A stretch of DNA of 64,000 nucleotides from Epiperipatus broadwayi (GCA_028023455.1 JAQFVV010000008.1:14508001-14572000); one strand, 5' to 3'; shown: positions 1 to 64,000, counted from the first letter of the stretch. The notes: a model not told the origin generated them from the sequence alone. Numbers and translations: made by a program.

Positions 1-881
1 ATCTTGGTTTAATGTTATTGCCAGTATCATTAGAAACAAATAAACAAAATACATAGATATTTACATATGTTGTATGTTCTTTTAAATTGACTTATACAAT
101 AATGATTGCTTTTTTAGCAATAGTTAATAACCTTTTTTGTCTTAGGTTAGGGTTTTAATATATATTACTAGTTACTATACAAACTATTGAAACAATTTAT
201 GGCCATATATAGTCCCTTGAATATGTAAATGTAAAATATCTACTGCATGTAATGTACATTTATTTAAATTTATTATATTTTATTTATTTTAAATCACTCT
301 AACACCATGACATAACTGTCATTTCCTCAGACCTCCCCCGCCCATATAATGAATAAAAATTCCTGTCTTCTTTAGATGCACTTTTATTTCCATTGCAACT
401 TTATATCATTATCATATCAATCTTTTTTTTTAAAATTTAATATTTATTGGCTTATTTATGAATTACTTTTTAATATTTATCACCTCCATATGTCAAAGCT
501 GGGGCCTTCATATACTATCATTTGGATTGATAGTCCTTGTTGATAATTGTATTTTTCTTTTCACATTTTGAAATAATTATATTGTATTGAATATGGTTTA
601 CATTCTTCAGTTTAACTTATATGAATCTAGTAAGTGATTTTTTGTTTATATATATTGTTGCCAGGCATTATCAAATGGCCTTACACAAAGACTGCTGTAA
701 TGTAAAATCATATATATTAAGCACAATGAATATATAAATGTGCTATATTAATAATGGAAGTTGGGTCTGAGCATTAGAATACCCACACACACAAATTTAA
801 AATATTGTACACAAATACACGTATAAAAAACTGATGTATTTTTTGTATTTTATTTTTATTGTTTTGTATATTTTCAATATA

Positions 882-1946
882 CACCTGGGTCTCTTTTTAC
901 GTGGACTTATTTAACACGATTTTGAAGTTACGCGATTCGTGTTTCACCGGAAGTCAAACTCCGATATTGCGCTAATACTTTAAATAATAAATTTTGCGCA
1001 GTTACGTTATATTGAAAGTAATAGCACATTATTCAAATTTGACTTTCAACTTAGTAATTTCAATATTTTCAGTGCTTTATAATAGTAAGATTTTATGCAA
1101 TAATGAAATTAAAATCATGATTCCCACATTTTATGTATACACACATTAAATTTTACAAAATTATAATGTAAATTTGTTCAAACATTGTGCGTGTTAATTT
1201 TGCATTTTAAATCACATTCTGTTTTTGCTTTTTAAAAAAGAACATAATCAATTAGTAATCATTTAGTGTCCACAAGTTTATTTTTAAAAGGTCAGTAATA
1301 GCAGTGGGCACAATTAAATTTCACAATTAAAAATTAAAATCTGATTTTTAATTGTAATTAACAATTTAAAAATTATGGCGACTTGAAATAATCTGATGTG
1401 AAATTTTATTTTTAAACGGAATTGAAAATTAAAGACAAAAATAAGAATTTAATTTTTAGTTGTTAGTTTTAATTAAATTTTTCCCAGCAGTGGTGAATAA
1501 ATGTCTTTTTATTATCATAAGTCTAAGTTCATAAACAATCAATAAAATCATCGTCTCAAAGATTAATTACTAATTACGTTGTCAACAGAAAAACATTAAC
1601 ACAACATGAGAGTGCAAATGAACGTGTGTTTCCACAAATAGCGATAATAATTAAAACATGTATAAAAAAATGTAAATTATCGTACTGTAAATTATGTATA
1701 AAAATATATTATTTTGAATAAAATTAAATATTATAGTTAAAAAAGGTTTGTCTTGTATCAATTTTTTTCAAATTTGAAATTTTTTATTAGTCATATTTTA
1801 TTTCCTTATTTTTGTTGTGCGCGAATTTTGAAAAATCACAGACCGCATCCCCCCTTTTTCAATGTAAGTTATGTCTATTTTTGCGCGATTTCGTTTGCGC
1901 GTGTTTTCTGAGGAACCTATCTATCGCGTAAAACGAGACCCAGGTG
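882..1946. mobile_element. Non-autonomous Tc1/mariner-superfamily (pogo/Tigger-like) MITE
   Basis: TIRs CACCTGGGTCTCTTTTTACG (882) and CGTAAAACGAGACCCAGGTG (ends 1946), one mismatch; TA on both sides (880-881, 1947-1948); no transposase ORF. Confidence 0.85.
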
Positions 1947-2199
1947 TATATCATTTTATGTATTTGCTTTTCTCTGAAAAATTCAAATGGAGAAAAGGAA
2001 TTGTTCCAACAAACTTATATATATATTTTTTTCATTTTTTTAATTACTTTTCTAAAAATTGTTATCTTATTCTGTAAGCAAAGAATGTTAATTGCTTTTG
2101 CAAAAATCTGACCAAAAGCAAAATGTTTGATAATGCTATAATTAAAATGTTATTTTTTTTTTGTATGTATAATAAAAATTCTTTTGAATTGATTTTGTA

Positions 2200-2640
2200 A
2201 TCAAGTGGTCTGGGTATTCAAGATGGAAATCATTATCTCAAACCCTGCTATGTAGAATTTAATCAGAAAAATCGTAAGAAATGTTATAATCTAAATGATA
2301 AGCTAAATTAAAAGGATTGGCTGATTCATACTTCTCAGGGGGGATATCTGAATTGGTTCTTATGAGTGGGATTGATAGGTTTTAGTTAGTACTGTGGGAT
2401 TCATTATTTCTTTGGCAGTCGTTCTGGGCAAGTCATTCACTACTATGGCTCCAAAATTCTCCAATCACCCAGCTACTTAGAGATTAATTTATGGATGCTA
2501 CTGCTGACATTTTCTAAGAAATCCATTATACAGTTCTTTTAAGAACTAATGATTTCTTAAGGATTTAATGAACCAGTCAAGATAGCGAATGAACATTTAA
2601 TAAAAATTATCATATACAAACAGAGGAAAATATGAAGCAA
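2200..2640 (-). mobile_element. Possible decayed LINE RNase H fragment
   Basis: Minus-strand broken translation VIGEFWSH / VVNDLPRTTAKE loosely resembles the LINE RNase H WxPSHxGIxGNExADxxAKE motif; many stops. Confidence 0.3.
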
Positions 2641-4589
2641 TCTACCAGAGAGACCAGTAAAATGACCATGGGGTAGACAACCAGCTGGTGCACCTGCCCC
2701 TTCTCTGTCCAAATTGCCTAGGTGTGATCATGCCAGTTCCAGCCGGCCACGATGATGACAAGCCACCTAGCCCATGCCTGAATGAGATGAAATCCTCACC
2801 GCACAGCTAGTTGAATTGAAGCCTGCTCAAATCCAGTCCAGAGAAAATGAAGACGTCTACATAAGTTTCTTTTAAAAATATTGTATTATTGAATTAATTC
2901 ATTCTAATCTTTCCGATAATTCGAAATATATATATATTATTATTAATCATTTAAAAAAGAGAGAGTTGTCTCTCGCATATGTATATGGAATTTACGGTTA
3001 TTACAGGCATAAATGATAAAGCTTTTACTTAAATCTTTTGAGTCATTTTCTATTTCAAATTCTAATATTTTCAACAAAGGTTGCAATTAGATTCTTTTTT
3101 GTTGTTATTTGTTTTTCTTCTTGTGGCTATTCCTGAAACTGTCATACATAAATATACATGTGTATATATGCGCACATACGCTTTAAATATTCGGTAAATA
3201 TGATACCTCATGTTGAGTATCTAAAAATGTAGTTATCCGGATATCCTTTTAAGTTATTTTTTGTCATTGCTGTACCTTATGATGAGTGCAAGAAGGGGTT
3301 TATTTATTGTAGATTCCCTGTAAACAAGTCTACTAATAACTTTATATTTAGGATAGTAGTAAATGTATAATTGTGCTGCACGTATATATATGTATAAGAA
3401 TTTATCGCAAAAAGGAAATAGATACAGTACCTTGTGTTGAGTGCTATATAGTATCTGAGCTAATGCAACGTTATTGACAAGTTGAAAGGTACGAAATTAG
3501 TGAAATATTTCATAGTGCAAATATACGTATGCATAGTTGTTTTTTTATTATTATTATATTTGCTGTCAATAAAAAAAAAGTTTTAAAGTTCTCAGTAAGA
3601 GCGTATGCCTGTATGACCGAAAATCTCTTATCTGAAAATATCTGTTTATCAAATCACGCAAGACATAACTTATTTCTGCAGGGTAAAAAGCTCAGACCAC
3701 TTCCATTCCTTATAAAACATTGTAAATAGCTTTAGGGATTTGTTATTTTTCTTATTTAAAATTGTATTTTATCTATTTCAACACCTCGAATATATATATG
3801 GGTTTGTGATAATTAATTATTTAGTATTTTTTTTATTATATCATCATTAGTATGAAACGGTGGTGGGTATTTGGGATTAAATAAATATTTAATCATAATA
3901 TTAAACTTGTTTCGTTTTTGTATTATTATTTATTTGATAAAATGTATTATTTCCTTATCAACCACATACCTGTAATAACCATTTAACTTACCCAGTGAAG
4001 ACCCTAGATGTAGAGTACTGAGCTAGCCACATGGGATATTGCTCTATTGGGGTGTTAAATCTTATTCTTATGCTCCGCTAAACATATGGTATTGCACATC
4101 CTTCTAGGATGGGGGGAAAATTCATTTTTGATTCTTTTCTAGAAGTGGTGTGCAAAAGCTATCTGTAATTAAACATTTCAAAGGTGTGTACTTACCATAG
4201 GTTTTAAAACCTTCGGGCATTCGAGTAAGATATCAACTAAAGGGGGTTTTTAATTGGCAGAGTCCTGTCAATTCACTCTTTCTATCAGTTTAGCTGGAAG
4301 TACCAATATACATGAGTACAGACAATCGGCTAAATTGATATCCATTTCTTTACCTGTTAAATCTTGGTCACTTCATGCTCTGTGCAAGATTAGAAATAGA
4401 ATTCCGCAGGGGAGTATGGTCCAGAACAATATATTAATAGAAAATTTCACAATAGTGAGAAAAAGCTTGACGATTGCCTCCATCTCTGATGTTCACTTAA
4501 TTTCATGCTATACACTGTCAATATTTATATCATGCAATAGCTTATTAAAATCACAGAAATGTGGATCAGTAATATTTGCAACAACAATC

Positions 4590-5402
4590 GGTAATCATCT
4601 GAAATACAGGCATGGCCGCTTGATGGCATTGTTTTTGTGCAAAAGCACAAAAATATGCCATTTACAATTCTGTTCATATTAGCCATTAGCAGGCATAGAT
4701 GGCATTTCACACCAATATTACAGCCCACTGATGTGCTTTGCGGCACTATGGAAATAGCAAACACTTCAAAGCTCGCTACCATATGATGTGAGGGTGTATG
4801 GAATTCAACTGGCCATAACTGTTTTAATATGTATTCAAAGTAACGATGTTGCACCTTACCTGACGTAGTATTACATAGTAATAATTGTAAGGCTGTCACA
4901 GTGTTTCCCTACAGATTGTAGAATGTGAAAAAAATTGCAAAAGGGTAGGTCCCAGCACCATTTCACATAAGTCACATGTTGTAGGTTGTTTCGTAAATCA
5001 TAATGTCAGTTGTATGAGAGTAATGCTTGTTTTGATGTATTGTTTGTCTTCGAATCCATGCTGGATCTGGCAAACAGTGGTTACCGTGACCGCTGTCTTC
5101 CAGTGCTACATGATGAAATGTATAATGTAATTAAAAAATGTAATGTAAATAATGTTTTATATCATTTTAAAAATATAATATTTTAAAATTTTATTTAAAA
5201 AAAATTGCGTAAAATAAAAAAATGAATTTTGTTTCGTATCATTTTAAAAATGTAATGTTTTAAAATATTATTTTAAGAAAAAGTAATTTTGTTTCGTAAA
5301 TTTTTCAATAAAGAAAATATCGGCCCGGTAACATTACATTTAATTATTTTTGTACAGAAACAATGCCATCAAGCGGCCGTGCCCGGATTTCAGACATTTA
5401 CC
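4590..5402. mobile_element. Unclassified TIR element with 55-bp imperfect terminal inverted repeats
   Basis: 4590-4644 and 5347-5402 are inverted copies (about 47/55 identical, core ACAATGCCATCAAGCGGCC); inner short inverted pair at 5080-5092 and 5321-5332 around AT-rich tandem repeats; no convincing TSD. Confidence 0.6.
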
Positions 5403-6722
5403 TAATCTATATATTTTCATTTGTAGCAAATAGATTGCAAAAGGGTTTTCCTAAATTTACTTTCTATCACCTATGACTAATACATCAGGTGAGACTTGAG
5501 GAATCATGAGTAAGTTCATGGATTCATTAGGGCAAAAATTTCATAAACCCAGAGCTTTCCTATCAAAAAGAATTAGATGAGAGAAATAGTTATTTCTTTG
5601 TATTCAATAATTTAAACTTGAATATAGCATAAATAGATTGTATACACAATTCAGTAATCTTTAATGAGCAAATACTTCAGAAATATTAGTATATTGCACA
5701 ATAATTATTTCCCTATCAACCTTTGAAATTTCAGACTACATCAAACTTTGTCTACATTTCTTTTAACATTATGAACAATAAAAATCTTCCCTTTCATAGT
5801 GTCTCCAAAAAAGGCTTAAGAGTGCGGGCATTATAGATGCTCTGCTGATAACTCCCTTGGTTTCATTTATTAAAAATGCATTATTTTCTTGTGATTGGAT
5901 AAATATACAGTGATCCTTGAACAAATTTCAAAATTTCTTAAAATGTATGGTGCAGGACAAGTCACATGAGATAATTCAATACATGATTGCTTATCAAAAA
6001 ACATTGCAATTGAATGACTAAGTTTCTCTGATCTAATAAATGAAATTTCTATCACAAATTTTATTAAAATCTTCAGTTTTTATTAATCCTATTTTGCCTT
6101 ACCTAATGGGACAAAATCAAAAAAAAAAAAAGTCAAGTATTTCTATGCTTATTTAATTATAAAATTTATTTTGCATATTGAAAATATTTATGTATATGGG
6201 AAATTCTTCAGATTTACAAATGTGCAAAACTTTTCAGATTTTGATGGTAAATCACCACTATACAGTTAAGATGAAAGTAGTTTAAAATTATCATATTGAA
6301 TGAACAATTTATTATGACTGATCAGAAACAGATGTAATTAAATATTATTCTTAACTTGGAACCTCAACATGGATCATGTGATTTTGATAATTTGTTATTT
6401 TGTGTAAATATTTCAAAACATTTTTTTTTTTAGCATTTTTTAAGATTAAAACTTTGTGCTTGTTGCAATCAAAAAATATTTTCATAGGTGCTGTAAAAAC
6501 CATTTGAATGGCTTGTTACAAGATAATCTTAGGTTTTCTGTTAATTTATTTATTGTACTTTTAGGTATTTTTTTCTTTGTTTTTTTTAATTACTTAAATG
6601 TATTCTAAAATAATATAATTTAAACCTGTAAATATATTTCTACTTTGAAAAAATATATTTTAATGCTTATAATTTTATAATAAATATTTTACCTATTCAT
6701 TCAGTGTACTGAATATTTCCTA

Positions 6723-6955
6723 TAGTAAATAGAGGGATTTGAACTTAGGATGTTCAGTCTATATTGATCCTCGACTCTATCTCAAACAATGATATGCATG
6801 ATCTCATACACATGTGAAAAAGATAAATGATTCCTAATATATATATATATAGTTCATGCTGAACCAGCACTTGTCAGTTGGGCCATATATATATATATAT
6901 ATACAATCAGTGATCAGCTTATATTAAGATAGCAATTCCTTAAACTTTAATGGTC
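6723..6955 (-). mobile_element. Hammerhead-containing repeat (retrozyme-like), subfamily A copy 1
   Basis: Homologous to 7011-7253 (inverted) and 45581-45828; degenerate HHR at 6832-6884 (CTGACAA core, GAAC, (TA)n expansion in stem III). Confidence 0.8.
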
Positions 6956-7010
6956 ATTAAAACTATTGTTGTTTTTTTAGTGAAATGGATGGTTCAATTG
7001 GTGGAATAGT

Positions 7011-7253
7011 GAGAAGATTGAAGCCTGTTCATTAAAGTTTAAGGAATTGCTATCTTAATATAAGCCGAGCAATGATTGTATATATGTGTAGAAGATTATG
7101 ATCTGGCCCAACTGATGAGTGCTGGTTCAGCATGGAATACATATATTGGGGTTCATTTATCTTTTTCATATGTGTGTGATCATGTGTATCAGTTGTTTGA
7201 GATGGAGTAGATGGATATAGACTCAAAATCCTAAGTTCAAATATCTCTGGTAT
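7011..7253 (+). mobile_element. Hammerhead-containing repeat, subfamily A copy 2
   Basis: Inverted relative to copy 1; contains the HHR at 7107-7150 and A/B-box-like motifs at 7203-7245. Confidence 0.85.
7107..7150 (+). ncRNA. Minimal type I hammerhead ribozyme motif (A13G variant)
   Basis: CCCAA CTGATGA G TGCTG GTT CAGCA T GGAA TACATA T A TTGGG: stem I CCCAA/TTGGG, intact CTGATGA core, 5-bp stem II; GAAA mutated to GGAA. Confidence 0.85.
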
Positions 7254-9849
7254 AAATATTTTAATTATATATTTGTTTGTCATTGGTCAGTGTTCATAAA
7301 GTGCATGATTATTTGAAATAGGGTGCAGATTTAATCTTTCTTTTTTTTTTTTTTTTACTAAATTTGTTATTTGCATTTACAATTTCCTCTTCCATAATTC
7401 AAATTTTAGCGTAGAATTTTTTTGATTTGCATTATTACATTTTACATATATTATAAAAAGTGGAAATTATATATTTTATTCACCTAATATCTAATTCTGT
7501 TTATCCATTGATTTGAATTGCTTAATTGCTATATTTTTAAATAGTATATCAAAATAATAGACTATATTCTATTGTGAATTATATTTATTTAATTTTTTTT
7601 ATATGTAAATACATAATTTATAAAGTAATAAGTTTATAATATAAAAATTTGATAGTCAAACTTCTACATGCCTATAATGCTAATTATGTCCATTTAAACT
7701 TTAAATAGTACTAAATTGTAAGCATTATCAAATATTTTTATTTAATTCAATTTTTTATATTGCAAATGAAAAAATGTTTATTTTTATAGATAAAGTGATT
7801 TTTTAAAATAAATAAACATATACATAATTTAAAAATTCATGGTCATTCAACATTTTATATAAAAATGTGTTAATTATTAGTTCATTAATTGTATTATAAT
7901 TTGTCCACATGCTGATAATTTTCACACAATTCAGTTAGCCAAAAGCTTATAGTGTTTTTTAGTCTATGCCATTAAAATATTTTGATTGTTTTTGTAGTCC
8001 CTTACATTCTTTTTTTTCATATGTTATTATATTCAATTCTATTGTGATTCTTTCATGAGATTCATTTGGTATAGTATACTGTTACAATCTAGTTAAATTT
8101 TCTGACGGGATTCAAAGTATAATAGTTTTTTTTCACCATTTCATAGTCAATAGGATTCAACTGGAAGTGACTGCTTTTTTTATAATTCATTCCCTGTAAA
8201 TAAAATCTCTACTGGGCATTACCTTGTGGTCTTTTCTTTTTACCATAACTGGTCAAAAGAAAATCATGTATTTTAGATAGGCAAGTAATATCCATTTCTC
8301 TCCAACTCTGCCACATGTATTATGAGTTAGGCAATTGTACTTAGCAATTACCATAAAGGCAGTTATTATAAGTAGGTGTGTGTATATATATATATATATA
8401 TAACCTTTAATATCTTAGTCTGATAGCTATAAGTTAATTAACTGAATAAATGTATTTTTCAGTTCAGAACATATTATTTTTTATCAAAATAACATTAACC
8501 ATGTCAGGTGGTGATTAAAAGTAAAGGGTCTGCTTTACATGTATTAAGTTTTCTAAGGTTGCATGTGATATTGCCACAATTAAAACAAAATATATATGCC
8601 TCATAGCTAAATTTAAATTGGAAACTTATTAGAAATTTGAATTCAATATTTTTTGACATTTAGTTTTTATTTATTTATTTTTATATTTACAAAAGATATA
8701 ATTAATTGCATAATTATTTGGTGTGTGTGTTTGTATCAGAATTTTTTGAAAATTATTTTATTTTTTTAGCACTAAAAAAAAGAAGTTACATAGGGTTTAT
8801 CATTGTAAAATAAAATAAAAGACAAACAATGAAATATAATACTGCATTAAATATTGTAATCTAATAAGATTAATAAGTTAATAATAGATACTTAACAACC
8901 AGTTGTTTCATACATAAAGGACATTTATTGATTATTCTCATAAGATTTTTAATTGGAACAAAAAAAAAATTGTAGTAATTATTGGAAAAAGTAATATATA
9001 TTGATAAAAGTTGTAGACATATATATGTACCAGGTAAAAAAATATGTATTTGGTTACAAAACTTATTATTCTTATTTAAACACATACCATTTTTAAGTAT
9101 GATAGTTTAATAATTTTATTTGACATTTTAGGAAAATTATTTTTAATGTTTCAAGTTCATGACTAACTATTTAAGTTTCAGTACTGTATCTACTTGTTTT
9201 TTATTGTATTCTATCCTCAACCATATCCACCAAGTGAAAGCATTCAGTCCTATACAGCTTAAGAGAATTATTGAGATCATTTTTATCAAGTAAATATTTT
9301 TCAAATGGTTAATCTAATGAAAATCTATTTTTACAAATGAATTAATATTGAGCACCAGTAGTGATCCATCTGAAGAATTATATGAATGACTAGAAACTAT
9401 TTTTAACTAGAATTTCAGTTTTCTTTTTGCTTAGTAAAATTTTAAAATACATTAATATATGTGCAAATTGCAGCATGGATTTCTGAATATAGTGATACAA
9501 AATTAACTTACTTTTTTGTTTCATTTATTTTAAATTTTCTTTTATTATTTTATACTTTTTATGCTATTAAATTATATTTAAGGTACAAAATAATCTAATA
9601 TCGGGAAGAAAATGTGAGGAGCCCATTAAATGTTTAATGACTGGCTAAATTTTAGGATGAATTAGAATTCACTTAATTTTTTTTAAAATCTTGAATAAAT
9701 ACTCATTAAAATAATAATAATAATAGACTACAGTAAATAAATTAATATATATACATTTGAAAATAAAATTAATGAAAAAGTACATTAAAATAAATATATG
9801 TAAATTAACAATAATGTCTTGTTTCTATTTTGTCTTTTAAAGACTCTGT

Positions 9850-10559
9850 CAATGGTCAGCAACCGGTGGTTCGCAGACCACTGGTGGTCCATGTCATAAT
9901 TTTAATGGTCTGCAAAGAAATTCAGATATTATTTAAATTCGCTAAGCTCATTTAATAAAATTTTTAAATAAAAAATAAATTTTGTTTAAGCTGTAATATT
10001 ATAAGTAAAATAGAACAAGAACATTATATTGCTAATTGATTTGTTACAAAATACTACTGTGCCTTGCAAAATCTACCTCAAAAGCATTTAATTAACCCCT
10101 ACTTGATCAATGGTATAGAAAAAGTAACAAAATAAGAATACTGAATTCTGTACAATTGATTGACTAGGCACCAAATTTTATTATGGCAGACTCTTGGTAA
10201 TTGAATGAACTAAAACTCAAAAATTTTATTAAGAATTTTGAAGGAAAACATATCCATAAAAATTATTAAAGAATAGAATACTTTTTGTTATTAATCCTAA
10301 ATAATTTTTGTAGATATGAATTAGAAAATTACACATATAAAACATAACAAATATGTATTTATACATTCATTTATTTTTATGAAATAAAATGAACATTATA
10401 TTAACAAAAAACAAAATAAAACAATTCTTTAATAAATTATAAAACATATAAATATTACTATATAAATATATATGTATATCATACTCAATGCTCGTATTAA
10501 TTCATATCTTTAAAAATTATATTAATGGTCTGCAATATCTAAAAGGTTACCAACTGCTG
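9850..10559. mobile_element. hAT (Charlie-type) MITE, decayed
   Basis: Left end CAATGGTCAGCAACCGGTGGTTCGCAGACCACTGGTGGTCC; right end AAAAGGTTACCAACTGCTG; degenerate TSD ctctgt/ctctatgt. Confidence 0.7.
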
Positions 10560-11359
10560 CTCTATGTAACACTAAATCTTATTTCATGATTTATTTTAAA
10601 CAAGCAGAAGTGATAAGAAAACTACTAACCCCAAATAAGCTGGTATACTTTTAACAATTGAAATTAAAACTTTTCTAGAAAAAAAAAAACATTTGAATAA
10701 AATGATATGGAAGAAAAACTTATTAGTTAAAAATTTGTTTGAAACTATACTGATAATAAAATTATGCAAACATACATTATTGCAATATTCAATGCTCATA
10801 TTTAATGTTTATTTATAATTCCAGTAGCATGCTAGTACTTTGAAGTCATGGAAGATTTATATTAGACAGGATGAAAAGTGGTATTTAAAATCATTAATCT
10901 GAGAAAGCTGTGGAATCAAGGTCTCCATATTAAGTAACCAGTGTGACTTGTATATATAAATCTTACATAATAAATATTTTGTTCAGTATATCAAAATTCT
11001 TAATTATTTTCAGTGGTTTTTATACCTCTACTTTTAATAATATTTTATTATTTCTTTTGATATAACCAATGTATAGATCAATGCTTGTTAATGGATTTTT
11101 GCTTTCATCTAAGGCATAAGTTCTCATCATGTTAATTGTTTTTATGTTTTACATATTAAGAATTATTTTCTTCTTATGTTAACTGCAAGACAGCTTAATT
11201 TTAAGTAAGAATTTAGCTAAGTTAAACATAGTAAAAGATTTGTCTACATGAAATGATCATGTCAAAATTTAAGATAGTTTAATAATAATATAAATGTTTA
11301 ATCTTTATTAGGTGTAACTGTAAAAGAAAAAAAATACATTTTTCTTGTACAGTTTTATT

Positions 11360-11530
11360 TATTTTTTTAGCAAAACAAACAAGAAGGGATTAAGATCTTT
11401 AAAGTTGTTTATCAATTAATTAAAAAACAATAAAGGATTATAATCTTTATTTCTGAAGAAAATGAAAATTATCAATTAATTAAAAAAAAACAAGAAGAGA
11501 TTGGAATCTTTATCTTTAAAGAAATAAAAC
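11360..11530. repeat. Imperfect tandem repeat of about 60-bp units
   Basis: Recurring AAAACAA..GGATT..ATCTTTA and TTATCAATTAATTAAAAAA blocks. Confidence 0.55.
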
Positions 11531-12459
11531 TTGTTTTTAAATTAATGTATTTATAGATTTTTTTTTAAAAAGGTAATCTTTTTTGTAAAAAGAAAATCAA
11601 TTAGTTAAGGTTTAATGCATTAATTTCTGAGGTAGTCATGTGAATGAATGGAAGATTGATATCAGAGTTGTTTGTTGAAAAATAAATGAATGTATGGTCT
11701 GCAGAATTTAGTACTAGTAGGCTTCACCCATCAAAATCTCAGCTTGGAAGTCTGAAGCTAGATTAATCTCATTTATTTAAAAAAGAGAAATGATGTTTTA
11801 AAAGAGTGGTATAATATCATGGACTTTACAAGAACCATATACTAAGTTCTTGCTAAAGACTAACCATTACCAATCCAACTATGTAAGCAATTTCATTAAG
11901 AGGAATGTAGAAGCAACTATCCAGAATCATGGGTGTCTCACCTTATGTTAACTTGTTAAACTGGAAATCTGGAGCTACAAAATGAAAAGAAAAAAGCTAA
12001 ATGGAAGAATAATGAAATGAAAACAATTGTTAAACTGGAAACTTGGAGTTACAAAATGAAAAAGGTAAATTCACTAATGTAAAAAAGTATAACAAGAAAG
12101 GAAAAAACCTGGAGCCAGGAGATTGACCAAACTACTTCTACAAAATCTATCAAAGGAGTCATTCAACTATGCAACTATTAAAAAACTAAAAAAAGGAAAA
12201 AAATCCATGATAAAATGAGATATTGTAGGCTGTATACCTAATACATTTATAAATGTTATTTTATAAATGATGAATAATATTTTAATTGTTTTTGTTGAAA
12301 TATTTTTTTTATTTTTACTGAGTTAAAATGGTATGGGAACATCTTCATTTTCAAAATAAAAAGAAGAAGAAGGTTCAAGTTAAAGATAATCTTTTTTTCT
12401 TTATTGTAAAATAAATATATATTTGGGATTGATATTGTAAGAGAATAGCTCATGCATAC

Positions 12460-12660
12460 TAATAATTTTTATTAGTCATTTATTAGACTAGAGATTATTC
12501 AATAATGGATAATACATTAATTTCCACTATCTCATGTAAGGTAGGAACTGGTTTCTTTTTGCTGTTAACACCTTGTGGAGGGTTATAATTATTAACATGT
12601 GACCAAAGATGCATGAGAGCTGTGTAGTAAAATTCCACTACAGAAATATTATCAATAGCT
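12460..12660 (-). mobile_element. Retrozyme-family subfamily C fragment without ribozyme
   Basis: TTATTAGTCATTTATTAGACTAGAGATT and AAGGTAGG..TAACACCTTGTGGAGGG segments match the 22241-22740 unit. Confidence 0.65.
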
Positions 12661-14349
12661 CATGTAGATTAAATGTTAACTAATTACAAAGAATCATAAG
12701 GGGATATTTACATGTATTATATGAAGTTATTTGTGGATTGGATGGATAGAGTTGATTATGTGTTAGCTTTGGAGGTCATCACATCATTTCCTAAATTTTT
12801 TTATTCCTTTATTTGTTAGTTAATATTTTTAAATAAAAAAATATATAATTTCCAAAGTTATTTTTTATGTTTTTGTTTTTCTAGCTGACAGTTCTGTGAA
12901 TTTTCTGTGTGTGTATGTGACTGATTTTATTATGAAGTTATGCTTTAAAAGATTAGTAGTTAGTTCAGGTATAATAATATTTATAATGTATATTTGTGGG
13001 AGTATGTGTTTGAACATTCAGAGGGTTCTTTTATAAAATTATTTGGATGGTGTTATGGTCATAAATATCATCTTTAAAAAGTCCACATATTTTACTTTAC
13101 TTCATAGATTTGATAATTAGTTTATTGATGACCAATACATCAAATTATCTGATTGTTCTGAACATTGATGACAATCAGCATAGATACAGTGACTCCAGAA
13201 TATTTGATGTAGAATTATTTTTATAGTTATTTTTAGCACTTATATATGTGTGCACAGTTGAAATATTGATTGATTTTATATCTTAATTTGGCATTGGCTT
13301 AGTGATGATTAGTCTAAAATTTTATATTATATTGCTTTGACGAGTATTGTTTGGAGATGCTACATTTGTTATTTATTGACACTTATATGTTGCTTATATT
13401 ATTTACTTCCAATGCTAATTTTTGCTCATTTTCTATATTCTGTAAAAATAATGATACTTTTGTGAATGACTATTTTGTTTTGATAATGATGATTTTCATC
13501 ATCATAGCTCCATATCTATGTATCATTACAATATATAGGTAATCCTTAAGTGTATTATAAATAAAGTCATATTCTATAGTGTATTTTTCTTCTTAAATGA
13601 CTGCCATTGTTTAATTGGCATACATCAATATTGACTCTTCTTTCTCTTAATTAAATAATGCATTTTAATTTATTTTTTACACACACATCACTGAAGTATA
13701 CTTAATACACCAACTAGAGCTAAGAGGGCAAACCTCGAAAGCGCTTGGCCCATTTAATAGTTTTAAGCGAAATTTGTTTTGTTTATTTGGAAGCTTCTTC
13801 GTCAGCGAGTAAATCGTTTTTAGGCTATTATCACAATAAATAAATATCCAAACTCCTTATATGGTTTTTTATTTAGACCTTGAGTACATTTTAATTTGTG
13901 ATTCCAGGATATTAAAATATAGCTACTGCATTGGACTTTTTGAGTGTAAAGCTATGTTATTGTAGGCTTATTTGATATATTAATCTGAAACTTATACAAA
14001 TAATTGTTTGCTAACTTTTAACCCTTTGAATGTAATTTAAATATTATAATTAAGTTATTTTCTTTATAAATAGAAATTTATTTTTACTGAAAGCATGAAA
14101 CAGGTCTAGATATTTTAAATTTAGTATAATTTTTTTTTTTTATTAAGGAAAATACATGTACAATTACAATATGAATCTTGTTGGTTATACATTTATTTGG
14201 ATTTGTTACACATATTATAATAATCATTAGTAAATAATTTTCCAAATTAGAAAATATACCCATTTGATACATTAGTTATTATTATGACAAATTAATTTCA
14301 TGATCAGCACAAGAAGCTCATCGTTCAAACTTAGTCTATAAATACTGTA

Positions 14350-14720
14350 TATTAGTTTTATATCAGAACAACTAGTTCTTCATTTAGAGACTTAGCCATA
14401 TTTAGTGACTTAGCCAGTGATCATTGTGCACTCCATATTTTGATTGACAGTGATCATTTGTCATTCTCCATCTAACTGAACCTTTTTTTAATCTTGAATT
14501 AATTTTTAATTAGCATGTCTGAGGATTGGCTCTTTATCCAGTGGCCTAAGTTGCCCCCAAGTGTCCCCAAAGAGCTTTTCCGGCATTAATAAGTGATCCC
14601 TAATCATAGTCTTTTGAATAAATTTTTTTCGCACCTCCCATGGTTCTTTATTTCTTCATTTAAAAATGAAATAATTCCTCGTTAACCACACGGCATGAAC
14701 CAGAAACATTCACATTCTAA
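14350..14720 (-). mobile_element. Decayed LINE (probably RTE-clade) C-terminal fragment
   Basis: Interrupted minus-strand translation (ECECFW..EEI..KRL*LGI..IQD..DGE..WSAQ) resembles the post-RT region of RTE LINEs. Confidence 0.4.
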
Positions 14721-15300
14721 TTGCAGCAAAGTCACCACTCTTTATAGCATCCATGATTCTTAGAATTTGTCTTAAATTTAGTATAATTGATCTTGAAATT
14801 TTATCTTTTAGTAATTTTATGTAACTGTGATGTATGAGATGCTCTAAATAAAAAAATGTTACAGTGATCTTGAGCATAGTTTTATGGGAGAGGCAGACCC
14901 CATTTCTGTTATAAAGATTAGAAATATTATAAAAAGGTGTGTTTGGAAATAGAAAGCAATAGAAAGCTACAATTAAATATGCTGTTGAAGTCTTTGAGAA
15001 AGAAAAGTTTACTGCAGAAGAAGTTAAAAGAAAGCATTGAAAAATATCAAATAATTGGAATAATGAATCAGGTTTTCTATATATGGATGCATTTGTGTTT
15101 ATGAATTGGTTTGGATAGTCATTGTAAAATTTATCTTATATTTTTTAGTCTTTTTTTTCTTCTTAGAATTGGCATGGTCATATTTATTTGTAAATAACTT
15201 ATGGTATATATGGGTATTATGTATTATTACACTTTATATAGTTTTATTTTATTGAAATATTGCTTAGTATAAATTTAATTTTTTGTTTTTAAACTATATT

Positions 15301-16204
15301 CAGAGCCAGATCTGTGCAATGATAAATCTAGGACATTTTTTAATAGTATCAAAAAGGGATACTTATAATTCTATAATATTATTTATATATATATATATCA
15401 GTAAATTGGAATTCAAGAAGTAAAGAGGTGTAGGCACAATAGCGGGAGCTATTTATAATTCGAAATGAAAATCAGATACACAGAGTGCCTAGATATTGTT
15501 TGATAGCAATATTGTATATTAATACCAATGTATGCATTTTGTTTTCCAAAAATTTAGTAATTAGTAATATAAATCAGTATTTACTGAGAGTTTACATATC
15601 ACTACACTTGTTATAATAGATGTGACTTGTGTATCATTAATATATGATTCATATGTTTATAAAAAATTATCATTTTGAATGGAATTTCCAAAAAACATGG
15701 ATTGAGAACAGAAAATTAACTAAAGAAAATCATAAAACAATCACAAAAGCAAGTTATTTATTCAATTTTATAATAGAAAATCTGAATTGCAAAAGAACAT
15801 AGATTATCAATAACCAATAAGAAATTACAATAGTTATGTCTTCAGCAAATACCAACTTTACATTCTGAGTTATCAGAATGTCAGACTGATGTTCAAAAAT
15901 AAATTTACATCCTGATAGGTTTTAACTATGGATGTTGTTCAAAATATATCAGAGTTTCCAAAAGTTTTATTTGGAAAAAGTTGTTGGGTATTTAATCAAT
16001 TTTTTTTTTTTAAAAAAAAAAAAAAAAAAGACGAACTACAAAATAGGAAATTTATTTAGTGAATATATGAGAACGTTTGTGTTGTAAATAAATGTTTGTT
16101 TTTTATTCAGTATTAATTTTTTATTTTATTTTTGCCTAAAGTGTGAGGGAAGGGTGTAATAATACTTTCTGCCTAGGGATCTAAATGAAACAAATCTGGC
16201 TCTG
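15301..16204. mobile_element. Non-autonomous hAT element in the intron before the phosphoesterase exon
   Basis: 14-bp TIRs CAGAGCCAGATCTG / CAAATCTGGCTCTG (1 mismatch); 8-bp TSD ACTATATT / TCTATATT. Confidence 0.8.
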
Positions 16205-16308
16205 TCTATATTTATATATAATTTATTAATATAGATAATTATGATTTATAGACATTTATTTTTTGCTTTTATATTTCAATTATATTTAATTATAATTTAT
16301 TGTTTTAG

Positions 16309-17021
16309 GTAATCATGAATTGTGGATACGAAAAGATAAAGATATTCGTGACTCTATTAAGAAATTTGAAAATATTTTATCATTATGCAATCGACTAAAT
16401 ATTTTTCATTACCCAAATAAAGTGGCATGTGAAGGAAATAAAGATGTGTGGATAATACCATTGTACTCATGGTATTCTACATTGGAGGATAATGATAGTC
16501 ATAGTTTGTATGTTAAACCTACTACCTATCAAGAGAATTTTGAAAATGATCACTTGCTATGGATGGATAATTCATGTACTTCTTGGCCCCAGTTGGATAT
16601 GAGTAAAGCACAGTATTTTGCTAGTTTAAACTCTGAGAGAATTAACAAATTTTATGATGCACCAGTAATCACATTTAGTCATTTTGTTCCTCGGAAAGAT
16701 TTGATAGGTGTTGATGAGTCTGATATATTGGCTGTCAAAGAAGAAAGAGATAAACTGAAATTACCACCTTTAGAAAACCCACTGCGACAAGGTGCTATTG
16801 GAAATTTTAATTTTACACGTTATGCTGGAAGTTCATTAATTGAAGAGCAGTTAAGAAAAGTAAATTCAGTTCTTCATGTGTTTGGCCATCAGCATCGAAA
16901 TAGAGATAGGACAATTGATGGAGTTCGATATATTTCCCATTGTCTTGGAAACCCAAGAGAACAGAGAGAAGGATTAGTTTATGGTATATCTGATGGTCCA
17001 AAACAAATTTGGCCTTTTTAA
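16309..17021 (+). CDS. Terminal coding exon of a calcineurin-like metallophosphoesterase (PptH / ACP-phosphodiesterase-like family)
   Basis: Acceptor ttgttttag at 16300-16308, phase-1 start gives (G)NHELW; then IIPLYSWY, ITFSHFVPR, HVFGHQH, DGVRY, LGNPRE motifs; stop at 17019-17021; N-terminal DxH and GD motifs must lie in exons not identified. Confidence 0.9.
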
Positions 17022-17079
17022 ACTTGTAAATTATGAAATAATTAGTTTTTTTGTTATATAGTATTAAAAACAAATTTAG

Positions 17080-17085
17080 AATAAA
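17080..17085 (+). terminator. Candidate polyadenylation signal AATAAA
   Basis: First AATAAA about 60 nt after the phosphoesterase stop codon. Confidence 0.45.
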
Positions 17086-18799
17086 TTGTATATAAGCATA
17101 AACATGCACTCCTGCTGGGCAGGTTGATAGTTTTTAATAATGACCAAACATTTAGTCTAAAAGCACAATAGTTATTAATTAATTAGTAAAAATATTATCA
17201 GCATTTGTTTTATGAGGTCTTTCTAATATTTCATTTGAGATTGGGAGTATACAACTTATATATAATTAGATATATGTTTGTGTGTTTACATAACCACATC
17301 TATAAAGAATTTGATTCCATGTGTTATCCGTCCATATGAGTGTGTATATTTATAATCCCAAATATATGAATCGTCAGATTTTTCTTTTCTAGGAAATAGT
17401 TAATTGTGATTAATTTGTATTTATTCAACACTTAATTGTCATAAAGTAGGTACATTGGAATTCTTATACTGGCATTGGGTTATGCATGGATGGCATGTAA
17501 TAGATAACTTAAAATTAATAGTAATATCTATATTCATGTACTAACACATGCACACACAAACATATATATGTACATCAGGATAATGAGTATTTTTTGAATT
17601 AATATATATGTATATTGATCTGCCTAAATGTTAGTTTTAGTGCAATGGAAGAATGTTAGACTCTGGGATATGAAATCCTGGAATTGATTTCAGTTCTGAT
17701 CCTTCTGATGTTTGAACTTTTTATGAACTCTTAAACAATAAGACCCGTCTATGATTTTTTATTTTATTTTTATAATTCATAATTAAAGTGATTTTTTAAT
17801 CAGCACACACTTATATATATTTGTAATGAACTAACACATAGAGAGTAATTATAAAAGTTATTCTACTTTCTAGTTAGGATTATTACTAGATTTTCAATTA
17901 TCTGATATTGGTTCTCCTTTAATATGAGGACATTAGTAGAAGCAAACATTTATATTAGCTTATATAATTTGATTAGTTTTGGCTAAATTTATCTTGTTGT
18001 TGTTATATGTGACTGACAAAGAAGTGTTCACAAAGCTATACTAATTCTCATTATTCGCATACGCAGGAGTACATGAAGAATGTTAGCAATGGGAGTAGAG
18101 AAATAATTGGTTAGTGTAAAATTCTTGACCAATTTGTAAATTGTTGAAATAGTTCAGCATAGTATATATGATTTACATTCTGGTTGGGTGGGGTTTTCTT
18201 TATTCACACAATAGAATTTAAGATTGAATTATAATTTTAATAGTAAAACTTAGCTTTTGTGAAGAAAGTAATTCAAATCAAATTATTTTTTTACATTAGA
18301 TTTAAATCATGTCTGAAATGATTATATGGAGTTCTATATGTAAAATGTTTAAGATTTTATTACAATTTAGTTTCTATTTTCAATTATTTTTGTTTATGTT
18401 TAGGCTATTTACTGTTTGTCGAAATTTGCAGGTTTTTTATTTGCCAGCTTCCATTGCATATTTATGTTTTTATTTATGATTACATTATCAGTTGGGATAA
18501 ATGCCATATAATACAGTCATCTTGTACATCTCACTATGAATTTTTTTAAAAAAGGTCTTTTGTAATTTTTCATTGAGATTTGTAATTACTATGTCCTGGC
18601 TGCAGCTGTTAATAAGACTGTATATATCAAGCATATAGAAATCATGTGACCAATTATTTTTTTTTAAATCTTAAAGCACTTCCTTTATAAGTTTAATTTA
18701 TTGATCCCATTAAAGATAAAACTATATGTGTGTGTATAAATTTTACAGAATAATGTACATTATCAAATTCATCACTTCCTTTATTTTGCAATAATATCT

Positions 18800-18870
18800 T
18801 ATTTCATTTCAATATCAGCCTTTCAAGCTAATTGAGCATGCACTTGAAAGGCTGATATTGGAATGAAATA
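18800..18870. repeat. 71-nt near-perfect hairpin (28-bp stem, 15-nt loop)
   Basis: TATTTCATTTCAATATCAGCCTTTCAAG ... CTTGAAAGGCTGATATTGGAATGAAATA with a single G-U pair. Confidence 0.85.
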
Positions 18871-19924
18871 TAATTGCAAGCTAGATAAAATATTTGCTTA
18901 TTTACTAATAATATCTTATATAAATACAATTTATCCATATTACTTTGAACATTTTTTTAGCAAAAAAAATTTTTTATTGGATATATGTACACACAATCTT
19001 ACATTTTGAATGTTGCGGTCTTCTTCATAACCACTCCTATTTAAGTGTTGTTTTTTTTTTTTTTTAAAAAATTAAAATAAGAGTGGCTCTGAAGAAAACT
19101 ACAGGACAGTCAAAAGTAATATTATGGATACATATATACAATAAAAAAATTTTTTTTACTAAAAAGTGTTCAAAGTAAGGTGGATAAATTGCATTTAAAT
19201 AATCAGCCCAATACTTAATAAGCACATTCTAGAATTCATTTTCATAGAATATATTTATATGTTTGCTGTTAACTGTTCTCCTGGAGTAATCAACATGTTG
19301 ATCTAGAATGATCCAGAAATTTATGTGTCTATTTATTGTTGTAATCTTAGTTAATTTAGTGACTACATAAATTATTGATGATTCTAACTGCATAAGCAAA
19401 AATAATAATATAGTCAAGTTTTAGTGTTTTTAATTTTAGGCAGTTGTACAATCTTTTTGTTCTCATTTCTTATCATCAACTTTAAATAATAATGTGATGT
19501 TTTTTTATATACCTTATAATTTATTATTATTGGTATTAAGATTAAAGTCAAATATTTTTATGTGTTCTTTAGTTATTTTATTATATTTATGCATTATACA
19601 CATGTAACCATATATTACATATATATTGGAGATAGTATAAGAATGTATATGTTTTAAACCCTTTAGTATCAATGCCCTTCTAAATACTCAGATGTGATAC
19701 ATTCTTTGCTACTTCACTTATTGCTTCTCTGCATACATACATATAAATATTTCAAATATATTTTCTATACTGAATATTGGTATTATTTTCTTTTTTTATA
19801 AAAAATTATTTTCTGAAATTTACCTTTTGTTAAATATTTTTCAAAAACTAGTTCTTTAAATCATTTATTAAAAGAGATTATTAGATAAATGTTTTAAAAC
19901 TTCCCTGCTTCCCACTTTCTTGAA

Positions 19925-20225
19925 ATCTATGAATAATGACATCTGAAAAAGATAAGTGATCTCAGGATACATTTTATGCTGAACCAGCATTCTTCACTTA
20001 GTTCATATGTAATCTTTTACACCTGTATTTATCATTTATTCAGTATTTGTCAATATAAAATGATTACAATTTGATTTATAAAAATTATTCAGTTAAATAC
20101 ATTAATGAGTATTACTAATTATTTATTAGGCTAGAGATTCTTATATCTTTCATAGCTGAGAGATAAATTTTAAATCCAACTTAAAGATTAATATATGTTT
20201 TTAATTAAATATAAACACATTAGCC
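19925..20225 (-). mobile_element. Hammerhead-containing repeat, subfamily B monomer
   Basis: Degenerate HHR at 19961-20003 (GTGAAGA A TGCTG GTT CAGCA T AAAA TGTA TC); flanks match the 29.9-31.5 kb array. Confidence 0.75.
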
Positions 20226-22240
20226 AGATACATTTTTAACATTCTAGTGTAAAATGATACATGAACAAAATAGATGTTATGAGACTTAGGTTTGCCTAGT
20301 CCTGAACATGCATTCTGTTTAAAATTAATGCATCCATATTGTATTTTCATCTAATTCTCATATAATATACTTTTTTCTGTACTAAACAAATTTGTTGTAT
20401 TTTATTTTTGTTTATATTTTTGACTTTAGTTCATATTCTTTTCTTACTAGACATATTTTTAATGTAAGTAAACATTTTTTTTTTTTAAAAAACTTGCAAT
20501 ATTTTGGAATGCATTTGGCAGGCTTGATATTATATTTTTTTAAATATATTTATATATATATAAACTTTAATCAATGTTTGGTGGTTTTGACTTTCAATGA
20601 AACAGATGTTGTGAATTCTAAGATTAGACAATATGAGTGTGTAGCCAAAAGAAATTGGAATTGACTTCTGGAATGAGAGTGCTTGTAATACTAACTTCCA
20701 CTACCAGATAAAGGCAGCTTTGAATCTACATTCATTAGTATTGTCTGTTCTGAGAGAACTGAAGCTAAACACAAAGGCCTGGCACATTGCCAACAATATA
20801 CATGGAATTAACAATAGCAAGGAAGAACCCTGCATCCCCCTGTTAAAAAAGTAGCTCATTTAAATAAATTTATTTACATATATAATCAAATTTTATGTAA
20901 ATTACCATTTCCATGATTCTTCTATAAAACTCTTCACCCTCTAGAATAGTAATAGCTATGATTATGACTATTAATTAATCACTCTTTTATGATATATATA
21001 TATATTCAAATTAATATTTTTTTAAGATCTTAATTAATGACACTGAGATATATAAATAATATATATATATATTTAATGATCTTCAGACCTTGCAATAAAT
21101 ATTAAATCATCATCAACAACATGCATATAAATTTGCTTAATTCCAGAAAAATCTAATTGTATGATGAATAAATTCGTGATGAATAGGACCAAGTTCCCTT
21201 ACAAATAATATTAATGGTGGTTAATTAAACTGCAGCTCTTTGCATTTTTTTTTTTTAAAAAAAAATAATTAAATAATATATTGCTTTTTGCATTCATAAT
21301 TTTATTGTTAATCAATTTTACTTTCAAATTTAAAGCTTGTTTATAAAATGGACTTTTTAAATTATATATATATATAATAAAGGCTATCTTTTATTTTAAT
21401 TCTAAATAACTACCAATATTTTACAGAATTTTCTTCTTGTTTTAATTAAAAATGGCTGCATGATAATGTTTTTTTTTTTATTTGAGAAATTTAATATAAG
21501 ACAAATTTTGCCTTTTTCATTTAGATAAACTCAGTTAAATTTTTTATTGGCACTGTATATTTTTTCTGGAGTTTGCAATTTTTGTTTAGGTTTTTCACAC
21601 TTGTTGCCTAAATTTTGATAGTGATTTCAATTATTAAAACTTGATTAAAAGTTAGTATATTTGTATTTTCAAATAGCAGGTGATCTTACTTTTAATTTTC
21701 CTTTGAAAATATATAATTTCACTTGTGAGCCTGTATATATCATTTAAATTTAAATGGATTTTTAACAATGTAACTATAGAAAATGTACCATGATAATTAA
21801 AATTAAATATGTAATAAGATAATACTGAAAATGGCCATCATATTTTAAAATCACTTGAGGGTTGTTTTTTTGATTGAACTTGAGCAATGTGAAAGAATTT
21901 TTATTTCGAGAACTTTTGGTCTGTGGATTTTTCATTTCATGCAACCCTGAAATCTTTAATTACATTCTACAATTACTTAATCACATTCTTGAGAACATAC
22001 GTTGAATGAAAACATGTTCAATGAGGAGTGTCAGGAGTTAATAAATTAAGTTTGAAATGACTTATGTATATTAAAAATTAATTATTAATTTTTATTTATC
22101 CTGATAGAAAATATTTATTAAGTTTATTAAAATAAAAACAAACCCACATGCTAAATAAATAATTTTTATTTGCAGCATTACTTAGATTTGTTGAGTTTGT
22201 GAAATGGATGATAATTTCAAGCAGTTTGTATAATGGATAA

Positions 22241-22740
22241 TTTTTATTAGTCATTCATTAGACTAGAGATTATCCATTTAATGAATAATATTTCTGTACC
22301 ACAAGATCTTAAAAGCAGATAGAAAACAATCCCTACCTTGCAGGAGATTGATATAGTGATAATTACACTACAAAATATTATTTATTAAGTGGAGAATCTC
22401 TGGTCTAATGAATGACTAATAAAAACTAGTAATATACTTACATCAAAATGGTCTGTGTCAAAATTGTGAGGGCAGTAAATTTGACAAATCAATTAAATGT
22501 ATTAATTAGCTATCTATATATACTGAACAATGATGTAAGAGATTGTAAAGGCCAACTGAAGAGTGCTGGTTCAGCATGAAATGTGCAACTTGGGGATCAT
22601 ACATTTTTAAAATATATTTTTGGACATAGGTTTATGATTACACCCCTTCACAAGATGTTAAAAGTGGATAGAAACCACTCCCTACCTTGTGTGAGAGAGG
22701 TGTAATGAAAAAAACTACACTACAGAAATATTCATTAAGT
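22241..22740 (+). mobile_element. Hammerhead-containing repeat, subfamily C: about 349-bp monomer with terminal redundancy and an inverted arm
   Basis: CCCTACCTTG..ACTACA..ATATT..ATTAAGT repeats at 22331 and 22680; HHR 22552-22593 (CCAA CTGAAGA G TGCTG GTT CAGCA T GAAA TGTGCA A C TTGG); 22241-22299 is an inverted copy of 22367-22425. Confidence 0.85.
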
Positions 22741-22939
22741 TTGCAAAATTGATACCTATGTCACAAGTTCTTTCTAGAGTTTTATTTTTCAATTTCAGTA
22801 GATTATATATGAGAAGTAATAAAAAGTTATTAAATATGCATGCATTTGGGAACAGTTTAGAATGATATATATCTTAATCATTTAATATTTGGTGATATCT
22901 AATAGCTTCTCTAGATAACACTGTGGTATGTGTAAAATT

Positions 22940-23135
22940 TAATTACTATTATTTCATTTTATGAGTATCAAACTTCCTGCACTCATATCTTTAGACAAAT
23001 AAATTAGTGATTATTACTAATTATTTATTAGGTTAGAGATTATCATATTACTAACTCAAAAGAGAAATGGTTCAGCATGATATGCATCTTGGCGATCATT
23101 TACTTTTTTTTCAGACGTCTTTATTCATATGTTTC
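22940..23135. mobile_element. Rearranged subfamily B fragments with 3' half of the HHR
   Basis: 22940-23050 matches the monomer body; 23069-23094 GGTTCAGCATGATATGCATCTTGGCG is the ribozyme 3' half in the opposite orientation. Confidence 0.7.
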
Positions 23136-23199
23136 AAGAATATGTGATGAATGGGAATTTTAAATATATCTAAAAAAGAGAAAATTTATATATATATAT

Positions 23200-23379
23200 A
23201 ATATTTTAAATGCCTCATAGCTATATTCTTTCTGCCAGACTGCCACTTTAAATAAAGAAAATCTTGAATTTTGCAGCCCATTCCAAAGAATTCCTTTTGA
23301 ATGGGCTGCTAAATTCAAGTTTTTCTTTATTTAAAGGAGTGTAGCTGAAAGAATATAGCTATAGGCCATTTAAAATATT
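23200..23379. mobile_element. Fold-back (MITE-like) element next to (TA)n
   Basis: About 85-bp imperfect arms (ATAGCTATATTCTTTC..GCAGCCCATTC / GAATGGGCTGC..GAAAGAATATAGCTAT) with a very short loop. Confidence 0.75.
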
Positions 23380-23851
23380 TTATATAGATTTCAATTAGCA
23401 TTATACATTGTTAACATATATATATATCAAACCATATCATTATTTTATAAAATGTAACTTTTGCAACAATCTAAATAAAGTAATTAAACAGGCAAAACTC
23501 TCCATACAGTAGATGGTGATCATGTGATGTCTAAATAAAGTAAAAGAAGAAAGCAGTTTTTTTTACTAGTTTAAATATTTCCATGTTCATAGAGTAAAAA
23601 AGAATTTTAAAAAAATTAAAGAAATGCTTTTATTTATAGAAATGTACTAAAAAGTAAAAAATCCTTTTTCTTTAGTTTTGACAGTATTCTTGGTATTATG
23701 TGACCAGAAATAAAAGTATGGGGCAATTGTGTTTAGAAATAGTCTTAACTATAAGTTCTATTAATTTTTATAGGCTTATTATTAAAGAAGAATTACAATT
23801 TGCTATTAATAATGTATATGAAAAAAATATCTAATTTTTATTTATCTAAAA

Positions 23852-25054
23852 CAGTGGCCTTCAAACACTGGTCCGCATACCACACTGGGCCACAAAAATT
23901 TTCTGCCGGTCCATGCAAGACTGGCAAGAAAGTTTGTAATAACAAAATAATAAGATTTTTAAACTTTTAATTAATATAAACAATTTTTATTTATTTTTTC
24001 TTCGCATTTTTACCCGATTAAAAAAAAAAAAGAAACAGAACAAAATCTAATCAATCATACATGAGTAAATTTGTTTTTCTATTTATCACAGTGTTTATGG
24101 GTGCTAGAAAAAAGTATTTTATTATATAAACTCCGTTTGTCTTTTGATAGCCAATCATGGCCATTTGTCAGCGTTGTTAAAACAATAAAATGTAACGTGA
24201 CTTTTTTTGATCTCTTAAATTTTTTCTACTCTCTCTTTTAATATTTTATTTTTAGTGTTTTTTTTTTTTTTTTGTCTATACGACGATTTTTTTTTTTTTG
24301 GCTTTAACTTTTATTTTTGAAATCAATTTCTATTAGCTTTTTTAAAAAATAAAAACCAAAAAATAAGTTCTGTCTCTAACTTTTACAAAGTATTTCTCAA
24401 TACACCCCCACCACCCCAAAATAAAGTAAGATCAAAACTTTTGACTTTTTCAAGTTTCAGGGGTTTTTTTTTGTTTAAAAATACAGCCACTTTTTTTTTT
24501 TAGCCTATAAGGCGATATCTTTTTTGCCTTTATTTGTATATCGCTAAAATACTAAAACTTTTATTTTTAAAACCAATTTCAGTTACCGTTTTTTAAAAAT
24601 AAAATCAAAAAATAACTTTGGTCTTTATCTTTTGTCTCAGTGATGACAAAGTATTTCTCAACCCACTCCCTCCTCCCCCCCAAAAAAAAATTAAGATCAA
24701 AACTTTTGACTTTTTTAATATTCATGTGAATAATATTTTATTCTTGCATGTTTTAACAATGAAATAATAAACATAGAAATGCAAGCATATTAATGAAAAT
24801 GATTGTTATTGTATTGTTTTCTGTAGCAGTATGACTGCGCAACTCGAGAAAGAGTGTTCAGCATGTGAAGGTAAGTAACACCATTACAATACACAATAAC
24901 TAATGTGCTATTTTGGTCAGTTATAACAATTATGCTTATCTAAGGCTAAGCAGGTTACATCTTTAAGAAAATTTACCTGTAAACTTCTGCCAGTCCGCAA
25001 AAGCTTATCCTTATTTTTGCCGGTTCGCAGGCATGAAAAAGTTGAAGACCACTG
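23852..25054. mobile_element. hAT MITE (CAGTGGTCTTCAA family), long copy with an internal tandem duplication of about 240 bp
   Basis: TIRs CAGTGGCCTTCAA / TTGAAGACCACTG; 8-bp TSD ATCTAAAA / ATCTAAAG; homologous to 30195-30709 and 53811-54410. Confidence 0.9.
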
Positions 25055-25991
25055 ATCTAAAGTATGACTAAGAATATTTCAAAACAAGAACACTGCATAT
25101 TTTTATTTTTAGTTACATAATACCAAGAATACATGAAAGTTGTAAAAAAATTACTTTTTACTTTTTTAGTTCACTTATATATATAAATTATATATATATT
25201 ATTTTCTACTTTTTAGTATTTTTAAAATGTTAATAAAATTTTATATTTTAATATGAAAAATTTAAAGTTTTTGCTAAAATTGTTTATAAACTTTAAAAAT
25301 GTATTGCCATTGGGAATACATATGTATGCAAAATTTCTAGATTGGAAATTAGAAAATGATTGACAAATTAAGTTGTAAGATTTTATCTAGACAGAAAGAT
25401 TAAAAAACAAATTAAGCTAAATAAAATATATAAAAAGAAAATAGTTACATTTAGCTGTTTATTTAAATAGTCAAATTTTTGTGTGCTTTTACTGTAATCA
25501 ATAGATAATTTACAGTTCATTATTTCTTATGCAGGTTTTTTTTTTTCAATTAACCATATACAAACAATTCATTTTCTTGTTAGAAATAATTAATAATGAA
25601 AGTAAAATTTAAATTTTTTTACCAAATTTGCTACCATGAAGAATGTTAATAGCCAAATTCCAAATTGCTTTCATTGCTAACTAACTTTTGCTATCTGTTG
25701 TCAATAAAATTTAATATTTCTTTTTTAATAAATAATGTTAATTTTTATTCAACATTGTTTTGAAATATGATTGCAAATTTCTACTTCTTAGCAGCAATTA
25801 AAATTAGTATTATAACAATTCAGGCATTAGTATTTTTCATGAATCTTAGATGAGATGAGGATCAAAGCTACTTAGTTGACTTTTTTAATCTTTATTATAT
25901 TATTAACTAATAAAAATTTATCTCAAGAAAATTTGATCACATGATTTTCTTTTCTCTCAGCAGTCATATTCATAAATTTCTTTAGAAGCTT

Positions 25992-26074
25992 TCAGAAAGC
26001 CCGTGTGCTTCTGATACTGCTATTGGCAGAAGTTTGATGACTAATTTGTTTGTTTACACCTGCTATATACTCAT
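25992..26074 (-). CDS. Candidate terminal exon of an unidentified gene (xEYIAGVNKQISHQTSANSSIRSTRAF*)
   Basis: Acceptor tatgttttag followed by an open 83-nt frame to TGA, just downstream of a CpG-retaining region; no homology recognised. Confidence 0.3.
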
Positions 26075-26539
26075 CTAAAACATACTATCATAAGCAAACA
26101 AAATAGTGAAATATGATAATTAGGATAGAGAAATGATTGAATTTTGAAATGCAGTGGGCAGTAATTACAAATTGAAAATATACAATATGATTTTAGCTGT
26201 AAACATTCTCATTATGTGACAATTTGTTGAATTGTACTGATACTTGAATTCTCTTATTGAATATTGTAAGGTATACCATTCTAAGGGCGAAGTTGCTAAT
26301 GACTAGTAATTGTGATATTGGTTTGTGGAATTTTTTATTTTTGAATGGCTGGTACTGCTGATACTTTAAGCTTTTCATTTTTGGTACTTTTGTAAAAGAT
26401 TTTTTTCTCAGCACTCATTGGATTTTTTTTTAATGCTTTTCGAATTATTGTTTCTCTGAAGAGGATTGATGTTTCAGAATTCAAAATCATAAAAGGTGAA
26501 CTCACATCTTAAACCTATCTACAATTTATTGTAACAGTA

Positions 26540-28560
26540 GCTGGGTTCAAACCCTGTTACAAGAAAGTGGAAAAGCACGTACACATTACCCTCAATACAG
26601 GTATATATTCAAGCTGTCGATAAAGGGTTAAAAATATATATAAAATTATACATATATACGTGCGTGAATTAAATTTTGAACTCTTTTTATTTTTTTATTT
26701 TTTATAAATAAATGGGGAAGGGATTGATTAGTAAGCATTGTTTATTTTAGAATGTTTTACTTTTAAAATATTACAAATTGACAAAATTACAGTTGCGTGC
26801 AAATATTTTATATATTGTTTAGGATTGTTTAAAATATTGATTTAAGTTTCAATTATATTTCAAATTAATGAGGGTAGCGAAAAAGAAATATTGTATATGC
26901 CTTCAAGCAATTCTGTGTTGTATCACAATCGTTAATTACTGCAAAAAGAAAAATTCCAAGAAAAGCCAAAGAATGTTTTGCCAAAAAGAAAAGATACCAG
27001 GACTGATGGCACCACCAAAACAATGGGAATGTAAAATAAAGAAGTAAAAGTAATTTGGAAAAGGAAAACGTATTCAAAGAAAAAGAACTAGATTGGAGAT
27101 CTGATAAAATTCCTTTTTCTGAGAAAGGACAATTAATTAGACAAAAATTAATTAATGAGAATTTGAGAAAAAGAAAAAGACAGTTATTCAGTTAGATTGT
27201 GACCGCTGAGCGAGAGAGACTCATAAAGATATATGGAAAAAAATGTTTAACATGACGGGGTAAGCACCATACATAAAGGGCTTCACCACTTGCAGCCGAT
27301 GCGAACTGACTCTAAACCGCCTGCCCGCAGACGAACCTAGGAACCTCATGAATACTCCGTATTGCTGAACATAGGGTGAAATAGAAGAGAATCGTGCGTC
27401 CAAAATATGAATTAATTCAATTTGAAAATTATATTATAGAAGACTTCAATTAAGGCTCATCCATTACTTATGGACATCTAAATATCAGACTTTACAGAAA
27501 GAAATTATATATTGTGCTTTCATAAGGCAAACATCGAATGCTACAAGATCACGGAACTCAACTTGATACGCTTCGTACTTCATTACACTCTGATCCCATA
27601 CCCCGGGGTTCGTCAGGTAATGTGAACTATATTTTTTTATATAACTCAGAATTGCTTATAGCTACCCTCGTAAAGACTTTCTTAAATTATTTCATAGCAT
27701 GAAATTATTGCATACAACTGTATACTAATTTTTTTTTCTTATATATAAATTAATGTGTTTGTTCTAAATTAAATATTTTATTCTTTCATTTATGATTTGG
27801 GAATTTATTATATATTTTAAATGGGAAGGATATGAATTGATTTTACATAGATTGTGTTTAGATATTAATAATAAAATTTAGTTCATATTTACCTTTGCGT
27901 TAAAGTTATTCAGTAATTATCGTTTACATTTTCCTATCACTTCACCTGCCAAATAAAATGCAAATGATTCAAATATGTCTGAGGTAAACAGATACGTTTA
28001 TGAGTGCATTATAGGTTACATACAAACCCATATTTTTTTGTTATTATCTCCGTTCATCCGATAGGTTTTCCTCCCCACCCTGGGAGTGAGCTAGCTTGGG
28101 TCAGGCACCTCGTTAATTGGGAAATATAATTCTCACCGTAATAGTTTGGCACTTGATGTCATCGATAAATTGACGCTCATAAATATATTCTCCCATAGAT
28201 ATTTTTTTATGTTTAGATTTTACTCAAGAGACAAGGGCTACCGGAAACTTTTATTCATTTATCTTAAATCCTATTTACGCAACACTTAAAAATTGCGTCA
28301 AGTAAATAATACTTGTATAAATAATTCGTATCAGAATTTTCTTTGGTAGGTAGTATTTAAATATTATCTACAGGTGTTATGGCGACTAGACAGCCATAGA
28401 AATTCCATCTAGTCTACGGTTTGGCTCACGTGTCCATTTCTTGAAATCTATATTATTTTGTTTAAGTTCACAAACGTCGGATAAGACGGAGAGAACGGGT
28501 GGCCGGTTACAAATTTATAAAGAGTGATTAATTGACGTTTTTAGAGAAAAGGAAGGAAAT
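26540..28560. promoter_or_regulatory. CpG-retaining region, possible bidirectional promoter
   Basis: Visibly more CpG than the flanks; DRE-like TCGATA at about 26617 and 28165; outward-facing donors GAGG|GTAATG (- strand, about 26590) and GG|GTAAGC (+ strand, 27260). Confidence 0.45.
27538..27616 (+). CDS. Candidate first coding exon (MLQDHGTQLDTLRTSLHSDPIPRGSS)
   Basis: ATG with upstream in-frame stop, acceptor tttacag at about 27497, strong donor TCAG|GTAATG; downstream exons not found. Confidence 0.3.
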
Positions 28561-29869
28561 TTTTTTTTACAATTTTATTTTTATTATTAATAATTATTAC
28601 AATTAATTTGGCATGACTTATTGCTTAGCAGAGAAAAATAATACTTTTAAGATAGAATAATTTTTTTTATAAATTGATGACTTCAATAATTGAACACAGC
28701 ATGAACATTAGATATTGTAAGACAAATGGAAGTTATAATTTTTTCTCCTTTTTTTAATACTAATTATAGAGAAAAATAAATAAATTTTTTTAACTAGATA
28801 TATACTTATAATATTAACTTACTATAATAAAATTAAGATAATTAGTTCTTTGGCTAATGTATATAAATTAAAAAAACAACTTATTAAGCAGTATATTTTT
28901 CTTTTACAGCCGTACATAATTGAAGCAATATATACACAAAATTTTGCAAAATATTGATTGCTTTAGCAATCTCATATAAACAAATATTAATGATTTTGAA
29001 ATAGTTTGTATATGATTTTAAAAATATCTCATGCCAATTATATTACATTATGTATTTTTTATTTTACATTTTGTGAACGTTGTCACATAATGAAGAAACT
29101 TTGCCTGGTTTCCCTCATATATGTTTTTTGTTGCCTGTTTAATGTGAGAAAGTCTTTGTCAGATGTATGTAAGTATTTTGAACTAATTTGAATATGATTT
29201 AATAAACAGCTTTTATATCAATGATCTACATTAAATTATGTATTTTCTGTTACTATATGATGGGATTCTCATATAATGAAGGAACTTTTTTTTTCATGTG
29301 TAGTTTTTTATTGTCAAAGATATAATGATTGATGGTGAATAAGTTAAAAACAAGTATGTGTTTTCAACTTAAAGAAAACTACAGTTGATCTGATATTCAT
29401 CATAATCATGTTTTTTTTTTTTGTATTATTTTTTCAGTTTTTTAATTATTATATCTAAATTTAATTATCTTACTCCATTCTGTCAAAACTTGAATTTTCA
29501 AAATTCAAGACCTTTTAAGGAAGTAATAACAATTTTTGATATTACAGATTTCTGTGAACTAACATATTCTAAATTAAACATATCAAATCAAAAATGTATT
29601 CACTAATGACTAATATTTAATGATTTTTTAAAAATAAGATCAACAAATATCAAACCTAATATTAGAAATATTTAATAATTATATTGTACATTACACATTT
29701 ATTGGTTTGTTTGTTTTTTTATGTGATTTTTTTAAATAAAATTTTTTTAATGAAACGGTAGTTATATTAATTATTTTTAATAATAATAAATTTGCAATTC
29801 TTTTCTTTTTTAGATTTTAGGTAATACTTTGTAATTAGGTAAGAATTAAATGAAGAAAGTTAACATGTG

Positions 29870-31470
29870 GCTGATTAGTCATATCCATTGATATAAAATA
29901 TAACTTTCCATGTCATCACATATACTTTAATCACATTAACAAAGATATCTGAAAAAGATAAATAATCCTTAAGATACATTTAATGCTGAACCTGCACTTT
30001 TCAGTTGGTGCCGGTCACAATCTTTCAAATTCCTTATTCTCGCTCAATATCAAATTACTACAATTTAATCTAATGGTGCCAAACTTCTTGCACTCACAAT
30101 TATGCACTATCCCCAAGATAAATACTTAATGATTAGTGTTAACTATTTGTTAGATATAAACTTTAATTAAAGATTAATATATTCATTAATATTCCAGTGT
30201 TCTTCAATCCTTGATCCGCGGACTGGTGCCGGGCTGCAGAAGTTTTTTACCGGTCCTCTTGTAGACTGTTGGGAAAGGTAATAACAAAATAATAAAAGTT
30301 TAAACTTTTAATTAATATAAACAATTTTTATTTATTTTTTCATCTCATTTTTACCCAATTAAAAAAAAAGAAACAGAACAAAAACAAAATCTAATCAATC
30401 ATACATAAATTAATTTGTTTTTCTAATTATCACAGATGTTTATGGAGGAGGGGGGGAGGTAGAATTAAATTTTTTATGACTTTTCTAAAAAAATTCAAAC
30501 AAAAAAGTTTTTATTATACAATTATATATATATATAACTGCATTTTGTATCTTTAACATTGTTGTTTTGATCAGTTATAACAATTGTGCTCATCTAAAGG
30601 ATATGCAGTTCACATCTTTAAGAAAATTTATTTATAGACTTCTGCTGGTCCGCAAAACCTTATCCTTATTTTTACCGGTCCGCAGGTGTGAAAAGGTTGA
30701 AGACCACTGAGCTAGACCATATGGAGTAATTAATTCAATTCCATAGCAGTTTTTCCCATATGTTATCTCTTGAATATACTTACATTTTCCATTTTGTCAT
30801 GTATACTTTATTCATATGAATAAAGATATCCGAAAAAGTTAAATGAGTCCCCAGGATGCATTTCATGCTAAAACAGCATTCATCAATTGGGTCAGATCAC
30901 ATTACAATTTCTCATATTTTTTATTATTTTTTCTTAATATCAAATTGTTATAATTTAAAATTGCCAAATCTCTAGCACTTACAACTATGATACACTCCTC
31001 CTACCCAACCCATGGATAAATGCATAATGATTATTATATAATGAAAATACATACAGAAGAGGTGAAAGGAAAAGAAAAAAAATTAGTAACAACTGAATTA
31101 TAATGATTATTAGTAATTATTAATTAGGTTAGAAATTTTCTAAATTCAAGTATAAACTTTAATTAAAGATTAATGTATCAATATTAAACACAACCACATA
31201 GAATGATTAATTTTACTGTTTCATATTTTTTTCATCCATAATTATTTAAATACACTTATAACTTTCCATTTTCTTACATATGCTTACATCACATGATTAA
31301 AGACATTTGAAGAAAAATAAAATGGGCTCCCAAGATGATTTCATGCTGAATTCTTCAGTTGGCCCAGGTTATAATGTTTCATATGTCTTAATCTGCTGTC
31401 CTTAATATTTATTAATATCAAATTATTACAAATTTAACTTAAAAGTTCAAACTTCCCACAATCACTACTA
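29870..31470 (-). mobile_element. Tandem array of three hammerhead-containing monomers (subfamily B), interrupted by a hAT MITE
   Basis: HHRs at 29967-30008, 30850-30891 and 31329-31362; shared blocks TAAAGATATCTGAAAAAG, AATATCAAATT..TGCCAAA, TATAAACTTTAATTAAAGATTAAT recur in register. Confidence 0.85.
30195..30709. mobile_element. hAT MITE (CAGTGGTCTTCAA family), short copy
   Basis: TIRs CAGTGTTCTTCAA / TTGAAGACCACTG; colinear with 23852-25054 minus the internal duplication; no TSD match. Confidence 0.85.
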
Positions 31471-31639
31471 TGGCATGTGAAAAGTTGTAACCAGGATTAA
31501 CTGAAGAGTACTGGAGATCACTTTTTGTTTTGAAATGTCTATATTTACATAATTAAATTATATGTGATGAAGTGGAAAATTATATTTAAGATGTTTCACA
31601 TAGAAAAAAAAAAGGAATAATTATTTTTTGTGATTGTGT

Positions 31640-31785
31640 TTAATATTAATAGATATATTTATCTTTAATTAAAATTTACATCTGGACTTAGATGTCAATT
31701 TTTAGTTTAATAAATGATTATTTGTATCTGGGGAAATGTAGTTGTGAGTACAATAAATTTGACACCTTTAGATTAAATTGTAATA
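31640..31785 (+). mobile_element. Inverted subfamily B monomer fragment
   Basis: Reverse complement of about 30060-30190 (TTAATTAAAGAT, CCCCA.GATA, CTCACAA, CAATTTAATCTAA). Confidence 0.7.
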
Positions 31786-32399
31786 TATAACAACTACAAA
31801 AAAAAGCATCTGCTATTCCTGAAAGAAGATTCTTTAATTCCTTTTGAAACCTTATAGGAACTAAGTAGGGTAAATTGTTAATGCCCATTTATTTTTGTCA
31901 TTGCAGCTCTTATTACTATGCTATTATTTTTATGGTAAATGAATATGCATAGGCTATTTACGTTATATATCAGTCAATGTGGGAAGTTTAATTTTTATGT
32001 TTAAGTTCAAGACTAAGAAACACCATGCTCTTCTTTCTCAGATACCAATAATTTTTAATAGGTATCAGATTTTATTAATGAAAGGATGAATGAGTCTATG
32101 AAAGCTGATCATCTTGTGTTTACAATCATTGTTGACAAAATAACTTGTGGTCCCTTTATCATGAAGACTATGAATTGCTTGTTAAGAACCTGAGCTGATA
32201 TTTAATGATAACTGACTATAGATCACTTTTAATTGAAGAAAGATTATATGAATGGAAGGACTATCATATTAAATTGGATATCGTTGGACTTTTTCAAATT
32301 TAAATATATATATATATAAATTTTTTTTTTTTACAATAATGCTTTTTTTGTAAACAGTATTAGCTGACTAAAAAGTAAAAAAAAATACTGAATCTCTAT

Positions 32400-35300
32400 T
32401 AATTTGTCATTTTTGGAAAATATCAGAGATATTAAAAATCTAGACTTGTTATAAAATAATTGGAAATTGCAATAATATTGGCAGTTCAAAAAGACATTTG
32501 AGGCTCTGAAATAAATCATAAAGTCAAAAAGGCCTTGAATGCTTTTTTGAAAAAACACTATTCCTGTAATTTCCAATTGTTTTATAACAAGTCTAGATGG
32601 ATATTTATATTAAAATTGGAAAATTATTAAAATATAAAAGAGTTGTTGATAAATTTGGATATGGATTTGTAAATGAAAGAATACATTGACTTAAGGAATA
32701 TATATAAAAAAAAAATCTATTATGAAAAATTTAGAAAAATCCAAAGCAGAAAATAATATGTAAACAACAGATGAAGGTACAATAGAAAGTAGAATAAATT
32801 TTAATCAAAGGAATGTTCTCGATAGATATAACACAGGAAGTGATAACTAAATAGTGTGCTAGAAAAACAAAAGCTATTAAAAAGATACAATATTAACATT
32901 TGTTATTCCTGATCTCCAAAAATATTCCAGCAAATTTAAACTAGAATTTGCAGATCATATTAAATATTAAAAGACTTTCATAGTGGCTTAAGCTTAAATG
33001 AATTCAATAAGGAGATAATTGGCACTGTATTAAGCACAGCTTCACAGACATCTGTTATAAAAAAACAGCAATTTACCTGTAAATTTTCAACAGACAATCC
33101 AATATATATTTAAAAAAAAAAGGAATATGAAAATATTTTTAAATGATTTTTTAGGATAATAAAATATTTGGAAATATGTGAAATAGTATGAAAAAGAGTT
33201 AAAAGTGTTAAAAGAAAATAAAACTGAAGAAGTAAAAAAAAACTATAGAAGATAAAAATGTTAATACAGCATCTTGTTGCTGGGAAGAAGTTATAAGAGC
33301 AGTAAGAAGTTGAATATCATGTAATGGGTGGAAAATTTCTACAAAGAATTATGTGATAACAGAAAAAAAAAAATCCTTCAATTACAATCAGTATTTTCTG
33401 TAATGCTATGAGACACAATCTATGAAAAGTGAAGAGAATTTCTTGTGAGAGGATTTATTATTGACATCTTAAAAATAAATGAAGAAATAAAGAAATTGAA
33501 AGTTATTAAATATTTAACCAAAAATATATTATGAAGAATGCAATAATCATATGGATCTTTAAAAAAAGATGGCAAAGAAAATATTAGAAATTACTGACGT
33601 CAATTCTCTACAGTATAATTACAACTCACAGATATCTTTGGACTCTAAACCATTCAAAAGAACAAGCTAAGTTTAAAAATAGTTTTTCACAAAAAGGACT
33701 AATAAGTGTAAGTTACTATTTTTTTTTTATTAAAGTAATGACTTTATTATTGTTACAAATGTATAAGAGGGATACATTGCTATAAAAGTAATTATAAAGA
33801 TTGTCCTCCAATGACTAAAAATAGTCTTGGCATCTTTCCTATGTCACGATTGTATTTTCATAAAAGTTCAACCTTGCAATCATTGCCCGTTCAGCTATTC
33901 TTTTGTTCATTAGCTAGTTGTTTTTGGATAAGTCTCAATCTAACATTTACATAGTTACTGTCATATTTGTCGGTGCCAGCTCTTCCTCTTTCCTATTTTA
34001 TTTATTTAGATTGATCATTTCCCATGTCAGCCTGAAGGTCATCTAGGGTGCATGAGTTGGTCATGAGTTTTTGTCTTGTTTAGTTTCTTCCTATAAGATT
34101 GGTATAGAGCCATGCTGTTAGGGTTGTACACTGCTTCACATCTTGTAAGCCACAGGTTGAAGTTACTATTATGCACTGAATTTACAGATTATGAAAAAGC
34201 ATTTGAGTCTAAGACAAATAATTTTTCAAATTATGAAGAACATTCATCAAATTGCAAGGCCAATGACCAATCTACTTGGTGATACTTTAAAAATTAGCTT
34301 TGGTAAGTGTGGATTTCATGATTTCAATCTCCAAAAACTTTTACAGCAGAAGGAAAAAATATTTGTGGTTTGTTTAGAAAAAGAAATGTATAGTTTAAAA
34401 AAATGAAAAAGTTTGGGGAGAAAAGAAGTAAATAAGTGTAGTGTATATATAATATAGTATATGTAAAAAATGTATTTATAAATTGTTTTTTTTTTTTTTT
34501 GTGATAGGGATAGATACATTTTTATGTTTTTATTTTGTTTTTAATTGTATTGATAATTGTAAAGATCTAAATATGTATTTTGTAGATCCTTGAAAATAAC
34601 TACAAATAAGGTGGTTGAAACATTGGATGTGGTAAACAAATAAATGTATATATATGATGATGGAAAAAATAGTTTTTTGGGGAAAAAAGGAGAGTATATA
34701 TATTTTTGATTATATTTTTTGATTGGATTTAGTGAAAAAGAGCATTATACTTTATAAGTTATATATATTTTTAAAGGGGAAAAGGTGTGTGCTGTTGGTA
34801 AAAAAGTTTTAATGGTGGTGATAAAAAGTAAAATATATTTTGAAATAAAATTAATAGAGATTACTTTAGATCATTTACAGATAATATGCTATTTTTTAAA
34901 ATAATGTATTGGAGCTTCAAGATCTATTGCAAGAGTTATTGGATAAAAGTAGAATTAAAAATAAATGTTAAAAAGACTATAGTAATGTTCAATTACTTCA
35001 TCAACAAATAATAAATTAGAAGTAGTTATAAACTTAAAATATTTTGGTCTAATTATCAATAACAGATTGTGTTAAAAATTAATAATAAAGTTAAACTGGA
35101 TGAAATATTTTTTAGTAAAAATAATTATTAAAAAAATGTCTATCTCTCTTTGAAAAGGAAGATTTTACATATGTATGTAATAGTATTTAAGTGAAGATAA
35201 TTCGTATATTTCATATTACGTGGTGAGAAGTGTATGTTCAGAAATACATGAAGAGTTGAAAAAAAAAATGAACAAACAAATTTCATTGTTATTATTATTA

Positions 35301-35850
35301 GAATTAAGTGGGTTGAAGTGGAAATGAATTGGAGAGATGACAGTTGAATTCTTAAATTAGATCCTACAAGATTTTAAAAAACCCAGAAGTAGATCACATG
35401 ATATTGTTGGATGTGATAAGGATTTTTTTTTTTTTTTAATGGGATGGAGGAGGAAAGCTATGAATTGGAGAAAATGAATTAAATTTGGAAAGATCTTTAT
35501 CCTGTGATAGATCAATAGTGATTGAAAATATTGAATAACATATTCAGGAATTCATATTTCATATCGCACAGTGAAAAGTATATTTTAGGAAATATAAGGA
35601 GATTAAAAGCAGAGTGAACAAACAACTATGATTTAAATTAAATAAATTGAAGTGGAATTGGGCTGGAAAGATGATAGCGGATTGGCAATTGAAATCTTAA
35701 ACTGGATACTGAAAGGTGGTTAAAGAACTAGAAATAGATCATATATGAGATGTATGTATAAAGTAAGGAAGTTTTCTGGAATGGGATGGAGAAGGAAGGT
35801 TATGAATTGAGAAAATGAATAAACGTGTAAAGATTTTCACTTTGTAATAG
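32400..35850 (+). mobile_element. Decayed RTE-clade LINE with an internal inverted segment and duplicated 3' end
   Basis: APE end VLDRYNTGSD at about 32815-32845; RT FTDYEKAFES at about 34190; minus-strand C-terminal piece 33780-34150; two tandem copies of the 3' end (about 35190-35500 and 35540-35850). Confidence 0.7.
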
Positions 35851-38800
35851 ATTAGTAATAATATGAATCCATGTTCTAAAGTAATTTTTAGATTAAATGA
35901 ATATTTTTTTTCAACTTTGTTCCCTTTTTAACAAAATTATTTATTAAGATTAGAGTATGTTTTTTTTTTTTTTAATGATATGATAGATATGATAAAATAG
36001 ATATAAATCTTCATGTTACCTTTAATCAAAACTATTAAATTCATTTATAATTTAGTATAGAATCTTTTTTTTCCCCTCTCTTGGGTTTTAATGTACAATA
36101 ATTTGAATTAAAAAGATAAGTCTAGCATGAGTATTAAAGATTATATTCAAAGTAGGTTTTTTTTCCAATTCATCTAAACATTTTTGTTCACTGTCACACT
36201 GCAACTGAACTTTGGTTCTATCAGTCAGTAATAGAGACATTAGATCTTTACATTAGTAGTTGGTGAATACAGAAACAGTTATCATTTATCTTATTCCAAT
36301 TAAAACAAATATAACCCTGTCATCATTCCTACATAAAACTGAAGATAACAACTCTCCCTAAAAAATTATATAAGAAAAAATTAAAGTTATATATATATAT
36401 CACTGCTGCCCAATTGTGATAGCAGTGATATTTTCTTAAGTTCTTAGAAATGTTTTTTCAGATAAATACTAACAAAATAAATATAGCTTTTGCAAAAATA
36501 ATTAAATCCCTCTCATATATATGGGTGGGTGTATGTCTTAAATTGTGCCATCAAGGTAAATAAGTAATATTTGATCATTATCAATAACATTTTATTATTT
36601 GTCATTTTCATATTTTATGCTTGCATCTTAATTTTGGAATTACAGAGTAGCTTATGTGTGCAGTTTATTAATTATAAAACCTGCACTGAACAATGTCAGA
36701 TTCTACATATTACTACCAAACTGATGTTTGAGTCATAATATCTACTTGAAAATTTTTTATTTTAAAATGTGATCCATTTTCCTTGAAAAAATGAACTCAT
36801 AAATTTAGATCCAGCGAACAGGAAATGACTGTCATTGGATGATATATTTAAACATACAAACCAATGGAAATAAAGTATGAATTTGCATATTCTTTTTTGT
36901 GGTTCATTCTTTTTTATTCTTTAAAAGAAAACAATGATTCTTAGTCCTTTTGATCTGTGGATATGGCTATCTAAAATCTCAAGAATAAGCACACAGCTTA
37001 GAATTAAACTTATGTTTTTGTTAATGTTTTCCACATCTATCTTCCAGATCTATGTATTGTGAATGAACTCTATAATTCTTGTATGAGATTAACCCAAGTG
37101 TATGTATTATTATATGCAACAAAGTGTTTATATATTAGTTTATGTTTACCCCTCAATGTTTTTTTAATTTTTAATAATTCATATAAAATATTTATTAAAT
37201 TTAATACTACATTTTGACTATAGTCAAACAGCCAGAAATATCTTTGAAAATTTATATAGGAAACAATCACTGAAAAGGGTCTCATAATACTTAACATGAC
37301 CTAGAGTCTACCATGTTTAACAGTAGGATAAAGATCTTGGGTTATTCTGAGTTACTGAAATGATTGTAAAAAAAACAACTAAGATTACTATATGATGTGA
37401 CTTCATTTACCTAGTCAGGAAACTATTAGAATCATAACATTAAATAAGTGATTATATTTAATAAAATAAATCAGTGAAATTGTTTGATAGTTAATATTTT
37501 TAAATGCTTATAATTCAGAGATCATCATTTTTTGTATATCTACTTATTATTTAATATATCCATTTTGTGTCAGAGTTTATAATTACAGAATCATAATGAA
37601 GAAATATTATAACTATAGTTAATTAGCAACTGAAAGTCATAATGTTATTTTTTCTGGAATAATAGAAAATATCATCACTGTGAAAAAGGTATTATATTAC
37701 AGATTAAGTGACTAGAAATTCAAAATGCTAGCTGGTGTGATTGAAATAGCAAATAAACATCACATGAATAGAGAGTTTTGCCTGTTTTTAATGACTGAAA
37801 TAGGCAAACTTTTATTCAATGCTGATGTAATTTATCAGGAAATAATTGAACAGAGACTATTTGTGAAATTAGATGAAGGCATAGTAATGATAATGGCTTA
37901 AGTTTGTAGTACTACAATAGCAATTAGCTTTATAAAGTTTGTTATATTTCAAGCAATTTATAACATAAGTCATGGGCTATGTTGACAAGATGATCACAGT
38001 GGAAGCAAAAAGATTATAATACTCATAATTGTATTAACTGGAAATTGCTTTACAGTAATCATAAGATCTATTGTAGCACATGTACATCTTTCACATGATT
38101 GGATTTAATGTAATTTCATATATTTTGTTACAATCTGCTTAAAAGCATTAGTTACATTTTTTAAAATTATTTTATTTCACTTTCAACTATTTTTTATTTA
38201 CTTATTGAAAGAAACATCAACAACAATGAATCTTAGTGAAATGCTGCTGTAATTTTAACAATATTAATTAAATTATTCTACCAGTCACCAGATTTCAGAG
38301 GGTAGAATTTCACAAAATCACTACATCAATATTAATTCACAATAATTCCATAGTTGCAAGTGCTTTCCTACATTTCTGTTCGAAAAAATCACATCAAGCA
38401 AATTTCTCACATTCTATTTAGAAGAAAATCTTAGAAATTTTACTTTACTAAAAGTAAAATAAATTTTAAGTAAAGTTTTTAGTATCACACTTAAGTAATT
38501 TGAATTATTTGGATTTTCTCACTTTTATAGAATGGCCTTTTTATTTTCCTGATGTGTACAGAGTATATTGTTTCTCTCTCCAAAGCCAAATAGTGTAATC
38601 AATCAAATTAAATAATACCACAATATAACATGACTATTATTGATGATACTTTGTCTTCTGCTTGCTTTTGTTTAATTTATTATCTCAATTTAAAATTTCA
38701 CTTTATGTTTTAAACTGCAATCATGTAGTGCTTGAACAATTGTGATGCTTCAGTAAATTACCTAACATTGGTTTAGTCAAGGGCCTACTTTATTGATGAC

Positions 38801-39179
38801 ATAATTAAATTAAAAATATTTCTTGCTACTAATTAAAGAATTGAACACTGGATTTATAGATAATGAGTATATATTAGTTGCATTGAACACTTGTAAATCT
38901 GTAGAAACAACTGGTTGCTTACATTAGATAGAATGTGAATCCATGTGAATGTTTATTCTACATGTGGCAATATTAGTAATTAACTTATCAACAAAATATA
39001 ACATATAAATTATTAACCTGTTAATTGAAATTCAAACCATCATTAAATCTTATCAAAATATTAAATGCAATGTCCTTTTTCATGTTACTACATATACAAC
39101 TTGTAATTTTAATCCAAACTCAAATAAACCAACTACCTCCATAAGCTATGGATAAATATTTATCCATTAACAAACAAGA

Positions 39180-40600
39180 AAGAACAGATTAAATCCTTTG
39201 TTCTTTATCGTTCGTTGTTGACGTATGAATGTTTTTTTTCATAGTTTATTGGAGGAGAGGAGTTTTTTTTTTACTTCCGTTTGAATTTCCTATACATTAA
39301 GCTAGGTGTAATTGATATTTTAATTATAATTCTGTAAAATCTGCTTTCTAGGACCGAAAGAAACAATATAAAACATATGAAAAAAAGAAACAACATAAAA
39401 ACAAACAAAAAAAAAACATAAAAACAATACAAAAAGATTTTTTTTAAAAAATTTCCTTCCTAAAAGAACAATGAAGGAAAATACAGCGCTTGTTAATTGG
39501 CGGTAGTGAGGATTTAATTAAAGAGTGTTCTATATTTGTTTTATTATTAATTTTGAATGGTCAGCTACCTGAGAGAAATTCCTAAGTTTCTTGAAAAGAA
39601 TTCATTTGGCCCGACTTATAAATTGTAAATAAACTTATATATAAAATTGATAAACCTTTGTAGGTTTCCGTAATGGGATTTTATTTACCTATTTCAGAAC
39701 GTGTACAAAATCTATCTTCTTAATATTACGAAGCAATAGATTACTTTGTCAAAAGAAGTTTTTAAGTTGGGGGGGGGGGGTAGGTAGGTGGTGGACAGTG
39801 GTTGCAAACTTTTAGAGTAAAAGTATATTTATTAAAATCACTAATGATTTGTTAGCTTCACTTTAATTAATGAAGAGATCATAAGTAAATTAAATGACTG
39901 TTCTATTAATTACAGCCATTTCAAAGAAGTAAATACGAGACGGGTGGATTGTTTCACTCTTAGGGAATACTCTTACACTATTCATTACAGGTTAAAAGAA
40001 AATTATGTCAAGGAAATAGAAAAGGAGAGGAGGGGTGCTTGTAAAGAAGTCTGATTTATCTAAATAATACATCGACTCTAGCAGATGTCTTATTTAAAAA
40101 GAGACGATTAATTCCCTTAGGAACGGAGGAGTCACTTGATTTATAACCATCTAATATTGGATGAGTAGCTCTTTTGTGTCGATTTTGAAAGGTCAATGAT
40201 TACTTTATATTTGATTGTACAAAGAAGTTGGGCTGGAAATATGTAATAAGGTCAATAGTTCGCTCATTAGACATTTATCAACATTTGGATTTTGATTGCA
40301 ATGAATTGACTCTTTAATTACAAAGAAATAAAATTATATTATTTCAAGAAATTCGATTGAAATAATGCTGACACAATTAAGCTGATTCATTTTGCATATT
40401 GTTGCAGAATACTGTATGTCTTTATTATTTTAATCAAAGTAAGTATAATATATACATATAAATGTGCATACAATCGCGCGTGTGTGTCTACTGTTGATCA
40501 ATTCACATGCTACTACAGAAAATCTGCTTTTTTACTTTATTAAAACATTTTCTTCAGCTTTGAAACTTTAGTTATAAAAAGAAGCGACGTTAATTGTATC
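39180..40600. promoter_or_regulatory. Second CpG-retaining region, possible promoter
   Basis: Several intact CpG clusters, ETS-like ACTTCCGT at about 39273; no coding exon could be assembled. Confidence 0.3.
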
Positions 40601-43600
40601 TGACAAATTTAAATGATTTTTCGTTTTTATATTGAATTTTTATGAAATTGAGTGAAGATACAGTTTATAATATACACAATTTTTCGCAATAACTTCAGTT
40701 GGAATAATTAATTATATGGCAATATATATATTGCTTATAAAGTAAAATACCATTAAAGCAATAAAGTTTAGTAAATATGGTAACTTTAGTAAACATTGTA
40801 CTTGGGTGATTATTCTTGAATTTAGATTTTCATAAGTAAGATTTAAAATTGAAATGTTTAGTAATAGTTTAAATAAATTCATTATAAAATTAAGAATAAA
40901 AATATATCAAAAAATTAAATAATAGAATAGTGTACAATTATAAATAAGTTAATAAAGGAATCCCAGATGGGATTCTACAAACAAAGACATTTCCCATTTC
41001 TATGATCTAATCTTTTTCACAGTACAATCCACACGTTTCTAAAGGGCAGTTCATGTATTGTCTATAGGTTTGGTCATCCCAATGTTCCAGCATCTTTTTC
41101 TTTTATTCCCATGATGAGCAGTTATCTATGAACTATAGTCTGCAAAAAGCTCAGTTTCTGTTGTAAATTAATATACAATATAAGCTAAATTGTAACTGCC
41201 AAATAAAGGGTGAAGAGTGTAATATATTGTCACAAGCAAGCTAGTATAGAAATCCAGACAGATTTTACAAATAGTAGAATATGTTTTGCACCTGTACAGT
41301 CCAATTTTATTGGCAGTTGGGCATGATAGCGTATGCCGTTTTTTTCTTTTGTTTCATTCTCATGATAAGTATATAACTATGCAACTATCTTGTAGAAGGA
41401 CCATTTATTACAGTAGAGGTATGTGGCATTGTGCTGCTGTTGTAGATTAGTGGATAAGCTAAGTAAAAGTTGTAATTGCAATATGTATGTAGAATTCATA
41501 TATATAAATAGCTGCAGAGATATTAGGATATATAGTACATCTTTGATATAATTATCTTTTTTTTTTCATTTCAGTAAGCAAAAGATAACATCTAACATGC
41601 TTCACTTTTCCTGGTGAGAATAAAATGGTTTTCAGAAAGGAATATAATTTTTTTCTGTTAATAAATATTTATTTAAAATAATGTTGCTAAATTATACGCC
41701 GAAAATCCAAATTATCTGTTACTCAGTAAAACACACATAACATTTACATAAATTGCCAGATAACTTCTCAATGCAATTGTTTCATCCTCTGAAAAAAAAG
41801 TAACTGCGAAATAATAATTCATCAACATTTTGATGAATTCAAATCTTACCATAAAAAAAAAAATGTTACAAAAGGAAAATTAAAATATTTATTATAATTC
41901 TTGACTATTTGTGGGTGCTAGACTTATGCTACTGATAGGATTCATAAATAACAGATTATGGAATGACTTTCTAACATGAGAGTAAGAAATGCTAACTATG
42001 ATAATGAGATTACAAATTTGGGAAATCATATTTTTACGCTTTGATTACATGCACAGCAATTTTAATCAATTGTAGGGATAAATTTAATAGATTGGGAAAC
42101 CTGAGTTTTCTTAAATTGGATTTGGAGATAATTTTAATTTGGCAAAGACTGTATACTTTAGAGATATCTATTTAAGAGTCTAAAAACAGTCTATTTCACA
42201 TAACCTGGAAAATCTCTCATTAAAGCAGTAGAAATAGTTGTAAAAACAATAATGGTAATGTTGATAAAGCAGGAATTAGTCACACTAATAATGTGAAGTA
42301 TTTTAACATGAATTTTTAAAAATATAGTTACATGAGATATGCACAGTTTGCATTTTATGATCTGATTGGAATACAATACCACGGCTTAGAAGCTATAAAG
42401 ATATAAGATTGGTATAGCTGCTCTTAGTCAAATTCATTTTACTAGAAGAAGGAAATTTTACTTAGATAGATGACTGCATATTTTTGCATTAAAGAAACCA
42501 GATATGATTTAGTGTCAGATCTAATTTGATATATTTTATTTTTGGAATTTTAGATGTGTTGCTGAAAAGCTAATATTATCAGAACATATATTTTACAGCG
42601 ATATCTGAGCCTATTTTAATAGTACATATGCTCTACAATTTTATTAAAACAGTTTAAAGAACTTTTATTTCTTGATGGATAATATTATTACATTATACAA
42701 ATTACTATATTTATTTATTTATTTTTGAGATTTGAATGCATATGGTGATAGAAACAATATATTTTGATCTGAAAAGTTTTTATGCAATAAAAGATCTACT
42801 GTAATTGAATTTTGGAACAATACACATATTGTTACAAACAGTTTGTTTATGTAGAAAACTCATTATAAAGTAACTTGAAAGCACACATGTTCAAAACAGA
42901 TTATTATATCCCAGTAATAGTTACGTTTAAAAGTAAATCATTTTGATGGTATTCATATGAAATTTGATGTTTGCTGAAGTATCTAATTTATCATCCATTA
43001 AACACTTAAATACCACTTTGAATTTTTAAGATTGACATGTTATTGAAAGAGAGAATTTTCTTAGGAAGTAGATTATCGTTAAAATTAAATTTGTTCTCCG
43101 GTTTACTAAAAAGCATTCTGATGGATTCTCTGATATTCATTTTAATATATCAAAGGGAAATGCCAGACTCCCACTTATCAGAATATTACCATTTATAGGA
43201 AAGTTTAAAAATGATTGGTGGATTAAAACTGCAAGATAATATAGCCTTCTGTTTGTTGTTATTTTAGATCCCTTTTTTTTATATACAATTGAAAGGTGTG
43301 ATCCTGAAAACTAAATCTGTGAATGGAACATTTTAACATGATATTTTGAACAAGTGAAGGGAGTGTAAAATGAGTCAAAATACATGAACGTTTAAAATAG
43401 GGTAATCTTATGTTAGTTTCAAAATAATTGAAATTTTTTAAGAAAAGAAAACACTATAGAAAATGATTTAAAGAATGATGTGGACTTCCTCTCTAAATGA
43501 ATAATGTTTTTAAAAAATGGAGAAATATTTTAGATATGTTTTTGTTATCACACAAATGCAAAAAAATGATTCGAGAAGTAGTTTAATTTATATACTGTGC

Positions 43601-44850
43601 TTATTGATTTATATAAGGTATTTGGCTCAATTAAGTGAAGAAGAAAAATTATTTGGTAGTCCATTGAAGTTTCATTTTATGTAACTTTTATGTAATTGTT
43701 GAAAGAGAGCTTTATTGTTTATAACAAAAATCTGAAATGTTTAAGATGAAAACTGGTATTAAATAAGAATATGTACTAGCATCAGTTTTCGGTGGGTTTT
43801 TTTTTTTTTTTTGCGTGACAGTGGTTTTTAGAACTGTTCGTGGGAAGCTTTATGAAGCAGGCATCAAAAGTTTGTTGGTAGAGCTTTTAAATAAGTTCTT
43901 CATCATGGGTTTTAAATTTATAATATACTGATGATTATGTTACTCTTATAAATTTAAAAGTTGATCTACAGAATGTATTTAATGTTTTGAATACAATCTA
44001 AGTAATTTAGTAATTAAGTGCAAGAAACTAAAATTCTTTATCAGTCAGAGGAAAAGAATCTCAATAATTTTTAGTTTGAGTGGTTATTGACTTGACAGTG
44101 GGAGTCAATTTAAATATCTTGTCCATTATTTAGATAGAACGTGGATTTAAATGATGAATTGAAGTTTTCAATATATTACTTTTGTACTTAAATTAGATTC
44201 ATTATTTCATCATAGCAATATAAATAGTACAACTAAATTGTTTTTTAAGGGCTATTATTTTGCCTAATTTATTTTAAAGATTTATGTTATAAAGTAATAT
44301 ACATGCATCATATAAATTTTTTTAGAGGGTGAATGTACCATTTTAAAAATGTGATAATAAGTTCATCAGTATGTTCTTCAGCATCCAACAAGCAGTAGAA
44401 CATTCTGAAAATCTATTATTGTAAAGGTATATCTCTGTTTGACTGCCATTTGAAGTGAACAAATACTACAATAAGGTTTAAGCATTTTATGGTGAACTGG
44501 AACACAGTTTTTAGGGAGAAATGATCTATTTACATTAGGAAGATTATCTTAAGGATACTTTAAAGAGTATAATATGATTGTTTTCACTGGAAAAGTAGAG
44601 CTGAGAATATACAATGGAAAAATCCTAATTATGCAAAGTGTTGAAGTATTTCAAAAGATAATTTTTGTAGAAAAAAGTTAAAAGACAGCATCATAAGATA
44701 AATAGATAGACTAAAGATGTGACAGAAGTGGTTGCATTTTCGTTACAAACTCATTTTTATTATATTTTTTCTTTCAGTTTTTTTTTCTCTTTTGGAGACA
44801 AAATGACAGTGCTCATAATTAAAAAATAAAGAAATTATTTACAACAGTAT

Positions 44851-44942
44851 TTTTTTCCCCCATATGTCATAGCATCAGCTGGGAGCGAACTCGCAACAAC
44901 TGTCAGGCAGCTGCACTGACCTCTTAGCTAACAACGCTTGAC
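44851..44942 (-). mobile_element. 92-bp tRNA-derived retrocopy / very short SINE
   Basis: A-box TAGCTAAGAGG, B-box-like GAGTTCGCTCC, A6 tail, flanked by exact 11-bp TSD TACAACAGTAT (44840-44850, 44943-44953); cloverleaf imperfect. Confidence 0.7.
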
Positions 44943-45580
44943 TACAACAGTATGACAAGACACAAAAAGTAATATAAGTAAAAATTTACCAAAAATGAAA
45001 GATAATGAAAAGATAAAAAAAGACTATCACTATTAGAATATCAGTAATGAATGACAATAACTTTATAAAACCTCTGGAGAATCTTTCCAATAGTAGGAAT
45101 CTCTTAGGATTTTTTTTAATAATGTTTGTCAAAACGTGCATATTTCACAAAACTTCTAAGCTAAATAAAACAATTTCATATGAAATTTGCACCATTTCAA
45201 AATAATTGGAATTAAAAACAAGCAAACTTAAAATGTTCACAATAAAGTGGTTTAAAATTAGCATTTAGATAAATAAATATTTTTGTTTTTGTGTGTTTCA
45301 GCATTTTAGTACAATTGTTTAATACTAAGAAACAGTTCTTTTCATCCTATTCTAGACCCATCTACTATAAGCAGTCAAAAATTTTACATTCCCAAACTAG
45401 AATCGATTGTTTATGTTTTCCAACTCAGGATTCAAAGCTGGAAATGATGCCATTATTTATGTAATACCCATCTTTTACTCTTTAATTCCATTTAAGATAA
45501 TAAGCAGAAATTTAAAAAAAAGATTTGAATACATTACAATTCATTTGCATAGTTTTAGAATTTTAAAACTATAGAAATTG

Positions 45581-45828
45581 TACTAAATAGAAGGACTTGA
45601 ACTTAGGATTTTCAGTCTATATTCATCCTCCAGTATATCTTAAACAAGTAATACACATGATCACACATATGTGAAAAAGATAAATGATCCCCAGTATATG
45701 TATTTCATGCACAACCAGCACTCATCAGTTGGACCAGATCATAATCTCCCACACATATATACAATCGATGCTCTGCTTATATTAAGATAGCAATTCTTTA
45801 AACTTTAATGGATGGGCTTCAATCTTCT
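45581..45828 (-). mobile_element. Hammerhead-containing repeat, subfamily A copy 3
   Basis: Colinear with 7011-7253 over about 250 bp with nearly the same boundaries. Confidence 0.85.
45690..45733 (-). ncRNA. Minimal type I hammerhead ribozyme with intact catalytic core
   Basis: TCCAA CTGATGA G TGCTG GTT GTGCA T GAAA TACATA T A CTGGG: CTGATGA, GAAA and UA cleavage site intact; mismatches in stems I and II. Confidence 0.8.
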
Positions 45829-46881
45829 TATTTATATAATTATGTAAATAAATTGGATTGGGCTCAAAACTACTCTTTTTTTAAAAAAAATTAGGTTATT
45901 TGCTTAAATAGTATAAAAAAGTAAAATAAGTTGTTAGCTATAATATTCTCATTCCCAGAGTAGATGCAGCCTTTTATCTTAGCAAATGTGGACTTTTAAT
46001 TCAAATCCAGAACAAATACACTGCACATAGCTACTATCTTTTATTATTTATATTATTTCAGTTAAATGCCTAAAAAAATCTCTAAGGTTTTGAACCCATA
46101 CTAACTTATTTACATAGTTATATTACACAGACTTAGTAGGAGAGTTTTGTTTAGATGTCAAAATGAAATAGGATTAGTAGGAGGTTGGAGGACTTTGTAG
46201 ATTGTTGTCTAAGCATTCAAATGTATTAGAACTAGTAGAAAGTCTTTATGTGGATAACAGATCTATATTTATATTACTATATAAATGTGGAAGTTTGTTT
46301 GTGACTTCATAACTCAACAAATATTGCGCCAGTCTTGTATAATTTTGAATGATTTGTCCTTTTTTGTATAGAATTTTACTAGCATACAAATTTTTGCTTT
46401 GTTTAAAAAAAAATATGATTTTCAAAATAAAAATGCATGGAAAATCTATCTCATAATTGTTTTTGAGTAGGACATCATAAAAACCAAAAAGAGGGTAGCA
46501 CCGATTAAAAGATTACAGAATTGAATTTTTTTTTTTTACAAAAAGTATAATTGTTGGTAAAGCAAGGTAAATATATTTTTAATTAATTAGATTGCATTTG
46601 TACCATATAATTAATTTTTCATTTGAATAATGACAATTTAGATCAGTTATATTGATAAACTTTTAGGATTTTAATTTAAATATATATGTAACATGTGTTA
46701 AAGTAATGTTTAAAATGGCACAGTTATAGAAAGAGGAAATACTACTAAATTTGATAAACTTTTACTATAAAATTGATAAACTTTTAGGTATGTCAGTTTA
46801 CTTGAGAAAGTAAATTTTAAAAATTCACAGGTATATCAAGGGAATTACTATTGAATTTGATAAATATTTACCATTTACCAT

Positions 46882-47070
46882 TAATAGTCATAAGAGAATC
46901 ACTCTGACCCATACACTGTAAGAATTTATAAAGCTGAGGAATACTCTCATTTTTTAAACACAAGATAGTCTTTAAAAAGATAAGAATGAATTCACCTTAA
47001 AGTGAGATTAATTTTCAGCTTTATAAATTCTTACTGTGTATGTGTCAGAACGATTCTCTTATGACTATTA
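46882..47070. mobile_element. Palindromic MITE-like element (about 55-bp arms)
   Basis: TAATAGTCATAAGAGAATC..AATTTATAAAGCTGA and its reverse complement; partial second copy at about 48140-48260. Confidence 0.75.
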
Positions 47071-47095
47071 CAAATAAAAAAGCATGCTACTAGAT

Positions 47096-48087
47096 CAGGG
47101 GTGGGCAACATTTTTCATCAGCAGGCCAAATAAAAGGTTTGTATCATAATATGAGCCCAAATAGATTGAACAATTTAACAAAAAAAATCAGAATCTAAAA
47201 AATGTTATATTACTTGAATTACCAAATTATCAATGTATTTCAAAATAAAGTTACCAATATTTAATGACTTAAATAGAAATTGATTATAGATAGGTACAGA
47301 TAAGAACTAGCTTTTGTCACAGCTCTACTTGTATTTGACAACATTTTCATAGTATTTTGTTGCTTATGCAAACCATATTTTAATTTTTTTGCTTCAACTT
47401 TAATTTGTTCTGGTGAAAATAGTTTATATTTTATGAAATGTTTTGTTGAAAAATGCTTTTTTAGATTATATTCTTTAAAAATGGAAATAGTCTCATTACA
47501 AACCAAACAAACAGCTTTATCATTTATATTTGCAAATAAATATCTGAATGTCCAATGAAAATGTGGCATTTAGCATCAATTTTTCTTTTTTTCTAATTGG
47601 CTCATTTTATAGGCTATAAAAAATTAAAAATTGTAATAATTAGAAAAGACAAACTTACTTATAAAATATTATGCACCAATATTAATTTTTTCAATAAGAA
47701 GTTAAACCCAAAAGAACTTTGTTTGATTAATCCTACAATAATAATTAAGAAATAATATTCTGATGCTGCTAGCTGCAGGTATAAAAACAGAAATTAATAT
47801 TATTTGCAATGTGATTCCTCCCATATTTTTATATTTTGTAATATAAAATTGGTATTTTAGAAGTTATGATTAAATTTATGCAAGTTATGATAAAAATTTT
47901 ATAACTAGCATTTTATATTTTTCATGGAATTATGATAAAATTAATGTTATATGAACATGTGAGTGATAGGCCTAGAGATTGCAGTTTACAACAAATGTAG
48001 TCAGGTATGGATTTTATGTATTTAGGCATATATGGAGTGGGATGGATTGAACAACATATGGGCTGAATGTGGCCTGAGGGCTCCCTG
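47096..48087 (-). mobile_element. Internally deleted hAT (Charlie/SPIN/Buster-type) transposon
   Basis: End CAGGGGTGGGCAAC at 47096; degenerate 8-bp TSD TACTAGAT / CATTAGAT; carries a transposase N-terminal fragment. Confidence 0.8.
47261..47569 (-). pseudogene. hAT transposase N-terminal zinc-finger fragment (SPIN/GTF2IRD2-like)
   Basis: WTFRYLF..DKAVCLVCNETISIFKEYNLKKHFSTKH..L..QQ..KAS is the characteristic Charlie/SPIN N-terminus; no catalytic domain. Confidence 0.85.
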
Positions 48088-50601
48088 CATTAGATAAATA
48101 AATAATTAGTTATATATATATATATTTAGCTAAAAAAGACAAGGCAGATTCATTCTTACCTTTCCAGAGACTATCTTGTATTTAGAAAGTAAGGGTATTC
48201 TTCAACTTTATAAATTCTTACAGTGCATGTGTTGGGGTGATTCCTTATGACTACTACAAATAAAAAATAGATAAATAAATAATTAGTTATATACATTCAT
48301 CTTTAAGTATATTATCATGTGATGAAGTAAGATTTAAATATACTAATTAACATGTGAAAAAGAAAATTTTAAAATGGCATGGGTATTTTGCCTAAACTCC
48401 ATTAATTAACTAAAATACTCATTTAGTTATGATAATAAAAAGATATCAAATATAAGAAGAAAAAAATAACTTCAAGAGGTAGGTTCCCATTATTTATCTT
48501 CTAAAAAATATCCACTTACAATAAATTAAATAAAACATATTTTTTTACAATATTGAAAAAAATTTTGTTCTCTATTCTTTATTTGTCTATTACCTACCTA
48601 TCATATTATGGATATTTGGTTAATGATATTTTAATTTAAACAATAAATCAAAAAAAATAAATGTGAGAGATAGCCTTGCATTATTTATATTTGAAAAAGT
48701 GTTGAATTACAATAATTTTTAAAAAGCTGACTTTTTTACAGTGCTTTATAAATTACTTGAAACAATATCAGAAATTATCAAATACAATAAATTATTTATT
48801 TTTAAAAACAATAGCAGTATGCATAATAAATTAACATTATTTTATTAAAGTGCTTTGTAAATTATATACTTTTAACAATATTAAAAAATATTCAATGCAA
48901 TATTTTAAAGAGTTATTAAAATATATTTTTATTATTCTTTATATATACAATACAAACTAATATCTTATAATTTTTGTGGTGAATAGCTAAGGCATGTTAT
49001 TAAACAGTCCATGCATTGATTCAGAGATAACACCTCAGATAGCTTGGAGAGAGTTCCAGTCTCTTTTTTATTTGGACACACATATTACAATTAATGACAT
49101 TGTCAATAATAATATTTGTTAATGAAGTTTATTAATCAAACTATACACAAACATGAAAATGAATAAATAGTTAGACACTTGTGTCAATGCATAAAAAACA
49201 ATCATAAATTTACAGCATTTTATCCAGAAATGGGCATAATCAGGCAACTGGAGACTACACCAGTCTTATTGCCCCTCCTCATATGCCAATACAATGATAT
49301 GTATTAGTTAAATTAGAAATTTATTATCCTATTCAATAGAAAGATAAATACAGTATATACATTGGAAAACATGTAAATACATATGTATTACAAATAGAAT
49401 GCTAGGAACTGGATTTCTTAAAACTTAATTACCATATATAAATGAATTGTATAATTATTCAAATTAGTAATGCATGATTCTGGTCAATAGAATAAAATTT
49501 AATAATAAAACTCTTGAAAAAATGCATATGTAAATATATTATAACTTCTAAATAGTAGCTAGGAACAAATTCCATGAAACTATTATTTATATATGATTAT
49601 TTATAATTAATTAATTTTGTTACATGTTTTTGTCTTTTGACATGTCTTGAATATTCTATATATATCAGATATGTTTAATAATTAATAATGCTAATTAGTT
49701 TATCACAAGAAATATATTTAAAATAAAATACTAAAAGTTGATTATTTAATAGTATAATTGATTATAAAAAGTTATTTTTTTGCAATATTAATGCATGCAT
49801 TATTATTTCATTTAAATAATATGTAAATATAGAAACCATGGAAACAGCTACATATTGTGTTAGTGCCAACCAGAGTAATCAATGCACTACTGTATGGAGA
49901 GTTTTGCCTGTTTAATAACAGTAATGTGCTGGCATAAGAAATAGTGATCATGTAATGTTTAGTGGCTTTTATTTGTTTTCAACTTCATTATAGAATAACA
50001 ACATATACAAGTTATTTGCCACTTAATTAGATTTGATATGAGACAGTGTTTTTCTTTACCATCAACTATAGCAGCTTAATATTTTTAAATTTTATTGCAA
50101 ATTTATTTAATATTAAAATATATATGCCTAATGATTATGTATCGTTTGCCCAGGGTGCCACAAGTAAATATCTGAAATAATAATGATCCTCTTTCTTGCT
50201 ATAGTGCACTCCAGATATATTTAATTAGTGATCTACATTATCACGTTTTATTTAAGGTACCATTAACATATAATATTACATATCATAATTATAAAAATGT
50301 GCAAATATTGTAAAATGTAGATATCAGTTTTAATTTGTCTCAAATGCAAAATATTTTAATACATAACCAATTTATTTAATCATGAAAAATATTAGAAAAC
50401 ATAGAATTAACAATTATTGTTTTAACTGGAATATTAAATAATTAGTACAGTTTGACAATATGACTTCATTTAATTAAGAATAAAGAATCTAAATTAATGA
50501 CTAATTATTTGGATACCTATTGAAGTATGAGTTTAAAAAAATGGAATGAATTATAATTCTCTTTTATTCCCATATATATTTTTTGAAAATTACTTTCGAT
50601 C

Positions 50602-50680
50602 TATTACTACTGCTAACTACTACTATTATTACTACCACTACTACTACTAATAATAACAATAATAATAATTATTATTATTA
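50602..50680. repeat. Compound (TAC)n/(TAA)n/(TTA)n microsatellite
   Basis: Direct reading. Confidence 0.85.
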
Positions 50681-51357
50681 TTTCATTTTAAGGGTTATAT
50701 TACTTGATGAATTATTTGTCTTAGAAATATATTTACAGTTTTAATTTGGGTTCAACTTTTAAACAAATAATAATTAATGTTTATATAAAAAACAAACAAA
50801 CAAATTTCACATCTCAAAAACTTTGTGATCCAAACTTTTAAATTACTCCTAACAACACACATTTTAGTGACTTAGTTTGTACTTTTATTATGTTAAGCAT
50901 GCATTATTGCATACATTATTTGCAGGTTAAGGCTACATGACATAGGAGTAGCATACCTTGCTACCATGACTACAAACTTAGTGCTTGAAATCAGACAAAC
51001 AAGCTTGGGATTTTTTTTCTTTCAGATAGCTACCCATAGCTAACCTAATTAGTTAGCCAATAAAATAAGAAGTGAAAAATTGTTAAAATTCTCATTGTCT
51101 GGTATTTGACAAATCTGGAGTAATGCTGTTTATCTGACTGTTCTCCTTTGGAGGGCGGATGGAAAAGTCTTTGCCTTGCACTGGGCTATTTATAGAATTT
51201 ATTTATTTTGTCCATGTTTATGTTATAAATATAAAAACATTTTTTTTTTGCTTATTTTCCATCTTTTCACAGCTCTAAAATTTTATGGAAATGAATTAAT
51301 TAATACTATAGGTATTTTTTTTTAATATATATTATACATTAATACAGGCCTACGCAC

Positions 51358-51450
51358 TTTGATGTAGTGGAAAAAAGATAACCTCAAGCTAAAGATCCCT
51401 GAATCAAATCTCATCTCTGCGACTTCTTGTGCTCGAACATCACATGACCT
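51358..51450 (+). mobile_element. Possible degenerate tRNA-derived SINE head
   Basis: GATGTAGTGG (A-box-like) and TGAATCAAATCTCATCTCTGCGACTT (B-box-like); a similar weaker relic at about 17640-17700. Confidence 0.35.
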
Positions 51451-52169
51451 CTGAGTTTGACACAAAAGCAAAATATAGCTGTATAAATAACTTTATCAAT
51501 GTTTCTGAACTAAAATTATTCTCCTTTCATATTATTTAAACAATATGGTTTATAATTTTTTTTCTCACATTCACGCACACTTTGCGAATTATATTAAAAC
51601 GACAATCTAATATTAATTGACAAAAAAAGAAAGAGATCGTTTAATTTTACTTTTTTTTTTTTTACTTTTCATTATTAAAATTAAACTAATAACATAAATT
51701 TAACTTTCAAAAGCTTTGGATATTTCAACAGGGCTGGGGGGGGGGGATTAACAAATGTAAAATATTTAAATAATACTTATTTTCTGCTGGAGAGGATATT
51801 AATTTTACTTTAGATAAAAAAAATTGTGTGGAAATAATTTATTTTGGGTTAATTTCTATTAAACTAATTTAATCAATTTATTTCATTTCTTAAAAATCTA
51901 AAAGTTAAAACTTTGTTTTCTATGTTTTATGTTAAAACAAGAGTTTTTTTTTATCAGTAATGTAAACAAAGATAAAATAAATAGGCTATTTACATATCCA
52001 TTTCTGTGATGAACAAATATAAAAAGGTTATTGAAGCAATACAGTATTTATCTTCCGAATAATGTGTGTAACAAACATGTCGAATAAAATAATATAATAA
52101 ACTACAATGAAACTTCAATCTATTCATTATTTTAATATTGATTACTGCAGCTTGCAATAGGTGGCATTA

Positions 52170-53810
52170 TTATATGAAGAGAGTTTCTATAGATTGCATT
52201 TGTATTCCACAATGCATATAAAATGGACAGAAAGAAGTTAGGTGTGTTGTGGTAGAGTGTACTTATGTGATGAGGTTTATTGTTTGAAATGCTTAAATAA
52301 GACTAAGAAGGATGTAACAGGTTTATGGTTATGTAGACAGTGTGTAAATGTCATAAAAGAGGTGAAAAAGTGGTTTCTAAGTGTAGATAGTTTAAAGAGA
52401 AAGTCAGAAGAAATAGAATAAAATGTAGTTGTGGAATGTTTTTAGTGATATGGATGAAAAAATAAGTAGTGCAATGGAGATAGTTAGCCAAGGGATAAGT
52501 AAGCTAGAGGAAGAGGTAAAGGATGTAAAAGCAAAATTAAAATTATTAGAGACGAAGTGAGAGCAGATAAAGGGATTATTGAATAGGAAAAAGATAAGGA
52601 AGAAGTAGATAAGAAAATCCGTAAGGTGGAGGAGAATGTTATGGATGAGGTATGGAAAATAAACTATGAGACAATATTAATAGGAGATTCGCTAATTAGA
52701 GTATGTGGAGATATTATTGTAAGGGGGAATAGAAACAGGTATATGAAAATATGTCTGCCTGGAGCTAGAATTAGAGATGTTACAGATAAATAAAGAAAAA
52801 AGGGAGTAGAGATTATGTTATAGTAGGGACAAATAATTAGTCAGAGCCATCAAAGAGAGTAATGGATGAATTTATAGAATTGATTAGTAACTTGAGTAAG
52901 ATGAAAAGGAAGAGTAGGAATAGTTGCATTATTACCAAGATTTCACAATAGATATACATTGAATGGGGTATGTTCTATAAATGAGAGATTGAAAGAATTG
53001 TTTGAGAGAAATTGTTATGTTTGTGAGTATGTGGGATTTTTTTATTAGTAAGAGGGAGTTATATAATAAAGATTGATTGCACTTAGCAAAATAAGAAAGT
53101 GAAGTTTTAGGAAGTTTGATTTATAAAGAATATAGTTTGGTAAACTTATAAAGGGGGTGGAGTTTTAAATTGTAGTGTTATCAAAAAAAAGAAGAATGGA
53201 CAGGATGTAAGAAATAAACAAAGGGTAGCTGATTTAGATATAAATGTAGATGTGAAGAGGAAATGGTTCTGCAAAATTAATGGTAATCAAATTATTTATA
53301 AATGTAATGGAGAAGAAAGAGCCAAAAGAATTTATAAAAGAAAAGTTAGGAAAGAAGAAATTGTTAAAATTGGATATTTGAATATGCAAGGTTTTAGGAG
53401 ACCAGAAAATAACAGTGGCTGGAATTAAACAAAGCACTTAAAATGAAGACCTTGAGCTACTAACAGTAGTGAAAACACATTTAAGAGAAGAAGAAGAAAC
53501 CTGGAAGACTTGGTATGGCAGGGTATAAATAAAAAAGAAAAAAGGGATGGTTGTATAGGAGTTATATCAAAAAAATATATAAATGTTGTTAAATGTCAAG
53601 CACATTTGTGAGTTGAGATACAGTTAGGAAGATAAGAATGGTTTGATAGTGTATATAGTCACTGAAGATAGTCAAATCATAATGGAGTGGAACAGTAGCC
53701 TATATAAATGCCTGGTTAAGGATATACAGGGTTTCAACAAAAAAAAAAGAAAAATAATAATGGTTATAGGGGATATGAATAGGCATATTGAAAAAATTGA
53801 TGATGTAGAT
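52170..53810 (+). mobile_element. 5' part of a CR1/L2-type LINE: ORF1 (PHD-like finger, coiled coil, SGNH esterase) plus ORF2 APE endonuclease start, decayed
   Basis: CDEVYCLKC..WLCRQC; TILIGDSLIR..ICLPGARIRDV; VIVGTNN; GIVALLPR; ORF2 KIGYLNMQGF, KTHL, VIGDMNRH; many stops and frameshifts. Confidence 0.85.
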
Positions 53811-54410
53811 CAGTGGTCTTCAACTTTTCACACCTGTGGACCGGCAAAAATAATGATAAGGTTTTGTGGACCAGCAAAAAATAAGGATAAGTTTTTGTGG
53901 ACCAGCAGAAGTCTATAGATAAATTTTCTTAAAGATGTAAACTGCTTAGACTTAGATGAGCACAATTGTTATAACTGACCAAAACAACACACTAGTTACT
54001 GTGTATAGTAATGGTGTTGTTTATCTTCACATGTTAAACACTTTCTCGTGCGCAGTCATACTGTTACAGAAAACAGTACAATAATAATCATTCTCATTAA
54101 TGTGCCTGCATTGCTGAATTTATTATTTCATTGTTAAAACATGCAAGAATAAAATGTTATTCACCTGAATGTTGGGAAATATCACAGCAAGTGTAATTAC
54201 ATGACAATGATTATGATAAATGTAATATCTGTATTTAATGTTAAATATACAAGATGAAGTTATATATATGGAGTTTGTATAATAAACATTTTTTTTTTTA
54301 ATTTTGAATTTTTTTAGAAAAATAATAAAAAATTTAATTCTATCACTTCCCCCTCCCCATAAACATCTGTGATAACTAGAAAAACAAATTAATTTATGTA
54401 TGTGATGATA
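53811..54410. mobile_element. hAT MITE (CAGTGGTCTTCAA family), opposite orientation, one end missing
   Basis: Starts CAGTGGTCTTCAACTTTTCACACCTGTGGACCGG; reverse complement of the right part of 23852-25054; second TIR not found. Confidence 0.8.
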
Positions 54411-54691
54411 TGCCAAATATATTTCAGACCAGTAAGTGGATATATTTTAATAATTTTATCCTGAAGATAATATTTCTATCTTCAATTTAGTAATTATGAT
54501 ATAATGCTTAGTTACATTACATCCGAATTGCTGTTTTGAAATTAAAATTCATTAATTAAGAACTGATTGTCTTGCGATCATTGCACTAATTTAAATGAAC
54601 TCTAAATTTGATTTCATATATAATTGTTATGGTTTGCTTTATTATACTGATAAATTATGATGTTAAGCATAGTTTTACTTAATTAATAATA

Positions 54692-54926
54692 ACGATAGAA
54701 TGACAGCCTGTTAAGCTAAATTGCGCAGACGCTGTGAGAATGTTGTTAATAAATGAATACCTTCGAACAACCACATGATATAGTATTTATATAAGAGTAA
54801 AAGGAATGTGGTTTTTCGAAGGTATTCATTTATTAACAACATTCTCACAGCGTCTGCGCAATTTAGCTTAACAGGCTGTCATTCTATCGTAATTATAATC
54901 GCACGCAAGACGTTATAAAATAAATG
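54692..54926. mobile_element. Young near-perfect hairpin insertion with a 14-bp flanking direct repeat
   Basis: About 84-bp arms (54692-54775 / 54807-54890), one mismatch near the loop; CTTAATTAATAATA at 54678-54691 and 54927-54940. Confidence 0.85.
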
Positions 54927-56092
54927 CTTAATTAATAATAGCATTCTGGTCAGGGAAATATTAATAAGGCATATTTATTTATTTTCATTAATTCCAATAA
55001 ACTTAAATATGCTTTCCCTACCTTTTTATTAAATCTGATTAGAGATGCGAATTATTTGTTTATTAAATGAGGTATTAATATATTTAAATAACTCCTCTCT
55101 CTTTATATCATATTTTAAGTGCTATAGTGAATGTATGTAGGGCTAATTCAACCAGTTCTCTCTATAATATATGTTATTCATGATTTATCTGAAACTAAGA
55201 TAATCTTTAGTTTGATGGATGACAATTCACATAATTATCGAGCTATATTATTAGTCTCGAATATTAGAGAAATTTAATAAACAGTTGCAATATTATTGCT
55301 GTAGTAATTAAATTATATTTCTGGATAACCTTGTTATTTATCATTTTGCAAACCATGATATTAAATGAATATTATGTTAGCATATTATATTCTTATATGC
55401 ATAGTTTATTCACTGAGCACAAAAGTGAGCTAATACATTTAAATAGTCTGAACACTGTATTATCCCGGACTGATTACATTCCATTGTATAACACCTGTGA
55501 GCATCTATTTGATCTCAATGTGATTCCTAAATAGTGTAATTTAATTTATTTTGTTTTTCATTACTAATAATTTTAATAAATGTATTTAAATTTATCCTGT
55601 CTTCATTATTCTTTTATCACAATCCAATCCACTTACTTATTTATATTACCGGACATTATTGTATAAAATATCAATATTATATTAGCTTAGCCATTAATAG
55701 ATGTTTAATCTAATTTTATGCAATGCATGTATGGTTAGCCATAGAGTCTCATGTTGCTCCCTATTTGGAGTTGGCTCACGATTAAAATTAAGGCCTGGTA
55801 CATAACTTCAGAAATGTCACTCATATGGTATTAAATCACAGAGTGCTGGTGAATGAGTTGGAGCTTTGTTAGGACTCTTGATCTTACCATCCCATTTGGT
55901 CAACTTTAGTGTATTGGATTCTGAATTTTGTTACGTGAATGTACAAATCTGATCATTACAATATAGATAATACATTACCAATATATTTTTATCTACCAAA
56001 TGCTTTTAACATTCTTAAGTTTTAATTGTAAATTACATTTTAGCATTGTGTGAACTTCTTATAATCAGCATATAATGCATTGGTCAAACTCA

Positions 56093-56335
56093 TTCCTTGC
56101 CATATATAAAAACAATTCAACAGTTGGGAAAAATTGAAAATCAACAGAAATTCCATTCAAAAAGTAATGAGTTTTAATTATCCATTCTTCTTTTTTTATG
56201 TTAATTAGACCGTGATTAGTTTCCTGGCCATATATAAAAACAATTCAACTGTTGGTAAAAAAAATTGAAAGTCAACAAAAATTCCTTACAATTAAAAAAA
56301 GTTAGAATAGTTTGTTCTTCTTTTTTTATGTTTTG
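56093..56335. repeat. Tandem duplication of an about 128-bp unit
   Basis: GCCATATATAAAAACAATTCAAC..GTTCTTCTTTTTTTATGTT occurs twice. Confidence 0.8.
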
Positions 56336-56562
56336 CAAAATAGCTTATATACACTAAATGTTCTTATTATTCTTACTACCCTATTGTATGTGCAATTTGT
56401 TGGATTGATTTTGTGAGGTTGAATATGTACATATTTTAGTGAATTTTTAAAATTGAATTTTAATTAAAGCTTTTGAAAGTTTTAGTGAATTTTTCTATAG
56501 AAGCATTCATTCCATTCAATGCATGGACACTTTGTTCCTGATATATATATATATATATATAT

Positions 56563-57585
56563 ATCAATATATATATATATATATATCAAAATACAGTACA
56601 ATTTATATAAATTATATTTTTTTAGAAGTACTTTTGACTATACACTTTGTAGTCTTTATCAACTATATAACATTGAATAATCAAAACAAGACAACCTTTA
56701 ACAATACCAATAGTTCAATTCAGATTTCTTACAATTCTGTTATCTTAACATTTGATGACTGGCGATTCATTTACATTTGACGATTTCTTGAAATCATCAT
56801 AGCCTCTTTTATTTTACATTTATTATGACAACGTTCAATTTGAATAATTTTCATATTTTTATAATCAAATTTAAATCCATATTGACAAGATTTATTATGA
56901 TCAAATATAACAGATGATGAAGGTTTATTTACATCTGTTCCAGATTGATTCTCTTTTTGAATTCTATTATATAAAAGCATATGCTCTTTTATTCTCTTCT
57001 CAAATGTACACTTAGATTCACCAATGTATTGTACACCATATCCACATATCAATCTATATATAATAGAATTTTGATTAAACTTTGAATTTTAGAATTATTA
57101 AGTAATCTATTTATGTTATTTGTAGAGAAAAAAGCAATATGACACAAACCATTATAAATTTTCCTAATAAACTTGACCTGCTCATCTGATATAAATGGCA
57201 TTGAAATCCATTTCATTTTGATATTTTTATAAACCTTCATCATCTGTTATATTTGATCATAATAAATCTTGTCAATATGGATTTAAATTTGATTATTAAA
57301 ATATGAAAATTATTCAAATTGAACATTGTCATAATAAACGTAAAATAAAAGAGGCTATGTTGATTTCAATAAATCGTCAAATGTTAATGAATCGCCAGTC
57401 ATCAAATGTTAAGATAACAGAATTGTGGGAAATCTGAATTGAACTATGGGTATTGTTAAAGGTTGTCTCGTTTTGATTATTCAATGTTATATAGTTGATA
57501 AAGACTACAAAGTGTATAGTCGAAAGTACTTCTAAAAGAATATAATTTATATAAATTGCACTGTATTTTGATATATATATATTGA
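56563..57585 (-). mobile_element. 5'-truncated Penelope-like element with inverted pseudo-LTR
   Basis: GIY-YIG endonuclease remnant QYIGESKCTFEKRIKEH..IKEAMMI (56771-57052) and linker (57049-57229); arms of about 350 bp at 56563-56927 and 57230-57585 are inverted; ends in (TA)n. Confidence 0.9.
57492..57534 (+). ncRNA. Degenerate minimal hammerhead in the Penelope pseudo-LTR (second copy 56623-56665, minus strand)
   Basis: TAG TTGATAA A GACTA caaagtgta TAGTC GAAA GTAC T T CTA: stem I TAG/CTA, stem II GACTA/TAGTC, palindromic GTAC loop; core differs from CTGATGA by two transitions. Confidence 0.7.
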
Positions 57586-57751
57586 TTTGTATATTACATA
57601 TATTGTGAAACGAATACAGATATCAAACTTTATTTATTATATATATATATCAACTATAAGAGTCTAGTCAATTTAAAGTATGACATAATTTACATTTTCA
57701 TTAACTGTGCCAATACTAAAAACTTAAAAATAATAGAGATACTTTTTTTTG

Positions 57752-58029
57752 TATTAAATGCTTTTATTGACTGTGCACTAAAAAAAAAAAAATGTTTCTT
57801 CAATGTCAATTGGGGTTTTTAAATTTGACTCGAAATAAAAGCATGGGAGGGAATCCAGAAATTAATTGTCATTCTACTTTTTATAACAAAGGATTGACTT
57901 AATTAATTTCTGGACCTCTGTCCCCCTCCCTATGCTTTTATTTCAAGTTAAATCTAAAAACTCTAATTATGATTGAAGAAATAATTTTTATTTTTATTTT
58001 TAGTGCACGGTTAATAAAAGCATTTAATA
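57752..58029. mobile_element. MITE-like element with long (about 120 bp) imperfect inverted arms
   Basis: TATTAAATGCTTTTATTGACTGTGCACTAAAAA / TTTTTAGTGCACGGTTAATAAAAGCATTTAATA, inner arms to CCAGAAATTAATT / AATTAATTTCTGG. Confidence 0.75.
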
Positions 58030-60769
58030 TAATTTTTTTTAAATCTCTATTATTTATCGTAATCTCAGAGGTGAAAAGCCAATAATCTCACAATGTTGGC
58101 TAATGGTGTTGGTGAGCAGCCCATTCATGTTCATATATTATATGAATAATCATAGAATAATAATAGTTGCAATGACAAGAACTTATGAAATGGACATTAG
58201 AAATTGTCCTACTCACTTCCTTTAAGGCCAACAATAAACTCCTTATTAGATAGTTGCAAAATTTATTAATGAAAAGGTGTATCAGTTAACATTAAGAATT
58301 GATTAATCATTCTCTTGTAACAGAAGATTGTTGAATGCTCTTAATAACATTAATTAACAGATCATCTTAATAGCTTAATAAATATATGTTACTAAAAATA
58401 ATATGATAGCATATTTACTATTACCAACAAATATAGTGTATCATTTAAAAAATATAAATAAACATCACATGATCACCATTTTTCACTGACGAAGACCACA
58501 AGCCAGATTCTAGTCTGTGATATTTGGATGAGTAGGCTCTAGATAGGGATTTTATGCACAAGCCTTCTGGCATCCATTGATTACTCTGGCTTGCACTGAG
58601 TGGCAATATATATAGAGAGTTTTGCCTGTTTTAAAAAATATAAATAATAAACACTAAGCAACTTTATATTATACATATATACAAGTAAATGGATTTATCA
58701 AAGTGTAAAATTATTTTTTTAAAAAAAGAAACGAGGTTAATATGCTTATTTTATAACATGAAACATTTTTATTTGAAACACTGAAAAACAGCCACTTTAT
58801 CTTAAAACTGTAATAATGACAGAGACAATTCTAAAAAAAAAAAAAAAGTTAAATTTATGTTAGCTTTATAATGTTTAACACAATGTCATTTTTACATTTC
58901 ATTCTTTTTATAATATGAAGTTTATTACATTAGTAAACTTGCTTTTAAATCCATCGTTGTATAAGTATTCAGAATTTAAGAATTAACGTTAGAGGTCAGT
59001 AGTAAACAGGATATTAAAATTTAAAAAAATGCACATGAGATTAAAGATTTAAAAAAATAAAGGAGTGATATATATATAAATGGGAAATAAAGTAGGGAAT
59101 TTAATCATTCAATGGAAAATATTACAAAATCAATGTTCATTGAAATGCAAGTGGATTTAATTTAAAATCATAAAGCAAAATTTAATTTCGCATCAAATTT
59201 TTTAATATTCATTTGAATATCTCATTTAATTAAATATTATTTATATGTTTCTTATTACAGCTACTTCCCGATTGAGTTTTTTTTTTTTTAAAGACAGGAA
59301 ATCAGCTCTTTTAGATTGTACCAAAGTCTCATAGTTATCCAAGTATTAAAATAGCATTTAAAAAACTTTATTGACTGTGATATGTAATAAAAAAAATACA
59401 TTTAACGAGTTTCAATACACATTTTAAAAAAATAATGCGCAAAATCCCTTAAATAACCATTGGAAAAAGCAAAGATCCCCATTTAAGTGATGAGAATTTT
59501 TAATGGTGGTTCATTCCTTTCCCCCCCTTTCTACCTAAAAATAGCCCGATCCCATTTTATTCCAATATTAAATAATTTAACCCATTGACATGAACATAAA
59601 CAAGCATGCATGTCATGATATTGCAGATTTCTCATATTGGCATACATATTTTAAAGCTGAAATACAAATTTCTTGAGCAATATGCATATGTGATAAGTTT
59701 CAATTAGAAAGCAACAGGAAATCAGTAGAAATAAGCCAGTATAATTGGTAACACTCAATCACTGCTAATAATACTTTATAAACATAAAAAAAAAACTTTT
59801 AAATTATTAAAATATATACTCATACAATACCAGCTTTTACAAATTAGAATCATGTAAAATCCCAAAATGTGCTGCTTATTAATATTTAAAGGCAACAGAA
59901 AGGAAAAAAGCAATTTATATATTAATAATATATAGGAATATATGGTAAGGAAGATCTTCACAAATTTTTCTAAAACTTGAAACAATATAATACCCATCTG
60001 TTTGGAGTTTTGATGAATGAAAACATTTTAATAAAAACATTAATTTGTGTGATTTACAATTAAAATTAACATATAACAAAATCAAATCACAAAGTTTTAA
60101 AACTATGAAATGTGAAAATTTTTATTTTATAAAACAAGTGCTGGTCATAAGTCATTAGAGTGTGTGTTGCCTTTAGTTTATGTTTAAAGTGATTGGTTGC
60201 CAACAAAAAACTTTTTTTTTTCCAGGGCCGTTTTTGCTATGCTTTATGTATATTTTGCAAAACAAAGCTTAATAATGGAATGTTTGTTATCTGTATTATG
60301 CTACAATTTGATGTTTGTTTAGTACAATGGTAAAGTGGTGGGCATAAAAGTGAAAAGATGCCTAGATTAAAACTTCAATTATTTCTGATATTCAAACATT
60401 ATCCTCCTCCATAAACAACTAACCATTTGATTATTATTTATTTTAAATCACTAAAAATGCCAAATGTCACTTGCTTTGATTTTAAGTTACATTAATATAA
60501 GCTACGATTATTCTATAAGTTTATCCAAATGATATTTTCTTAATAATATTGCTTTTTTACCAATAATAAAACAACTTTTTTACTTTTTATAGAAATCACT
60601 CTTTTTTAGTAAGAATAATTAAGTTTTCCCATTATTAGTATATTTAATAGTTAAAGTAAAAGTTACTGTACATCCTCAATGAGCTATGTGTACACTAATT
60701 GATGGATTTGTATTAGTTTATATATACCTTGCTGGGAATATACAATAATTTCCTCTGCAATTTCATTTA

Positions 60770-63430
60770 TGTTAAGCTCTGACTATTTCATTATGTTCAC
60801 CAACCATTGTCAACCCATTGCAGGATGAAAGTCTCTCTAAGTTCATCTTCTTTGCTCTCTAGCCTCTCTTCTCCGCATCATCCTGCACACCTTTTTATTT
60901 CACCATCCATTTCACATGTGATCTCTTTCTGGGTCTTTACAATGTCTTGAAATCCAGTTGGCTTCAATTATCCATCTATTATCATTTCTTCTAGTAATAT
61001 GTCCAGCACAACTTCATATCAGTCTTTTAATTCTTTCAACAATGTCAGTAACAGCTGTTTGTTCTCTTATCCTCTTCTTGTTACTCTTAACATGCATCTC
61101 TCATACTTCTTTGAGTAATCTGAAGTCTCTGTGTTACTTTTCAATTAAGTATCAAAGTCTCAGATCCAAAAGTAAGAACTGGTAAAACATATTTATTAAA
61201 AACTTTCTTTTCAAATATATAGGCATACTTTCTTTTAATATTAAGTTATTTCTACCAAAAACACTTCAATCAAGTTTAATTCTATGATTAATTTCATCTA
61301 TTATATTTCCTCCTATAGTAATAATCTGACCAAAGTATTTGTAGTTGTTAGCTTCTAACTCATCTTAATCAGTCTTTATTTTCATCTTTTGAAAAAATCC
61401 ATTGAATGTTACTTTACTCTTTTTAACATTTACTTTTAGTTCTACTTTCTTACTTCCATCTGATAACTCTTGCAACTTTTCCTGAAATATCAAGCATTAT
61501 TTTCAAAAACAGCTACTTCATCTGCAAAATCTAAATGACTTAAATAATATCCATTTACTTTTAATCCTTTAGCTTCCCATTTTAATCCTCAAAATACTTC
61601 TTACAGCACTGCTCACCCTGTCTTATACCCTTCTTAATATTAACATTTCTAGTAGCATTATGTAATCTAATTGTTGCTGTTGCATTTATATAAATACTCT
61701 TCAGAATATAATAATATCCTGGGTCTATACCTTGATGATCCAATGCTTTAATCACCGAAGAAAAGCTTATATAATCAAAGGCCTTTCATAATCTACAAAT
61801 CCAAAGCATAATGGCAATTCATTTTCATTGATTCTTTCTATTACTTAGATATGATCTACTATACTAAAATCACTTTTAAATCCAGCTTTTTTTTGGTTGG
61901 TTGAAGTCAAAATCTGATAGGTCTGTAATTTTTAATATCTTCTTTATTATCTTTTTTAAATATTAATATTAATACTGCATTCTTTCAATCATCTGGTACA
62001 TCTTTATTATTTAGACATTTGATATATAACTTTGCAAAAAAAAAAATGTATTTCTTCGTCTGCTTCTTTTAATATATTGATTATAAATTCCATAATTACC
62101 TGGAGCTTTTGTGTTTATTATTATATAATTTTTGATAGAATTCTTCTATCCATTTCATGATGTCATCTTTCTTTTTAGTAATAGTTTCATCTTTTTTTAT
62201 TGCAGATATAAGTTTCTTATTAATACCAAAATGTTGTTTTACACTCTTGAGACTTTTATTCTTTTCTACAACTTTCTTTGCTAGTTCACAATTATACTTT
62301 TTTATATCATTATTAACTCTTTTTCACACCATTTTACAAAATTCAAGATAGTCAATCCTTCTTAATGCATCATTTTTATATATCTTCAGATTCCTTCTTT
62401 TCTTCATAAATTCTCTAGTCTCAGTAGAAATTTTATTGGTCAATTACAGGTTTTTTCTACCTGCCGTCTTTGTTGCAGTTTTTAAATGTGTATCATTTAT
62501 TTTCCTACATACTAATACTTGAAAACGATTTGCAAGTTCTAATATAAATTCATTAGAATGCTTCTGAAGATTAGGAATACCAACTGTTTTTTCTTAGTAA
62601 TTGTTTTTCTTAGTAATTTTTGTCTCTCTAGTTTTGCATTAACATGTATCCTACATTTTACTAATCAATGATCATTTCCTGTAATGAATTTATTAAGGAC
62701 ATTACAATCTTGAAATATGTATTTTCTGTTAGTCAAAATATAATCCAATTCTGCTGCACCTTCATTTGGCTGCTTCCATATCCACATATTTATCAAAATA
62801 AAAAAAAAAAATTCATAATATAAAGTTTTTCTTTTTTTGAAAATTCTACAAGTCTATGTCCTCTCTCATTTCTATTACCATAACCAAATTTATCTACAGT
62901 ACTTTCATTTTTCATTTGTTTACTATATTAGTTGAAGTAATATTTTACAGTTTTCTGTAACATTATTGTTTTTCTCCAAAAACCCCTTCTTTTAAACTAT
63001 CTTCACCTCTCATTAGTCTATTGTTTATTTGCTATCTTTATTGCTTTTAATTATTATTATTTAGACTTATCTTCATTTATATAAATATTAATTGTATCTG
63101 TAGAACTATAAAAATGTCTCCTTTTTTCCCATTATTCTACTACTAAATCATCTCTTTATCAGTAATTTTTTAATGTTCTTTTCTTATATCAATTTAATTC
63201 TGTCAAAAAATTATCTTTATATCCTTTTTAATATTCTGTCATTCATATTATTTTTTATCAAATAATTTTTTGCAACTCCTGTCTGAAACTTTTTTTTATA
63301 CTTTCTTAATTCAGTTTTTATTATTAGAGCATAAAAACTATCAAAATTAGATATTTCAAACATTTTATCTCCTCTTTTATACCTAATCACTGATTTTAGT
63401 TTATTTTCATGATCATTCATTTTTTAAATC
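60770..63430 (-). mobile_element. Decayed near-full-length RTE-clade LINE
   Basis: Minus-strand motifs in order: APE end VLNKFITGNDH, RT GFKSDFSIVDHI, FVDYEKAFD, KGIRQG, HLDFADE, and RTE-type C-terminus ending ETFILQWVDNG; many stops. Confidence 0.85.
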
Positions 63431-64000
63431 CTTAACCATACTATCTGTAATAAAACATTTAATATCATTTGTTCAACTATTTCTGATTATGTATTAAGAA
63501 ATTTTTAATTTTATCTATCTTGGCGTATAATTTAGATATATATATATTTTCTTCAAATTTCAGAAGCCACAATATCCAATAATAATTTGTGCTCTTTTCC
63601 TCTTATTTATCTACCATTTATTAATGATAGTTTGATTGTAATTTTTTATATTTTTTTCATTTTCTCTATCTCCAGAGCATGCAAATTATTTAATTCAAAT
63701 GATTAATAATGATTATTTTATATGTTATGAGATGAAATTTTAGATATAAATCACCAAATAAAAAATAGATATATAAAAATAAAATATAAAAAAGAATATA
63801 ATAAAAGTTTTTGCAAAGATAAAAAAAATGGCTACATTAACCCTACAATTCACAAGTAATAAGAAATATATGTGCAGAGAACATTATTGATGACCCTAAT
63901 TTAAAAATATGAATAAAGATAGAAAATTCTTACTGAAAGATTGTATAAGAAAGATAGATCTTGAAATCTACTGTCAATAAATATCAAAAAGGAATGACTA

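Follow-up and report, generated by a model that had tools for sequence, protein, structure and literature searches.

The window analysed here, a 64,000-nt stretch of the Epiperipatus broadwayi genome, contains nine scattered copies of a short motif that resembles a type I hammerhead ribozyme (HHR). This raises the question of whether these are working ribozymes, and of what kind of element brought them to this locus. With a probability of roughly 80%, we read the nine motifs as decayed insertions of short non-coding retroelements, each unit of which would have carried one dimer-type type I HHR and depended for its spread on Penelope-like elements (PLEs).

Nine hammerhead relics from one repeat superfamily

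All nine loci picked out by the sequence-only reading were present in the window and belong to a single repeat superfamily (Table 1). A search of the window with the 26-nt core CTGAWGAGTGCTGGTTCAGCATGAAA, allowing up to three mismatches, matched six of the nine sites against a shuffled-sequence expectation of 0.00, and the remaining three (the half copy at 23069+, 30850- and 31329-) were recovered by sequence reading and nhmmer family models. None of the nine passed a strict type I HHR descriptor. Every copy has at least one core or stem defect; eight fail in the conserved core through point mutations or deletions, while at 45690- the core is intact and the helices are damaged. As all nine are defective, the window holds nine ribozyme relics and not the nine ribozymes initially described. 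The strict descriptor did find intact copies at other loci, with none in a reversed 190-kb random sample, and a relaxed version returned 50 motifs compared with one in the reversed control. Where about three subfamilies had been proposed, two related families (A and B) give the better description, and the copy at 22552+ aligns to family B. Within the three-unit family B array the 883-nt spacing of units 1 and 2 is inflated by an unrelated repeat at ~30299-30714.

Table 1. Repeat copies, their hammerhead relics and a neighbouring element in the window. Core matches are from the pattern search with the 26-nt core.
Feature	Coordinates	Strand	Evidence	Core match	Observations
Family A, left arm of head-to-head twin	6729..6956	-	nhmmer model positions 154-382; inverted repeats I4, I9, I15	6852-6877(-)	5'-truncated, 3' end outward; HHR relic ~6832-6892; G8>A, A15.1>C, (TA)n expansions
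Family A, right arm of twin	6975..7245	+	nhmmer model positions 103-376, E=6e-46	7112-7137(+)	HHR relic 7100-7150; A13>G (GGAA for GAAA)
Old family B copy	19900..20170	-	nhmmer family B model positions 8-309	19972-19997(-)	HHR relic ~19958-20010; C3>G, G10.1>A, G12>A
Family B-like copy (earlier "third subfamily")	22392..22630	+	nhmmer family B positions 28-257, E=1.7e-14	22556-22581(+)	HHR relic 22544-22600; 26-nt core with 0 mismatches; helix III insertion and U16.1>A
Family B "half" copy, 5'-truncated or decayed	23060..23172	+	sequence reading, nhmmer		Starts inside HHR, 5' half lost; A13>U
Family B, unit 1 of three-unit same-strand array	29905..30148	-	direct repeats D1, D5, D7; nhmmer	29979-30004(-)	HHR relic ~29962-30016; G8>A, G12>U
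Family B, unit 2 of array	30790..31035	-	direct repeats D2, D6, D9, D10; nhmmer		HHR relic ~30845-30898; C3>U, helix II and stem I changes
Family B, unit 3 of array, 479 nt from unit 2	31289..31474	-	sequence reading, nhmmer		HHR relic ~31325-31370; helix II 6-nt deletion
Inverted HHR-less arm	31516..31785	+	inverted repeats I3, I11, I16; direct repeat D14		Adjoins 5' end of three-unit array, a head-to-head layout
Solo 5'-truncated family A copy	45592..45828	-	nhmmer model positions 140-376, E=2.5e-41	45703-45728(-)	HHR relic 45686-45740; core intact; helix II CA>GT, stem I U>C; 90% inverted match to 7012-7203 (inverted repeat I1)
Head-to-head twin of PLE 3' end; neighbour, outside the HHR repeat family	56563..57585	.			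Flanked by (TA)n; endonuclease-like ORF 56771-57052(-); minimal HHR with U3-A8 core, 57492-57534(+)

The proposal that this is an abundant repeat family was borne out genome-wide (5.6 Gb), where we found 113,968 core matches with up to two mismatches and none in the reversed control. The matches occur on all large contigs with the strands equally represented, and the superfamily makes up ~1.9% of a random 190-kb sample. Extrapolated from that 190 kb, the genome perhaps contains 3-4 x 10^5 fragments, with at least 1.1 x 10^5 near-intact cores, a copy number that would rival the axolotl record.

Hammerhead anatomy and conservation

The consensus supports a type I hammerhead, as it displays the full anatomy with a minimal, palindromic helix III. 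The core positions C3 U4 G5 A6 N7 G8 A9 ... G12 A13 A14 are present in the consensus, and thousands of exact matches across the genome have them too. Helix I is open-ended, the topology of type I, and consists of 4 bp with a 4-bp distal extension and helix II of 6 bp closed by a GUU loop. Helix III is reduced to A15.1-U16.1 around a palindrome, AUGCAU in family B and the longer AUACGUAU in family A, so that its sequence differs between the families and is palindromic in both. The consensus proposed earlier, with helix III as A-UGCA-U and C at H17, is that of family B; family A differs in its palindrome and in having A17.

Base pairing is well preserved. In helix II 97.4% of alignment cells are paired, A15.1-U16.1 is A-U in 40 of 45 distinct rows, and in helix I pairing reaches 91% proximally and 85% distally. 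Across alignment A1 90.3% of cells are paired, a figure that drops to 23-46% if the partners are slid against each other. Pair 1-55 is GC in 23 rows and AU in 9, and pair 3-53 is UA in 31 and CG in 5. The distal part of stem I takes three forms, AAUC/GAUU (8 copies), GAUC/GAUC (6) and GACC/GGUC (3), and since all three are fully complementary they imply two compensatory double changes between subfamilies, giving clear subfamily covariation in stem I.

Between the family A and B consensus sequences the core is identical at 31 of 31 positions, compared with 57-62% identity in the upstream flank and 53% downstream. Within families, the HHR is conserved at 81% and the flanks at 80-82%, the core decaying as fast as its surroundings. 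A core no better conserved than its flanks had been named at the outset as evidence against a ribozyme, and taken literally this is what the copies within each family display. Copies of a retroelement that are already dead are poorly served by that comparison. The information lies in comparing the two families, and this supports a hammerhead.

The ancestral form of the motif can also be approached from the exact 26-mers, of which 3,857 end in CACGAAA, 7,008 in CATGAAA and 3,683 in CACAAAA; in copies with the CpG intact, the base preceding GAAA is C and not T. These counts suggest an ancestral CpG and with it a canonical ancestral G10.1-C11.1 pair. The commoner G-U closing form would then come, at least partly, from CpG decay, because the complementary change, G12>A, is seen in 3,683 copies.

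Neither at the gathering score nor at E<=10 did any Rfam 15 hammerhead model (Hammerhead_1 and its clan) give a match, not even on 161 nt containing a perfect core. The covariance-model check that had been envisaged misses the motif. The minimal helix III may be what lowers the score. The published PLE-type HHRs came from structure descriptors (RNAmotif) and not from Rfam models. Families A and B explain a large class of 'unknown' repeats in the annotation of this genome, which annotation based on Rfam misses.

Predicted RNA folding

Folded in isolation, the 57-59-nt motif has as its minimum free energy structure a competing hairpin formed by CUGGNCCA with UGGUUCAG, at -12.6 kcal/mol compared with about -2 kcal/mol for the hammerhead pairing, and its folding z-score is not significant. 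Folded as a circle, the family B unit reaches -90.1 kcal/mol with helix II formed; dinucleotide shuffles give -73.2 +/- 4.9 (z=-3.45). Excess folding was absent from a decayed family A unit (z=-0.16). One possible role for the conserved hairpin, though a rather doubtful one, would be as a conformational switch by which monomeric circles escape cleavage.

Repeat units and insertion footprint

The repeat unit measures 407 nt in family B and 434-471 nt in family A. Units are AT-rich (GC 0.29-0.31), and the longest open reading frame in a dimer is 58-98 aa. In the nhmmer models the 5' ends vary through truncation and the 3' ends cluster 80-113 nt past the cleavage site. We also observed a second cluster of 3' ends 33-45 nt further on, which could correspond to the published 30-40-bp 'tail' (PMC8557442).

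Partial tandems are frequent among young copies, and the majority of all copies sampled are truncated, inverted or stand alone. One locus (L015) consists of 1.35 units with two HHRs 407 nt apart, and among the first 100 CpG-intact matches listed there are at least five same-strand pairs 406-414 nt apart. Head-to-head twin arms occur at 6729-7245 and at two sampled loci (L012 and L018). A run of (TA)4 or longer follows 7 of 30 3' ends (23%), compared with 5% in the background (P=5e-4). No poly(A) or LINE-like tails were found at the 3' ends, and ARAGORN at default settings detected no tRNA in the window or the family A consensus; a match at a relaxed threshold lies over the HHR only and was read as spurious. 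The insertion anatomy matches the published Penelope footprint of 5' truncation, partial tandems (pLTR), an adjacent inverted 5'-truncated copy and microsatellite bias (PMC8557442).

This footprint bears on two other accounts of the repeats. The same-strand array at 29905-31474 is what would be expected of satellite DNA amplified at the DNA level, by unequal crossing-over or rolling-circle replication, with an incidental hammerhead, as newt satellite 2 was first described. We regard this as extremely improbable, given that most copies are dispersed, solo and 5'-truncated with a common 3' end, or head-to-head, which is the footprint of retrotransposition, and given that motif matches extend across all large contigs in equal strand numbers.

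A SINE- or MITE-like repeat, spread by LINE or DNA-transposon machinery and carrying a hammerhead-like string by chance or as a non-catalytic relic, would be consistent with the lack of a hammerhead match in Rfam, the thermodynamically favoured hairpin and the equal decay of core and flanks within a family, and the twin-arm copy at 6729-7245 is superficially foldback- or MITE-like. The full descriptor, however, returns nothing in the reversed control sequence checked, the core is 100% identical between families whose flanks agree at only ~60%, stem I changes are compensatory and helix III is palindromic throughout. LINE-like or poly(A) tails and a tRNA (ARAGORN default) are also missing, and the copies have variable 5' ends in place of fixed terminal inverted repeats, making this explanation very unlikely. 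Decayed insertions of a hammerhead-bearing retroelement remain our preferred reading.

A Penelope-like neighbour and candidate mobiliser

The PLE-like twin at the right of the window (Table 1) belongs to a family with 72,530 first-look candidates genome-wide for its ORF, with frames of up to 810 aa at ~95% identity. We consider this young and very abundant family a candidate mobiliser class. The Pfam RVT_1 match of the PLE-like protein (E=0.009) is below the cut-off and Pfam GIY-YIG gave no match in it; its assignment is a soft one, drawn from language-model look-alikes (Atlas) that carry RVT_1 and GIY-YIG. Families A and B co-occur with HHR-bearing PLEs, with Pfam support for the latter below the cut-off. 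No autonomous PLE with the exact HHR of either family was present in the 344 kb sampled, and the window PLE has a different HHR sequence, built on the U3-A8 core.

Could the copies simply be 3'-terminal (pseudo-LTR) fragments of an autonomous PLE, whose own hammerhead this would be? Extreme 5' truncation, inverted arms and partial tandems are common to them and to PLEs, the distance of ~100 nt between their HHR and 3' end resembles that in the window PLE, and retrozymes are related to pLTRs in a recent preprint (10.64898/2026.07.22.740005). Against this, where a copy exceeds one unit it continues into a repetition of its own non-coding 407-470-nt sequence and not into RT/EN coding sequence. 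The longest reading frame of a dimer is 58-98 aa. In 344 kb no family A or B copy adjoins an RT/EN match except across a (TA)n junction at one locus (L030), which has an upstream RT fragment with a YVDD motif. We therefore judge an origin as PLE fragments to be unlikely, and favour separate non-coding elements that would use PLE enzymes.

Proposed mechanism

Reasoning from what has been published on PLEs and on the non-LTR retrozymes of animals, we infer that the ribozymes cleave themselves, act as dimers and give rise to circular RNA, and that the mobilising enzyme comes from a PLE. Multi-unit transcripts would bring two hammerheads together, allowing the palindromic helix III segments (AUGCAU in family B, AUACGUAU in family A) to pair, and each paired ribozyme would cut after H17. 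This would release unit-length RNA that cellular tRNA ligase can circularise. A PLE reverse transcriptase with its GIY-YIG endonuclease may then act in trans, starting at a fixed 3' site and reverse-transcribing the circle or multimer into nicked DNA. The 3' end past the HHR cut, the varying 5' ends and the young copies of ~1.35 units are what would be left if circular or multimeric RNA were copied from a fixed internal start. For animal retrozymes in general, the footprint bears on the question of the mobilising enzyme and of whether circles or multimers are the RNA that moves; if the scheme is true, Penelope-type machinery copies HHR-cut, ligated circular or multimeric RNA. How animal retrozymes are copied may be recorded with unusual clarity in the genomic copies of families A and B, including reverse transcription of circles or multimers and the hairpin switch, a suggestion we offer as tentative and rather doubtful.

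Comparison with known systems

The comparators named in the sequence-only reading, non-LTR retrozymes, newt satellite 2 with the axolotl HHRs, and Sm-alpha, are the right ones (PMC7229834, PMC4209133). The retrozyme-like elements described here are probably animal non-LTR retrozymes, a fresh example of a kind already known, and the same architecture and footprint have been published (PMC4209133, PMC7229834, PMC7761336, PMC8557442, bioRxiv 10.64898/2026.07.22.740005). Type I HHRs whose minimal helix III is palindromic, borne on high-copy non-coding repeats that accompany PLEs, have been described since 2014-2020, and nothing here is categorically new.

Like other animal non-LTR retrozymes (Cervera & de la Pena 2020, PMC7229834; Li, Clavereau & Pollet 2026 preprint), families A and B consist of non-coding low-GC units with a type I HHR, reach a copy number of ~10^5 (126,247 motifs in axolotl) and co-occur with PLEs. 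Dimers are required by some retrozyme HHRs, and extensive self-pairing is predicted for the circular unit. In contrast to the long tandem arrays of retrozymes, most copies are dispersed, 5'-truncated, 1-1.4 units long or head-to-head. At 407-470 nt the unit is at or above a published range of 170-400 nt, and that of family A is slightly above a published 150-450 bp; helix II is PLE-like (6 bp with a 3-nt loop) and not the canonical 4 bp with loop-loop contacts. Animal non-LTR retrozymes are expressed as unit-length linear and circular RNA; of the sequencing runs in which the element occurs, none is recorded as RNA.

The hammerhead itself resembles the minimal HHRs of PLEs (Cervera & de la Pena 2014, PMC4209133) in its long helix II, short helix I and G10.1-C11.1 pair, in the palindromic helix III or loop 3, in its position ~100 nt from the element 3' end, and in the dual motifs on opposite strands 100-700 bp apart, for which dimer action is expected. 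PLE hammerheads with a palindromic helix III are attributed by PMC7761336 to Lunse, Weinberg & Breaker 2017. Unlike PLEs, the A and B units have no attached RT or EN ORF, and they lack the bulged nucleotide between A9 and 10.1.

Schistosoma Sm-alpha, like families A and B, is a short retroelement scattered in many copies and carrying a type I HHR. It has Pol III boxes and a stable helix III. A tRNA-derived head was not confirmed for A or B, ARAGORN at default settings being negative. Newt satellite 2 and HHR_Amex1 of the axolotl are unrelated in sequence, the amphibian repeats being ~330-350-bp tandem arrays in which loops 1 and 2 make the canonical contacts. Yet helix III of family B, a single A-U pair with a palindromic tetraloop, has exactly the same architecture as that of HHR_Amex1, which cleaves well only as a dimer.

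Abundance and families of the hammerhead repeats

Nine copies of one hammerhead ribozyme (HHR) motif had been read in the window, and these proved to be real. A pattern search with the 26-nt core (CUGAWGA, helix II, GAAA) located six sites at ≤3 mismatches and none in dinucleotide-preserving shuffles. The remaining three coordinates were read by eye as the same motif in a more damaged state, and nhmmer with the family models recovered all nine. The proposed abundance also held. In the assembly that contains the window as G000:C8:14508001-14572000 (5.6 Gb, 18,588 contigs; the window is locally 74% A+T) a genome-wide count gave 113,968 core matches at ≤2 mismatches, equally on both strands, with 0 in the reversed control.

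The copies sort into two related retrozyme-like families, A (three copies) and B (six), rather than the roughly three subfamilies first suggested. Our description of the elements is based on 30 loci around perfect cores and 190 kb of arbitrarily placed sequence, of which A and B together cover 1.85% with 13 elements. The units are non-coding, with a GC content of 0.29-0.31 and a longest open reading frame (ORF) of 58-98 aa in the dimer.

Features of the window, with copies named by start and strand
Feature	Copies or positions	Detail
Family A	6832-, 7107+, 45690-	unit 434-471 nt
Family B	19961-, 22552+, 23069+, 29967-, 30850-, 31329-	unit 407 nt
G8>A	6832-, 29967-	alignment to family HHR
A13>G or A13>U	7107+, 23069+	alignment to family HHR
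G12>A or G12>U	19961-, 29967-	alignment to family HHR
C3>G or C3>U	19961-, 30850-	alignment to family HHR
U16.1>A	22552+	alignment to family HHR
Helix II, 6-nt deletion	31329-	alignment to family HHR
Helix II and stem I mismatches	45690-	alignment to family HHR
Twin arms, 3' ends pointing outward	6729-6956 (-) and 6975-7245 (+)	
Three-unit array	29905-31474 (-)	with inverted arm 31516-31785
Head-to-head twin of PLE-like 3' end	56563-57585	(TA)n on both sides
Unrelated repeat of ~400 bp	30299-30714, 23958-24091, 24942-25059	copies 86-95% similar; first sits inside family B array
MITE-like long near-perfect hairpins/inverted repeats	18795-18875, 18916-19202, 23183-23396, 32438-32598	weak chance Rfam matches to miRNA models from plants and animals

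Architecture of the motif

All core positions of the hammerhead are present in the consensus. Together with a complementary helix I and a core conserved between the families, this supports the type I architecture that had been assigned by reading, and we consider the motif a probable type I hammerhead. The two family consensuses agree at every position of the 31 nt that run from CCAA to GAAAU (100% identity), compared with 57-62% upstream and 53% downstream. Helix III has a different sequence in each family and is self-complementary in both, being AUGCAU in family B and tracing to AUACGUAU in family A, where it is observed as ACGT, ATGT or ACAT. Self-complementary helices III have been described for dimer-type metazoan hammerheads and those of Penelope-like elements (PLEs) (PMC4209133; PMC7229834). 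The predicted cleavage-site residue, H17, is the C in ...AUGCAUC in family B and the A in ...AUACGUAUA in family A.

The distal part of helix I occurs in three fully complementary versions, AAUC/GAUU (eight copies), GAUC/GAUC (six) and GACC/GGUC (three). In an alignment of HHR rows (A1) 90.3% of cells were paired, against 23-46% with the partners slid, and two pairs had changed on both sides. The rows were chosen by core and helix II only, and helices I and III are therefore unbiased in this alignment. Exact 26-mers were found with the endings CACGAAA (3,857), CATGAAA (7,008) and CACAAAA (3,683). As both CpG decay products are abundant, the ancestral core most likely carried C11.1-G12 and hence the canonical G10.1-C11.1 pair; the G-U form may be present in some master copies. 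In sequencing-run contigs from three organisms the k-mer depth on the HHR core exceeded that on its flanks ~10-50x, and loose ends continued into flanks that differed, which identifies the core as the piece common to families and related species.

Covariance models did not detect the motif. In stretches of 40 kb, 1.65 kb and 161 nt no Rfam hammerhead family matched, either at gathering score or at E<=10, and the same scans returned solely weak chance miRNA/snoRNA-like matches. Thermodynamic folding supported neither the isolated HHR nor a double hammerhead. For the isolated motif, in family A as in family B (e.g. L015:1482-1538(-) and L020:1482-1538(-), two sampled loci), the fold of lowest energy is a competing hairpin, at -12.6 kcal/mol versus about -2 for the hammerhead pairing. 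In this hairpin CUGGNCCA, the 5' strand of stem I, pairs with UGGUUCAG from helix II and loop 2. The hairpin is conserved, its pairing surviving an A-U to G-U change, and may act as a conformational switch. When the whole family B unit was folded as a circle helix II did form, and the unit was more stable than shuffles (z=-3.45).

Condition of the window copies

Within the 64-kb window, a strict type I descriptor (helix I >=4 bp, CUGANGA, helix II >=3 bp, GAAA, U16.1, H17) gave 0 matches because all of the copies are mutated. The same descriptor found intact copies at other loci and none in the reversed 190-kb random sample. Every window copy was defective when aligned to the family HHR, each in the manner listed in the table. 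The nine are relics, and not the nine ribozyme copies of the sequence-only reading. That reading had also named a core no better conserved than its flanks as counting against the proposal, and this is literally what we observed: within families the HHR is 81% identical to the consensus and the flanks 80-82%. Equal decay of core and flanks is expected of dead retro-copies and is no argument against function in the master copies.

Insertion footprint and proposed mechanism

Locus L015 holds 1.35 family B units whose two hammerheads are spaced by exactly 407 nt. The first 100 listed cores that still have the C before GAAA include at least five same-strand pairs separated by 406-414 nt (e.g. G000:C1:26475802-26476233, in the same assembly). 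The model starts of nhmmer matches to both families vary continuously and the model ends cluster. In family B the ends cluster ~80 nt past the cleavage site, and in family A the main cluster lies ~113 nt past it, with a second 33-45 nt further downstream. A and B copies lack a poly(A) stretch after their 3' ends; (TA)4 or longer lies directly 3' in 7/30 ends, versus a 5% background (P=5e-4). Head-to-head layouts are common, and inverted 5' pieces are present in L012, L015 and L018. The 883-nt spacing in the three-unit array of the window arose because an unrelated repeat inserted at ~30299-30714.

The footprint published for PLEs (PMC8557442) combines strong 5' truncation, partial tandems that act as pseudo-LTRs, an inverted and 5'-truncated copy next to the insertion, a tail of 30-40 bp and a microsatellite bias, and the insertion pattern of families A and B is the same. 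The second end cluster of family A may correspond to the PLE tail. A tRNA-like character of the family A 3' end, read from its GTTCAAATCC box, was not supported. ARAGORN found no tRNA in the window, nor on the consensus at default settings; with the threshold relaxed, its sole match on the family A consensus lay over the HHR itself and was judged spurious.

By analogy with known systems, cleavage would occur after H17, mainly where two motifs pair through the palindromic helix III in multi-unit transcripts. The unit RNA would be ligated into circles by tRNA ligase (PMC7229834), and a PLE RT-EN would reverse-transcribe and integrate the RNA of both families. As the insertion ends lie away from the site of cleavage and copies can be longer than one unit, a cut linear monomer was not the template. 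It would instead be an uncut multimer, or else a circle on which copying began at a fixed point, and the question of template is the sole lead of mechanistic interest.

A candidate mobiliser

The window also holds a PLE-like element with an ORF reading ...YIGES...RIKEH..., and in a copy at locus L030 an RT fragment containing YVDD lies upstream. Pfam gave no match, GIY-YIG included, for any window ORF or for the endonuclease-like ORF, and on the L030 fragment reported RVT_1 alone, below cut-off. A word-indexed protein homology search with the PLE-like query returned nothing at E<=1e-5. Language-model look-alikes of the protein were eukaryotic clusters carrying RVT_1, GIY-YIG and HTH_animal. 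RT with GIY-YIG is the domain combination typical of PLEs, and the database support for this putative assignment is soft. The ORF has 72,530 first-look candidates genome-wide, and the 150 of these that were scored are ~95% identical, with open frames of up to 810 aa.

The element carries its own HHR in the right arm, at 57492-57534 (+), where one A-U pair encloses a palindromic GUAC; in the left arm the corresponding copy shows G12>A at what was once a CpG. The minimal architecture is that of the HHR in families A and B, but the core is a swapped U3-A8 and helix II differs, and the window family is therefore not their sequence parent. It could mobilise them in trans. No PLE carrying the A/B core was found in 344 kb of sampled sequence. 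At L038:3903-4704 (+) there is another PLE-like RT that has diverged from the L030 fragment (~37-48% identity), and the same 10-kb stretch has a canonical C3-G8 minimal hammerhead of another sequence type at L038:9886-9928 (+).

Relation to known systems

The closest known systems are the animal non-LTR retrozymes and the palindromic-helix-III hammerheads of PLEs, and helix III of axolotl HHR_Amex1 is of the same design as that of family B. Unlike the animal non-LTR retrozymes, families A and B occur as dispersed rather than long-tandem copies, their unit is slightly longer and their helix II resembles that of PLEs. These differences are of degree. The elements are real and ordinary for their kind, which is already known, and may be new members of it. 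No paper text contains the core sequence string, which says little as sequences usually sit in figures.

With a relaxed descriptor we found 50 HHR motifs of at least eight unrelated sequence types in 344 kb, and one in the reversed control. From these sequences, the architecture has evidently been maintained repeatedly by this genome.

Two further candidates were seen in the window. An HHR-like motif of unrelated sequence at 34586-34628 (+), missing from the sequence-only reading, has a U3-A8 core, a 6-bp helix II and a 2-nt palindromic helix III loop, and a weaker A3-U8 candidate lies at 6011-6054 (+).
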